Below are positions 1-64,000 of a stretch of 64,000 nt of DNA, one piece after another; the first letter of the stretch is position 1, and each line of letters opens with the position of its first letter. Source of the DNA: a virus; the IMG/VR virus record IMGVR_UViG_3300020463_000009, positions 45,064 through 109,063 of that record; one strand, written 5' to 3'. A model generated the notes under the pieces. That model did not search any database. It was not told the origin of the DNA and worked only from the letters and a program-made list of their open reading frames with translations. Position numbers and translations under genes: made by a program.

Positions 1-1496
1 TCTTTGGTCCAGAACCAATGCATTGGCCATACAAATATCACAATAACGTTTCTATAAGTGTTGATAATGCTAATAGATACATTGATAAAAACGGTGTTCT
101 ATGGGGTATGGGATATCCTAGAACAGGATTCCAAGATTCACAATCTCATTACTCATCATACTTTGGTGAAATGAATATGAGATTTTGGGAATACAGACGT
201 TCAGAGGATATGAACGCAGGTGGTTACCAAGAAATGAGAGGTCATCACACAAATCCTAGAAGACAAGAATTTACAACACCAAGAGTTATACAATTACACG
301 AAGAAAGAGATAGTTGTATGCTTCTTATGGAAAATGGAGAATTATACAGAAACGGTGAACAATCAAATGGTGAAATGGGACACGGTAATACTCAATCAGA
401 CAGAAATGGTTTTTACAGAGTTCACGGTTTAGAAGATACAAGAGTTATTAAATCTTGTTGTTATCCTTGGAACAACACTAAACAAGTTATGTGTTTAGAT
501 GAATTAGGTCACGTTTGGGTTTGGGGTTATAATGACCAAGGTCAAGTAGGTGATGGTAGAACACAAAACAAAACAGCACCTTACAGAATACCAGCAAAAT
601 ATTTTGATAACGAAAAAATTATTGATATCGGTTCAACAGGTAATAGTTCGTATGCTAGAACAGCAAGCGACCAAATATATGCTTGGGGTAATAACGGTAT
701 CGGACAATTAGGTGATGGTACTACAACTGACAAATACAGACCTGTAAAAATGACAGGTTGGGATCCAGTTGCTAACAATGGTATCGCTGTGTTTATGTGT
801 GAAGGACAAGGTGATGATACTTGGGTTGTTATATTAGATGGTAATGGTTACACACACTGGTGTGGTGAAAACAACTACGGTAACTTTGGTAATGGTACTA
901 CAACAAACACAACTACTTTTACTAAAAACGAAACAACACCTAACGGAGATATTGTTGACATTTGGATTCATTATTACAATGGTTACAAATCAGGTTACTT
1001 TAGAACAAAAGATGGTACAACTTACGGATATGGCCACGCAGGTACATATTACGCATTAGGAACAGGTAATACAGGTAACGTTACCACTCCAGCAGTTGTA
1101 CAAAAGGTTACAAATTTAAAAGAAGTTAAAACTTCTTGCAACTATTCAGACCAAGCTAGAACATTCTGGATAACAGATAGTGGTGAATCATTCTGTTATG
1201 GTTATGACTCAAGAAATTCTATGTTGCACCCACAGGCAGGTACAAACTGGACTGGTGAAGATGGTAACTATCATCCTTTCCACTGGTATATGCCTAACTC
1301 AAAACCGGTTACAATGAGAATTACAACAGATGACCAAGGCTCTGCTGAATATGCAGGTACTTATCACTTTATTGATGAGTTCGGAAAAGTATATTATTGG
1401 GGTCGTTCAAACTGGTTGTCTTCAACACATAACTGGTGGGGACATAGTTGGACATCACCTAATGGCCAACCAACATCAACAGGTCAAGGAAGATAA
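1..1496 (+). CDS. RCC1/BLIP-II-repeat beta-propeller protein, 5' truncated (putative virion/adhesin)
   Basis: Repeats such as VWVWGYNDQGQVGDG, IYAWGNNGIGQLGDG and HWCGENNYGNFGNG; the frame is open from the window edge to the ATG at 18. Confidence 0.75.
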   Translation, partial: FGPEPMHWPYKYHNNVSISVDNANRYIDKNGVLWGMGYPRTGFQDSQSHYSSYFGEMNMRFWEYRRSEDMNAGGYQEMRGHHTNPRRQEFTTPRVIQLHEERDSCMLLMENGELYRNGEQSNGEMGHGNTQSDRNGFYRVHGLEDTRVIKSCCYPWNNTKQVMCLDELGHVWVWGYNDQGQVGDGRTQNKTAPYRIPAKYFDNEKIIDIGSTGNSSYARTASDQIYAWGNNGIGQLGDGTTTDKYRPVKMTGWDPVANNGIAVFMCEGQGDDTWVVILDGNGYTHWCGENNYGNFGNGTTTNTTTFTKNETTPNGDIVDIWIHYYNGYKSGYFRTKDGTTYGYGHAGTYYALGTGNTGNVTTPAVVQKVTNLKEVKTSCNYSDQARTFWITDSGESFCYGYDSRNSMLHPQAGTNWTGEDGNYHPFHWYMPNSKPVTMRITTDDQGSAEYAGTYHFIDEFGKVYYWGRSNWLSSTHNWWGHSWTSPNGQPTSTGQGR

Positions 1497-1505
1497 AAAA
1501 ATTAT

Positions 1506-1513
1506 TATAAATA
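1506..1513 (+). promoter_or_regulatory. T4-type late promoter TATAAATA
   Basis: Exact gp55 consensus in an intergenic gap, followed by RBS AAGGAG. Confidence 0.8.
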
Positions 1514-1540
1514 GTAATAATACTAAAGGAGAAAACTAAA

Positions 1541-1957
1541 ATGGCACAGAAAATTTATGGTGTAAATGATATTGCTCAAGAAGACGATTTTGTCGCTCCT
1601 GTGGTAACTGAAGATAAGACGCCAGATTACATTGATAACATTGACGGAAAAGCTTACTTTTCTTATGATGACTCAAAGGTAACGGTTGACGCTTCAGGTA
1701 CAAATGCTTCAAAATACGGTGTTGCTGTATTAGACGCTTCAGACGCAGACGACTTGGTAATATTAAATAAACTTAAAACTACAAACAAAATACAGGTTGC
1801 AGTTGCAGAAATTCAATCTACTTTTGATGTAGCAAATCCTAGGCATTTACAACTTGAAGGTCTTGTAGCTAATGAATCAGGTTTAGCAACTAAAATTGCA
1901 ACTTTAAAATCTGACATTAACGCAATATATTCAGGTTACGGTCTGCCAACAGATTAA
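1541..1957 (+). CDS. hypothetical protein
   Basis: 138 aa ORF with AAGGAG RBS behind a late promoter. Confidence 0.7.
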   Translation: MAQKIYGVNDIAQEDDFVAPVVTEDKTPDYIDNIDGKAYFSYDDSKVTVDASGTNASKYGVAVLDASDADDLVILNKLKTTNKIQVAVAEIQSTFDVANPRHLQLEGLVANESGLATKIATLKSDINAIYSGYGLPTD

Positions 1958-1981
1958 TAGGAATTAATAAGGAAAAATAAT

Positions 1982-4219
1982 ATGTCTTTTGATTTAAAAG
2001 ATTTTAAACTAAAGTGGCAAGGACCTTGGAAAGATAGGACTGCTTATTCTAAAAACGATATCGTTTCTTGGAAAGGTAAGTCTTATAGATGTATTCAAGA
2101 TTGTCCTATTGCATATTCAATATCAATAGATGGTTTAGTTAACACTAACAACTATTCTTTTGACCCACCAAGGTTGGTTCAAAAATCTTTTAGACCAGAC
2201 AATGCAAAATATTGGCAACTATTTTTACGTTCAACAGATGATATTGGCGAATGGGAAATGTGGAGACAATACGAGCCAGGTGAAATGACTACGGTTGGTA
2301 GAAGAATTTACCAATGTATAAAAAGAACAAGAAAATATAATACTTGGGTTGTAGAACACGACGGAAGAGATTCAGAATATTGGGTGATGATTTATGAATC
2401 ACCTTTTGCATATCCAGATAGAAACAAAGTTGTATCATACACTAACAGAGCTCCTTTAGGGTGGAAATACAATATGGGTAGAAACTCATACGAGAGACAA
2501 GCCAACTATACAATGGGTGTAATTGAAGCAAATGGTGATTTCGTAGGTCACGGTGGTAATAACACAACTGGTCAAATGGGATTTGGTGATGGTCAAGACG
2601 GAAATTCAAGAATGGGTAGAAGTCGTTATACTGGATTTACTATGGTTGACTGGATGACTTCTACTGACAATAAAAATTTAACACAAACTGAACATACAGG
2701 TAGAATGGTAACACCTGATGGTAAGGCACCAAAAGTAATTCAACACGTATCAAGCACAAACTCTAGTTTCTGGTTAATGAATAACGGAGAAGTTTATTCT
2801 GCTGGTGATAACTCAACATACGATTTAGGTCATCACATAGCGGTAACAAATACTTCAGATAGACCTTATGCAAATAGAGTATCAGCAGATGATACGGTAG
2901 ATTGGTTAGGTGAAACTATACGTTCATTTAACAATACAAAAATTGTAAAAATAGGTTCTTCAGGTCAAGGTCAAAACTCTGAAGGTAATCAACAATTTGC
3001 ATTAGGCGAAGACGGTTCAGTATGGACTTGGGGTAGAAACAACCAAGCACAATTTGGTGGTGGTAACCCAGGAATAAACAACTCAACTGACTTTAATGGT
3101 GGTTCGCCTTACTCATTTTCATTTTACTCAACAAACGTAAAAAGACCAATTAAAATTCCTCAAGAATTTTTTAACAACAAAAGAATCGTTGATATGTGGG
3201 CAGAGGGCTGTACTGAGCCATCATTTCACGCATTAGACGAAGATGGTTGGTTATGGTTCTGGGGTCAATCAGTTCACGGTGGTGCTGGTGTAGGTTCTAA
3301 CTCACACACTTCCGAAGGAACATATTACTATTATATTCCTAGAAGAGTTGAAGTAGATTGGAACAAATACGGTGGTATGAAAATGCTACAACATTGGGGA
3401 TATTCAACTCAATCACACGTAGGTACTTGGGTACTTGATGGCGAAGGCTACTTATGGTACACAGGTTACTATACAAGTGGACAGGCACCAGGTTTCTATG
3501 GTATAGGTGATAACTCAACTAGATATCAGTCTATGTTTAAAAGAGGAGACTTTCATTTAAACGGAGATATTGATGAATTCTGGTTAGGTGGTGATGAACA
3601 TAAATGGATGTACATAAGACAAAAATCAACAGGTATGTTATGGATTTCTGATGGTAACTATGGTACTTATGGTACAAGAGGTTCACGTTCACAAAACGGA
3701 TATTGGTATAATTCAGGTGGTATTCACGGAATGTTCTCACACGTAAGAGGACCAGCATATACTAAATGGGTTACAGGTCAAAACGAAGGAAGAGGTGATG
3801 GTTCATACATTTATGACTCACCAATTATATTAGATGAAGACGGTAGTTTCTGGTACGGTAATTCTTATAACTATTCATTTACGGCTTCAGGTTATAATGA
3901 TTCACCTAGTGATGGCTCTGATGGATATTGGCATATGCCTTCTCAAGGTTTTGAAGATAACTCTACAAACAGACATAGAAAAAGAAGAGGTGTACAACCA
4001 ATGAATAGTAGATTAACAGATTTACACTGCTATGGTTACCCTACAGCTCAAAACTATGCATACAGAAATTGGGACGGTAAAATATTCCTATCAGGTTATT
4101 CACCAAATAACCAAACTTACCTATATGACGGTATGCCTTATAGATATCAGTCAGCAACTGGTTCATCTTGGGGTAGTAATAACTATCGTTCTCATATGAA
4201 ATCTCCTCCAGGAGATTAA
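1982..4219 (+). CDS. RCC1-like repeat protein with N-terminal aromatic (CBM5/12-like) repeats, putative virion protein
   Basis: N-terminal WQGPW..YSKNDIVSWKGKSYRC plus a second similar unit; RCC1-like LGEDGSVWTWGRNNQAQFG and LDEDGWLWFWG. Confidence 0.65.
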   Translation: MSFDLKDFKLKWQGPWKDRTAYSKNDIVSWKGKSYRCIQDCPIAYSISIDGLVNTNNYSFDPPRLVQKSFRPDNAKYWQLFLRSTDDIGEWEMWRQYEPGEMTTVGRRIYQCIKRTRKYNTWVVEHDGRDSEYWVMIYESPFAYPDRNKVVSYTNRAPLGWKYNMGRNSYERQANYTMGVIEANGDFVGHGGNNTTGQMGFGDGQDGNSRMGRSRYTGFTMVDWMTSTDNKNLTQTEHTGRMVTPDGKAPKVIQHVSSTNSSFWLMNNGEVYSAGDNSTYDLGHHIAVTNTSDRPYANRVSADDTVDWLGETIRSFNNTKIVKIGSSGQGQNSEGNQQFALGEDGSVWTWGRNNQAQFGGGNPGINNSTDFNGGSPYSFSFYSTNVKRPIKIPQEFFNNKRIVDMWAEGCTEPSFHALDEDGWLWFWGQSVHGGAGVGSNSHTSEGTYYYYIPRRVEVDWNKYGGMKMLQHWGYSTQSHVGTWVLDGEGYLWYTGYYTSGQAPGFYGIGDNSTRYQSMFKRGDFHLNGDIDEFWLGGDEHKWMYIRQKSTGMLWISDGNYGTYGTRGSRSQNGYWYNSGGIHGMFSHVRGPAYTKWVTGQNEGRGDGSYIYDSPIILDEDGSFWYGNSYNYSFTASGYNDSPSDGSDGYWHMPSQGFEDNSTNRHRKRRGVQPMNSRLTDLHCYGYPTAQNYAYRNWDGKIFLSGYSPNNQTYLYDGMPYRYQSATGSSWGSNNYRSHMKSPPGD

Positions 4220-4261
4220 TAAATACTTTATAGTATATTATTATTAACAAAGTGAGTTGAA

Positions 4262-4918
4262 ATGTATAAAACAAGTTTAAATCTAAAAAATTTTAAGAAT
4301 CATAAAGTCTTTTCTGACTTTTCAGATACTTCAATCTATCCCATAGAACAACAAGCACAATATTGGTGGAACGTTTGGACTTATATTGATAGACTTGAAG
4401 GTATGATGACAGAGATTGAATTTGAACATTTAAATCAAGGTCCTAAATTATTTAAAATGTGGAAAGATAAATGGCCTTTTGATTTAACACCTGAAATAGG
4501 TGGTGCTCCAGCTCACGCAACTTTACCAACACAATTAGATGGTTTTTCATATGTTGGTGAACAATTTAATTTTTATGGTATTAGACAACATAGAGTAGAT
4601 ATACCAAAAGATTGGTTTGATTTACAAGTTGTTTATATTACAATGCTATCTATGTATTCACAATTGTTAAATGTTGATGAAGATATAAAAGCATTTACAT
4701 TACCATTATTTAAATACAATCCTAAAAAATTTAAAAGAGTACAAATAAAAGTTGTTAGTGCAATTGTTAATGTATCTGATTTTGTTATTGCAACACCAGA
4801 TGTATTTAAAGAAACTAAAGAAATGGGCGAATGGCGATTAAAAGAAGCTGATAAACAAATTGGTGCTTGGAAAGAAGGATATCAAATAAACGAAGATGGT
4901 ACAAGAGAAGAAATATAG
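4262..4918 (+). CDS. hypothetical protein
   Basis: 218 aa ORF overlapping the heme oxygenase start. Confidence 0.6.
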   Translation: MYKTSLNLKNFKNHKVFSDFSDTSIYPIEQQAQYWWNVWTYIDRLEGMMTEIEFEHLNQGPKLFKMWKDKWPFDLTPEIGGAPAHATLPTQLDGFSYVGEQFNFYGIRQHRVDIPKDWFDLQVVYITMLSMYSQLLNVDEDIKAFTLPLFKYNPKKFKRVQIKVVSAIVNVSDFVIATPDVFKETKEMGEWRLKEADKQIGAWKEGYQINEDGTREEI

Positions 4919-5498
4919 AATTACCGAGTTAACTTGGGAATATCATAAAAATGCAGAGCGTCAAGCTTTTGTAAGTCAATTATTATCAGGTAATATTGAT
5001 GAAAAACTATATGCAACTTATTTGTATAATCAATTAAAATGTTATTCTAAACTAGAACAATATTGTTTAGAAAGCTCTTTGTTTATAGATACAAGAAATT
5101 TACCAAGAGCTGAACATATATTTTATGATTATAAATCTTTATGGGTAGATATTGGTAGTCCACCAATAGAAACTGAAAGTACAAAAGCATATGTTGAACA
5201 TTTAGATACAATAAGAGGTGAAAATGAAAAATTATATGCTCACGTATATGTTAGGCATTTAGGCGATTTATCAGGTGGTCAAATGATTAAAAGAAAAACA
5301 CCTGGACCTAATAGATATTATATTTTTAAACACAATGAAGCTAAAGAATATAAAAGAATTGTAAAAGAAAGAATTGAAAGTTATTTAAATGTATATGAAA
5401 TAAACGTGTTGCCTGAAGCAATATTTTGTTTTGAAAGTGCAACAAAACTATTTAAGGAAATGTATGATTTGGGAAAGACTAATCAAGTGGCAGAATGA
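4896..5498 (+). CDS. hemO: heme oxygenase
   Basis: LTWEYHKNAE proximal His helix; AHVYVRHLGDLSGGQ signature. Confidence 0.93.
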   Translation: MVQEKKYRITELTWEYHKNAERQAFVSQLLSGNIDEKLYATYLYNQLKCYSKLEQYCLESSLFIDTRNLPRAEHIFYDYKSLWVDIGSPPIETESTKAYVEHLDTIRGENEKLYAHVYVRHLGDLSGGQMIKRKTPGPNRYYIFKHNEAKEYKRIVKERIESYLNVYEINVLPEAIFCFESATKLFKEMYDLGKTNQVAE

Positions 5499-6171
5499 GA
5501 CTATTGAAGTCTTAAATAAAAATCTGGTTGAATATAACGAACCAGGTATGGAAAGATTCAATGATGAGAAGTTAGGTTGGGTTAATAGAACCTGGAATAA
5601 CAGATACATTAGACGAGCTCATTTAGATGTTGTTGATGTAAGAGAAACTAAAGGATTATGGATGGCTCATCTATGTCTTTTTCCTATGTTAACAAACGGT
5701 GGACCAATTTATGGTTTTGATATTATTGCAGGTCAAAAAAAGGTAACAGGTGCCTTTCACGATTTTAGTCCATTATTACAAAAAGACCACCCATTAACAA
5801 AGTGGTTTATAGAAGAAAATAAATGGTACAAACCTAGCAAAGAGAGAGAGTTGCCAGATTGGGCGAAGGCTATCTTTAGTGGGGGAATGATAGCCGCTGG
5901 CAATGTACGAGAAGAAGACGAATTAAATAAAATTTGTAATATGGCTGTTTCTAATTTAAATAATTATATAGATAAAATTAGAAATCACGAAGGCGAAGCA
6001 CAAATGTTAGACGTAATTAAAGCACAAAATTACTATTCTGAACACCAACAAAAAAATCCTCATACACCTAGAGTTATGCAATCTCTTGGTTTACCAGACG
6101 AAGACATCAAATTATTCTGTTCCGACAACTTATTTCCGATAGTATCAGAAAATCAACCCTATCTGAAATAA
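5464..6171 (+). CDS. pcyX: ferredoxin-dependent bilin reductase (PcyX/PcyA-like)
   Basis: RRAHLDVVD, MAHLCLFP, PIYGFDII, AFHDFSP, RELPDWAKAIFS and QQKNPHTPRVM motifs; adjacent to hemO; ATG 5464 preferred as start. Confidence 0.85.
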   Translation: MIWERLIKWQNETIEVLNKNLVEYNEPGMERFNDEKLGWVNRTWNNRYIRRAHLDVVDVRETKGLWMAHLCLFPMLTNGGPIYGFDIIAGQKKVTGAFHDFSPLLQKDHPLTKWFIEENKWYKPSKERELPDWAKAIFSGGMIAAGNVREEDELNKICNMAVSNLNNYIDKIRNHEGEAQMLDVIKAQNYYSEHQQKNPHTPRVMQSLGLPDEDIKLFCSDNLFPIVSENQPYLK

Positions 6172-6175
6172 TTAT

Positions 6176-6183
6176 TATAAATA
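6176..6183 (+). promoter_or_regulatory. T4-type late promoter TATAAATA
   Basis: Exact consensus upstream of gp13. Confidence 0.85.
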
Positions 6184-6204
6184 TACCAGAAAAGGGTATA
6201 ACAA

Positions 6205-7011
6205 ATGGCAGAACCAGCAAGTAGAGAGAATTTAAAACAATATGCTTTAAGAGCATTAGGTAAACCTGTAATTGAAATCAATGTTGATGATGACCAACTT
6301 GAAGATAGAATTGATGAGGCATTACAATATTTTGCTCAATACCATTATGATGGTGTAAAAAGAACATATTTAAAATATCAATATACATCAGCAGATAAGA
6401 CTAGAATGACCGGTGATTCTACTGAATCAGCGACTCAAGGTTCTGTTACCACAAGCTGGAAAGAGGGTAATAATTTTTTAATAATACCAAATTCAATTGT
6501 TTCAATAATCAATATATTTCCATTCTCAAACAAAGGTAATCTAAATTTATTTGATGTTAGATATCAATTAAGATTAAATGACTTATATGATTTTTCATCT
6601 ACTTCAATAATAAACTATGATGTAGTTTTAAGACATTTAGATTTTTTAGACCACGTTTTAGTTGGTGAAAAACCAATGAGATTTAATCAACACGAAAACA
6701 AATTATATGTTGATATGGATTGGAAAAATGATTTACAAGTTGGTGAATATCTGGTAATTGAAGCATATAGAAAATTAGACCCAGCAAACAATACAGACGT
6801 TTTTAATGATATATTTTTGAAAAGATATGTAACCGCTTTATTTAAAAAACAATGGGGCGCTAACTTATCTAAATTTGGTGGTGTTCAAATGATAGGTGGA
6901 GTAACCTTGAACGGACAACAAATATTTTCAGAAGCAATGCAAGATGTTGATAAATTAGAAACAGAGATTAGAAGCACATATGAATTAAATCCAGCTATAA
7001 TGATAGGGTAG
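6205..7011 (+). CDS. gp13: neck protein gp13
   Basis: LRALGKPVIEINVDDDQLEDRIDEAL; KKQWGANLSKF..GGVTLNG. Confidence 0.93.
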   Translation: MAEPASRENLKQYALRALGKPVIEINVDDDQLEDRIDEALQYFAQYHYDGVKRTYLKYQYTSADKTRMTGDSTESATQGSVTTSWKEGNNFLIIPNSIVSIINIFPFSNKGNLNLFDVRYQLRLNDLYDFSSTSIINYDVVLRHLDFLDHVLVGEKPMRFNQHENKLYVDMDWKNDLQVGEYLVIEAYRKLDPANNTDVFNDIFLKRYVTALFKKQWGANLSKFGGVQMIGGVTLNGQQIFSEAMQDVDKLETEIRSTYELNPAIMIG

Positions 7012-7016
7012 TAATT

Positions 7017-7838
7017 ATGGCAATTAACCATTACTTTCAAGGTGGCAGAGGCATTGGTAATAATGCTGAAAAAAGATTACACGAAGACCTTATTATAGAG
7101 GGATTAAAAATATACGGTCAAGACGTATATTATCTTCCAAGAACACTAGTAAACAGAGACCTTGTAATGGGTGAGGATACGTCAAGTCGTTTTGACGATT
7201 CTTATATGATTGAAATGTATTTTGAAACGCAAGAAGGCTTTGCTGGTGAACAAGAATTAATTAACAAATTTGGTTTAGAAATAAGAGAAGATACAACACT
7301 TGTTGTTTCTAAAAGAAGATTTGAGGAACACGTTGCAAGTAAAGCTAATTTAATTGCAACTGGAAGACCTAATGAGGGTGATGTAATTTATTTACCTTTA
7401 ATGAATTCATTTTTTGAAATACAATTTGTTGAAGACCAAGAGCCATTCTTTCAATTAGGTAACTTGCCTGTTTACAAATTAAGGGTAACTAGATTTGAAT
7501 ATGCAAATGAAGAGATTAATACTGGTAATGAAATACTTGACCAAGCTGAAGATAAGTATTCATTAAACGAATTAAACCACAAAATGTCATTAGAGAGTGG
7601 CCAAGTTGCATTAACAGGTGATGGTTCAATTGAATTAGAAGATACTTTTGATTATTCAACAGGTCAAAAAGCATTATTAATGTTAGAGACATTTACTGGT
7701 TCTAAAACAATACAAGTACAATCTCCTTATGCAAGTAACCTAGATATGAATACAGCGGCTGGTTATGATACGGTTGGTACAGCTGATGATATATTAGACT
7801 TTACAGAAAGAAACCCTTTCGGAGAGGTAGATGAATAA
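7017..7838 (+). CDS. gp14: neck protein gp14
   Basis: YGQDVYYLPR, KFGLEIRED, RPNEGDVIY, FEIQFVE; synteny. Confidence 0.92.
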   Translation: MAINHYFQGGRGIGNNAEKRLHEDLIIEGLKIYGQDVYYLPRTLVNRDLVMGEDTSSRFDDSYMIEMYFETQEGFAGEQELINKFGLEIREDTTLVVSKRRFEEHVASKANLIATGRPNEGDVIYLPLMNSFFEIQFVEDQEPFFQLGNLPVYKLRVTRFEYANEEINTGNEILDQAEDKYSLNELNHKMSLESGQVALTGDGSIELEDTFDYSTGQKALLMLETFTGSKTIQVQSPYASNLDMNTAAGYDTVGTADDILDFTERNPFGEVDE

Positions 7839-8644
7839 TGTTTGGAACACATTTTTATAACGAAGGTATTAGAAGATTAACAATTGCTTTTGGTCAATTG
7901 TTTAATAATGTTATTGTACAAAATAAATCTTCAACTGGTGCAGTAACCAAAAGATATAGAGTGCCTTTAGCATATGCACCTAAAGAAAAATTTTTAGTAA
8001 GATTAGATGAACAAGCTAATTTAGAAAGTAGAGAATTTGCAGTAACCTTACCTAGAATGGGATTTGAAATGACAGGTCTAACTTATGACCCTACTAGGAA
8101 GTTAAATAAAATGCAAAAATTCAGGCAGGTTAAAACTGGAGAAAATGGTAAAGTTTTAAACTTTAATTATACACCTGTGCCGTACAATGTAAGTTATACC
8201 CTAAATATTTTCACAGCAACGGCAGAGAATGGATTAATTATTGTTGAACAAATTTTACCATTTTTCCAACCTGAATATACGGTAACAATTAATATGGTGC
8301 CTGATTTAGGTATTAAAAGAGACGTACCAATTATTTTAAATAATGTAAATTATCAAGATAGTTATGATGGTAATTTTACAACAAGAAGAGCTGTAATATA
8401 TACATTAGATTTTACAGCAAAAACATATTTATTTGGACCTATGACTAATCAAAAAGTTATTAAAAAGGTACAAGATGATTTATATACTGACACACAGAAA
8501 CCACCAGCGACAAGAGAGGAACGAATTATAGTTGTGCCTAATCCTACAACGGCTGACGCAGATGATGATTTTGGTTTTACAACAACAATATCAAATTTTG
8601 CAGACGGTAAAAATTATAATCCGGTAACAGATACAGATGAGTAA
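7838..8644 (+). CDS. gp15: tail sheath stabilizer/completion protein gp15
   Basis: VPLAYAPKEKF, LPRMGFE, PVPYN, EQILPFFQP. Confidence 0.93.
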   Translation: MFGTHFYNEGIRRLTIAFGQLFNNVIVQNKSSTGAVTKRYRVPLAYAPKEKFLVRLDEQANLESREFAVTLPRMGFEMTGLTYDPTRKLNKMQKFRQVKTGENGKVLNFNYTPVPYNVSYTLNIFTATAENGLIIVEQILPFFQPEYTVTINMVPDLGIKRDVPIILNNVNYQDSYDGNFTTRRAVIYTLDFTAKTYLFGPMTNQKVIKKVQDDLYTDTQKPPATREERIIVVPNPTTADADDDFGFTTTISNFADGKNYNPVTDTDE

Positions 8645-9113
8645 ACTTGAAGATAACGTAAATGATATTTTAGGTATTGAAAAGAAAACTGAAGTTGCAG
8701 TAAAAGACTTTGAGCAACCAGCACCAGTACCTAGAGTAGTTGATGAAAATAAAGATGATGTTGATAATGATTATACACATAGTAGAGATAATTATTACAA
8801 TCTAATTGATAAAGGTAATGAAGCAATTGATGGTATATTAGAAATTGCAAAAGAAGGTCAACACCCTAGAGCATATGAAGTTGCAGGACAATTAATAAAT
8901 CAAGTTGCAACTACCGTTGACAAACTACAAGACTTACAAAAAAAATTAAAAGATTTAAAAGAAGTACCTAACAAAACAAGTGCTAATATTAAAAACGCAT
9001 TATTTGTAGGTTCAACAGCAGAATTACAAAAAATGTTAAATCGGAAAAACGAAGATGAAATTATTGAAGGCGAAGCAAGTAAACCCAAAGAAGATAATAC
9101 TGGAGATAAGTAA
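8637..9113 (+). CDS. gp16: terminase small subunit gp16
   Basis: HPRAYEVAGQL, NALFVGSTAELQK. Confidence 0.92.
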   Translation: MSKLEDNVNDILGIEKKTEVAVKDFEQPAPVPRVVDENKDDVDNDYTHSRDNYYNLIDKGNEAIDGILEIAKEGQHPRAYEVAGQLINQVATTVDKLQDLQKKLKDLKEVPNKTSANIKNALFVGSTAELQKMLNRKNEDEIIEGEASKPKEDNTGDK

Positions 9114-9387
9114 AATTCAGTATATTAAATCTATGACACCTTTACCAGAATTATTAGCTGGTGAAGAGTTGCAGTTTCCAATAGAAGTTAGAAAACATAT
9201 AATTAGTAATACACCTAGAAAAGGTGTTGGTGGTGTTGAATATATAGAGAAAGAGTATAGTGTTTTTAGAGGTAGTCAAAGAGTACAGGCTGCTTTAAAA
9301 TTAGGATACACACATATAGAGGGTGTTGTTTTAAATGAGCAAACAGAAAGTCAAAGATTACAAGAAGAATTAGAGCCAATAATATGA
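9055..9387 (+). CDS. hypothetical protein, ParB/Srx-like motif
   Basis: YSVFRGSQRVQAALKLGYTHIEGVV resembles the ParB-N GxxR..A..LG motif. Confidence 0.55.
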   Translation: MKLLKAKQVNPKKIILEISKIQYIKSMTPLPELLAGEELQFPIEVRKHIISNTPRKGVGGVEYIEKEYSVFRGSQRVQAALKLGYTHIEGVVLNEQTESQRLQEELEPII

Positions 9388-11015
9388 GTACAGACGCATA
9401 TCTAGGAAATCCAAATCTAAAAAAAGTAAATACACCTGTTGAATTTACTAAAGAACAGATTATAGAATATCAAAAATGTGGTAAAGACCCTATTTACTTT
9501 ATGAAAAATTATATAAGGATAGTTTCTCTTGATGAAGGACTTATTCCTTTTAAGATGTATAAGTTTCAAGAACACATTGTTAATACAATTCACGATAATA
9601 GATTTACCATATGTAAATTACCTAGACAATCAGGTAAATCAACAACGGTTGTATCTTACTTATTACATTATGCATTATTTAATCCTAATTCTAACATTGC
9701 AATATTGGCCAATAAATCTACAACTGCTAGAGATATATTAAGTAGAGTACAATTAGCATATGAAAATTTACCGAAATGGTTACAACAAGGTGTAATTAAC
9801 TGGAACAAAGGTAATATAGAATTAGAAAATAAATCAACTATTGTGGCGGCTGCAACTTCTTCAAGTGCAATTCGAGGTGGTTCTTATAATATTATTTTTC
9901 TTGATGAGTTTGCTTTCGTACCTGCTAATATTGCCGAAATGTTTTTTAGCTCTGTTTATCCTACAATATCTTCTGGTACAAAAACAAAACTAGTTATAGT
10001 ATCTACACCTTATGGTATGAATCAATTTTATAAGTTATGGTCAGACGCAGAAAATGGTAGAAACGATTATATACCTATTGACGTGCATTGGTCAGAGGTA
10101 CCAGGTCGTGATGAAAAGTGGAAAGAAGATACAATTAGAAACACCTCACCTGAGCAGTTTCAACAAGAGTTTGAATGTGAATTTTTAGGTTCAGTAAACA
10201 CATTAATTAGTCCTGCTAAAATTAAAAATATAGTATTTAAAACACCTATAAAATCAAATGCAGGTATAGATGTTTATGAAGACCCTATAAAAGATAGAAC
10301 ATATGTTTGTTGTGTTGACGTAGCTAGAGGTGTTAATAAAGATTACTCTGCTTTTGTTATAATAGATGTATCTCAAATGCCTTATAAGGTAGTTTGTAAA
10401 TATAGAAGTAATGATGTAAAACCTATTTTATTTCCTCACACAATTGATAGAGTATGTAAGGCATATAATCACGCACACATTTTAGTAGAAACAAATGACC
10501 TTGGCCAACAAATAGCAGAAGCATTACAATTTGAATTAGAATACGATAATTTATTAATGACAACACAAAGAGGTCGTGCTGGTCAAATACTAGGTGCCGG
10601 ATTTAGTGGCAGAGGTTCTGGTTTTGGTGTAAGAATGACTAAACAAATTAAAAAAATAGGTTGTTCTAACATTAAAACATTAATAGAAAGTGATAAGATT
10701 TTAGTAAACGATTTTAACATTATAGAAGAAATGTCAACCTTTATTAAAAAAGGTCAGAGTTGGATGGCCGAAGAAGGCTGTACAGACGATTTAATGATGT
10801 GTCTAGTAGTCTTTGGTTGGTTATCTAATCAACCATTTTTTAAAGAAATGACCGATACTAATGCTAGGCAACAACTATATGAAGAACAACAAAATTTAAT
10901 TGAGCAAGATATGTCGCCTTTTGGTTTCGTAGATGATGGCTTTCCAGACCACGAAAAACCTGAAGTTGACGAATATGGTACGGTTTGGCACCCGGTAGTA
11001 CGCAAAGGTCAGTAG
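9384..11015 (+). CDS. gp17: terminase large subunit gp17
   Basis: PRQSGKST Walker A, IFLDEFAF Walker B, VSTPYG, nuclease DVARG..DYS. Confidence 0.97.
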   Translation: MSTDAYLGNPNLKKVNTPVEFTKEQIIEYQKCGKDPIYFMKNYIRIVSLDEGLIPFKMYKFQEHIVNTIHDNRFTICKLPRQSGKSTTVVSYLLHYALFNPNSNIAILANKSTTARDILSRVQLAYENLPKWLQQGVINWNKGNIELENKSTIVAAATSSSAIRGGSYNIIFLDEFAFVPANIAEMFFSSVYPTISSGTKTKLVIVSTPYGMNQFYKLWSDAENGRNDYIPIDVHWSEVPGRDEKWKEDTIRNTSPEQFQQEFECEFLGSVNTLISPAKIKNIVFKTPIKSNAGIDVYEDPIKDRTYVCCVDVARGVNKDYSAFVIIDVSQMPYKVVCKYRSNDVKPILFPHTIDRVCKAYNHAHILVETNDLGQQIAEALQFELEYDNLLMTTQRGRAGQILGAGFSGRGSGFGVRMTKQIKKIGCSNIKTLIESDKILVNDFNIIEEMSTFIKKGQSWMAEEGCTDDLMMCLVVFGWLSNQPFFKEMTDTNARQQLYEEQQNLIEQDMSPFGFVDDGFPDHEKPEVDEYGTVWHPVVRKGQ

Positions 11016-11028
11016 AAACCTAGCTTAT

Positions 11029-11036
11029 TATAAATA
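11029..11036 (+). promoter_or_regulatory. T4-type late promoter TATAAATA
   Basis: Exact consensus upstream of gp18. Confidence 0.85.
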
Positions 11037-11139
11037 TCAGTAGAGTATGAAATTTGACTATGGGCGTATGAATAATACGACTTTTGAAAGATATGAGTAA
11101 AAATAATTTGCAAATTAAGATAAAAAAGGAGAAACCCTA

Positions 11140-13059
11140 ATGGCATTTCAAGTATCACCAGGTGTTCTCGTACAGGAAAAAGACTTAACAAGAATCATAC
11201 CTGCTGTTTCGACTTCAATCGGAGCCTTCGCTGGAACTTTCAGAAAAGGACCATTGGATGAAGTAGTAAGTATTTCTAGTGAGCAAGAACTTGTAGCAAC
11301 TTTTGGTAAACCGGATAACGATAATTTCGAAGACTTTTTTTCGGCTGCTAACTTTCTACAATATTCTAATGCTTTAAGAGTTGTACGTGTACAGAATTCA
11401 TCTGTCTCAAACGCTACTGAATCAGGTTCAGCGTTTGTAATAAAAAATACTACTGATTATACTAATAGCTATGCCGCTGGTCAAGCTTCTGTTGGAATGT
11501 GGGCTGCTAGAACAGCTGGCGCATTTGGAAATTCTTTACAGATTTCCTCTTGTCCATCTGCTACTGCCTATGAAGAAGTTAACAAAACTACCGTTGCTGA
11601 CGCCGCTATGGCTGTTGGTGACACGGTTGTTACCGTTACCTCATCCTCAGGAATTACAGCAGGCGATATAGTTAATTTTGGTGACAATTTTGAATACAGA
11701 GTAATTAGCGTTGCTACTAACGATTTAAATATTGTTAGAAAAGAGGAACCTATGTACTTTGGAACGTCTGATTCTTCAGGTTTACACGAAGCACCAACAA
11801 ACGGTGCTCAAGTAAGACGAAGATGGAAATATTACGACCAATTTGATAGAGCGCCAGGAACTTCACCATATGCACAAGCAAAAGGTGGAACTAATGACGA
11901 ACTTCACATAATCGTGATTGACGAAGATGGTGAAATTACAGGAACTAAAGGCGAAATTTTAGAAAAATTTGAAGCAACTTCAAAAGCTTCAGACGCTAAA
12001 ACAGCTCAAGGTTCTGTAAATTACTATCCAGATGTTTTATACAAATCTTCAAACTACGTTTACTGGATGGACCACAATCCATCAGGTTCTAACTGGGGCT
12101 CTGCTGCTTCAGGAACAACGTTTACAGATGTAACCTCTGTATCTAATGTATCACTACAAAGTGGTTCAAACGGAACAGCGGCAACAACTGGCCAAACAAA
12201 AACAGCATATGAAAAATTTGCTGATGGCGAAACGGTTGATGTAGGATTAATCATAGCAGGTAAAGGTGACGCTACACATATCGGTAACCTAATCACGATT
12301 GCAGAAAACAGAAAAGACTCTGTTGTATTTGCAAGTCCTGAAAGGTCTGATGTTGTAGGTATCGCTGACGCAAATACACAAAAGACTAATGTTGTATCAT
12401 TCTTTAATACGATACAATCATCTTCTTACATTGTATTTGATAGCGGTTACAAATACGGTTACGACAGATATAATGACGTATATCGTTTTGTTCCTTTAAA
12501 CGGAGATATCGCAGGTTTGGCAGCAAGAACTGACCTTATCGCAGACGCTTGGTTCTCACCAGCAGGTCTGAATAGAGGTATAGTTAGAGGCGCAGTTAAA
12601 CTAGCATTTAATCCAACTAAAGCTCAAAGAGACGAATTGTACAGAGCAAGAGTAAATCCTGTGGCAACTTTCCCAGGACAAGGTACGGTTCTTTTCGGTG
12701 ACAAAACTGGATTAACAGCTCCGAGTGCTTTTGATAGAATCAACGTAAGACGATTGTTTATCACTTTAGAGAAGGCGATAGCAACTGCTTCTAAATTCCA
12801 ACTTTTTGAATTCAATGATGAATTTACAAGAGCTAACTTTAGAAACATTGTAGAACCTTTTTTAAGAGAAGTACAAGGTAGACGAGGTATCACAGACTTT
12901 TTAGTTGTTTGTGATGAAACTAATAACACAGGCGAAGTAATTGATAGAAATGAATTTATAGCAGAAATCTTTGTGAAACCTGCTAGAAGTATCAACTTTA
13001 TCACATTACAATTTATCGCTACTAGAACTGGCGTCTCATTTGACGAAGTTGCTGGTTAA
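11140..13059 (+). CDS. gp18: tail sheath protein gp18
   Basis: SPGVLVQEKD, WFSPAGLNRG, FDRINVRRLF, FEFNDEFTR. Confidence 0.97.
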   Translation: MAFQVSPGVLVQEKDLTRIIPAVSTSIGAFAGTFRKGPLDEVVSISSEQELVATFGKPDNDNFEDFFSAANFLQYSNALRVVRVQNSSVSNATESGSAFVIKNTTDYTNSYAAGQASVGMWAARTAGAFGNSLQISSCPSATAYEEVNKTTVADAAMAVGDTVVTVTSSSGITAGDIVNFGDNFEYRVISVATNDLNIVRKEEPMYFGTSDSSGLHEAPTNGAQVRRRWKYYDQFDRAPGTSPYAQAKGGTNDELHIIVIDEDGEITGTKGEILEKFEATSKASDAKTAQGSVNYYPDVLYKSSNYVYWMDHNPSGSNWGSAASGTTFTDVTSVSNVSLQSGSNGTAATTGQTKTAYEKFADGETVDVGLIIAGKGDATHIGNLITIAENRKDSVVFASPERSDVVGIADANTQKTNVVSFFNTIQSSSYIVFDSGYKYGYDRYNDVYRFVPLNGDIAGLAARTDLIADAWFSPAGLNRGIVRGAVKLAFNPTKAQRDELYRARVNPVATFPGQGTVLFGDKTGLTAPSAFDRINVRRLFITLEKAIATASKFQLFEFNDEFTRANFRNIVEPFLREVQGRRGITDFLVVCDETNNTGEVIDRNEFIAEIFVKPARSINFITLQFIATRTGVSFDEVAG

Positions 13060-13081
13060 GAAAGGCTAAGGAGAAAATAAA

Positions 13082-13609
13082 ATGGCAAACATAAATGACT
13101 TCAAAGCTAAACTTGCAGGCGGCGGCGCAAGAGCCAATCAGTTTAAGGTTACAATGCCTTTTCCTGGTTACGCACAGGTTGGTGGCGAAATAGAGGAACT
13201 AGCATTCTTATGTAAGGGCACTCAACTTCCGGCAATGACAATACCGTCATTTACGGTTCCGTTCAGAGGCAGACAAATTAAGATTGCTGGTGATAGAACA
13301 TACGCTGATTGGACAATCACGGTACTAAACGATACAAACTTCAAATTAAGAAACGCATTTGAAAGATGGTCGAATGGTATTAACAATGCAACAGATGGTG
13401 AAGGATTAACAAATCCTGCTGACTATCAAGTTGACGCATTTGTTGACCAATTGGATAGAAACGGTGCAACTATTAAGTCGTACACTTTACGAGGTGCTTT
13501 CCCGACTGAAATAGCTGCAATTGACTTGGCATACGACACCAATGACGCTGTTGAAGAGTTTGGTGTTACCTTTGCTTATCAATATTTTGAAAGTAATACT
13601 ACTACATAA
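13082..13609 (+). CDS. gp19: tail tube protein gp19
   Basis: GGGARANQF, PFRGRQIKIAGDRTY..WTIT. Confidence 0.95.
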   Translation: MANINDFKAKLAGGGARANQFKVTMPFPGYAQVGGEIEELAFLCKGTQLPAMTIPSFTVPFRGRQIKIAGDRTYADWTITVLNDTNFKLRNAFERWSNGINNATDGEGLTNPADYQVDAFVDQLDRNGATIKSYTLRGAFPTEIAAIDLAYDTNDAVEEFGVTFAYQYFESNTTT

Positions 13610-13616
13610 TAAGTAG

Positions 13617-13624
13617 TATAAATA
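13617..13624 (+). promoter_or_regulatory. T4-type late promoter TATAAATA
   Basis: Exact consensus upstream of gp20. Confidence 0.85.
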
Positions 13625-13652
13625 TTAGTAATATAAAAAGTAAGGATATATA

Positions 13653-15176
13653 ATGGCACAATTATTTGGATTTTCTATCACTAGGGTTAAACAACCCCAG
13701 GATCCAAAACAAAGCTTTACTACACCACAAGCGGAAGACGGTACACAAACCGTCGCCGCTGGTGGTTATTTTGGCCAGTACCTTGATATGGAAGGTACTG
13801 CTAAAAATGAGCAGGAACTTATTAGAAGATATAGAGAGATTGCATTACACCCCGAGTGTGATATGGCAATTGAAGATATTGTTAACGAGGCTATCGTTGC
13901 TAATGAGTTGAAAGACGCAGTTAAGCTTGACTTGGATAATGTAGAATATGGAAAAGAAATCAAAGGCAAAATAGATAACGAATTTAAAGAAATATTGAGG
14001 TTGATGAACTTCAATACTAGAGGTCACGATTTATTTAGAAGATGGTATGTTGATGGCAGAATCTATTATCATAAAATTATAGATAGAGATTCACCAGTAA
14101 AAGGTATAACTGAATTAAGATATATCGACCCTAGAAAAATTAAAAAAATTAGAGAAATTAGAAAGAAAAGACCTGATGGTGCTACACCATATGGTCTTAC
14201 GGTTGTTGATGAGTTTGAAGAATACTTTATCTACAACGAGAAAGGTGTATCTAATACTACTTCAGGTGGTATTAAGATTGCTCCAGACGCAATATCATTT
14301 TGTCCGTCTGGTATAATTGACCAAAATAAAAATTTGGTTTTATCTTATTTACATAAGGCAATTAAACCTGTAAATCAGTTGCGTATGATTGAAGACGCTT
14401 CTGTTATTTACAGAATAGCAAGAGCACCTGAAAGAAGAATATTTAAAATTGATGTTGGTAATTTACCTAAAGTAAAAGCTGAACAATATCTACGTGATGT
14501 TATGGCAAGATATAGAAATAAACTTGTCTATGACGCAAGCACAGGTGAAATCAAAGACGATAGAAACTATATGTCTATGTTGGAAGATTTCTGGTTGCCA
14601 AGTAGAGAAGGTGGTAGAGGTACACAAATTGATACTTTACCAGGTGGTGCTAATTTAGGAGAAATTGCAGACATAGAATATTTTAGAGCGAAGTTATATC
14701 GTTCTTTAAATGTTCCTGTAAGTAGATTAGAGTCTTCTTCAGGATTTAATTTAGGTCGTTCTACTGAAATAACAAGAGACGAATTGAAATTTACTAAATT
14801 TGTTCAAAGATTAAGAAAGAAATTTACTGAACTCTTTAACGATTTATTAAGAACACAATTAGTCTTAAAAGGTGTTATTGCTGAAGAAGAATGGCATAAT
14901 TTAAGAGATAGAATTCAATATAGTTTTTTACAAGATGGACACTTTGCAGAATTGAAAGAGTCAGAAATGTTAATGGAAAGATTGAGATTGGCAGATTCAA
15001 TGAGAGACTATGTTGGTAAATACTATTCTGTTGAATTTATCAGAAAACAAGTATTAAGACAAACTGATAAAGAAATACAGGATATTGACAAACAAATTAG
15101 AACAGAAATTGATGACGGTATAATATCAGTACCAACAGGCTTTGGTGGTGATGACTTTACTAGAGAAATCAAATAA
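13653..15176 (+). CDS. gp20: portal protein gp20
   Basis: RRWYVDGR, YRIARAPERRIF, EDFWLPSREGGRGT, ITRDELKF. Confidence 0.97.
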   Translation: MAQLFGFSITRVKQPQDPKQSFTTPQAEDGTQTVAAGGYFGQYLDMEGTAKNEQELIRRYREIALHPECDMAIEDIVNEAIVANELKDAVKLDLDNVEYGKEIKGKIDNEFKEILRLMNFNTRGHDLFRRWYVDGRIYYHKIIDRDSPVKGITELRYIDPRKIKKIREIRKKRPDGATPYGLTVVDEFEEYFIYNEKGVSNTTSGGIKIAPDAISFCPSGIIDQNKNLVLSYLHKAIKPVNQLRMIEDASVIYRIARAPERRIFKIDVGNLPKVKAEQYLRDVMARYRNKLVYDASTGEIKDDRNYMSMLEDFWLPSREGGRGTQIDTLPGGANLGEIADIEYFRAKLYRSLNVPVSRLESSSGFNLGRSTEITRDELKFTKFVQRLRKKFTELFNDLLRTQLVLKGVIAEEEWHNLRDRIQYSFLQDGHFAELKESEMLMERLRLADSMRDYVGKYYSVEFIRKQVLRQTDKEIQDIDKQIRTEIDDGIISVPTGFGGDDFTREIK

Positions 15177-15188
15177 CGGAGATAAATT

Positions 15189-15506
15189 ATGACGGAAAAA
15201 ATTAAAGATTTTGTGGACAAATTATCCACAGGAGATAATGCTGGCGCAGGCGAAGCTTTTAAAAATGCTTTAAGAGATAAGGTTGCTTCTAGTTTAGATA
15301 GTCAAAGGCAAGACATTGCAAGTAGAATATTTGCAGATGTTCAACCTGAAGCACATAGCGACCCTAAACCGGCGGTTACTGAACCTAGCGAAAAAACTGA
15401 CCAAATTATTGACACTAGTGGACAAGAAATAAAGTTTACGCCAAATACAGAGGCGCCAACGGCAGAGGCACCAGCGACAAATGATGAGAGTCAGCCAAGC
15501 AATTAA
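15189..15506 (+). CDS. putative prohead core protein (gp67-like position)
   Basis: Small acidic ORF directly after the portal; synteny only. Confidence 0.5.
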   Translation: MTEKIKDFVDKLSTGDNAGAGEAFKNALRDKVASSLDSQRQDIASRIFADVQPEAHSDPKPAVTEPSEKTDQIIDTSGQEIKFTPNTEAPTAEAPATNDESQPSN

Positions 15507-15711
15507 ACAAGACATTGTTGACTCTTCAACATTTAAAGAATTGCCACCTTTACACAAAGATGTGGTAACAGATTTTTATAATACGGTTGATTATGATAAT
15601 GATGATATTGTTAAAGAAGTAGAAACTACAATAGACAAGGTTTCAGTTAAGTATAATGTAAATACAGATGTAATGTATAATTACATAGATAAGGAAATAG
15701 GACTAGAATAA
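15481..15711 (+). CDS. hypothetical protein
   Basis: 76 aa ORF coupled to its neighbours. Confidence 0.6.
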   Translation: MMRVSQAIKQDIVDSSTFKELPPLHKDVVTDFYNTVDYDNDDIVKEVETTIDKVSVKYNVNTDVMYNYIDKEIGLE

Positions 15712-16520
15712 TGGCATATGTAGTAGTACCAGGTTCAAACGATACGTTAGAATACGATAACGCAGCCACAGCTTCGTTATATACTGATTCTGCCGTAGGT
15801 GCTAACTCGGTTATTTCTAGTGGTATAAGAACATATACTAAACCAGGAACTAGTGATACGGTACAAACATATATTAGAACTAGAATGAAAGGTGCAATAA
15901 ACCTTCAAACTCGTTCAGACGATTTTAATAGTTGGTCAAATAAAGGTCAAATTACTTTAACAACTGGACAAGAAGACCCTAATGGTAATACAACTGCTAC
16001 AAATATAAAAGATGATGGTGATGGTAATGAAAACAATAGACTTGTTTGGGAAAATGGAATACTACCAACTGGTTCTACAACTTACACACAATCTTGTTAT
16101 GTAAAAAGTAATCAAAATAATTTATTTCAATTATCTTTTAGAGGTGCTTCAACTAACGTATCCTCAGCAGTTTTTAATTTAGATACTGGCGTTGTAGCAC
16201 ACACATATAATTCAGGTAATAATACACTAGGCCAAACATCAATACACGCTTTAGACAATGGTTGGTTTAGATGTAGATTAACTGCTACTTTAGGAACTTT
16301 AGGTGATGGAAGAGTTTCATTTGGACCTATTGATGAAACTGGTAATTTATCAAATTTTGGTTATGCAAGATATGTAGGAAATGGAAATACAGGTTGTGAT
16401 ATATGGGGTTATATGGTAAGTGAGGGTGCAAATTTAAGAAAATATATTAGAACAACTGCTTCAGCTTCATCAACAATTGAAACTGGTGAGTTGTCAAAAA
16501 CTTATTATGATGGTCAATAA
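15711..16520 (+). CDS. putative head-associated protein with jelly-roll/CBM-like domain
   Basis: NLQTRSDDFNSW..DPNGNTTAT..YTQSCYVK..FNLDTG..NGWFRC..IWG..EG..YIRTT pattern typical of phage spike/fibre carbohydrate-binding-like domains. Confidence 0.55.
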   Translation: MAYVVVPGSNDTLEYDNAATASLYTDSAVGANSVISSGIRTYTKPGTSDTVQTYIRTRMKGAINLQTRSDDFNSWSNKGQITLTTGQEDPNGNTTATNIKDDGDGNENNRLVWENGILPTGSTTYTQSCYVKSNQNNLFQLSFRGASTNVSSAVFNLDTGVVAHTYNSGNNTLGQTSIHALDNGWFRCRLTATLGTLGDGRVSFGPIDETGNLSNFGYARYVGNGNTGCDIWGYMVSEGANLRKYIRTTASASSTIETGELSKTYYDGQ

Positions 16521-16909
16521 TGACAATACTTTGGTTTGATAATACTGATACTGAATCAAAGTCAATTGTTCATAAGGTTGACGATAACTTTAAAGTTATA
16601 ACAAACATTAAAGGTATTCAATCTGATGGTGGTATGGTAGTTGATGTTTCTAAATTAACAAACGCAACTAGTGAACCTAAAATTAGTATTGCAAATGTTA
16701 ATTATGAAATATTTGGAACAGGTAACGTTAAACTGACACTAGGTAAACAAGAATTGAATATTAGTGGTAGAGGTAATTATGGATTAAAACCAACTGAAGC
16801 AAAGTTGGTTGATGAGGCAGAGCAGAGTGTACAAATATTAGCAGACTCTACGGTGCCAAAATTTAATATAAGTTTAGAGTGTCATAAAGAATCAGGATTT
16901 GAGGTATAA
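16520..16909 (+). CDS. hypothetical protein (paralogue of next ORF)
   Basis: VDVSKL/IANVNYEI/SGRGNY align with IDASEV/LAKIWYSI/GGNGYW of 16913..17305. Confidence 0.6.
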   Translation: MTILWFDNTDTESKSIVHKVDDNFKVITNIKGIQSDGGMVVDVSKLTNATSEPKISIANVNYEIFGTGNVKLTLGKQELNISGRGNYGLKPTEAKLVDEAEQSVQILADSTVPKFNISLECHKESGFEV

Positions 16910-16912
16910 CAA

Positions 16913-17305
16913 ATGGCAGATACGGTAACAACACAAACAATAGCAGATACAACAGGCGTAAAGTTTGTTGTTAAGATGACTAATTTTTCAGATGGCACAG
17001 GCGAGAATTTAGTAAATAAAATAGACGCTTCAGAGGTTACATTTATGACCGAAGACGCAAATAGAAAACTAGCTAAGATTTGGTACTCAATAAATTCAGC
17101 TAACCCTAAATCAGCAGTAGAGTTGATATGGGCAGGTGGTACTAATGCAACTATGGTTATATTAGGTGGTAATGGGTATTGGGATTTAAGAACAGCTGGA
17201 AACGAAGTAATTAACACTGCTACAACACCAACAGGTGATGTACTATTATCTACAAAAAATTTTGCTTTAGGCGATAATTACACAATAATTGCAGAATTCA
17301 GGTAA
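16913..17305 (+). CDS. hypothetical putative virion protein
   Basis: 130 aa beta-rich ORF in the head operon, GAGG RBS. Confidence 0.65.
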   Translation: MADTVTTQTIADTTGVKFVVKMTNFSDGTGENLVNKIDASEVTFMTEDANRKLAKIWYSINSANPKSAVELIWAGGTNATMVILGGNGYWDLRTAGNEVINTATTPTGDVLLSTKNFALGDNYTIIAEFR

Positions 17306-17312
17306 TAATTGT

Positions 17313-17320
17313 TATAAATA
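17313..17320 (+). promoter_or_regulatory. T4-type late promoter TATAAATA
   Basis: Exact consensus upstream of gp21. Confidence 0.85.
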
Positions 17321-17339
17321 TAGGTAGAGAGAGACAAAA

Positions 17340-17984
17340 ATGAAACTAATATCGGAAGAAATTTCACAAGCAGAATATATTGTGGAAGAAAAGAATGGTA
17401 AGAAAGACTACAAGATACGTGGTGTTTTCTTACAATCAGATATAAAAAACAGAAACGGAAGAATATATGAGAATGATATTCTTGCGAAAGAAGTAAACCG
17501 ATATAACAGAGAATTTATCCAAAAAAATCGTGCATTTGGTGAACTTGGCCATCCTGATGGTCCAGTTGTTAATTTAGAGAGAGTATCACATATGGTAACC
17601 GCTCTAACACCTGATGGTAAAAATTTTATGGGTGAAGCCAAGATTATGAACACACCATACGGTAAGATTGTAAAAAATCTTATAGATGAAGGCGCTCAAT
17701 TAGGAGTATCTTCAAGAGGTATGGGTTCCTTGGTTCAAAAGAACGGTAGTAATTACGTAGGAAAAGATTTCTATTTAGCTACAGCCGCTGACATTGTTGC
17801 AGACCCAAGCGCTCCAGACGCTTTCGTAGAAGGTATTATGGAAAATAAAGAGTGGGTATGGGACAATGGTGTAATAAAACAAAGAGATATTGAAGAATAT
17901 AAAGAGCATATACAGAAAGCAAAGGCAATCAAATTAGCAGAGGCTAAGGCGGAAGTCTTTAAATCCTTTCTTAAAAAGCTCTAA
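17340..17984 (+). CDS. gp21: prohead protease gp21
   Basis: NRNGRIY, GELGHP, GVSSRGMGS, DIVADPSAPDA. Confidence 0.97.
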   Translation: MKLISEEISQAEYIVEEKNGKKDYKIRGVFLQSDIKNRNGRIYENDILAKEVNRYNREFIQKNRAFGELGHPDGPVVNLERVSHMVTALTPDGKNFMGEAKIMNTPYGKIVKNLIDEGAQLGVSSRGMGSLVQKNGSNYVGKDFYLATAADIVADPSAPDAFVEGIMENKEWVWDNGVIKQRDIEEYKEHIQKAKAIKLAEAKAEVFKSFLKKL

Positions 17985-17987
17985 TAT

Positions 17988-17995
17988 TATAAATA
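17988..17995 (+). promoter_or_regulatory. T4-type late promoter TATAAATA
   Basis: Exact consensus upstream of gp22. Confidence 0.85.
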
Positions 17996-18043
17996 TCAAT
18001 AGAAAAGAAAATAAACGTTTATTTTTAATAAGGAGATTTCTAA

Positions 18044-19228
18044 ATGGCCGAGACAGACAATAAAGTAGAGGCTTTGGAAAAAGAAGCGGTAGTAGAAGCT
18101 AGTGCTAACCCACAAGCTGACGCTCCGAAGAAGAATGCTGTACCGGCTGAACCTTCAAAAATGTCCAACGAGGCAGAAGATTTAGGTCCAGCGGTTGTAA
18201 AACCTACAGATTCTAATCCAGACGCTACGAAAAAAACTAAACAAGTTTCTGGCGATGCTCAACAAAAATCTGCTGGTCCTGCTGACGCAATGCCAAAGAT
18301 TAAAGAAGAGTCGGAAGAAACTAACGAAGGTTCGGAAGAAATCAAAGAAGGCGAAATGCCAAAAGCAGCTCTTGACGCTCTTAAAAAACATAATGATAAG
18401 AAAGAAGACAAGTCCGAGAAATCAGAATCAGATGAGAAAAAATCTGAAAAAGAAGGATACGGAATGAAGTCAGCTTCTTACAAAATGAAAAAAGAGGAAG
18501 TTGATGAGCATATGGACGCATTAGTAGCTGGACAAGATGATTTATCCGAAGAATTTAAAACAAAAGCTGCAACCGTTTTTGAATCAGCAGTCAATTCTAA
18601 AGTAAAAGAAATTGCTGAAACAATGGATGCAGATTACAACACGAAATTAGAGCAAGAAAGTGGAAAAGCAAAAGAAGAGTTAACTGAAAAAGTTGATTCT
18701 TACTTGTCTTACGTTGTTGAAGAGTGGATGAAAGAAAACGAAATCGCTCTTGAACGAGGAATTAAAGGCGAGATTGCTGAAGACTTTATTACAGGTCTTA
18801 AAAAACTTTTCTCTGAACATTATATTGATGTTCCAGATGAGAAGTATGACGTTTTAGAAGCGCAAGCAGCTAAAATTGAAGAACTGAATAAAAAGTTAAA
18901 CGAGCAAATTGAATCGAATGTTGAACTAAACAAAGACAACGCAGAGAAAACTAAAAACGAAGTTTTAGCTGATGTTGCTAATGATTTAGCAGACACTCAA
19001 AAAGAAAAATTTGCTAAACTTGCTGAAGAAATTGAATACTCAAACGCAGAAGACTTTAAGAAAAAGTGTGAGACTATTAAAGAATCATATTTTGGACAAA
19101 AGAAAGAAGCGACTGAGTCTTTAGATGATGTGGCGGCTGATGGTGAACTTTCAAACGAAGATTTATCAAAAGCAATGGCTGCTTACACTGCCGCTATAAG
19201 CAAAACAAAAGATATTAAAATATCTTAA
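18044..19228 (+). CDS. gp22: prohead core scaffold gp22
   Basis: LSEEFKTKAATVFESAV, VDSYLSYVVEEWM; lies between gp21 and gp23. Confidence 0.93.
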   Translation: MAETDNKVEALEKEAVVEASANPQADAPKKNAVPAEPSKMSNEAEDLGPAVVKPTDSNPDATKKTKQVSGDAQQKSAGPADAMPKIKEESEETNEGSEEIKEGEMPKAALDALKKHNDKKEDKSEKSESDEKKSEKEGYGMKSASYKMKKEEVDEHMDALVAGQDDLSEEFKTKAATVFESAVNSKVKEIAETMDADYNTKLEQESGKAKEELTEKVDSYLSYVVEEWMKENEIALERGIKGEIAEDFITGLKKLFSEHYIDVPDEKYDVLEAQAAKIEELNKKLNEQIESNVELNKDNAEKTKNEVLADVANDLADTQKEKFAKLAEEIEYSNAEDFKKKCETIKESYFGQKKEATESLDDVAADGELSNEDLSKAMAAYTAAISKTKDIKIS

Positions 19229-19254
19229 TTCAAGGGAAAAGGGAGAAAAATACA

Positions 19255-20595
19255 ATGTACTTATCCGAAACTCACGAAAAAAAATGGCAGCCAGTCCTAG
19301 AGCATCCTGATTTACCAAAAATCGGTGATTCTTACAGACGTGCCGTCACCTCTGTTATCTTGGAAAACCAAGAAAGAGCTTCTAAAGAAGACGCTGCTTT
19401 CTTATCAGAAGCTGCACCTACTAACGCAACTGGTTCAGCAATCTCTAACTGGGATCCAATCCTAATTAGTTTGGTAAGAAGAGCAATGCCTAATTTAATT
19501 GCTTACGATATCGCAGGTGTTCAACCTATGACCGGTCCAACTGGTCTTATATTTGCTATGAGAAGCAGATACACTTCACAAACTGGCGCAGAAGCTATGT
19601 TTGACGAAGCTGATACTGATTTCTCTGGTAGAAATGCCGCTGGTTCAAGTGTAGATGGTTATTCATCTACTGCTCAGGCAGGAACTAACCCAGCAGTATT
19701 AAACGACTCTTCACCAGGTACTTTCACAAAAGGTACTGCTATGACTACAGCTGCGGCTGAAGCATTAGGTGACGCAAGTGGCAACGCTTTTGCTGAAATG
19801 GCTTTCTCAATCGAGAAATCTACGGTAACTGCTAAGTCAAGAGCTCTTAAAGCAGAATACACTATGGAACTTGCTCAAGACTTAAAAGCAATCCACGGTT
19901 TAGACGCTGAGACTGAACTTGCGAACATTTTATCTGCTGAGATTCTTGCAGAAATCAACAGAGAAGTTGTAAGAACAATTTACATCAACTCTGAAAAAGG
20001 TGCTCAAGCAAATACGACAACTGCTGGTATCTTTGATTTAGACACAGACTCAAATGGTAGATGGTCAGTTGAGAGATTCAAAGGTCTTATGTTCCAATTG
20101 GAAAGAGACGCAAACAGAATCGCTCAGAGAACAAGAAGAGGTAAAGGTAATATGATAATCTGTTCTTCAGATGTTGCCTCTGCTCTTCAAATGGCAGGTG
20201 TATTAGACTATACTCCAGCTCTTAACAATAACCTAAATGTTGATGACACAGGTAATACTTTTGCAGGTGTTCTTAACGGTAGATATAAAGTATATATTGA
20301 CCCATATTCAGCAAACTCACCAGCAACAAAACAATTCTACGTTGTTGGTTACAAAGGTACTTCACCTTATGACGCTGGTATGTTCTATTGTCCATATGTA
20401 CCTCTACAAATGGTTAGAGCTGTTGGTCAAGATACGTTCCAACCAAAAATCGGTTTCAAGACTAGATATGGCTTAGTTGCTAATCCATTCGCTGAAACTG
20501 GTGCGATTTCAGGTGCTGCTACAGCAGTAAATGACGCTGGTTCTGCTAACTCTAACAGATACTACCAAAAAGTACAAGTTGCAAACTTAATGTAA
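19255..20595 (+). CDS. gp23: major capsid protein gp23
   Basis: GVQPMTGPTGLIFAMR, KSRALKAEYTMELAQDLKAIHGLDAE, FQPKIGFKTRYG. Confidence 0.98.
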   Translation: MYLSETHEKKWQPVLEHPDLPKIGDSYRRAVTSVILENQERASKEDAAFLSEAAPTNATGSAISNWDPILISLVRRAMPNLIAYDIAGVQPMTGPTGLIFAMRSRYTSQTGAEAMFDEADTDFSGRNAAGSSVDGYSSTAQAGTNPAVLNDSSPGTFTKGTAMTTAAAEALGDASGNAFAEMAFSIEKSTVTAKSRALKAEYTMELAQDLKAIHGLDAETELANILSAEILAEINREVVRTIYINSEKGAQANTTTAGIFDLDTDSNGRWSVERFKGLMFQLERDANRIAQRTRRGKGNMIICSSDVASALQMAGVLDYTPALNNNLNVDDTGNTFAGVLNGRYKVYIDPYSANSPATKQFYVVGYKGTSPYDAGMFYCPYVPLQMVRAVGQDTFQPKIGFKTRYGLVANPFAETGAISGAATAVNDAGSANSNRYYQKVQVANLM

Positions 20596-20622
20596 TTTTA
20601 CTTTACGAAGTACAAACTTCAG

Positions 20623-20653
20623 AAAAGGGCGGCTTTATGTCGCCCTTTTTTTT
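20623..20653 (+). terminator. intrinsic terminator after gp23
   Basis: AAAAGGGCGGC-tttat-GTCGCCCTTTT stem ending in an 8-T run. Confidence 0.9.
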
Positions 20654-20680
20654 GGCCTTCCTAAACGCCTAAATAGTAGT

Positions 20681-21307
20681 ATGACAACTACAAACGCATT
20701 ATCAAGGCAACCGACTAAATTAGATTTAGCCTCACCAACGCAGTTTAAGTTTCAGATATTGAAACTACCTAAAGTAGAATACTTTTGTACTGCTGTTAAT
20801 TTACCTGGTTTAAGCCTCAATACGGTAACTCAACCAACACCTTTAGCAGATATACCATTACCAGGAGAGAAGTTATCTTTTGGTGACCTAGAAATGACAT
20901 TTTTAGTAGATGAAAATTTAGAAAACTATCAAGAGATAAGTGGATGGCTGTTTGGATTAGGCTTTCCTAAATCTCGTACACAATTCGCAAACTTGGTAGA
21001 AGCCGCTAAAGACCGCTTTCCAACGAACGGAAAAGACAGCCAGACGACAGACGCAGGTAAAGTTAAGTACGGTGCTCAACCTATAGGTCCTGTATTCTCG
21101 GATGCTACTTTGAATATATTGTCTAGTAAGAATAGGGCAAATATAGAAGTTAGATTTAACAATGTATTTCCAATAGGTTTAAGTGCTTTACAATTTACGC
21201 AACAAGCAACAGATGTTGATTACTTATCAGCAACGGTTACCTTTCAATATAAACTATACGAATTCGCAACAAAAAACGCTTCAAGTACAACAACAATCGT
21301 ATCCTAA
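20681..21307 (+). CDS. gp3: tail tube terminator/completion protein gp3
   Basis: PKVEYFC..NLPG, FLVDENLENY, SDATL, F..VFP..LS; CCTAAATA late-promoter variant upstream. Confidence 0.8.
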   Translation: MTTTNALSRQPTKLDLASPTQFKFQILKLPKVEYFCTAVNLPGLSLNTVTQPTPLADIPLPGEKLSFGDLEMTFLVDENLENYQEISGWLFGLGFPKSRTQFANLVEAAKDRFPTNGKDSQTTDAGKVKYGAQPIGPVFSDATLNILSSKNRANIEVRFNNVFPIGLSALQFTQQATDVDYLSATVTFQYKLYEFATKNASSTTTIVS

Positions 21308-21309
21308 AC

Positions 21310-21338
21310 TTTACATTTTAGTGTGAATATGATACATT
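21310..21338 (+). promoter_or_regulatory. sigma70-type promoter for uvsY-uvsW
   Basis: TTTACA-N17-TACATT with TG extension. Confidence 0.55.
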
Positions 21339-21347
21339 ATATACATT

Positions 21348-21776
21348 ATGGATTTAGAAAAACTACAAGAACAGGTTGATAAAGATTTAAAGCTCAACGA
21401 GACGGAACTTGACCTTGAATCTTTGAAAACACCTCAATTACACAACAAATATATGAAACACTTTACAACATTTAAATTAATGTTGAGTAAGGCAGAATCA
21501 GAATTGCATACAATTAAAAGGGAAAAATGGGAGTATTATACAGGTAAGGCTGACGCCTCTGTATATGCAGAAAAACCATTTAATTTAAAAATATTAAAAC
21601 AAGACGTTGACAAATATCTGGATTCAGATGTAGATATTCAACGTGCAAAACATAAAGTAGATTACTTACAAACTACAACCGATTTTTTAGATAGAACTAT
21701 TAGACAAATTTCAAATAGAACCTTCACAATAAAAAATGCGATTGAATGGCGTAAGTTTACTAGCGGCGCTATTTAA
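21348..21776 (+). CDS. uvsY: recombination mediator UvsY
   Basis: ESLKTPQLHNKY, WEYYTGK, IKNAIEWRKF. Confidence 0.92.
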   Translation: MDLEKLQEQVDKDLKLNETELDLESLKTPQLHNKYMKHFTTFKLMLSKAESELHTIKREKWEYYTGKADASVYAEKPFNLKILKQDVDKYLDSDVDIQRAKHKVDYLQTTTDFLDRTIRQISNRTFTIKNAIEWRKFTSGAI

Positions 21777-21778
21777 TA

Positions 21779-23260
21779 ATGAGCAATTTAAGATATCTTG
21801 TTATAGACAAGAAAGATGACGTATATTTAAAGATAGACGCAGACGAGAGTATTCGTAGAGACCTCGGTGAATTCTTTACCTTTGAAGTACCTGGTTTTAA
21901 GTTTATGCCACAATTTAGAAATAGAGTGTGGGATGGAAAGATAAGATTGTTTTCTTATCAAACAGGACAAATATATGTTGGTCTATATCCTTATATCTTA
22001 AAATGGTGTGCTGATAATGAAGTTGAAGTAGTTGATGGTACAAAAATACAAGAAACAAAAGTTGAAGAAAAAAAAGTTGACGCCTTTATCAATGCATTAA
22101 AAATACCACTAGAAGTTAGAGATTATCAAAAAGAAGCATTTATATATGCAACTCAAAAAAATAGGTGTTTACTATTATCACCAACAGCCTCTGGTAAATC
22201 TCTTATTACATATCTATTAGTAAGATTTAATTTATTAAGACTAAAGAAAAAGATATTAATTATTGTACCAACAACTTCATTAGTTGAACAATTATATAAA
22301 GATTTTAAAGACTATGGTTGGTCGCCTGAAAAGAATGTACATAAAATATATCAAGGTCACGGTAAAGAAACAAATAAAAGAGTTGTAATATCTACTTGGC
22401 AATCAATATACAATATGCCTAAAAAATGGTTTACACAATACGAAATGATAATAGGTGATGAGGCACATTTATTTAAAGCAGTATCACTTACTAAAATCTT
22501 GACAAAACTGGTAAAATGCCCATATAAAATAGGTATGACAGGTACATTAGACGGTTCAAAAACACACAAACTTGTATTAGAAGGCCTATTTGGTGCTGTA
22601 AATAAAGTAGTAACCACAACGGAACTTATGGAGAAAGGAAAACTAGCTGACCTCAAAATATTCTGTTTGGTTTTACAACACGGTAAAATAGAAAGAGAAT
22701 TTTTAAAAGATAAAAATTATCAAGAAGAAATGGATTTTATTGTTTCTAGTGATAAAAGAAACAAGTATATTAGAAATTTGGCCGCTGGCCTACAAGGCAA
22801 TACACTATGTTTATTTCAATATGTAGAAAAACACGGAAAGAACCTTTATGAATCGATACAAACTAAAGCAAAAGATAAACAAGTCTTTTATGTATATGGC
22901 GGAGTTGAAGCCGAACAAAGAGAACGTATTAGAGAACTTACGGAAAAGTCAGACAATTCTATTATCGTGGCTTCGTACGGAACCTTCTCGACTGGAATTA
23001 ATATTAGGAACTTGCATAATATTATTTTCGCTAGCCCTAGCAAGTCTCGTATAAGAAATTTACAATCTATTGGTCGTGGTTTAAGACTAAAAGATAATAA
23101 CTCACACGCAACTTTATATGATGTCGCAGATGACTTATCGTATAATAACAAAGAGAACTATACTCTGGCTCACTTCAGAGAACGGATAAATATTTACAGC
23201 GGTGAAGACTTTGATTATGAAATTCACAACATAGAGTTAAACAATGCACCAAAAGATTAA
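21779..23260 (+). CDS. uvsW: UvsW helicase
   Basis: WDGKIRLF, SPTASGKS, DEAH, QSIGRGLR. Confidence 0.96.
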   Translation: MSNLRYLVIDKKDDVYLKIDADESIRRDLGEFFTFEVPGFKFMPQFRNRVWDGKIRLFSYQTGQIYVGLYPYILKWCADNEVEVVDGTKIQETKVEEKKVDAFINALKIPLEVRDYQKEAFIYATQKNRCLLLSPTASGKSLITYLLVRFNLLRLKKKILIIVPTTSLVEQLYKDFKDYGWSPEKNVHKIYQGHGKETNKRVVISTWQSIYNMPKKWFTQYEMIIGDEAHLFKAVSLTKILTKLVKCPYKIGMTGTLDGSKTHKLVLEGLFGAVNKVVTTTELMEKGKLADLKIFCLVLQHGKIEREFLKDKNYQEEMDFIVSSDKRNKYIRNLAAGLQGNTLCLFQYVEKHGKNLYESIQTKAKDKQVFYVYGGVEAEQRERIRELTEKSDNSIIVASYGTFSTGINIRNLHNIIFASPSKSRIRNLQSIGRGLRLKDNNSHATLYDVADDLSYNNKENYTLAHFRERINIYSGEDFDYEIHNIELNNAPKD

Positions 23261-23699
23261 AGAACAAGTAAACGTAAAAATTATTAAGCTTATCAATGGT
23301 GAAGATATTGTATGTCATTTACCACAAAAAGATAAGCAGTTACCAGACGACTCGGCTTTATTGAGATTGCATAGACCTTTACAGGTTAAGTATGTACCTC
23401 AAATAACACCTGGTGGTTTTAAAGATTATATTGCCTTGATTCGTTGGGTCAATTTTACACCTGACAATATTATAACTATCCCAAAAGATAAAATAATGAC
23501 AATTGCTGGCGCAAGTAAAGAAATGGTAAAATCATATTCATTAATTGAAAAAGATTATCATACTCTAAAGACGCCAGACAAAGACCAATCTGTGTATAAA
23601 CAAAAGAAATTCACAGACGAAGAAAGTAAGAGAATAAGAGAAATATTTGAAGATATTGAATATGATGAAGATGATGAAGGAAACAAAACTATCCACTAG
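23244..23699 (+). CDS. hypothetical Sm-like protein
   Basis: VKIIKLINGEDIVC N-terminus as in T4-like marine phage ORFs between uvsW and gp55. Confidence 0.6.
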   Translation: MHQKIKEQVNVKIIKLINGEDIVCHLPQKDKQLPDDSALLRLHRPLQVKYVPQITPGGFKDYIALIRWVNFTPDNIITIPKDKIMTIAGASKEMVKSYSLIEKDYHTLKTPDKDQSVYKQKKFTDEESKRIREIFEDIEYDEDDEGNKTIH

Positions 23700-23729
23700 A
23701 CTCTGTTTCTTGAAGACGCTACACCGCTC

Positions 23730-23757
23730 ATTATACACCGATTTTTTCAATTGTCAA
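23730..23757 (-). promoter_or_regulatory. sigma70 consensus promoter on the minus strand (antisense)
   Basis: Reverse complement reads TTGACA-N16-TATAAT. Confidence 0.55.
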
Positions 23758-23771
23758 GTGTGAAACGAGCA

Positions 23772-23800
23772 TTGACTTTTTTTTAATTTTGATATAATAT
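23772..23800 (+). promoter_or_regulatory. sigma70-type promoter for gp55-gp47-gp46
   Basis: TTGACT-N15-TATAAT (or N17-TAATAT), then GAGG RBS. Confidence 0.6.
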
Positions 23801-23809
23801 GAGGACATA

Positions 23810-24328
23810 ATGACCAGAACAAAAGCAAAACCAGAACACTACGTTAATAACAAAGAATTCTTAGCCGCTATGGTTGAGTATAGAAAGTCTGTTAACAAGG
23901 CAAAGAGAAAAAAATTATCTAAGCCTCCTGTTACCGATTATATTGGTAGTTGTTTCTTAAAGATAGCGAATCACCTATCGTATAGACCAAATTTTATTAA
24001 TTATACTTACAGAGACGATATGATTTCTGATGGTATAGAAAATTGTTTACAATACCTAGATAATTTTAATCCAGAAAAATCAAACAATCCGTTTGCATAT
24101 TTCACACAAATAATTTATTATGCATTTATACGTAGAATTCAAAAAGAAAAGAAACAAACAACAATCAAACAAAAGATGATTGCTGAATCTAATTATGATG
24201 ATATGACTTTACAACCAGGTGATGACAGAGATTTCAAGAATCAATTTACTGAATTTTTAAAAGCAAATTTACCTAAAGAAGATAACTCCGAGCCAGCACC
24301 TAAAAAAAAGAAAACTAAAAAGAAGTAA
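23810..24328 (+). CDS. gp55: late sigma factor gp55
   Basis: HYVNNKEF, PNFINYTYRDDMISDGIENC, NPFAYFTQI. Confidence 0.96.
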   Translation: MTRTKAKPEHYVNNKEFLAAMVEYRKSVNKAKRKKLSKPPVTDYIGSCFLKIANHLSYRPNFINYTYRDDMISDGIENCLQYLDNFNPEKSNNPFAYFTQIIYYAFIRRIQKEKKQTTIKQKMIAESNYDDMTLQPGDDRDFKNQFTEFLKANLPKEDNSEPAPKKKKTKKK

Positions 24329-25374
24329 TGAAGATAGCGTTGTTAAATGATACTCACTTCGGTGTGAGAAACGATAGTCCAGCCTTTTTAAAATATCAAA
24401 ATAGGTTTTATAATGAACTATTTTTTCCTTATATTATAGAGAATAAGATAGATACATTAATACACCTAGGTGATGTGGTTGATAGAAGAAAGTTTATAAA
24501 CCATAATACAGCACACAATTTTAAAAAAGTATTTTGGGACAAATTAGATGAATTAAACATTGATACACATATTATAATAGGTAACCACGATACTTATTAT
24601 AAGAACACAAACGAAGTAAATGCCTTACAAAATTTAGAAATTAGTAAAAATACCAAAGTATATACAGAGGCAACTGAATTAGAATTTGATGGTCTTAATA
24701 TACTATTCATACCTTGGATTTGTGATGATAACGAAACAAGGTCAGTAGAAACAATTAAAAATAGTACATCACCTCTTGCAATGGGTCATTTAGAGATAAA
24801 AGGATTTGAAATGCACAATGGCCATTTTAATGACCACGGCCAAGAAAAGGCGATGTTTAAAAGATTTGAAAAAGTTTTGTCTGGTCACTTTCATAAAAAG
24901 TCAGATGACGGACAAATATATTATCTTGGTACACAATACGAAATGACTTGGTCAGATTATATGTGTCCTAAAGGATTTCATATTTTTGATACTCAAACAA
25001 GAGAGATAACAAGAGTACCTAATCCTATCAGAATGTTCAAGAAGATAATGTACAACGATAAAGAAACTAACTATGATACATTTAGTTTAGATGAATATGA
25101 TAATTGTTATGTAAAATTATTTATTTCAATTAAATCTGATAATGATATGTATAACAGACTTATGGATAGAATATACAGCTCTATTAATGTTCACGCCATA
25201 GATGTTATAGAAGATATGTCAGATGTAAATGTAACCGTTAGAGACGATTTACTTGAACAAGGAGAAGATACATTAACATTTTTAGGTAACTATATTGAAC
25301 AAGTTAATACAGACCTAGATAAACAAAAGTTAAAGACTTTTGCAAAAGAACTATACAGCGAGGCAAGTGAATGA
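24328..25374 (+). CDS. gp47: recombination endonuclease gp47 (Mre11-like)
   Basis: DTHFG, LGDVVD, GNHD, SGHFH. Confidence 0.96.
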   Translation: MKIALLNDTHFGVRNDSPAFLKYQNRFYNELFFPYIIENKIDTLIHLGDVVDRRKFINHNTAHNFKKVFWDKLDELNIDTHIIIGNHDTYYKNTNEVNALQNLEISKNTKVYTEATELEFDGLNILFIPWICDDNETRSVETIKNSTSPLAMGHLEIKGFEMHNGHFNDHGQEKAMFKRFEKVLSGHFHKKSDDGQIYYLGTQYEMTWSDYMCPKGFHIFDTQTREITRVPNPIRMFKKIMYNDKETNYDTFSLDEYDNCYVKLFISIKSDNDMYNRLMDRIYSSINVHAIDVIEDMSDVNVTVRDDLLEQGEDTLTFLGNYIEQVNTDLDKQKLKTFAKELYSEASE

Positions 25375-26063
25375 AACCAGAGATATTAGGAAATATAAAG
25401 TTTGGACCATATGTGGCATTGATGAAAGTACATCAACCATTAATTGATGGTCTATTAAAAAGAGCAGAAAAAAAAGAAGAAGGTTCAGGAAATTCTGAAC
25501 TAGCAAGTTTAATGTCAGACCAAAGAGGCTATAATATGGAAGATAAAGGTTGGTTTGTTAAAGAATTTCAACCATACATAGACTCTTATGTAGATGGTAA
25601 TTGTGAATTTTTAGGTACAACTTATAAAGAACCAGAATGGTCTAACAAATTTAATCTAATGAGTTTATGGATTAATTATATGAAAGAAAATGAATATAAT
25701 CCATCACATACACATAGCGGAATGTTATCTTGGGTTATGTATTTAAAAACACACGACCTAGAAAAAGAAAGAAAAGAATATACAGGTAGAAGTGCTGGAC
25801 CAGGTGCAACTATATTTCATTATGGTGAACACTCTTTCCCACAATGGGCAACTCATACACAATCATATTTACCTGAAGAAGGATATGTATGGATTTTTCC
25901 TGCTTTGTTGAGACACGAAGTTATACCTTTTAAAACACCAGGTACCAGAATAAGTGTATCAGGCAATTTATACTTTAAACATCCAGGTCAAGAATCAGCA
26001 GCAGAACCGGCACCTATGGATCCGGACTTTAAAAGACCACCAAACGGTACAATGATTAGATAA
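25371..26063 (+). CDS. 2OG-Fe(II) oxygenase
   Basis: WINY..NPSHTH..LSWVMYL; IFPALLRHEV..RISVSGN. Confidence 0.85.
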   Translation: MKPEILGNIKFGPYVALMKVHQPLIDGLLKRAEKKEEGSGNSELASLMSDQRGYNMEDKGWFVKEFQPYIDSYVDGNCEFLGTTYKEPEWSNKFNLMSLWINYMKENEYNPSHTHSGMLSWVMYLKTHDLEKERKEYTGRSAGPGATIFHYGEHSFPQWATHTQSYLPEEGYVWIFPALLRHEVIPFKTPGTRISVSGNLYFKHPGQESAAEPAPMDPDFKRPPNGTMIR

Positions 26064-26070
26064 TTACTAA

Positions 26071-27786
26071 ATGATATTATTTAAAAGACTAAATTATAAA
26101 AACTTCTTATCAAGTGGCAACCAACCAATTATTATTGATTTAGATAAGTCTCAAATGACTTTGATTGTCGGTACAAATGGTAGTGGTAAATCCACTTTGT
26201 TAGACGCTTTATGTTTTGTTTTATTTAATAGGCCATTTAGAATAATTAAAAAAGAACAAATGGTCAATACTATTAACAATGGTGATTGTATAGTAGAAGT
26301 TGACTTTGACGTTGGTACCAAATCGTATAAAGTAAGAAGAGGTATTAAGCCAAATTTATTTGAGATATTTTGTGATGGTAAAAAACTAAATCAAGACGCC
26401 AATAACATTGATTATCAAAAGTATCTTGAACAAAATATAATGAAACTTAATTACAGGTCTTTTATACAAGTTGTTTTATTAGGTTCTTCCTCGTATGAGC
26501 CATTTATGAAAATGAAACCAAGATATAGAAGAGAAGTTGTTGAAGAGATACTTGATATTAGAGTTTTTGGCCTTATGGACTTAATATTACGTTCCCAACA
26601 GAGCGACCTTCAAAAAAAGTTGACGGAGGTGAGGCACCAATGCGAGTTAATAAAGACCAAGTATGAAACTGAAGCAAAGTATCTAAAAACTCTGGAGGCG
26701 AAAGGAACAGACAACCAGACGGTAACGCTAAAAAAACTAGAGGAAAATAAACAAAATAAGTTAATATATGATAGAAAACTACAATCTATAAATGAGGCTA
26801 TAGCCGTAAGTCAAAGAGAGTTAATTGGTAAAGAATCTACTGAAACTAAACTAAAAGAACTAACAAAACTTGAAACAAAGATAGAACAAAACCTAGACAC
26901 TCATAAAAAGTCATTAACATTTTTTAATGAAAATGATAATTGTCCTGTATGTACACAAAAGATAGACGACCAGTTTAAGGCAACCAAATGCGAACACGAA
27001 AAAAATACAATCACAAAACTAGAAAAAGGTCTAGTCCAGCTTGTAGAAGAAATATCAAAACAAGAACAAAAAGTATCTGCTTTTACCAAGGTTTCAGACA
27101 AGATATCGGATATGAAATTACAGATAGCAAAGGTTTCATCCTCATTAGAAAGCTTGAAAACACAAAGCGACCAGATACAACAAGATATTACTAGAGTAAA
27201 TGAAAAAGATACAGACATTGAATCAATAGAACTTGAACTAGAAAAAATGAGAGTTGATTTAAAAGCAGCTGAAGTTGATTTAGATAAGGTACAAGAAGAA
27301 AAAGGTTACGTAGATATATTAAGAGAAATACTTAACGACAAAGGTGCTAAAGCACAAATCATACGTAAGTATGTACCTATTATGAATAGTCTTATTAATA
27401 AATATTTACAGGCAATGGACTTCTATATTTCATTTAACCTAGATGAAGAGTTTAATGAAACCGTTAAATCAAGATTTAGAGATACCTTTAACTATAATAA
27501 CTTTAGTGAGGGTGAGAAAATGAGAATAGACCTTGCTTTACTATTTACTTGGCGAGACATTGCAAGAATGAAGAATAGTACAAATACTAATCTATTAATA
27601 CTAGATGAAATATTTGATTCATCATTAGACGGCCAAGGTACAGATGACTTCTTTAAAATTATTAAAACTTTAGAGAAAGAAAATATCTTTATTATATCAC
27701 ATAAAGGCGATATACTATTTGATAAATTTACAAACATTATTAAATATGAGAAAGTACAAAACTTTACACAATTAGGAACAATATGA
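26071..27786 (+). CDS. gp46: recombination ATPase gp46 (Rad50-like)
   Basis: GTNGSGKS, CPVC hook, FSEGEK, LDEIFD. Confidence 0.96.
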   Translation: MILFKRLNYKNFLSSGNQPIIIDLDKSQMTLIVGTNGSGKSTLLDALCFVLFNRPFRIIKKEQMVNTINNGDCIVEVDFDVGTKSYKVRRGIKPNLFEIFCDGKKLNQDANNIDYQKYLEQNIMKLNYRSFIQVVLLGSSSYEPFMKMKPRYRREVVEEILDIRVFGLMDLILRSQQSDLQKKLTEVRHQCELIKTKYETEAKYLKTLEAKGTDNQTVTLKKLEENKQNKLIYDRKLQSINEAIAVSQRELIGKESTETKLKELTKLETKIEQNLDTHKKSLTFFNENDNCPVCTQKIDDQFKATKCEHEKNTITKLEKGLVQLVEEISKQEQKVSAFTKVSDKISDMKLQIAKVSSSLESLKTQSDQIQQDITRVNEKDTDIESIELELEKMRVDLKAAEVDLDKVQEEKGYVDILREILNDKGAKAQIIRKYVPIMNSLINKYLQAMDFYISFNLDEEFNETVKSRFRDTFNYNNFSEGEKMRIDLALLFTWRDIARMKNSTNTNLLILDEIFDSSLDGQGTDDFFKIIKTLEKENIFIISHKGDILFDKFTNIIKYEKVQNFTQLGTI

Positions 27787-28370
27787 CAGATAAAAAGATA
27801 AAAGAATTACAATTAATACCAGCTGATGACTCTAGAATACTATCAGCAATAGCACCTTTTACAGATGATATGTTAAAAGAATCAAGTATTGATTTTAAGA
27901 CAAGAGCTGAAGTTTCTAAATCTATGTTTATGGCAATGAAGAAATATGGTGGTATAGGGTTAACTGCCAATCAAGTAGGTTTACCTTTTAGAATGTTTGT
28001 AATGGGTAATCATTTATCATTAGAGAATGGTGAAAAATATGCTTGTTGGAATCCAAAGATTAAATCTGTATCAAAAGAACACCTTTTATTACAAGAAGGT
28101 TGTTTAACCTTTCCTTATTTGTTTTTGAAAATTAGTAGACCTAGTAAATGCATTGTAGAGTTTGAAGATGATGATGGTAAGAAAGTAGAGAAAGAATTTG
28201 GTGGTATGTTCTCACGAATCTATCAACACGAATTTGACCATACACTAGGTATAACCTTTGTTGAAAAAGTCTCAAAATTAAAGTTTGATTTAGCTAAGAA
28301 AAAGGCAGAGAAAATGTACAAAAGAGATTTAAAACTAGCAGAGATTGAAAAATCACGAAAACAAGCTTGA
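27783..28370 (+). CDS. def: peptide deformylase
   Basis: GIGLTANQVG, EGCL, QHEFDH. Confidence 0.95.
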   Translation: MTDKKIKELQLIPADDSRILSAIAPFTDDMLKESSIDFKTRAEVSKSMFMAMKKYGGIGLTANQVGLPFRMFVMGNHLSLENGEKYACWNPKIKSVSKEHLLLQEGCLTFPYLFLKISRPSKCIVEFEDDDGKKVEKEFGGMFSRIYQHEFDHTLGITFVEKVSKLKFDLAKKKAEKMYKRDLKLAEIEKSRKQA

Positions 28371-28395
28371 CAATCATTTAATATTAGTGTAGGTT
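28367..28395 (+). promoter_or_regulatory. sigma70-type promoter of first DUF4338 gene
   Basis: TTGACA-N17-TAGGTT. Confidence 0.6.
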
Positions 28396-28401
28396 ACATA
28401 T

Positions 28402-29700
28402 ATGACTTATTCGTGGAAGAAAGGTATGTCTATTGACGACCAATGGCAAAGTTGGCAAGATAACAATCCAATAGATAAATTACCTGATATAGATACAGAT
28501 ACTTTAAAAGAGGCAGTAATAAAAGATTTATCTTATGTGTCTGCTATGGATGTAAAAGAATATACACTATATCAAAAATGGTGTGAAGTACACGACAAAT
28601 ATCCTACTGAAGAAGTCAATAGTTTCTTTGACGATAAACCAGCATTAAAAAATCCTGACCAAGGGGCGCTCCTTGCTGAAATCAAAAACAACTTTTGGTT
28701 ACCAGAAAACCAAGAAGAATACCTTGATTTAGAACCTGAATTATTATGGACAGATGGTGATGATATTAAATCTATAACAGGTAGTAAAATGCCTGCTATA
28801 TGGAATGGTATGAGAACGTTCTTATCTACTATGAAAAACAATAGTAATATTGGTAGAAATTTAAACTTTTTAATCAGAGATAAAAAATCAAAAAAATTAC
28901 TTGGTGTTACCTGTATGTCTAGTGATTTCCTAGACCTTACACCTAGAGATAATTATATTGGTTGGGAAAGAGTTGCAAAAACTCAAAGAATGATTAATCA
29001 TACTTGTATCGGGTCTACCATTGTACCAATTCAGCCTTTAGGGTATAACCTGGTAGGTGGCAAACTATTGGCACTTTTATGCCTATCTGATACGGTTGAG
29101 AAGACCTGGGAATACCAATACAAGGATAAACTAGTAGGGGTAACCACAACAAGTCTATATGGAAAAACCAAAGAAATACCATTATCACAATACGATAGAT
29201 TAAAATACTGGAAGAAAATGGGTTGGACTGCTGGTAGTGTATCTTATGAGCCATTATTACCAACTAGAAAAATGATACAACAATGGTTAATGAAGAATCA
29301 CACATACAAATACTTTGAATGGTATGTAGCAAAGAAAGACACAGGACAACCACATAAAAGAGACCATAGAAATAGAAGTCATACCTTTACATACAATCAA
29401 TTAGGTATAGATAAGAAACTAATTAAGTCTGAACACGCTAGAGGTATCTATTTTGGTGAATTATATAACAATACTAAAGAATTTTTAAGAGAAGAAATCA
29501 AGGCAGACCAATTAGAAAGAAAATTTGATAATTCAGTAGAGGCCTTGACAGATATATGGAAGAACAAGTATGCTAAAAAGCGATTAGCCAGTTTAACTAA
29601 ACAGAATAGAATATCTAAAGAAACCCATTTTTATGATGACATTATCTATATGAATTGGGAAGATACTAAAAGTAAATATTTACCACAAGTAGGGAGATAA
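28402..29700 (+). CDS. DUF4338/DruA-family protein (copy 1)
   Basis: GRNLNFLIRD..LLG, RDNYIGW, IVPIQPLGYNLVGGKLLALL, TTTSLYG..SQYDRL. Confidence 0.8.
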   Translation: MTYSWKKGMSIDDQWQSWQDNNPIDKLPDIDTDTLKEAVIKDLSYVSAMDVKEYTLYQKWCEVHDKYPTEEVNSFFDDKPALKNPDQGALLAEIKNNFWLPENQEEYLDLEPELLWTDGDDIKSITGSKMPAIWNGMRTFLSTMKNNSNIGRNLNFLIRDKKSKKLLGVTCMSSDFLDLTPRDNYIGWERVAKTQRMINHTCIGSTIVPIQPLGYNLVGGKLLALLCLSDTVEKTWEYQYKDKLVGVTTTSLYGKTKEIPLSQYDRLKYWKKMGWTAGSVSYEPLLPTRKMIQQWLMKNHTYKYFEWYVAKKDTGQPHKRDHRNRSHTFTYNQLGIDKKLIKSEHARGIYFGELYNNTKEFLREEIKADQLERKFDNSVEALTDIWKNKYAKKRLASLTKQNRISKETHFYDDIIYMNWEDTKSKYLPQVGR

Positions 29701-29703
29701 CCA

Positions 29704-30096
29704 ATGGTAGGACAACTAGAAAAAGAATTTGGCACTCAAACTAATGAAAGTCATAAATACAAAAGAGTAAGCGACCTTGATATGTACCAACAGGTCGCAA
29801 AACAAACGGCAATATATCCGAGAGAACAGGCCATTATCTATCCAACATTAGGATTGACCGGTGAAGCAGGTGAAGTAGCCAACAAGGTCAAGAAAATAAT
29901 AAGAGATGGAACAGATAAGACTAGTGAGGATAATGTTCAAAAGATATCCGCTGAAATTGGCGATTGCCTTTGGTATATCGCTGTATTGGCTGATGATATT
30001 GGCGTTAAGCTTTCCGACATTGCTAACAATAATTTAGATAAACTCTATGATAGAGCGAATCGTGGGAAACTCTCGGGTTCCGGCGACAATCGGTAG
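29704..30096 (+). CDS. mazG: MazG-like nucleotide pyrophosphohydrolase
   Basis: LGLTGEAGEVANKVKK, EIGDCLWY, GSGDNR. Confidence 0.92.
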   Translation: MVGQLEKEFGTQTNESHKYKRVSDLDMYQQVAKQTAIYPREQAIIYPTLGLTGEAGEVANKVKKIIRDGTDKTSEDNVQKISAEIGDCLWYIAVLADDIGVKLSDIANNNLDKLYDRANRGKLSGSGDNR

Positions 30097-38658: not shown

Positions 38659-39101
38659 GTGAAGATACTATTAGTTGGTCACCAGAGCAAATGCTTGAGG
38701 TCACCATAAAACAACCAGATGACTTCTTAAAAGTCAGAGAAACCCTTACAAGAATTGGTGTAGCAAGTAGAAAAGATAAAACTCTTTTTCAATCTTGTCA
38801 TATACTACACAAACAAGGGAAATATTACATAACACACTTCAAAGAACTATTTGCTTTAGATGGTAAAAAATCAACATTGGTTGAAAACGATATACAGAGA
38901 AGAAACACAATTGCTTTATTACTACAAGACTGGAATTTAATTGATATTGTTGATAAATCTAAAGTAGAAAATAAAGCGCCATTATCACAGATTAAAGTTT
39001 TACCTTATAAAGAAAAAAAAGAGTGGACATTAAATGCTAAATATAATATAGGTAAAAAACCCGAAACAAAAGATGGCGAAAATGCAGGTCAGCAAGTTTA
39101 A
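38655..39101 (+). CDS. regA: translational repressor RegA
   Basis: DDFLKVRETLTRIGVAS, QSCHILHKQGKYYITHFKELF. Confidence 0.97.
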   Translation: MSEDTISWSPEQMLEVTIKQPDDFLKVRETLTRIGVASRKDKTLFQSCHILHKQGKYYITHFKELFALDGKKSTLVENDIQRRNTIALLLQDWNLIDIVDKSKVENKAPLSQIKVLPYKEKKEWTLNAKYNIGKKPETKDGENAGQQV

Positions 39102-40467
39102 AGATTACATAACGGAAGAAAAAGAAGGTAAACCCTTTTTAAGGTTACTCATTATTACAGATGAACCTGAAGAGGCAAAAACTTTTCATACTGCCGATAG
39201 ATTACAGGAAGAATGTGATAAGTTAGGCTATCCACATTATCTATTTAAACTTACTGGTGGTTATACAAGTTATGAGAATGGTATTCGTAAGTTTCATAAC
39301 AAAGATGATAAAAAAGGTTTTGAAGTAGGCGCAATGACCGTTGCTATTGTTCGTGGTAGTATTACACGAAAAGATAGTTGGATGGACTTTGTATCTATAT
39401 TAGAAAGAGCAAACGCAACTCTCGTAAATCCTAGAACTACAATTAATATGTGTGCTGATAAGTATAGAACAGCATTAAGACTTGCAGATTATGGTTTGAC
39501 GCAACCTATGACCAAGTTAATAAATGACCCCGAAAAATCAAATGAAATAGTTGACGAGGCAAAAATTAAGTTTCCTTTAATTATGAAAACATTAAGAGGT
39601 AGTAAAGGTGTTGGTGTATTGTTTATTGATAGTCCAAAAGGATTAGATTCTATTGTTCAATTAATACACAAACAAGATGAAGATACAGATTTATTAATAC
39701 AAGAATATATTAAAACAGAATATGATGTAAGAGTACATATTTTAGGTGGTAAATTTTTAGCGGCTATGAAACGACCTGTAATCGAAGGAGATTTTAGGTC
39801 AAATGTTTCTCAAGGTTCTAAACCAGAAAATATTAAATTAACAGAATTAGAAATAGAACATTGTTTATTGGCTTCAAAAGCAGTTGGTGGTTATTGGACT
39901 GCTGTTGATTTTATACCTAGTAAGAATAGAGAAAAAGAACCACCTTATTTTCTTGAAGTAAACTCTTCACCTGGTACAGAGGGTATTGAAGACGCTACTA
40001 AAAAGAACATTGCAAAAGAAGTTATACAACATTTTGCCAATGGAGAGAACAGATATTCTGTCCCGACAGAATGTGGTTTTAAGGAGATTTTAACCATAAA
40101 ACCGTTTGGCGAATTAATTTCAAAATTTGATACGGGTAATTCAGGAATGCCAGTTATTCATTCAGATAAAATGAAAGTTGATGGTAAAAAAATTACTTGG
40201 TCATTATTAGGTAAAACAATCACTAGTGATATTGTACGTAAAGAAGAAATATCAGTTGGTGGTTTAAGAGACTATGACGAAGATAGATATGTGGTAAAAT
40301 TAGATGTTGAATTTGCAGGTGGCCATTATAAAGATGTAGAATTTACCATAGATAATAGAGAAGATAGAACTCCTATCTTACTGGACCGTGCATTTATGAA
40401 GAGATTAAACGTTATGGTCAATCCACAAAGAAAATACGTTATAACAACCAAATACAGCATTGACTAA
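39082..40467 (+). CDS. rimK: RimK-like ATP-grasp ligase fused to a RimK-associated aspartic (retropepsin-like) protease
   Basis: ADKY, MKTLRGSKGVGV, IQEYI, DVRV, FRSNVSQG, EVNSSPG; C-terminal KFDTGN and ILLDR. Confidence 0.85.
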   Translation: MQVSKFKDYITEEKEGKPFLRLLIITDEPEEAKTFHTADRLQEECDKLGYPHYLFKLTGGYTSYENGIRKFHNKDDKKGFEVGAMTVAIVRGSITRKDSWMDFVSILERANATLVNPRTTINMCADKYRTALRLADYGLTQPMTKLINDPEKSNEIVDEAKIKFPLIMKTLRGSKGVGVLFIDSPKGLDSIVQLIHKQDEDTDLLIQEYIKTEYDVRVHILGGKFLAAMKRPVIEGDFRSNVSQGSKPENIKLTELEIEHCLLASKAVGGYWTAVDFIPSKNREKEPPYFLEVNSSPGTEGIEDATKKNIAKEVIQHFANGENRYSVPTECGFKEILTIKPFGELISKFDTGNSGMPVIHSDKMKVDGKKITWSLLGKTITSDIVRKEEISVGGLRDYDEDRYVVKLDVEFAGGHYKDVEFTIDNREDRTPILLDRAFMKRLNVMVNPQRKYVITTKYSID

Positions 40468-40488
40468 TTGAAGTCTTTGTGATAGGAT
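40460..40488 (+). promoter_or_regulatory. sigma70-type promoter
   Basis: TTGACT-N17-TAGGAT with TG extension. Confidence 0.65.
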
Positions 40489-40494
40489 TATAGA

Positions 40495-40809
40495 ATGAAA
40501 AATATTAAAATAATGAGATTAGTTACCGGTGAAGATATTATAGGCAATATATCTGAATCTCAAGGTTTAATAACAATCAAAAAAGCTTTTGTAATAATTC
40601 CAATGCAGGCAACTCCAGGAAAACCTGTTCAGTTGGTATTATCACCTTGGCAACCTTATACAGATGATAAGGAGATTACAATTGATGATAGTAAAGTTAT
40701 CACAATTACTAGTCCAAAAGATGATATTATTAAATCTTATGAAAGTCATACAAGCGAGATAATAACTCCATCAGGATTAATTACAGAAACTAAACTACCT
40801 AAACTTTAA
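40495..40809 (+). CDS. hypothetical Sm-like protein
   Basis: IKIMRLVTGEDIIG..PWQPY; resembles 23244..23699. Confidence 0.65.
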   Translation: MKNIKIMRLVTGEDIIGNISESQGLITIKKAFVIIPMQATPGKPVQLVLSPWQPYTDDKEITIDDSKVITITSPKDDIIKSYESHTSEIITPSGLITETKLPKL

Positions 40810-40810
40810 A

Positions 40811-41140
40811 GTGGTAACCGTATATTTTATTAGGGCTGATAATGAAAAAGTCCGAGTAGAAGTATCAGAGGGTACTACCTTAATGCAGGCTGCTAAAGAG
40901 GCAAACATAAGAGAAATACCTGCTGATTGTGGTGGTAGTTGTGCTTGTGCTACGTGTCATATATATTTAAGTAATGCTTGGACACATATTCTACCTATTA
41001 AACAAAATAGTTTAGAACAATCATTATTAGAATATGAACGTGGTTATAAAGAAGGTGTGAGTAGATTAAGTTGTCAGATACAATTGACAAAAGAATTAAA
41101 TAATTTGACGGTGAGGTTAAGAGATAATGAACTTTTATAA
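40811..41140 (+). CDS. fdx: [2Fe-2S] ferredoxin (adrenodoxin/ISC type)
   Basis: CGGSCACATCH and SRLSCQ; GTG start. Confidence 0.93.
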   Translation: MVTVYFIRADNEKVRVEVSEGTTLMQAAKEANIREIPADCGGSCACATCHIYLSNAWTHILPIKQNSLEQSLLEYERGYKEGVSRLSCQIQLTKELNNLTVRLRDNELL

Positions 41141-43610
41141 GAATGTAATTGAACACAAAGGCAAACTTCTTATTCGTGGTGTATTAAACGGAAAAGATTA
41201 CAAAGATAAAATAGATTTTGGTCCTACTCTCTACGCCTTATCACAGGAAAAATCAGAATTTAAAAATCTACAAGGTCAGTATTTAAAACCTATAACATTT
41301 AAAGATATTAGGTCTACTCGTCAATTCAAAAAAGATTATGGAGCACAATCACCATTATTTGGTTTAGAACGTTATCATTATCAATACATTGGCAAAAATT
41401 ATCCAGAGGCCATACAATGGTCAAAAGAACATATCAAAATATTCACATTAGATATAGAAACAACCTGTGAAAATGGTTTTCCAGATGTAGAAAATCCTAT
41501 TGAAGAGTTGTTATGTATCACGGTAAAAAATCAATCTAATAAACAAATATTAACTTGGGGTGTTGGCGACTTTCATACAGATAGAACAGACGTTACCTAT
41601 GTCAGATGTAGAGACGAAAAACAATTAATGTTTGAGTTTATGAAATTCTGGTTGAAAAATTATCCTGATGTTATCACAGGCTGGAATACAAAATTCTTTG
41701 ACTTACCTTATTTAATGAATAGAATTAAATTGATTGCAGGTGATAAAGTTGCAAACAGAATGTCGCCTTGGAACTTAATCAATCGTGATGAGATTGTTGT
41801 AAGAGGCAGACCACAAACCGTTTATCAACTATTTGGTATTGTAATGTTAGACTATCTTGATTTGTACAAATGGTTTATACCAACAAGACAAGAGAGTTAT
41901 AGATTAGATTTTATTGGCGAACTAGAACTAGGCCAAAAGAAACACGAAAACCCTTTTGAAACATTTAAAGATTTCTATACTAAAGACTTTCAAAAGTTTG
42001 TAGATTACAATATTCAAGATGTAGAAATTGTTGATTCATTAGAAGATAAGTTAGGTCTTATTGACTTATCATTAACCGTAGCATATGAATCTAAAGTAAA
42101 CTATGATGATATATTTTCGCAAGTAAGAGTATGGGACACATTGATTGCAAACCATTTAATGAAAAAGAATATATGTGTACCACCAAGAGAAGAACATAGT
42201 AAAGAAACAAAATACGAAGGTGCTTACGTAAAAGAACCTCAACTAGGCGGCCATAATTGGATTGTGTCGTTTGATATAAACTCACTATATCCACATATTA
42301 TTATTCAATATAATATTTCACCGGAAAAAATTATCGGTTCGTCTAGTAAAGGTGTATCTGTAAATAAAATGTTATCACATACACCACTTGACTTTTTAAA
42401 AACAGAGGGTGCTTGTTTAACACCTAATGGTGCAATGTTTAAAAATGATAGTCAAGGGTTTCTACCTGAAATGATGGAAACAATGTACAATGAACGTGTA
42501 ATTTACAAGAAAAGAATGTTAAAGGCTAAAAAAGAATATCAAAAAACAAAAGACCCTAAACTTGTAAAAGAAATTTCACGTTGTCATAATATTCAATGGG
42601 CAAGAAAGATTGCCTTAAACTCAGCTTATGGTGCAGTAGGTAATCAATACTTTAGATACTATGATGTAAGACAGGCAAGTGGTATTACAACTGCTGGTCA
42701 ATTTATTATTCGTTTCATTGAAGAAAAAATGAATACATATCTAAATCAAATATTACAAACTAAAGATAAGGTTGATTATATTGTGGCGTCTGATACAGAT
42801 TCAATTTATGTTTGTTTAGATAAATTGGTAGAGAAGACTTGTAAAGATAAAACAAATGACCAGATTACAGATTTTATTGGTAAAGTTTGTGATAATAAAT
42901 TAGAACCATATATTGAAAAATGTTTTGAAGAACTAGCTGACTATTCAAATGCTTTTAAAAATGCAATGGTAATGAAACGAGAAGTTATTGCCAATAAAGG
43001 TATTTGGGTTGCAAAGAAAAGATATATGTTAAATGTTATTGATGAAGAAGGCATTAGACTTGCTGACCCTAAACTTAAACTTATGGGTATTGAGGCAGTT
43101 AAATCATCAACACCACAGGTTTGTAGAGGTAAAATTAAAGACGCAATCAAAATCATTATGGGTAAAAGTGAAAATGAACTACACGATTTTGTTGCAAACT
43201 TTAAAAAAGAATTTAAAGAATTGCCACCAGAGGCAATTGCTTTTCCTAGAAGTTGTAATAACTTGAGGAAGTACCGTGATAACAATAGTATTTTTATCAA
43301 AGGTACTCCAATTCACGTCAAAGGTGCGTTGATATATAATCATCAAATAAAAGAGTTTGGTTTACAAAATAAGTTTCCTTACATACAAGAAGGCGACAAG
43401 ATTAAGTTTATCAAATTAATAGAGGCAAATCCTTTTAAGTTTGATGTTATAAGTTATATAACTAGTTTGCCTACGGAGTTTAAATTAAAACAATACGTAG
43501 ATTATGAAACACAATTTGAGAAGACCTTTTTAGACCCTATGAGATTTATTCTTCAGGCTATAGGTTGGGAACACGAACCAAAGGCAACGTTGGAGGCATT
43601 TTTTGGATGA
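41127..43610 (+). CDS. gp43: family B DNA polymerase gp43
   Basis: DIET exonuclease, SFDINSLYP, KIALNSAYG, SDTDS, KKRY; C-terminal clamp motif TLEAFF. Confidence 0.98.
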   Translation: MNFYKNVIEHKGKLLIRGVLNGKDYKDKIDFGPTLYALSQEKSEFKNLQGQYLKPITFKDIRSTRQFKKDYGAQSPLFGLERYHYQYIGKNYPEAIQWSKEHIKIFTLDIETTCENGFPDVENPIEELLCITVKNQSNKQILTWGVGDFHTDRTDVTYVRCRDEKQLMFEFMKFWLKNYPDVITGWNTKFFDLPYLMNRIKLIAGDKVANRMSPWNLINRDEIVVRGRPQTVYQLFGIVMLDYLDLYKWFIPTRQESYRLDFIGELELGQKKHENPFETFKDFYTKDFQKFVDYNIQDVEIVDSLEDKLGLIDLSLTVAYESKVNYDDIFSQVRVWDTLIANHLMKKNICVPPREEHSKETKYEGAYVKEPQLGGHNWIVSFDINSLYPHIIIQYNISPEKIIGSSSKGVSVNKMLSHTPLDFLKTEGACLTPNGAMFKNDSQGFLPEMMETMYNERVIYKKRMLKAKKEYQKTKDPKLVKEISRCHNIQWARKIALNSAYGAVGNQYFRYYDVRQASGITTAGQFIIRFIEEKMNTYLNQILQTKDKVDYIVASDTDSIYVCLDKLVEKTCKDKTNDQITDFIGKVCDNKLEPYIEKCFEELADYSNAFKNAMVMKREVIANKGIWVAKKRYMLNVIDEEGIRLADPKLKLMGIEAVKSSTPQVCRGKIKDAIKIIMGKSENELHDFVANFKKEFKELPPEAIAFPRSCNNLRKYRDNNSIFIKGTPIHVKGALIYNHQIKEFGLQNKFPYIQEGDKIKFIKLIEANPFKFDVISYITSLPTEFKLKQYVDYETQFEKTFLDPMRFILQAIGWEHEPKATLEAFFG

Positions 43611-44092
43611 AAAAATTTAAGAATAATATAGAAGACTTTTTTAAATGGGTAAAAGGTACAGAGTTAGTTGAACTTGATGACATTGATGTATCTGAAGACC
43701 CGGTAAGACCTGAATTAACATTAGGTTTTAGAATTACTAACGGCAGAAAAATATTTGGTCTAAAATATAATGATGAGATAGAGGCAATAGTTTGTGTTGC
43801 ATTATGTCCTGAAGTACCACACACGGTAAGAGAAATGGATTATATGTCTCAAGCGGCCAATCAAGAAGACCAAAGAGGCGAAATAGTTGTTGCATACACC
43901 GTATGGTCAAGAAAAAGAGGTGCAGGCAAAGAGATAATTAATAAGTTGGCTGAATGGGCAAAACAAAATAATTTTCAAAGAGTAGTTACCTTATCACCAT
44001 TAACACCAATGGCTACACATTTTCATATAAAGAATGGTGCAAAACAAATTAAAGTAAGTGAAGATACTCAAAATTTTGAATATAAACTATGA
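43607..44092 (+). CDS. GNAT-fold hypothetical protein
   Basis: AYTVWSRKRGAGKEII..VVTLSP..HFHIKNGA resembles GNAT motifs A and B. Confidence 0.6.
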   Translation: MKKFKNNIEDFFKWVKGTELVELDDIDVSEDPVRPELTLGFRITNGRKIFGLKYNDEIEAIVCVALCPEVPHTVREMDYMSQAANQEDQRGEIVVAYTVWSRKRGAGKEIINKLAEWAKQNNFQRVVTLSPLTPMATHFHIKNGAKQIKVSEDTQNFEYKL

Positions 44093-44238
44093 CAACATAC
44101 GACATAATAATATTTTATCTAGTTTTATTTTGGTCTTTTAAGATAGGTACATTTTTTGCCTATTCAAATATAAAAATATGGCAGTTTTTATTCTTATGTT
44201 TTTTACTTAAAATGGTAGGTATGGCTTATGTTTCCTAA
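44089..44238 (+). CDS. small membrane protein (49 aa, not in ORF track)
   Basis: MTTYDIIIFYLVLFWSFKIGTFF..WQFLFLCFLLKMVG; ATGA overlap with the upstream gene. Confidence 0.5.
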   Translation: MTTYDIIIFYLVLFWSFKIGTFFAYSNIKIWQFLFLCFLLKMVGMAYVS

Positions 44239-44758
44239 TAAAAAATATGGTGTGATATATGCAGACCCACCTTGGTATTTTAAATCAAGGTCAAAGAAAG
44301 GTGAGGGTAGAAATCCTAATCAACACTATAATTGTATGGAGTTATTAGATATTTGTAATCTACCTGTAAAAAATATATCTGCTGACAATTCAGTTTTATT
44401 AATGTGGGTTATAGACCCTATGTTAGACCTTGCATTTGATGTAATAGAAGCCTGGGGTTTTCAATACAAGACCGTAGGTTTTACTTGGGCGAAAACAAAT
44501 AAAACTAATATGGGTATGTTTACCGGTTTAGGTTACTGGACTAGAGGCAATCCAGAAATGTGTTTACTTGCAACAAAAGGTAAACCAAAAAGAATTAACA
44601 AAGATGTAAAACAATTAATAGTTTCACAAAGAGAAGAACACTCAAAGAAACCTTTATTACATAAAGAAATAGAAAGACTTGTACCTGGCCCCTACATTGA
44701 ATTGTTTGCAAGAAAAAAACCTTATGATAATTGGGATTATTGGGGTAATGAAGTATGA
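44228..44758 (+). CDS. MT-A70-family N6-adenine DNA methyltransferase
   Basis: IYADPPW, LLMW, AWGFQYKT..FTWAK, GYWTRGNPEMCL, HSKKP, IELFAR. Confidence 0.92.
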   Translation: MFPNKKYGVIYADPPWYFKSRSKKGEGRNPNQHYNCMELLDICNLPVKNISADNSVLLMWVIDPMLDLAFDVIEAWGFQYKTVGFTWAKTNKTNMGMFTGLGYWTRGNPEMCLLATKGKPKRINKDVKQLIVSQREEHSKKPLLHKEIERLVPGPYIELFARKKPYDNWDYWGNEV

Positions 44759-45000
44759 AAATTAGATATTATAAAAGAATAGATGGCTGGCGATGGCTAG
44801 GTTTTCTATTAGCAATGATAGGTGCTTTTATATTATCTAATGCAGATGTTCAAACACAATGGATGGGGTGGGCAATTGCCACAATGTCTTGTAGTATTTG
44901 GATTTATATGGGAATAAAAGATAAAGATATACCAAGAGCGCTAATGGAACTTATGTATTTACTATTAGCATTAAGGGCTATATATAATTGGGTTATATGA
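44755..45000 (+). CDS. small 3-TM membrane protein
   Basis: Three hydrophobic segments, PnuC/SemiSWEET-like size. Confidence 0.6.
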   Translation: MKIRYYKRIDGWRWLGFLLAMIGAFILSNADVQTQWMGWAIATMSCSIWIYMGIKDKDIPRALMELMYLLLALRAIYNWVI

Positions 45001-45018
45001 TTATAGATTTATTACTGG

Positions 45019-45047
45019 TTGCCTTATTCATAAAAATGTGTTATATT
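45019..45047 (+). promoter_or_regulatory. sigma70-type promoter of second DUF4338 gene
   Basis: TTGCCT-N17-TATATT with TG extension. Confidence 0.55.
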
Positions 45048-45078
45048 TTACCCTTATTTTTATTATGGAAATGGAATA

Positions 45079-46176
45079 ATGAAGACCCTAACTAAAGAAG
45101 AAGCACTACATTGTGCTAACGTATTTACAAATTATTTTGGCCAGTTTAGTCGTATAGACCAGTATATGCGAGACCAAAAAATGGCACAGATTGAAACTAT
45201 ACCAGCACCTCTTCCTGGTATGGGTTTAGATTCAGATATGTTTGATGAATTTGATATGTCACCAGAGGTTATGGATTTAGAAGTTGTTGAATTAGATAAT
45301 GATACTTGGGACACTTGTATTAATATGATATCAAGTCATAGTAATATGGTTTCTATACCAGGTAAAACATTAAAACTGGCAGTAAAAGAAAAAAATACAG
45401 GTAAGTTTGTAGGTTTTATGAGATTTGGTTCACCTGTAATTAATATGAAACCTAGAAATACTTTATTAGGTAATGTACCTGAACTTACATCATTTAATAA
45501 AACTTCTATTATGGGTTTTGTTATAGTGCCTACACAACCATTTGGTTTTAATTATCTAGGTGGTAAATTGTTAGCCGCCTTATGTTGTTCTCACGAAGTC
45601 AGAGAAAAACTAAACAAAAAATATAATATGAATTTAGTAATGTTTGAGACTACTAGTTTATATGGCAATTCAAAGTCAGCAAGTCAATATGATGGTATGA
45701 AACCTATGTTAAGATATAAAGGCTTAACTGATAGTGATTTTATACCTATGATACACGGCAAACCATTTAAAGATTTACAAAATTATGTTGAAAGTAGAAC
45801 TGGTCATTTAGTACCAGAAAATGCCTCTAGTAGAAAACTTAAATTAACAAATGCAATTATTGGTTTAATTAAAAGGTCAATAGATGGTGATGATTTAAAA
45901 ACTTTTAATACTACAATACTTAATGCTAAAAAATTAACTGAACAAAAAAGATATTATGTATCTAATTATGGTATCGAAAATTATATTGATATAGTAAATG
46001 GTAAAACAGATAAGATTGTTAGAGCACCTAACTATGAAAGATTCTACGATAACGAACTTATAGAATGGTGGCGTAAACTTGCTACTAAAAGATTTTATAA
46101 ATTAAAAGAAGATGGTCGTTTAAGAAATAATTTAGAGATATGGACAAGAGACAGCGAGATAGACATAATAAGATAG
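45079..46176 (+). CDS. DUF4338/DruA-family protein (copy 2)
   Basis: PGKTLKLAVKE..GKFVG, IVPTQPFGFNYLGGKLLAALCCS, FETTSLYG..SQYDG. Confidence 0.78.
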   Translation: MKTLTKEEALHCANVFTNYFGQFSRIDQYMRDQKMAQIETIPAPLPGMGLDSDMFDEFDMSPEVMDLEVVELDNDTWDTCINMISSHSNMVSIPGKTLKLAVKEKNTGKFVGFMRFGSPVINMKPRNTLLGNVPELTSFNKTSIMGFVIVPTQPFGFNYLGGKLLAALCCSHEVREKLNKKYNMNLVMFETTSLYGNSKSASQYDGMKPMLRYKGLTDSDFIPMIHGKPFKDLQNYVESRTGHLVPENASSRKLKLTNAIIGLIKRSIDGDDLKTFNTTILNAKKLTEQKRYYVSNYGIENYIDIVNGKTDKIVRAPNYERFYDNELIEWWRKLATKRFYKLKEDGRLRNNLEIWTRDSEIDIIR

Positions 46177-46373
46177 ATGATTTTACAAAAGAGGAAAAGT
46201 TATCAGGTGGTGCCGTATTTGAGATTGGTGTAAGACAATCTAAAGAACATAAGGCAATTAGAAGAATAGCAGAACCATTGATGGCAAAACATTGGAAAGA
46301 TAAGGTTACTAATTTACATAGAATATATAAGGTTGCAGAGTACCTACATAAGAGAAGTAAAAGAGCAAAATGA
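46140..46373 (+). CDS. hypothetical protein
   Basis: 77 aa ORF. Confidence 0.55.
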   Translation: MDKRQRDRHNKIDDFTKEEKLSGGAVFEIGVRQSKEHKAIRRIAEPLMAKHWKDKVTNLHRIYKVAEYLHKRSKRAK

Positions 46374-46376
46374 TTA

Positions 46377-46550
46377 ATGAGAATAACAATATACAAGAGA
46401 TACAATGACTATATTAGCCACGACTTTCCTCCCCAGGAGCTTGACAATATTAAGGAAGTATTGTATAGTCTAAATATAAAATGGTATACAATAAGTTATA
46501 CAGAAAAGGAAATGATAGAATATGAGCGATTTTTTAAAAGACATAATTAA
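46377..46550 (+). CDS. hypothetical protein (57 aa, not in ORF track)
   Basis: [32 protein letters not shown]... fills the gap before uvsX. Confidence 0.4.
46441..46469 (+). promoter_or_regulatory. sigma70 promoter for uvsX-gp41
   Basis: TTGACA-N17-TATAGT. Confidence 0.7.
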
Positions 46551-47544
46551 AGAAACAGGTAATGAGTATGCTACACTAGCAAAAGACGGTGTTGCCGGAG
46601 GTGATATAGATAGTTTTATTGATACTGGTTCTTATTCTTTTAATGCTCTTCTTTCAGGTTCAATTTATGGTGGTATGCCTAGTAATAGAATTACAGCAAT
46701 TGCAGGTGAAGCTGCTACAGGTAAAACTTTCTTTGCATTAGGTGTTGTTAAATCATTTTTAGATAATGATAAAGACGCAGGTGTAATATACTTTGAATCA
46801 GAAAATGCAATATCAAAAGATATGGTTGAAGGTAGAGGTGTTGATAGTACAAGATTATTAGTAATGCCAGTTGCAACGGTGCAAGAATTTAGAACACAAT
46901 CAATTAAAATTATAGACAAATATTTGGAACAACCAGAGGCAAGTAGAAAACCAATGATGTTTGTATTAGATAGTTTAGGTATGTTATCTACTACAAAAGA
47001 AATGACAGATACAGCCGAGGGTAAAGAGACAAGAGATATGACAAGGTCTCAAATTGTTAAGTCTGCTTTCAGAGTATTAACTTTGAAATTAGGACAAGCA
47101 AATGTTCCTATGATAATGACCAATCATACTTATGATGTGATTGGCAGTATGTTTCCCCAAAAAGAAATGGGTGGCGGTTCAGGTTTGAAATACGCTGCCT
47201 CTTCAATCATCTATCTTGGTAAACGAAAAGAAAAAGACGGTACCGAGGTTGTTGGTAATATTATTCATTGTAAAAATTATAAATCAAGAATTACAAAAGA
47301 GAATGCTCAAATAGATGTTAGATTAACTTATAAAACAGGTCTTGACCGATACTATGGTCTTTTAGAAATGGCTGAAGACGCAGGTGTTTTTAAGAAAGTA
47401 TCTACAAGATATGAAACACCAGCAGGTAAAGCCTTTGGTAAATCTATCTATTCAGAGCCTGAAAAGTTTTTTACAAAAGAGGTACTAACAAAGATTGATG
47501 AATACACAAAACAAAAATTCACCTACGGACAAGACGAAGCCTAA
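46522..47544 (+). CDS. uvsX: RecA-like recombinase UvsX
   Basis: [31 protein letters not shown]. Confidence 0.96.
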
Positions 47545-47827
47545 AAGATATGCTTTCGCTCACAAAGAGGGCGATGAATACTCCTGTATAAAATTAACAG
47601 AGGGTAAATTCAAAGGCATTATATATCATTATGGTAAAGTTTCTTTTGCACCTGAATCAGAAATGAAAGAGGGTAAATTACCTATGAAGTTTGATTACAC
47701 CGTAGCATTAAATCCTACTGAACAAGTATTATATGATAATCAAGAGTTTATTGATTACATTGGTGATATATTAATAGAATTATTAGATGAACAATTGAAA
47801 CAAGGTAATATAAAAAATGCAAAGTGA
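47495..47827 (+). CDS. hypothetical protein (gp40-like position)
   Basis: [21 protein letters not shown]; lies between uvsX and gp41. Confidence 0.6.
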
Positions 47828-49187
47828 TAGAATAGAACATACTATATTAAGTAATCTGTTTTACAAAGAAGAGTTTGCTAGAAAAGCATTACCTTTTATC
47901 AAAGAAGAATACTTTACAAATAGAATAGAACAAATAGTATTCACAACCACATTTAACTTTATTCAAAAGTATAATAATGTTCCTACAAAAGACGCAGTAT
48001 ATATTGAGATTAATTCAAGAAAAGATATTAACGATACTGAACATACACAAATAAAAGATTACATAACAAGTATTACAGATTTAGAAACAGATGAACAATG
48101 GTTATTAGATACTACTGAAAAGTGGTGTAAAGATAGAGCCGTGCATAATGCAGTATTAAGTGGTATCAAAATACTTGATAATAAAGATAAGACTAGAACA
48201 CCAGAGGCAATACCTGGTATTTTATCAGACGCATTAGCAGTAAGTTTTGATAATCATATTGGTCACGATTATATAGATGACGCTGAAAATAGATATGAAT
48301 GGTATCATACAAAAGAAAAAAGATATCAATTTGATTTAGATTATATGAATAGAATTACTAAAGGTGGTATACCAGCAAAGACATTGAATATTGCATTAGC
48401 AGGTACCGGCGTTGGTAAATCTTTGTTTATGTGTCATTGTGCTAGTACATTTTTAACGCAAGGTTTAAATGTATTGTATATTACTTTAGAAATGGCTGAA
48501 GAACGTATAGCAGAAAGAATAGACGCAAACTTATTAGACGTTTCTATGGATGACCTACACGTAATGCCAAAAGACTTATACGATAATAAACTTAAAAAGA
48601 TATCAGATAAGACATATGGTAAATTAATTATCAAAGAATATCCAACGGCGTCTGCTCATAGTGGTCATTTTAAGGCATTGTTTAATGAACTAGCTTTAAA
48701 GAAATCATTTAGACCAGATGTAGTGTTTATTGATTACTTAAACATATGTGCTTCAAGTAGATTTAAAGGTGGTAATATTGGTTCTTATTTTTATATTAAG
48801 GCAATTGCTGAAGAGTTAAGAGGCCTTGCAGTAGAATTTAATGTACCAATCTTTAGTGCAACTCAAACAACAAGAACTGGTTATACAGCAACAGATATTG
48901 GGCTAGAAGACACGTCTGAATCTTTTGGTTTACCAGCAACAGCAGATTTTATGTTTGCTTTAATTTCTACTGAAGAGTTAGAAGCTCTAGGTCAGATGAA
49001 AATTAAACAACTTAAAAATAGATACAATGACCCAAGCGTTAACAGGTCATTTATAGTAGGTGTTGACCGTGCAAAAATGAGACTATATGATGTAGGTCAA
49101 ACTGCTCAAACAATTGTTAACAGCAACCAAAAAGAAGTAGAACAAAAAGAAGTTGCATACGATAAATTCAGCGACTTCAAAATATAA
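47817..49187 (+). CDS. gp41: replicative helicase gp41
   Basis: AGTGVGKS, ITLEMAEE, IDYLNI, SATQTTR, SESFGLPATAD, KNRY. Confidence 0.97.
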   Translation: MQSDRIEHTILSNLFYKEEFARKALPFIKEEYFTNRIEQIVFTTTFNFIQKYNNVPTKDAVYIEINSRKDINDTEHTQIKDYITSITDLETDEQWLLDTTEKWCKDRAVHNAVLSGIKILDNKDKTRTPEAIPGILSDALAVSFDNHIGHDYIDDAENRYEWYHTKEKRYQFDLDYMNRITKGGIPAKTLNIALAGTGVGKSLFMCHCASTFLTQGLNVLYITLEMAEERIAERIDANLLDVSMDDLHVMPKDLYDNKLKKISDKTYGKLIIKEYPTASAHSGHFKALFNELALKKSFRPDVVFIDYLNICASSRFKGGNIGSYFYIKAIAEELRGLAVEFNVPIFSATQTTRTGYTATDIGLEDTSESFGLPATADFMFALISTEELEALGQMKIKQLKNRYNDPSVNRSFIVGVDRAKMRLYDVGQTAQTIVNSNQKEVEQKEVAYDKFSDFKI

Positions 49188-49462
49188 TGCCAAAAAGAAA
49201 AATACAAAAAGTTAGATTCCATAAAGGTGATAAAAAACCAGGAGGTAGAGAAGTGAAAGACTTATCATATTCTACTAAACTAATTAAAAGAGGTAGAAAA
49301 ATGGTTTGGCAATTGATAGAGAAGCCAACTAATTCTATTATCAATGAATATTTTTTTGAAGAGGACGCTCAAAAAATAGCAGACTTCCAGAATAAAAACA
49401 AGGTTTGGAAAGTTAATGGTGGTGTACCTCCTTTTCTTTGTCTAAAATACAATCCGAAATAA
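49187..49462 (+). CDS. hypothetical protein
   Basis: 91 aa basic ORF coupled to gp41. Confidence 0.6.
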   Translation: MPKRKIQKVRFHKGDKKPGGREVKDLSYSTKLIKRGRKMVWQLIEKPTNSIINEYFFEEDAQKIADFQNKNKVWKVNGGVPPFLCLKYNPK

Positions 49463-49501
49463 ACTTGCCAAACACTCCTAAATAGTATAAAAGAGGGATA
49501 T

Positions 49502-50974
49502 ATGGGAACTTTAGCACCAGGAAGATTTACAACCAAGTACAAAGCCAGTAGTGGTCTTTACAAAGGTAAAGATTATGAAGATATTGCTTATTGTAAAATC
49601 AAAGATAAGAGAGAATTTATTATAGGCAGTAATAAAAATGGTCAAAAAGTTTATGGTTTAAAATTACTTAAAGATAAGAGCAACAAATACTTTTTATCTT
49701 ATGCCAATAGTAAAACATCTACTAAAGAAACTGGTAGAGATTTAATTTCTAAATTTTTCAAAGACGAAGATTTTGGTGGCGGAAAAGGTTCAGGTGGTGG
49801 TTCAGATGATACAGCTGTAACCGAGTCATTGCAATGTTATTATCTATCAATACTTTTTAATTCAAGTGTTTCTAAATTAACTGGTAAAGAAAGTTTAAAA
49901 CTATTAGATAATCAACAAAAATATTGTTTTACTTTTGATAAGGCAACTAGATTTACTGCTAGTAAATTATTAGAAAGTTGTCCTGAAGATTGGTTAAAAA
50001 ATAATGTATTTGTTAAGACAGCTAATGCAGTTTATAATTCTCAATACGTAAAAGCTTTTAGAGGCAAACAAGTTTACTTTCATAGAGGTTCTAAATTTAT
50101 GAAAGCTGTTTATGATAATAAAAAGAAGGCTCAAGAATACGATAAGAAATTTAATAATCCACGTATAGCACCTGGTTCTTTTAATGATGATAAGTGGAAT
50201 CCAGGAGATATATGGATGAGTACCAAACCACCTACTACTACAACACCTTTTTCAAAAGATGAAAAAACTTTACCTGTTGAATGGACAGAATTAAGAGAAG
50301 CAGTTAGAGATAAAGTTGATGAACATACTTTAGGTGTATCTTTAAAAAAAGTTGGTGGTACAAGTGCGATTATAACACCGTTTAATACTAGAAAAAGAAC
50401 TCATAATGCAAATACAAAATTTGCTGGTTTTAAATTTGGTTCGACAGGTGATTTTTTTAATTCAGCTGATATATATTTACACTTTGATGATGGTGGCTTA
50501 ATGCAATTAAGAGCTACTGCTACAACTAGATTATGGCAAGGTGAAATGAAAGGTAAATATGCAGCTGCTGGAAAAATAGGTGGTGGTGTCGTTAATCATT
50601 ATGTAGAAAAGAATTTTAAAAGAACTATTGGCTCTCAAAGTATTACAACAAATTATAGAGAAACGTATTATCAAAATAGTGATTTAAATAAATTCTACAA
50701 ATTATATACAAGATTCATTAATAAACAAAAAGCAGGTACAACAAAACAAGAAGTGTTGTCTATTGAAGAGTTTAAAAAAAGAGCCGATGGATATTCTTAT
50801 AGAGGTCAAAATGCAAGTCCAGCATTTTACTTTGGTAAGTATATGGGTTTACTTTTTTTAGAGTCAATCGAAGCAGATAAAAGAGGCAAAAATCTTGATG
50901 AATTATCAAGACAAATTGTTAGATATGCTATGTCTAATACGGATATTTCGACTTTTTTTATAAAGGTTTCATAG
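49502..50974 (+). CDS. putative PD-(D/E)XK-like nuclease
   Basis: TAVTES helix, DKWNPGDIW, GVSLKK; CCTAAATA late-promoter variant upstream. Confidence 0.5.
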   Translation: MGTLAPGRFTTKYKASSGLYKGKDYEDIAYCKIKDKREFIIGSNKNGQKVYGLKLLKDKSNKYFLSYANSKTSTKETGRDLISKFFKDEDFGGGKGSGGGSDDTAVTESLQCYYLSILFNSSVSKLTGKESLKLLDNQQKYCFTFDKATRFTASKLLESCPEDWLKNNVFVKTANAVYNSQYVKAFRGKQVYFHRGSKFMKAVYDNKKKAQEYDKKFNNPRIAPGSFNDDKWNPGDIWMSTKPPTTTTPFSKDEKTLPVEWTELREAVRDKVDEHTLGVSLKKVGGTSAIITPFNTRKRTHNANTKFAGFKFGSTGDFFNSADIYLHFDDGGLMQLRATATTRLWQGEMKGKYAAAGKIGGGVVNHYVEKNFKRTIGSQSITTNYRETYYQNSDLNKFYKLYTRFINKQKAGTTKQEVLSIEEFKKRADGYSYRGQNASPAFYFGKYMGLLFLESIEADKRGKNLDELSRQIVRYAMSNTDISTFFIKVS

Positions 50975-50982
50975 TATAAATA
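50975..50982 (+). promoter_or_regulatory. T4-type late promoter TATAAATA
   Basis: Exact consensus heading the 51-58.6 kb operon. Confidence 0.8.
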
Positions 50983-51041
50983 GTAGTATGATTTGTTAAT
51001 GGGTAAGTGATTATTATATAAATGGATAAATTGGAGAACAA

Positions 51042-52259
51042 ATGTTTAGTTTTAAAGGATTCTTTACACAGGAAAAAAACACACACCTAGAACACCTAGA
51101 AGATGATATAATCAATAATGGTGCCAAGGGTGGTGATAACGCTATAAACTTTTTAAAATCGGTTAGAAATATGTTAGCCGGTAATAGTAAAAGTGCAGTT
51201 AATATGACCGTTAAATGGGACGGGGCACCTGCTATTATATGTGGTATCAATCCAGAAAACGGTAAATTTTTTGTTGGTACTAAATCAGTATTCAACGTAA
51301 ACCCTAAAATCAATTACAATCTATCAGACATTAGAAGAAACCATAGTGGTGCAGTTGCAGATAAACTTACAATCTGTTTAAGGTTTTTATCTAAACTTCC
51401 TATCAAAGGTATATTACAAGGCGACTTATTATTTACAAGTGATGATAAGAAAGGCGCAACCATTGATGGTGAAAAAATGATTTCATTTACACCCAATACT
51501 ATTACATATGCAGTACCAGTTGATAGTGGTATCGGTAGACAAATTGCCAGAGCCAAGATGGGGATTGTATTTCATACGGCATATACTGGTAAAAATATGA
51601 AAAGTTTATCAGCAGGTTTTGGTACTATCAGAGGTAGTGGTGGTTCAAATATATTTTTAGCGTCTGCTCAATATTCAGATAAATCTGGTTCAGTTATGTT
51701 TAATGCTAGTGAATTAAAATCATTTGATGGTCAGATACGAATGGCTGAAGGCTCATTAAGAAAAGGTGCGCCTATATTAAATCTTATGAGTCAAAATATA
51801 AAAGATGAACTATCAGTTGGTTTTAAATTAAAAACTTTCTTTAATTACTTTATCAAAACTACAAACTCTGATATGGGTAAAGTTAATATAATGCAAAAAC
51901 AATTTAGAGATTATTACGAAAACTTATTACAAAAAGAAATAGATTCAAGAAAAACACCAAAAGGTAAAGAGAAGTTTATAAAAGCAAAAGCAGATGGTCT
52001 AAAATTTATTGATAGAAATAGAACTGCTTTATACTTTGCAATTGCTAGTCATATTACTTTAGCAAATTGTAAGAATACCTTATTAAGAAAAATGAATCAA
52101 ATACAAAGTATTGGACATTTTATAAGAACAAGTAAAGGTTATAGAGTAACCGACCCCGAAGGATATGTAGCAGTTGATAGAGTTGCTGGTGCAGTTAAAC
52201 TTGTTGATAGATTAGAATTTAGTAGAACAAACTTTACATTACCAAAAGGGTGGAATTAA
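51042..52259 (+). CDS. DUF6267-like protein with polynucleotide ligase-type motifs
   Basis: NTHLEHLED; TVKWDG (KxDG), ILQGDLL, PEGYV, AVKLV. Confidence 0.65.
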   Translation: MFSFKGFFTQEKNTHLEHLEDDIINNGAKGGDNAINFLKSVRNMLAGNSKSAVNMTVKWDGAPAIICGINPENGKFFVGTKSVFNVNPKINYNLSDIRRNHSGAVADKLTICLRFLSKLPIKGILQGDLLFTSDDKKGATIDGEKMISFTPNTITYAVPVDSGIGRQIARAKMGIVFHTAYTGKNMKSLSAGFGTIRGSGGSNIFLASAQYSDKSGSVMFNASELKSFDGQIRMAEGSLRKGAPILNLMSQNIKDELSVGFKLKTFFNYFIKTTNSDMGKVNIMQKQFRDYYENLLQKEIDSRKTPKGKEKFIKAKADGLKFIDRNRTALYFAIASHITLANCKNTLLRKMNQIQSIGHFIRTSKGYRVTDPEGYVAVDRVAGAVKLVDRLEFSRTNFTLPKGWN

Positions 52260-52420
52260 TGAGAACTATACCAGATACAATTGATTTAATTAAAAAGAAA
52301 CTGATAGGTGTTTTAGACTTTTTTTATTCTATATGTGAAAGTATAGGTGGTAAAATGAGTGTATGGGCTTGGCAAAAAAGATGGTGCAATAGACAGAAAG
52401 GCACAGGTTATAGAAAGTGA
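52259..52420 (+). CDS. hypothetical protein (53 aa, not in ORF track)
   Basis: MRTIPDTIDLIKKK..WAWQKRWCNRQKGTGYRK, coupled by TAATG and GTGA overlaps. Confidence 0.55.
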   Translation: MRTIPDTIDLIKKKLIGVLDFFYSICESIGGKMSVWAWQKRWCNRQKGTGYRK

Positions 52421-52998
52421 AATTTGTAGAAAGATTTTTAAGAGAAGTTAAAGGTGGACCTTGGCAAATTATTATGATTGGTGGACCAGGTTCTGGTAAA
52501 TCAACATATTCAGAATTTATAACTAAACATTTTGATATACCACACATTTATACTGGTGATATGATGAGAGACCTAGCAAAAAAAGATACACCAGACGGAA
52601 GAAAAGTAAAAGAATTATTAGCAAATGGTAAATTTGCACCAACAGAAATTGTAATGAGAGAAGTTATAGATAGATTAAAAAAACCAGACGCAGAAAACGG
52701 TTACGTATTTGATGGTTTTCCTAGAAGTATGGAACAAGTAGAAGCAATGGATAAGAATAATATAGAACACAACTTTATTATTAATTTACAAGTATCTGAA
52801 CAAGAAGTAATTAAAAGATTAACAGCCAGAGGTAGAGCAGACGATAAACCAGAGGTTATAAAACAAAGATTAAGAGAACACGAAAAACAAGTTGGTCCTG
52901 TTATTAAACATTTCGAAGACCAATTAATAAATATAAAGGCTGAGGGTGCTGAACCTGAAGTTATTGCAAACAAAATAATTAAAAGAATAGAAAGATGA
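52417..52998 (+). CDS. adk: adenylate kinase (short lid)
   Basis: GGPGSGKST, HIYTGDMMR, FDGFPRS..Q, RGRADD. Confidence 0.9.
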   Translation: MKFVERFLREVKGGPWQIIMIGGPGSGKSTYSEFITKHFDIPHIYTGDMMRDLAKKDTPDGRKVKELLANGKFAPTEIVMREVIDRLKKPDAENGYVFDGFPRSMEQVEAMDKNNIEHNFIINLQVSEQEVIKRLTARGRADDKPEVIKQRLREHEKQVGPVIKHFEDQLINIKAEGAEPEVIANKIIKRIER

Positions 52999-53681
52999 AA
53001 TCATTTAACGACATAAGATATTTACAAGAAGGCCTGTATGACCCTAATATTTTTAAGGCATTTTTTCTTGCAGGTGGTCCAGGTTCTGGTAAAACTTTTG
53101 TAACCAGAAACGCATTTGGTGGCACAGGTTTAAGAATGATAAACTCTGATAATGCTTTTGAAAATGCATTGAAAAAAAATAATCTATCTCTTAAAATGCC
53201 TGAAGATGAGGCAGAAGCTAGAGATATAGTTAGAGCAAGAGCAAAGGCAACAACTGGTAATGTAATGGACTTATCTATTAAAGGTAGATTAGGTATGGTT
53301 GTTGACGGAACTGGTAGAGATTATGATAAGATTAAAGAACAAGTAGCACAATTAAGACAATTAGGTTATGATTGTTATATGATATTTGTTAATACTAGTT
53401 TAGATGTTGCGTTAGAAAGAAATTCTAAAAGAGAAAGAAGTGTACCAGAATATATTACAAGAAAATCTTGGGAAGGTGTACAAGGTAATATTGGTAGATT
53501 TCAAAATCTATTTGGTATGGGAAGTATGGTGATTGTTGATAATAGTAAAGACGATAAAGAACTTACAACAATTGTTATGGACAAAGTTGGTAAATCTGTT
53601 AGAAGATTACTAACAAATAAAATTAAGTCATACACAGCAAAAAGATGGATGGCTACAGAAAGAAAATTAAGAAGAAGATGA
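52995..53681 (+). CDS. P-loop kinase (zeta-toxin/AAA_33/PNK-like)
   Basis: FLAGGPGSGKT, INSD, VVDGT, FVNTSLDVALERNSKRER. Confidence 0.8.
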   Translation: MKSFNDIRYLQEGLYDPNIFKAFFLAGGPGSGKTFVTRNAFGGTGLRMINSDNAFENALKKNNLSLKMPEDEAEARDIVRARAKATTGNVMDLSIKGRLGMVVDGTGRDYDKIKEQVAQLRQLGYDCYMIFVNTSLDVALERNSKRERSVPEYITRKSWEGVQGNIGRFQNLFGMGSMVIVDNSKDDKELTTIVMDKVGKSVRRLLTNKIKSYTAKRWMATERKLRRR

Positions 53682-55972
53682 AAACGTTTAAAGAAAGTAT
53701 CATAGACATACCGAGAAGAACATATGCTAAGGCTGTGTTTGATGACGCTGATACTCCTAATCCTAAAATCAAACCTAGTGTTGTTGTATTAATCAACAAA
53801 CAACTAGAAGAATTTGAAAGTGAGTATCCTGTTTTAAAAGTTTCTCTTATAGGTTCTATTCTTACAAAGAGATATAGAAATGACGCAGACCTAGACCTTA
53901 ATGTATTGTTTGATGTACCTGCTGATAAACAAGAAGAAGAAAGAACAAGACTATCTAAAAAGTATTTGTCTGCTTCTAATCCAGATAACATACAAGGTAA
54001 ATTAATACCAGGTTCTAAACACCCTATTAATTATTATTTCATAACAGATAAGAAAACTTATGATGACCAAAATAAAAAGGCTGACGCCGTGTTTGATATT
54101 GAGGGTAATAAGTTTATAAAAAGACCTGACGATTTTACATTTGACCCTAGTTTATACATAAAAGATTTTGAGAAAAAAGTACAAGAGTTAGATGTCATTA
54201 AAGGTGAATTAAAAAGAGACATTATTGATTACAGAGAATTAGAAGAATTAGAACCTAATGATATTTTAAATTTACAAGATAGAATTAATGATAAGTTAGA
54301 AGAAATAGAAGATAGTATCAAAGCTATTATTAAAGTAGGTGATGGCGTTGACGCAGATAGAAGAGCTGCATTTGATTCAGATATGACACCAGACCAGATA
54401 CAAAAGTTTGGTATCAAGAATAGATTACCTAAAAATGTTATCTATAAAATGTTAGAGAAGTATCACTATTTAAACTTCTATAAAAAATGTAAAAAGATTT
54501 TAGATGATGGTAAAGTATCTGATAAAGAAATAGATGATTTAGAAATGCACGAAGCAAAAGGTAAATCAATTGCATTTAGTTTTGGTAGATTTAATCCACC
54601 TACAACTGGCCACGAAAAGTTAATTAATAAAGTGGCAAGTATTAGAGCAAATGATTATAAAATTTATTTAAGTAGAAGTCAGGATCCTAAAAAGAATCCA
54701 TTATCGCCTAGACAAAAACTAGATATAATGAGAAAGATGTTTCCTAGACACGCAAGAAATATAGAAGTTAATAATACAAATATGATATTAGATATTTGTA
54801 CACTACTTTACAAAAGAGGTTATAGTGATATAACTATGGTTGTTGGTAGTGATAGAGTAAGAGAATTTGATACAATAATTAAAAAGTATAATGATGTAAA
54901 ATCAAGACACGGTTATTATAATTTTGATAACATTAATGTTGTATCTGCTGGCGAAAGAGACCCCGATGCCGATAACGTATCAGGTATGTCAGCAAGTAAA
55001 ATGAGAGCAGCTGCCTCAAGCAACGATATTAATAGTTTTAAAAGAGGACTACCAAGAGGTGTTGACGCAACTGCCATTATGAAACAAGTTAGACAAGGTA
55101 TGAATCTAGCCGCTCAATACACAGGCGAGACTAGAGAGGTCGTACCATTTAAAGATTTTGAACACCAACAAATTAGAGATTTATATATTAGAGATATGAT
55201 ATTTAATGTAGGTGAACAAGTCAGTTATGTTAAAGAAGATATCGAAGGCAAAGTAGTTAGAAAAGGAACTAATTACATTGTACTAGAAGACAATAAAAAT
55301 AATTTACACAAAGCTTGGATATGGGATTGTGTACCTGTATCGGCTGATAGAGAGGTAGAAGTGCGAGAATATAATACAGATGTTGATTATGGCTTTAAAG
55401 CTGTATCAACAATAGAAGAAGATTTAGACGCTCAACCCCAAGATAAAGATGTTAAGAAGAAAAAAGGTACTCAACCTAAAAAATACTATAAAGATTTATC
55501 AAAAGGTGAGAAAGAAAAAAGAGCAGACTATTTTAAGAATAAAGATACTACAAAGAATGATAATAAACCAGCACCAGGCGATAAGGGTGCTAAAACTAAA
55601 CCAAGTATTCATACTACTAAATTTAAGAAGATGTATGGTGAACTTAAAAATGAGTTGGTAAGTAAAGTAAAAGAGAGTACAGATATAGGTCAAGATTACT
55701 ATAAACATACTTCAACGATAACTCCTGGTGAGCCAGATTATCCTGGATTTGAAAATCCTACTTACAAACCATCACAACCAGGTAGTGGTGATAACCCTAA
55801 AGTCAAGAAAGTCAAAGGGTTTCTTGAAAGAGAAACAGATAAACCATCAGAAAAAGATGTAAAAGAATGGGCTGCTACAGAGTCCACAATGAATAAATAT
55901 AGGGAACGATATCAAGAAGAATGGGAAGCAAAGCTAAAAGAGGCTGTTGCTAAGATGATAGAGAAACTATAA
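53678..55972 (+). CDS. multidomain protein: Pol-beta-type nucleotidyltransferase + HxGH cytidylyltransferase-like domain + low-complexity C-terminus
   Basis: LIGSILT..DADLDLNV; FGRFNPPTTGH, VVGSDRV, SAGERDPD, MSASKMR; start MKTFKES at 53678. Confidence 0.8.
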   Translation: MKTFKESIIDIPRRTYAKAVFDDADTPNPKIKPSVVVLINKQLEEFESEYPVLKVSLIGSILTKRYRNDADLDLNVLFDVPADKQEEERTRLSKKYLSASNPDNIQGKLIPGSKHPINYYFITDKKTYDDQNKKADAVFDIEGNKFIKRPDDFTFDPSLYIKDFEKKVQELDVIKGELKRDIIDYRELEELEPNDILNLQDRINDKLEEIEDSIKAIIKVGDGVDADRRAAFDSDMTPDQIQKFGIKNRLPKNVIYKMLEKYHYLNFYKKCKKILDDGKVSDKEIDDLEMHEAKGKSIAFSFGRFNPPTTGHEKLINKVASIRANDYKIYLSRSQDPKKNPLSPRQKLDIMRKMFPRHARNIEVNNTNMILDICTLLYKRGYSDITMVVGSDRVREFDTIIKKYNDVKSRHGYYNFDNINVVSAGERDPDADNVSGMSASKMRAAASSNDINSFKRGLPRGVDATAIMKQVRQGMNLAAQYTGETREVVPFKDFEHQQIRDLYIRDMIFNVGEQVSYVKEDIEGKVVRKGTNYIVLEDNKNNLHKAWIWDCVPVSADREVEVREYNTDVDYGFKAVSTIEEDLDAQPQDKDVKKKKGTQPKKYYKDLSKGEKEKRADYFKNKDTTKNDNKPAPGDKGAKTKPSIHTTKFKKMYGELKNELVSKVKESTDIGQDYYKHTSTITPGEPDYPGFENPTYKPSQPGSGDNPKVKKVKGFLERETDKPSEKDVKEWAATESTMNKYRERYQEEWEAKLKEAVAKMIEKL

Positions 55973-56319
55973 TGAAAACTTTTAAAGAATACGAAGATAT
56001 TGATAGTAAATGTGAAGAGTGTATATTTGAACACGAACACGAGCCTTTAGAAGAGGCAGAATATCAAGGTAAAAAGGTTACGTTAAATGACCCAATTCGT
56101 GGTGGTAGTAAAAAGTTTTACGTATATGTAAAGAATGAAAAAGGTAATATTATCAAAGTATCGTTTGGTGATACAACAGGTTTAAGTATAAAAAGAGACG
56201 ACCCGGCTAGACGTAAATCGTTTAGAGCAAGGCACAATTGTGATAATCCAGGTCCTAAAACAAAAGCTAGATATTGGTCTTGTTATCAATGGAGAGCGGG
56301 AGCAAAGGTAAACAACTAA
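55972..56319 (+). CDS. conserved phage hypothetical (DUF6321-like)
   Basis: EAEYQGKKV, KVSFGD, RRKSFRARHNC, ARYWSC. Confidence 0.75.
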   Translation: MKTFKEYEDIDSKCEECIFEHEHEPLEEAEYQGKKVTLNDPIRGGSKKFYVYVKNEKGNIIKVSFGDTTGLSIKRDDPARRKSFRARHNCDNPGPKTKARYWSCYQWRAGAKVNN

Positions 56320-58322
56320 TGAGTAGATACAGAAAAACATTTAAAGAGGCAATGGCTGAAGTACAACTTAATGAAGTTGGTTATTTGCAATCTAAATTAA
56401 ACGACAGACAAATTCAAAATATCAAAAAAATTTGGCAATTTAAAACCAAAAAAGATATAACACCAGCAGTTAAAAAGATGATTAAGAATATGGATCCAAT
56501 AACTCAAGGTGCAATTAAAGACGCAGGTATAAATCTATTATCAGACATTGCTGAAGGCATTATTGCTGAAGGTAGAATGTCAGAGATTGACGCTATGCAA
56601 AAAGCAGGTAAGTCAGCGGCTGAGATTGCTAAACTTATGAAACTACCTGTTAAAACGGTAAAAAGTATTTTAGGTGAAGAAGATGGTGATTCTGCTCAAG
56701 ATATGAATGACGCAAAACCAGGTAAAGAAAAAATTAGAGAAGAAGACGAAAAAGAAAAAGAAGAAGATAAGAAAAAGAAAGATAAAGAAGATATAGCTCC
56801 TGATAATGATGTACCAGTAGAAACTAAAAAAGAAGATAGTAAAGGTACAGAAAAATTAGAAGCTGAAATAGAAAAAAAAGATAACGAAATTCAATCTCTG
56901 AAAGTAAAAGCAGAAACAGAAAAAGCAAAAGCAACAAAAAAAGAAACTGAAAAAATGGTAAATCCTGAAACAGGCGAACCATTATTACAAATCGGTGTTG
57001 CATACAAACATCTTAAAGATAAGATGGAAAGAGAAAAAGTAAAAAAAGAAGAAGTCGAATTAGATGAAGTTGCTAACTTTACAGCAACTATGTTAAAAAC
57101 TCTCAAAAAAGAATACGAACCAATGAGAGGTAAAAAAATTACAGCTGCTAGAGCCAGACAATTAATGAATATACTTGATAAGTTAAATGACGCAAACTTA
57201 AATATTTTAAGTAAAGCAAATATACCTTTTGTATCTAGTGGTTCTACATCTAAATTAATGGTTAGAAAAATGAAAGTTAAGGTTACTGATATAGACCCTT
57301 TCAAAGAAGAAATAGAATATGATGAAGATATGTTTGAAGCTTGTTGGACAGGTTATAAACAAGTTGGTTTCAAGAAAAAAGGTGGTAAACAAGTACCTAA
57401 TTGTGTGCCTGAAGAAATAGAAGAAGGCAGATTTACTAAATTACATAACTTACTAATTCAAAAAGGCCGAATGGCACAAGCTAAAGATAATCAAGGTGAA
57501 AAAAGAACAGATGTCGAAATTGCAAAACAAAAGAAAATGCTTGGTATAAATGAAGTTTTAAATAAAGATGATGAAAAAGTTGTATCTAAAGTAAAAGATA
57601 TGTTAAAAGGTGCTAGTGAAAAACATAAAAGTCAAGCCAAAGAATTAGACAAAGCATTAAAAAATGAAATGAAAAAAGATGACGCTTACGCAATAGGTAT
57701 GGCACAGGCTAAAAAAGTTATGAATGATGAGCCACCTTTAGAAAAGAAAACAATTAAAAAAGGTCACGAAATTGCAGATAAGATTTTAAATAAAGAAGAA
57801 ACAATTAAAGAATTTAAAAAGATGACGGTTTATGTAAAAGACCAAAATAAAAGAAACAAAGCGATTGATGACCTAAAAAAACAAAAATTTAAAGTAGATG
57901 TTTTTGGTGATAAAATTCACGTTGATGGCAAAGGTGCAGACCTGAACAAATATGCTACTGACCTTAAAAATTTTTATGGTGCTAATATTGATATCAAAAA
58001 AGAAAATGCGCCAACGGCTGCTGATATGGATAGATTAAAAAAACAAGGTATGAAACCTAAAATGAAAAACGAAGACCACCCAGCAAAAGAAATTTATGAA
58101 CAGATTAAGGGTTTAAAAAACAAGGCTGAAAAATCAGGTATGCCATATGGTATACTTAAAAAAGTATATGATAGAGGAATGGCAGCTTGGCGAGGTGGCC
58201 ACAGACCAGGTGCAACACAGCAACAATGGGCTTTTGCTAGAGTAAATTCATTTGTTACCAAATCAAGTGGTACTTGGGGTGGTGCAGATAAAGATTTAGC
58301 TAAACAAGTAAAGGGAAAATAA
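56319..58322 (+). CDS. K/E-rich modular putative internal head protein
   Basis: EACWTGYKQVG.KKKGGKQVPNCVP and LKNKAEKSG..VYDRGMAAW..HRPGATQQQWAFARVNSF modules. Confidence 0.7.
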   Translation: MSRYRKTFKEAMAEVQLNEVGYLQSKLNDRQIQNIKKIWQFKTKKDITPAVKKMIKNMDPITQGAIKDAGINLLSDIAEGIIAEGRMSEIDAMQKAGKSAAEIAKLMKLPVKTVKSILGEEDGDSAQDMNDAKPGKEKIREEDEKEKEEDKKKKDKEDIAPDNDVPVETKKEDSKGTEKLEAEIEKKDNEIQSLKVKAETEKAKATKKETEKMVNPETGEPLLQIGVAYKHLKDKMEREKVKKEEVELDEVANFTATMLKTLKKEYEPMRGKKITAARARQLMNILDKLNDANLNILSKANIPFVSSGSTSKLMVRKMKVKVTDIDPFKEEIEYDEDMFEACWTGYKQVGFKKKGGKQVPNCVPEEIEEGRFTKLHNLLIQKGRMAQAKDNQGEKRTDVEIAKQKKMLGINEVLNKDDEKVVSKVKDMLKGASEKHKSQAKELDKALKNEMKKDDAYAIGMAQAKKVMNDEPPLEKKTIKKGHEIADKILNKEETIKEFKKMTVYVKDQNKRNKAIDDLKKQKFKVDVFGDKIHVDGKGADLNKYATDLKNFYGANIDIKKENAPTAADMDRLKKQGMKPKMKNEDHPAKEIYEQIKGLKNKAEKSGMPYGILKKVYDRGMAAWRGGHRPGATQQQWAFARVNSFVTKSSGTWGGADKDLAKQVKGK

Positions 58323-58323
58323 A

Positions 58324-58596
58324 ATGGGATATTTAAATAACAAACCTGGTAGTATTGAAGAAGTTGTAAATAACTTATCAAAACATATGACAGAAAATGA
58401 ATATCAAAAGATGTTCAAAAAAGAATTAGAGAAAACTGGTAAAGGTATCGGTTCTATGTCACCTAAAGAAAAAAAAGATTTCTTTAATATGATTGATAAA
58501 AAATACAAAAAAGAATCAGACCAAGGTGGACAGACAATGACAGGTATGAAAAAGACCAAAGTTGAAACTGAACCAGAAATAAAATACAATAAATAA
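58324..58596 (+). CDS. hypothetical protein
   Basis: 90 aa ORF. Confidence 0.6.
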   Translation: MGYLNNKPGSIEEVVNNLSKHMTENEYQKMFKKELEKTGKGIGSMSPKEKKDFFNMIDKKYKKESDQGGQTMTGMKKTKVETEPEIKYNK

Positions 58597-58605
58597 AAAA
58601 AACGC

Positions 58606-58633
58606 TTGCCATACTATCCTAATATGTTATAGT
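58606..58633 (+). promoter_or_regulatory. sigma70-type promoter
   Basis: TTGCCA-N16-TATAGT with TG extension. Confidence 0.5.
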
Positions 58634-58653
58634 AATAGTATGAAAGGACCACT

Positions 58654-59130
58654 ATGAAAAAAATATATTGTGATATGGATGGCGTCCTTGTTGACTTTGT
58701 AAAAGGTGCTGAAAAACAAACAGGTAAATCTATTACAAAGTGGGCTCAAGGAAGTAAATCCGAAAAATGGGGACAGATAAAAGCTAACCCTAATTTCTGG
58801 CGAGACCTACCTTGGATGTCTGGAGGTAAACAACTCTGGAACTTCTTAAAAAATAAAGATGTAGAAATACTATCAGCATATGTAGAAGATACATATGATA
58901 AAAATTGTATACCAGGTAAAAAGTTTTGGGCTACAAAAAATCTAGGTATCTCATCTAGTAAAATAAACCTAGTAAGACGAGTACAAAAACAACAATTCGC
59001 AGATAAAAATTCAATTCTCATTGACGACTATCCTAAAAATGTCAATGACTTTAGAGCCAGAGGTGGTCAAGGTATTGTCCATAATGGCGACACTTCAAGA
59101 ACTTTAAGACTTCTTAAATCCCTCCTATAA
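58654..59130 (+). CDS. HAD-family 5'(3')-nucleotidase-like phosphatase
   Basis: IYCDMDGVLVDF, ILS, K, ILIDD. Confidence 0.88.
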   Translation: MKKIYCDMDGVLVDFVKGAEKQTGKSITKWAQGSKSEKWGQIKANPNFWRDLPWMSGGKQLWNFLKNKDVEILSAYVEDTYDKNCIPGKKFWATKNLGISSSKINLVRRVQKQQFADKNSILIDDYPKNVNDFRARGGQGIVHNGDTSRTLRLLKSLL

Positions 59131-59143
59131 AATAGTATTTCCT

Positions 59144-59151
59144 TATAAATA
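59144..59151 (+). promoter_or_regulatory. T4-type late promoter TATAAATA
   Basis: Exact intergenic consensus. Confidence 0.8.
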
Positions 59152-59206
59152 GTGGTACACATTAAAAATTGAGTACCAATAATTAAACTTAAAGGGAGAG
59201 AATACT

Positions 59207-59497
59207 ATGTCATCACATACTAATAAAGACGAAGCTGCTGGAGCACCATTATGGGCTGTAGCTGCTATCAGAAAAGAGCCTACTTCGGCTAATAGAACTG
59301 ATTTGTTCGGTGATACAACTGCTAACAACTTTATAACAGGGGTTACTATGGGTCTTTTTAATTTCAAAGACACAGAAACACAATCTGGTAAAATTGCACA
59401 CGCTGGTTGGAATCTAAAAACAACTGGTTCTGGTGGTAGAGCAAGTAGAATTCAGTTTGAAACATTAGTTGCATTAACTAACTCAGCTGACGCTTAA
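59207..59497 (+). CDS. putative virion structural protein
   Basis: HAGWNL..GSGGRASRIQFETLVAL; late promoter. Confidence 0.65.
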   Translation: MSSHTNKDEAAGAPLWAVAAIRKEPTSANRTDLFGDTTANNFITGVTMGLFNFKDTETQSGKIAHAGWNLKTTGSGGRASRIQFETLVALTNSADA

Positions 59498-59513
59498 TAA
59501 TCAATAAACATAG

Positions 59514-59545
59514 GGGTAGGAACTATGTTCCTGCCCTTATAAATA
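59514..59545 (+). promoter_or_regulatory. hairpin followed by late promoter TATAAATA
   Basis: GGGTAGGAAC-tat-GTTCCTGCCC, then TATAAATA at 59538-59545. Confidence 0.7.
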
Positions 59546-59611
59546 TATTAACAAAGTGATTGTATCAACTGGTACAAGTAGCATACCCATAAGGGTTTTT
59601 AGGAGAAAAAA

Positions 59612-60073
59612 ATGGCAGATAAGAAAATCACACAGCTTACCGATTTAGGTAACGCATTAGCTTCGGTTGACCTATTTCATATAGTAGATGACCCAAGCGG
59701 AACACCAATCAATAAAAAAGTAAGTGCGGCTTCTGTTTTCAATAACATACCTAGTTTTTTAGGATTAGGACAAGCTTCACAACAATTAACAACTGACGGT
59801 TCAACGGTTTCAGCGGCTGATGTAACCTCAGCAATAACTGAAATTAACGCAACAAACCAAGCAGGTACTATTTCATTAGCAAATGGTTCTGATGGTCAAA
59901 TTAAAACATTTATTAATACGTCAACATCCGGCACATTTGCGGCTACGATAACACCTACAAGTTTGAGAGGTCATACTAGTATGGTAATATCTGGTCCAGG
60001 TAAAACCGTTCAATGTATTTTCAAGAATGGCTCTTGGAATATTTTGGGTGGTAATGCATATACGGTTGTTTAA
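59612..60073 (+). CDS. putative virion structural protein
   Basis: MADKKITQLTDL..DLFHIVDDPSGTPINKKV, LANGSDGQIK. Confidence 0.65.
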   Translation: MADKKITQLTDLGNALASVDLFHIVDDPSGTPINKKVSAASVFNNIPSFLGLGQASQQLTTDGSTVSAADVTSAITEINATNQAGTISLANGSDGQIKTFINTSTSGTFAATITPTSLRGHTSMVISGPGKTVQCIFKNGSWNILGGNAYTVV

Positions 60074-60097
60074 TATTAATATTGATTGGAGTATATA

Positions 60098-60328
60098 ATG
60101 ACAATATCAATTAAAGAGTTAGAAACTGAACGTGAAAAATTAAAGAAGGACTTTGACGATTTAAAAAATAACATTGGCAAAGTAGAAGTAGATTTAGGAG
60201 CTATGAAAAGTAATTTAAATGCTTTAAATGGTGCAATACAATTTGCTACTAATTTAATAACTACAGCAAGTGCTCGTGAAAACGAAATTGCTGGTAAAAA
60301 CGTAAAGAAAAAAAATGAAAAAATTTAA
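60098..60328 (+). CDS. coiled-coil hypothetical protein
   Basis: Heptad pattern, LNALNGAIQ; GGAG RBS before ATG 60098. Confidence 0.6.
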   Translation: MTISIKELETEREKLKKDFDDLKNNIGKVEVDLGAMKSNLNALNGAIQFATNLITTASARENEIAGKNVKKKNEKI

Positions 60329-60521
60329 ATCTTTTATAGAAGATAAAAATTTAGATGACTTTGAGGAAGATGTTTTAGGTGAAAAAGCACCTAATACTGC
60401 TGACGCTATGAAGCGTCATAAAGCAGGCAAGGCTGGTTTTACAGATAAAGCACACCTTAAAGCAAAAGGTTTGATACCAAGAGCCGATGGTTCTAAAAAA
60501 GTATCAGACAAGTATAAGTAA
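60315..60521 (+). CDS. putative internal head protein
   Basis: MKKFKSFIE N-terminus. Confidence 0.55.
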   Translation: MKKFKSFIEDKNLDDFEEDVLGEKAPNTADAMKRHKAGKAGFTDKAHLKAKGLIPRADGSKKVSDKYK

Positions 60522-60532
60522 GGAAAGGGAAA

Positions 60533-60970
60533 ATGAAAACTTTTAAACAACATATAAACATTAAAGAAACACTTGACGGTGGTCACGTTGGAACACCAGA
60601 TGTTGCCTCTTTTGAAGATGGTAGTATTGGTCCTCATAACGTTCAAGACGCCGAGGTTTTAAAAAGAATAAATGGTTTCTTGGGTGGAACAGCTATGAAA
60701 GAATATATGACAGCTCAACACGCAGTAGAAGAAATCAGAAACAACCTAATGAAAATTGGTTTGTTTGTACCTAATCAACAAGCAACTGGTGATAAAGGTA
60801 ACTTTACAGCCGAGGTAAAATTTGGTGGAGGAAGATTTGGCAAGGACGTAGATGGTTCTGATATTAATGATGATGGTATTTCTCACAAAAAAGAAGGCGG
60901 TTTAAAGCTTCAAGTTGAATACGAAACATTAAAAACAGGAATGTCTAAAGTTTACGCTAAACTAGTGTAA
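60533..60970 (+). CDS. putative internal head protein
   Basis: MKTFKQHINIKE N-terminus. Confidence 0.6.
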   Translation: MKTFKQHINIKETLDGGHVGTPDVASFEDGSIGPHNVQDAEVLKRINGFLGGTAMKEYMTAQHAVEEIRNNLMKIGLFVPNQQATGDKGNFTAEVKFGGGRFGKDVDGSDINDDGISHKKEGGLKLQVEYETLKTGMSKVYAKLV

Positions 60971-61333
60971 ATGTTTGAACAGATAACCAAACAAAACTGG
61001 TTGTTATATGCAATGCATAATTATGACAACCCTACTCTTGAAAAACAACAAGAGTTTGATGATGATATAAAGAGATTTAAATATCTCAAGCGATTATTTC
61101 GTAAGTATGAAACACTAGGCGAAATAAAGATACGATTGATACTAAATCATATTATATTATTAAATAATGTTTTTGGTGCTGAAGCTTGTATGACTTTATT
61201 ATTATTTAAGATTGATAAACAATACTGGCCAATACTAAAATCTGTTTGTGGTTATCTAGGTTATCTATATCCTCACGAATTAAATGAGGTAGATGAAGAC
61301 CAAGCAATTACAGGAATGCTAAAGGAACTATAA
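60971..61333 (+). CDS. conserved T4-like hypothetical protein
   Basis: YAMHNYDNP..EF.DDIKRFKYLKRLF..RLILNHII.L.NVFG. Confidence 0.75.
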   Translation: MFEQITKQNWLLYAMHNYDNPTLEKQQEFDDDIKRFKYLKRLFRKYETLGEIKIRLILNHIILLNNVFGAEACMTLLLFKIDKQYWPILKSVCGYLGYLYPHELNEVDEDQAITGMLKEL

Positions 61334-61812
61334 TGAGTAGAGGAATTGATTTATTAATTACTTACAGAGTTATCAAATTATTGGTAACACCGTTTGAAAA
61401 AATGCCAGCGTTTAAAAAAGGTATTATAGACGCAGACGGTAAAGTATTAATAAAATTTAAAAAGGTTCAAGGTAATGATAAAAAACATTATACTATTTTA
61501 CATAGGTTTGTTTTTAATTTAAAAAGAATATTAAAAAAGGTAGGACTTGGTTCAAGACTAGGTTCATTTGCTGTCGCATTAGCATTATTAATTAAAGAAG
61601 ATAAAAGTTTTGCTCTGTATAAAGACGCCATAGAATCTGGTGTCATTATGTATCTAAAAGAACAAGGCCAATATGAAAACTTGTTAAAAGAAGAAGGCGA
61701 AGTGCCTTCTATGATTTTTGAACAAGAGCCATATATGACTTGTTTTGGTATTGATGTATATGATTTAGGAGGAGAATTAATCTCGGAGAAAGAATATGCC
61801 CAAACACTATAA
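61333..61812 (+). CDS. conserved T4-like hypothetical protein
   Basis: YRVIKLLVTPF..AFKKGIID.DG..HRFVFNLKRIL. Confidence 0.75.
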   Translation: MSRGIDLLITYRVIKLLVTPFEKMPAFKKGIIDADGKVLIKFKKVQGNDKKHYTILHRFVFNLKRILKKVGLGSRLGSFAVALALLIKEDKSFALYKDAIESGVIMYLKEQGQYENLLKEEGEVPSMIFEQEPYMTCFGIDVYDLGGELISEKEYAQTL

Positions 61813-62167
61813 AGAAATGATGGACGAAATCATCAATAAGATGGATGAAGACGCACCAGCAAATTCAGTCGCAGGTGGTGGAGTTGATATGGCTCCAAAT
61901 GCAAAACACCCATTAACAAAATCTCATAATAAATATCAAAAGAAAAATAAAGACGCTGAAAATGTTTTAAAAGATTTGATTATGAAAAGAATGGGGAGTA
62001 ATGTAAAAGAACATAACGATAATAATAATATAGTTTTAAAAGGTGTTTTAAACACACTAGATAGAATAGATGAAAAAGTTGATAAGTTATCAGGTATTAT
62101 TAGAGAAGAAGTTAAGATAGTAGAAATAGAAGATAAAATAACTTTAAGAGAAAAATCTAAAGTATGA
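61796..62167 (+). CDS. hypothetical protein
   Basis: EDAPANSVAGGGV motif. Confidence 0.65.
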   Translation: MPKHYKEMMDEIINKMDEDAPANSVAGGGVDMAPNAKHPLTKSHNKYQKKNKDAENVLKDLIMKRMGSNVKEHNDNNNIVLKGVLNTLDRIDEKVDKLSGIIREEVKIVEIEDKITLREKSKV

Positions 62168-62745
62168 GAAGTTTCAAAGAATATATATCGGGGTTTAGTA
62201 TAGGTCCAACCTCTCACTTGGCACCTATAGCTAGTCTAGGTGATACACCACCTAAAGGCGCTCAACATAGGTCAAAAAGAGCAGTCGGTATAAATGCTAA
62301 TACAGATAAAACTTTGTATATGAAACTTTTGAGAAAGGCTATGTCAACAATGCCTGGTTCTCAAAAACAAAAAGAGATTAAAAAAGAAATAGAAAAAGTA
62401 CAAAAAAGATTAGGTATTAAAAAAGAAGATACAAATAGAATACCAAGAAAACCTGGTCAAAAAGCAGGTTCGGATAAACACTCTGATTTATATACAGATG
62501 AAAATCCAAAAGGTACAATACACGGTTTAGGTTTTACAGATTCAAAAAAAGCAAGAGAGTCAGTAAACAAAATAAAAAATTCTGGTAAAACTCACGCTCA
62601 CAAAATGCAGGCTGCTATTGCAATGTCGCAAAGAGCTAAAGTCGCAAGTGAAAGAGCAAAGGATCCTGAAAAGAAAAAAAATCTAGGTCAGGCTCATAAG
62701 ATTTATCAGACTTATATAGATACTAATAAAAAAAGTAAGGATTAA
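62164..62745 (+). CDS. putative internal head protein
   Basis: MRSFKEYI N-terminus; HSDLYTDENPKGTIHGLGF. Confidence 0.65.
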   Translation: MRSFKEYISGFSIGPTSHLAPIASLGDTPPKGAQHRSKRAVGINANTDKTLYMKLLRKAMSTMPGSQKQKEIKKEIEKVQKRLGIKKEDTNRIPRKPGQKAGSDKHSDLYTDENPKGTIHGLGFTDSKKARESVNKIKNSGKTHAHKMQAAIAMSQRAKVASERAKDPEKKKNLGQAHKIYQTYIDTNKKSKD

Positions 62746-62746
62746 T

Positions 62747-63331
62747 ATGGAACTATTAATTAGTTTAGCAATGAAATTTTGGCAATGGTCAATAGTTATA
62801 GCAGTTATAGTAATTGGTTTTATTATAAACTTGTTTGACAAAAAGAAAGCAAAGTGTAATACTTTTGCTTATACGGCTATGCCATCAATGAAACCTCTAC
62901 CTATCAAAACAAAAGGTAAGGGTTTTTTTAAAGGTGTACTTTTATGGTTACTAGGTACGAGACAATGGGAAATAGCAAATGATTGGGAATATACTTTAAA
63001 CGGAAACAAATACGTTATACCAGCAGGTTTTAAATTTGATGGTGCTAGTATACCTAAATTTTTGCATACGTTCTTGTCGCCAGTAGGTGTTTTATTAATG
63101 GGTGGTCTTGTTCACGACTATGCATATAAATATGAAACACTATTAAGAGCAAACAAAAGAGATACACTAGGTAAAATATCTCAAAAAAGAGCAGATGAAA
63201 TCTTTAGAGATATTAATATAGAGAACAATGGCTTTTATGTAATGAACTGGTTAGCTTACTGGTCATTAAGATTGGGTGGCTTCGTGGCGTGGAACGGTCA
63301 TAGAAAAAGAAACTCAAAAATAGGAGAGTAA
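62747..63331 (+). CDS. DUF1353-family protein with N-terminal TM
   Basis: IPAGFKFDGASIP, LVHDYAY, RADEIF. Confidence 0.8.
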   Translation: MELLISLAMKFWQWSIVIAVIVIGFIINLFDKKKAKCNTFAYTAMPSMKPLPIKTKGKGFFKGVLLWLLGTRQWEIANDWEYTLNGNKYVIPAGFKFDGASIPKFLHTFLSPVGVLLMGGLVHDYAYKYETLLRANKRDTLGKISQKRADEIFRDINIENNGFYVMNWLAYWSLRLGGFVAWNGHRKRNSKIGE

Positions 63332-63332
63332 T

Positions 63333-63443
63333 ATGTTTACTACAATAGCTTTTATAATTGGTTTTATAGCAGGTTGGTTTGTTAACGAAAAACTAGAAGA
63401 CTTGACTGCTATGGCTAAAAAGTTAAAATTTTGGAAAAAGTAA
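63333..63443 (+). CDS. small single-TM protein (36 aa, not in ORF track)
   Basis: MFTTIAFIIGFIAGWFVNEK..KKLKFWKK; AGGAG RBS. Confidence 0.55.
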   Translation: MFTTIAFIIGFIAGWFVNEKLEDLTAMAKKLKFWKK

Positions 63444-63444
63444 G

Positions 63445-63924
63445 ATGATTTTTGGAAGTATGAGAATGATAATGATAGGTGTTATGGTTGCCGGCCTTGC
63501 CGGCGCCGGCGCCTATGTATTTAAGTTAAGAGCTGATAATGCTATATTAAAAGCAAATGCAGTTAAATTAGAATCTGCTATATCAGAGCAGAAACAACTT
63601 ATAGAAAAACAACAAAAAGATTTTAAAGAAATTTTAGAAGCAAATAAAAAATTTAATGAGTTAGTGAATGCTCTTAAAAAAGATATAGATGATTTAGATA
63701 ATAGATTTAACAAAGATGGAAGAGACTTTGGTAAACTTGCAATAGAGAAAACAGAAACGATACAGAGAATAATTAATGGAGCAAGTGATAAAGTATTAAG
63801 ATGTGTTGAGATAGCAGGTGGGGCACCACTTACTGAAGAAGAACTTAACGCAACTAAAAAATCAGAAATTAACAGAGAGTGTCCCTCAATAGCGAACCCG
63901 AATTATGTACCGTATAATAATTAG
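63445..63924 (+). CDS. putative inner-membrane spanin
   Basis: N-terminal TM, coiled coil, C-terminal cysteines; overlaps a lipoprotein gene. Confidence 0.65.
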   Translation: MIFGSMRMIMIGVMVAGLAGAGAYVFKLRADNAILKANAVKLESAISEQKQLIEKQQKDFKEILEANKKFNELVNALKKDIDDLDNRFNKDGRDFGKLAIEKTETIQRIINGASDKVLRCVEIAGGAPLTEEELNATKKSEINRECPSIANPNYVPYNN

Positions 63925-64000
63925 TATTTTAGTAATTTTGTTTTTAACTGGCTGTTCAGGCGTTAAAAAATTAAGTATCTTCAAAGAAGAAGTACCTAGA
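63905..64000 (+). CDS. putative outer-membrane spanin lipoprotein (3' truncated, not in ORF track)
   Basis: MYRIIISILVILFLTGC signal peptide with lipobox LTGC. Confidence 0.65.
   Translation, partial: MYRIIISILVILFLTGCSGVKKLSIFKEEVPR

Follow-up and report, generated by a model that had tools for sequence, protein, structure and literature searches.

Guanine-dependent survival of purged restriction-type words in pelagimyophage DNA, with two DruA-like proteins as tentative candidate writers of a proposed protective mark

The window analysed here, 64,000 nucleotides long, is part of a 109,063-bp (109-kb) contig of a T4-like pelagimyophage, an ocean myophage infecting SAR11, the host group of the contig; its nucleotide identity to Pelagibacter phage Mosig is 78%. 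Four genes of the window (Table 1) encode two DruA-like (DUF4338) paralogues, DruA1 and DruA2, an MT-A70 family DNA methyltransferase and a small GNAT acetyltransferase-like protein. DruA1, DruA2 and MT-A70 score above the Pfam gathering cut-offs of their families (27 bits for PF14236, 23.9 bits for PF05063). The neighbours of DruA1 are peptide deformylase and MazG, those of DruA2 are DNA polymerase, the GNAT protein, MT-A70 and UvsX. The window also contains nine GATC sites, four plus-strand GATGC sites and one GCATC.

Table 1. Features of the window (positions counted from its first base) and word counts of the whole contig.
Feature	Position	Strand	Remarks
GGATCC	761..766		GATC at 762; frame nnG GAT CCn (Asp-Pro)
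GGATCC	13700..13705		GATC at 13701; Asp-Pro frame; in portal gene
GGATCC	19452..19457		GATC at 19453; Asp-Pro frame; in major capsid gene; common to 11 relatives
GGATCC	26018..26023		GATC at 26019; Asp-Pro frame
GGATCC	30203..30208		GATC at 30204; sole intergenic copy
GGATCC	32900..32905		GATC at 32901; Asp-Pro frame; common to 22 relatives
GGATCC	54682..54687		GATC at 54683; Asp-Pro frame
GGATCC	56492..56497		GATC at 56493; Asp-Pro frame
GGATCC	62661..62666		GATC at 62662; Asp-Pro frame
CGATGC (surviving GATGC)	18253..18258	+	GATGC at 18254
GGATGC (surviving GATGC)	18625..18630	+	GATGC at 18626
GGATGC (GCATCC on plus)	19302..19307	-	GCATC at 19302
GGATGC (surviving GATGC)	21100..21105	+	GATGC at 21101
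CGATGC (surviving GATGC)	54964..54969	+	GATGC at 54965
DruA1, DruA-like/DUF4338 protein 1 (432 aa), GNAT core, candidate writer	28402..29700	+	PF14236 74.4 bits
GNAT acetyltransferase-like ORF, small, beside MT-A70	43565..44092	+	PF00583 22.3 bits
MT-A70 family DNA methyltransferase (176 aa)	44228..44758	+	PF05063 92.4 bits; phrog_359 DNA methyltransferase
DruA2, DruA-like/DUF4338 protein 2 (365 aa), candidate writer	45079..46176	+	PF14236 39.6 bits; phrog_19197
Genome-wide purge (contig, observed/mononucleotide expectation)	1..64000		CATG 0/328, ACWGT 0/221, CGCG 0/76, GATC 10/328
Genome-wide purge, remaining words (contig, observed/mononucleotide expectation)	1..64000		TCGA 40/328, CTWAG 29/221, GATGC 5/106, CASTG 6/106, CGATG 8/106

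All nine GATC of the window are embedded in GGATCC, at exactly the places given by an earlier sequence-only reading, and so are all ten of the contig. That reading had proposed exact word counts against a codon-shuffled null, and the counts bear it out. Over 200 shuffles of the whole contig, which keep protein sequence and codon usage, GATC is expected 226 ± 10 times and found 10 times; GGATCC is found 10 times with 6.8 ± 2.3 expected, its neutral frequency. GGATCG and CGATCC are missing (0 against 6.8 expected), as is CGATCG (0 against 1.4), together 0 against 8.2. For GATGC, 5 copies are observed and 140 expected, with no copy after A or T (122 expected), three GGATGC (8.3 expected) and two CGATGC (9.7 expected). 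The proposal that GATGC is tolerated only after C or G thus describes the five survivors correctly, but C is not sparing: GATGC preceded by C is depleted 5–15 fold in three genomes, and the suggested S-GAT context has to be given up. It is G rather than S that permits survival, and GATC in our contig needs this G on both strands.

Codon choice follows the same pattern. Although GAT is the usual Asp codon (1623 against 711 GAC), Asp is written GAC 175 times and GAT 9 times before codons starting with C, and 109 and 4 times, respectively, before codons starting with GC, a bias that had been correctly read from the letters. In Asp-Pro pairs GAT is used in 9 of 9 cases after G, and GAC in 52 of 52 after A, C or T. 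Other words are purged just as thoroughly, with no CATG (170 expected) and no ACAGT or ACTGT (151 expected) against the codon-shuffled null of the contig; Table 1 gives the purge list of the whole contig scored against mononucleotide expectation. About a dozen short restriction-type words have been near-absolutely erased from this DNA. The depletion is extreme and is made by synonymous choices, and therefore reflects selection and not mutation bias, which agrees with the earlier argument against loss by deamination.

Avoidance of short palindromes in phage genomes has been surveyed by Rusinov et al. 2018 (PMC6286503), and the pelagimyophage case resembles such restriction-site avoidance in the synonymous loss of 4–6 nt Type II words and in lists that vary by lineage. 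It differs in being near-absolute for about a dozen words, in the neutral frequency of the survivors with a 5' G, and in the host group, since SAR11 is reported, in passages of two papers (PMC7029224, PMC9516812), to have almost no R-M systems. Passages of the latter also report GANTC depletion for some pelagiphages, most markedly podophages; we find GANTC depleted in HTVC011P, HTVC019P and HTVC008M. This is likewise a motif loss in SAR11 phages without an identified host restriction enzyme. The GATC/GGATCC rule, the other purged words and the myophage relief described below do not occur in the searched passages of these papers, and our literature search found no published GATC/GGATCC context rule in pelagiphages. 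Of 151 genomes from an alphaproteobacterial order, 13 carry DpnII-family genes, but the GC of this order, 0.38–0.42, gives no ground for assigning it to SAR11.

The scarcity of reported R-M systems in SAR11 would suit a phage that digests host DNA with site-specific nucleases of its own and must therefore lack their sites. Self-avoidance of this kind would agree with the complete absence of several words and with their differing counts in close relatives (CATG 0 against 374, ACGT 194 against 0). However, ten or more purged words would call for ten or more nucleases, and even 40-kb podophages purge 13 words; no restriction-endonuclease-like gene was found among ten window ORFs scanned against Pfam, and the rule of the flanking G is not addressed. 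We consider this explanation very unlikely.

The sparing recurs in the pelagimyophages compared, namely our contig, Mosig and HTVC008M, with 80 metagenomic relatives in addition. In Mosig, 19 of 19 GATC are in GGATCC, and the same pattern is present in 61 of the 80 relatives; in HTVC008M, all 83 GATC have GGATC on at least one strand. Six different words are spared by a 5' G, their G-flanked copies occurring at null frequency, and pooled data and unique contexts concur. Writing G| for a 5' G, H| for any other 5' base and W| for a 5' A or T, our contig has 23 G|CTAAG (23.1 expected) and 6 H|CTAAG (92 expected), and Mosig 20 G|GATGC (15.2 expected) and 13 H|GATGC (147 expected). HTVC008M has 14 G|GATGC (15.6 expected, neutral), 12 G|CGATG (14.7 expected) and 5 H|CGATG (90 expected). 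W|CAGTG is absent from all three.

These data bear on the proposal, made in the sequence-only reading, that the adenine of S-GAT is marked by MT-A70 or another modifying enzyme and that this alone masks GATC and GATGC. GGATCC and GGATGC both hold GGAT, and MT-A70 is present in our contig and in Mosig. No MT-A70 gene was found in HTVC008M, however, and because this phage has the same sparing, MT-A70 is not its general cause. The masked adenine is also too narrow a target: C-flanked sites are not spared, and the words spared after G include CTAAG, CGATG, CAGTG and GTCTC, none of which provides a GGAT adenine. An adenine mark at S-GAT is extremely improbable as the explanation.

Sparing by a 5' G is restricted to the myophage lineage. 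The 79 HTVC019P-like podophage contigs, which have the same host group as the pelagimyophages, contain no GATC, no GGATCC (69 expected) and one G|CGATG (142 expected), and the HTVC010P-like phages tolerate GATC yet deplete GGATCC (4 against 22.8). GGATCC is therefore itself a target, and one that the myophages ignore. The podophages also purge CCGG, GGCC, GCGC, CCWGG and GGWCC, which the myophages as a group do not, and eight words at no more than 0.01 of expectation in podophages sit at 0.5–1.9 in myophages. All eight words purged by podophages only contain GG/CC or GC steps, whereas four of the five shared by both purge lists are without them (Fisher p about 0.007).

A simpler reading would place the rule in the nucleases, which would themselves reject a 5' G, so that the true targets would be HGATC, HGATGC, HCGATG, WCAGTG, HCTAAG and HGTCTC and the phage would modify nothing. 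A diversifying family of host nucleases could share a catalytic module that bars G at -1, the one- and two-sided GATC patterns would suit strand-by-strand and dimeric action, respectively, and a word minus a masked subset is, by sequence alone, the same as a longer degenerate word. Yet six or more unrelated specificities would have to share one flank rule, and podophages isolated on the same strain purge GATC and CGATG with no exemption for G. Given the depletion of GGATCC in HTVC010P-like phages, GGATCC would remain a site for the myophages to avoid, and their wholesale relief from avoiding GG, CC and GC words would be left unexplained. Nucleases that reject G are thus an unlikely cause.

The differing purge lists could also reflect different natural hosts of myophages and podophages rather than masking. 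If host range alone shaped the lists, the survivors would have to be kept by a function of GGATCC, or by a clash of words in Asp-Pro G|GAY|CC, where a change to GAC creates GGACCC. In favour of such a constraint, nine of the ten GGATCC are in the frame nnG GAT CCn, GGACCC is missing from our contig (8 expected), two GGATCC sites are common to 11 and 22 relatives, and GGATCC exceeds the codon-shuffled null in Mosig and HTVC008M. The frame bias, however, is what the null predicts and was rejected as a signal, and the use of GAT in nine of nine cases is near the intrinsic preference for GAT (84% before codons starting with A). Avoidance of GGACCC was rejected as a general cause, HTVC008M having 6 copies with 13 expected, and so was positional conservation, few sites being shared by descent and most GGATCC lying at scattered, non-homologous positions. 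G|CTAAG and G|GATGC remain neutral even though synonymous changes could remove them in many ways. Host range combined with such constraints is highly improbable.

Masking by a phage function fits the survivors better than chance or codon constraint. This part of the earlier masking idea stands, together with survivors defined by their context; its S-GAT context, its target adenine and MT-A70 as the writer do not. From the word statistics and their confinement to the myophages we infer a DNA modification as the cause, and likewise the base and the enzymes suggested here. It is somewhat probable that pelagimyophage DNA bears a myophage-specific covalent mark at G-G and G-C steps. Restriction-type nucleases cutting short words would press on the phage, and these words would be lost by synonymous change. 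The modification would be laid at 5'-G-G and 5'-G-C, marking the base pair after a G if it is G or C. In a word that starts with G or C and is preceded by G, the mark would fall inside the word and leave it uncut, and such copies would drift neutrally. The palindrome GATC would need the mark on both strands, with GGATCC as its only fully safe form; marking of a single strand (GGATCH) may protect partially in HTVC008M. GGATCC (BamHI-type), CCGG, GGCC, GCGC, CCWGG, GGWCC, GCWGC and GGATG would carry marked steps internally, and myophages would have no need to purge them.

Several observations go against such a rule. CGCG and GATGC are purged despite their GC step, there is no sparing of GCATGC and GCGCGC, and HTVC008M also purges CCGA, GGCC and GGCT; for nucleases that reject G, exceptions of this kind would pose no difficulty. 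Neither GC nor GG bears a mutational footprint in the dinucleotide odds ratios. Among cyanomyophages, those with distant DruA-like genes (S-SM2, S-SSM7 and S-T4), compared with those without (S-BM3 and P-SSM2), show no clean sparing by G, and CCGG, GCGC and CGCG are still purged in the former, with no CCGG in S-SSM7. The sole hint of sparing in this comparison is S-T4, where 11 of 13 CCGG are flanked by G or C.

The two DruA-like paralogues, with their GNAT core, are tentative candidates for the writers of the mark. All three pelagimyophages carry such genes, which Melnitz and four podophages lack; a search with a distant DruA homologue (P0006) matched no viral contig. DruA2 directly follows the DNA polymerase gene in HTVC008M, and in our contig follows the GNAT and MT-A70 genes downstream of DNA polymerase; in Melnitz it is a C5-methylase that directly follows the DNA polymerase gene. 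A Druantia type I operon was rejected, the neighbours forming a phage replication context with no DruB–E/DruE helicase set. About 12 relatives with DruA1 show no GATC avoidance, an observation that is neutral for a role of DruA.

PHROGs places both proteins in a family of unknown function, and the literature search found nothing on DruA biochemistry, although DUF4338 has been named a GNAT domain (PMC10853773) and a cyanophage DruA homologue was labelled 'methylcarbamoylase mom' by its depositors. The AF2 model of DruA1 (pLDDT 93.5) has a GNAT core and an extra N-terminal domain. Its nominal best match in VIA-align is Mom of phage Mu (8bv8_B, Z 9.9, rmsd 4.0, 172 of 202 residues), tied with generic GNATs at Z about 9; Foldseek E-values for the fold match are only 0.05–0.3, and no PDB sequence at all, Mom included, matched DruA1 in a profile search at E ≤ 1. 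The tentative link to DruA consists of co-occurrence in four related genomes and of this tied fold match.

Mom of phage Mu is a GNAT-fold enzyme that turns the adenine of a short degenerate context into N6-carbamoylmethyladenine. The likeness to Mom (PDB 8bv8) would be one of principle, a phage GNAT-fold protein writing a context-limited mark that blocks enzymes where their sites overlap the context. DruA1 differs in its lack of sequence similarity, its equal score with ordinary GNATs and its extra N-terminal domain, and the proposed context (G-G/G-C) and probably the target base differ as well. Overlapping methylation offers a second parallel: Dam or Dcm overlap blocks ClaI, XbaI or similar enzymes only in some flanks, and multispecific C5-methylases of phages are known. 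There too, protection arises only where the flank completes the recognition word of the modifier, but no PF01555, PF02086 or PF00145 methylase was found in the three pelagimyophages, and the proposed context would be a mere dinucleotide step. A third parallel is the partial, motif-specific replacement of guanine by 7-deazaguanine in some phages, where the change is confined to guanines in particular short contexts and protection is therefore flank-dependent; the contexts differ from the one proposed here. That DruA-like enzymes with a nominally Mom-like fold lay an undescribed post-replicative mark at 5'-G-G and 5'-G-C, making the DNA immune to many restriction specificities, is possible but doubtful.

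The word statistics yield a precise prediction, a mark at G-G and G-C steps that should block a definable set of restriction enzymes, for which HTVC008M and Mosig are cultured phages to test. Context-dependent survival of sites may be a general detector of hidden DNA modification in uncultured viruses. The proposed mark would give a candidate function to DUF4338/DruA proteins, uncharacterised in phages and in Druantia alike, and, if true, would be the first hint of a function for the Druantia DruA family. Pelagimyophages rank with the most abundant marine T4-like phages, and the intense, varied restriction-type selection on SAR11 phages conflicts with the view of SAR11 as lacking such defences: if the proposal is true, the restriction pressure from natural SAR11 populations is strong and diverse, for all their reputation of being nearly free of R-M systems.

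Every GATC in the window lies inside GGATCC (9/9), as claimed by the sequence-only reading, and exact counting extends this to the whole contig (10/10), where shuffling synonymous codons inside each gene 200 times predicts 226 ± 10 GATC. GGATCC itself is undepleted under this null (10 observed, 6.8 ± 2.3 expected); nine of the ten sites are in frame nnG GAT CCn, a frame also predicted by the null. All five GATGC/GCATC of the window follow G or C, again as claimed; in the contig, the same null gives 140 GATGC where five are present, and 122 A/T-flanked copies where there are none. The codon preferences described in that reading are likewise borne out: Asp is mostly encoded by GAT (1623, with 711 GAC), and GAC prevails before codons starting with C (175 against 9) or GC (109 against 4). 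For Asp-Pro, the preceding base sets the codon, with GAT in 9/9 cases after G and GAC in 52/52 after A, C or T. The proposal that either G or C spares the word did not hold for GATC. GGATCG/CGATCC (6.8 expected) and CGATCG (1.4 expected) are absent; exemption thus requires a G on both strands. Two GGATCC sites are common by descent to a number of relatives (see table), while the majority occupy scattered positions among them.

The window forms the right-hand 64 kb of the 109,063-bp contig (76% complete according to IMG/VR/CheckV), has a GC content of 32.5% and carries nearly all genes on one strand. The contig belongs to a T4-like pelagimyophage with 78% DNA identity to Pelagibacter phage Mosig EXVC030M and matching gene order; HTVC008M and the OM43 phage Melnitz are remoter relatives. 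In the Mosig record (MT647606.1), deposited as 'complete', tblastn matched neither UvsX nor the gp41-like helicase nor their neighbours over about 16 kb (window 46100-62100), and genes are truncated at either end; the deposited genome looks incomplete.

In Mosig, all 19 GATC are in GGATCC. Of the 83 in HTVC008M, 28 are GGATCC and the other 55 read GGATC on one strand; none lacks a flanking G, where about 316 such sites are expected. Among 80 IMG/VR relatives (about 940 kb), retrieved via the DruA-like (DUF4338) gene, 61 confine GATC to GGATCC, their 66 GGATCC sites being about what composition predicts; a few of the 80 tolerate one-sided GGATC. Avoidance of GATC is wholly missing from about 12 close relatives, in which the DUF4338 protein DruA1 is 78-91% identical. 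Most non-avoiding relatives have a GC content of 0.28-0.31, below the 0.32-0.33 of avoiders.

Pooling the survivors of each word across the relatives avoiding it, we found several unrelated words spared when G precedes them on one defined strand, also when unique sequence contexts alone were counted. Codon-shuffle nulls place G-flanked copies at neutral frequency in single genomes: CTAAG in the contig (G-flanked 23, 23.1 expected; otherwise flanked 6, 92 expected), GATGC in Mosig (20, 15.2 expected; 13, 147 expected) and in HTVC008M (14, 15.6 expected; 9, 178 expected), and CGATG in HTVC008M (12, 14.7 expected; 5, 90 expected). CAGTG preceded by A or T is absent from all three pelagimyophages, and G precedes 85% of surviving GTCTC in the 24 relatives avoiding that word. 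A preceding C does not rescue GATGC in the three pelagimyophages (2 against 9.8, 2 against 14.5 and 1 against 14.7 expected), and no flank was found to rescue TCGA, ACGT, CATG or CGCG. The earlier interpretation is therefore supported in part: the context-dependent avoidance stands, whereas masking of the S-GAT adenine cannot explain the sparing of unrelated words such as CTAAG and GTCTC by a 5' G, nor the lack of rescue by C.

Against mononucleotide expectation, the contig completely lacks CATG (0/328), ACWGT (0/221) and CGCG (0/76) and is depleted in TCGA (40/328), CTWAG (29/221), CASTG (6/106) and CGATG (8/106). Mosig purges ACGT (0/432) and retains CATG (374) and ACWGT (259); HTVC008M purges TCGA (2/456) and CCGA (16/459). 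All three genomes share the purge of GATC, CGCG, CGATG and CASTG. Such differing lists imply that purges turn over fast between close relatives. HTVC008M is strongly depleted in GANTC (GAATC 28/304, GACTC 15/153), as are the podophages HTVC011P (1/80, 0/38) and HTVC019P (6/87, 0/45); the contig and Mosig are so only mildly.

Other phages of the same host are the decisive control between a property of the nucleases and one of the phage. HTVC011P and HTVC019P, isolated on HTCC1062 as were Mosig and HTVC008M, contain no GATC (0/118 and 0/133). In 79 HTVC019P-like contigs (785 kb), GATC is nil, GGATCC is nil against 69 expected, and CGATG after G occurs once against 142 expected. HTVC010P-like phages (34 loci, 324 kb) tolerate GATC (969, 927 expected), with GGATCC depleted (4, 22.8 expected). 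They also lack GGCC (0/190), GCCC/GGGC (0/380), ACCGT/ACGGT (0/289), AAGCTT (0/110) and AACGTT (0/110). The loss of GGATCC in podophages implies that GGATCC itself is selected against among these phages; in the myophages its frequency is neutral or higher. The main rival, that the nucleases themselves have flank specificity, is the less likely reading, as the HTCC1062 podophages purge GATC and CGATG without exempting G. Self-avoidance of phage-encoded nucleases is unlikely, given that podophages of 40 kb have 13 purged words.

Eight words at no more than 0.01 of expectation in podophages (CCGG, GGCC, GCGC, CCWGG, GGWCC, GCWGC, CCAGC, GGATG) stand at 0.5-1.9 in myophages. All eight contain a GG/CC or GC step; the two groups share five purged words (GATC, TCGA, CGATG, CGWCG, CGCG), and four of these lack such a step (Fisher p ~0.007). 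As the best explanation, we lean towards a putative myophage-specific DNA mark at G-G/G-C steps, by which the base pair following a G would be protected when it is G or C. This rule accounts for the eight words relieved in myophages as well as for the six contexts in which a word is rescued. Its exceptions are CGCG and GATGC, purged despite a GC step, GCATGC, which is not rescued, and CCGA, GGCC and GGCT, purged by HTVC008M.

Features discussed, with their coordinates
Feature	Record	Position	Remarks
GGATCC site	window	19452	common by descent to 11 relatives
GGATCC site	window	32900	common by descent to 22 relatives
DruA1 (DUF4338)	window	28402-29700	two DruA-like paralogues also in HTVC008M
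DruA2 (DUF4338)	window	45079-46176	
Small GNAT acetyltransferase-like ORF (PF00583)	window	43565-44092	overlaps DNA polymerase gene end, precedes MT-A70
GNAT ORF homologue	Mosig	110164-110664	sited elsewhere
MT-A70	window	44228-44758	also in Mosig; absent from HTVC008M
C5-cytosine methylase (PF00145, E 2e-56)	Melnitz MZ577097.1	4070-5170	directly after DNA polymerase gene
DruA-like core homologue, 373 aa	S-SCSM2R PQ898602.1	2204-3325	between clamp-loader genes; depositors' label 'methylcarbamoylase mom'

No PF01555 (N6/N4), PF02086 (Dam) or PF00145 (C5) methylase was found in the contig, the incomplete Mosig record or HTVC008M. MT-A70, one of the two enzymes put forward from sequence, cannot be the common cause, since HTVC008M lacks it. 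The other, the DruA-like GNAT proteins, are possible, tentative writers of the mark, and the case for them is suggestive, not proof. One such gene is in the incomplete Mosig record, and none was found in Melnitz or four podophages. In HTVC008M, DruA2 comes directly after the DNA polymerase gene; in the contig, the GNAT and MT-A70 genes lie between the two. Melnitz purges GGWCC (0/110), CCGG and CGCG. The AlphaFold model of DruA1, a confident one (pLDDT 93.5), has a GNAT fold at core residues 105-376; GNAT is also the Aravind group's assignment for DUF4338 (PMC10853773). For DruA1, VIA-align ranks phage Mu Mom first (8bv8_B, Z 9.9 over 172 aligned residues), in a tie with ordinary GNATs (Z ~9); Foldseek E-values are weak, and no sequence match to a solved structure was found. 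Core homologues occur in 16 Synechococcus phage records. CCGG, GCGC and CGCG remain purged in three cyanomyophages that carry distant homologues, and S-T4 is the only one of them with G/C-flanked survivors (11/13 CCGG).

Protection that depends on the flank, where a modification overlaps the site, is well known from Mom and from Dam/Dcm overlap. The survival of many purged words by flank, at neutral frequency and under one simple rule, appears new, as does its restriction to one abundant phage lineage without PF02086, PF01555 or PF00145 methylases; our literature search found no description of a flank-dependent survival rule. Restriction-site avoidance is classical (PMC6286503), and GANTC depletion in pelagiphages has been published (PMC9516812). 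Genes for full-length endonucleases of the DpnII (GATC) family are carried by about 8% of the species genomes in one alphaproteobacterial order, not counted as SAR11 and left out of the argument, with genomes of 0.7-1.1 Mb and GC of ~0.38-0.42; GATC is 3-7 fold low around these genes. SAR11 genomes are reported, in PMC9516812 and PMC7029224, to be almost without restriction-modification systems, a view with which the strong purge in both phage groups conflicts.
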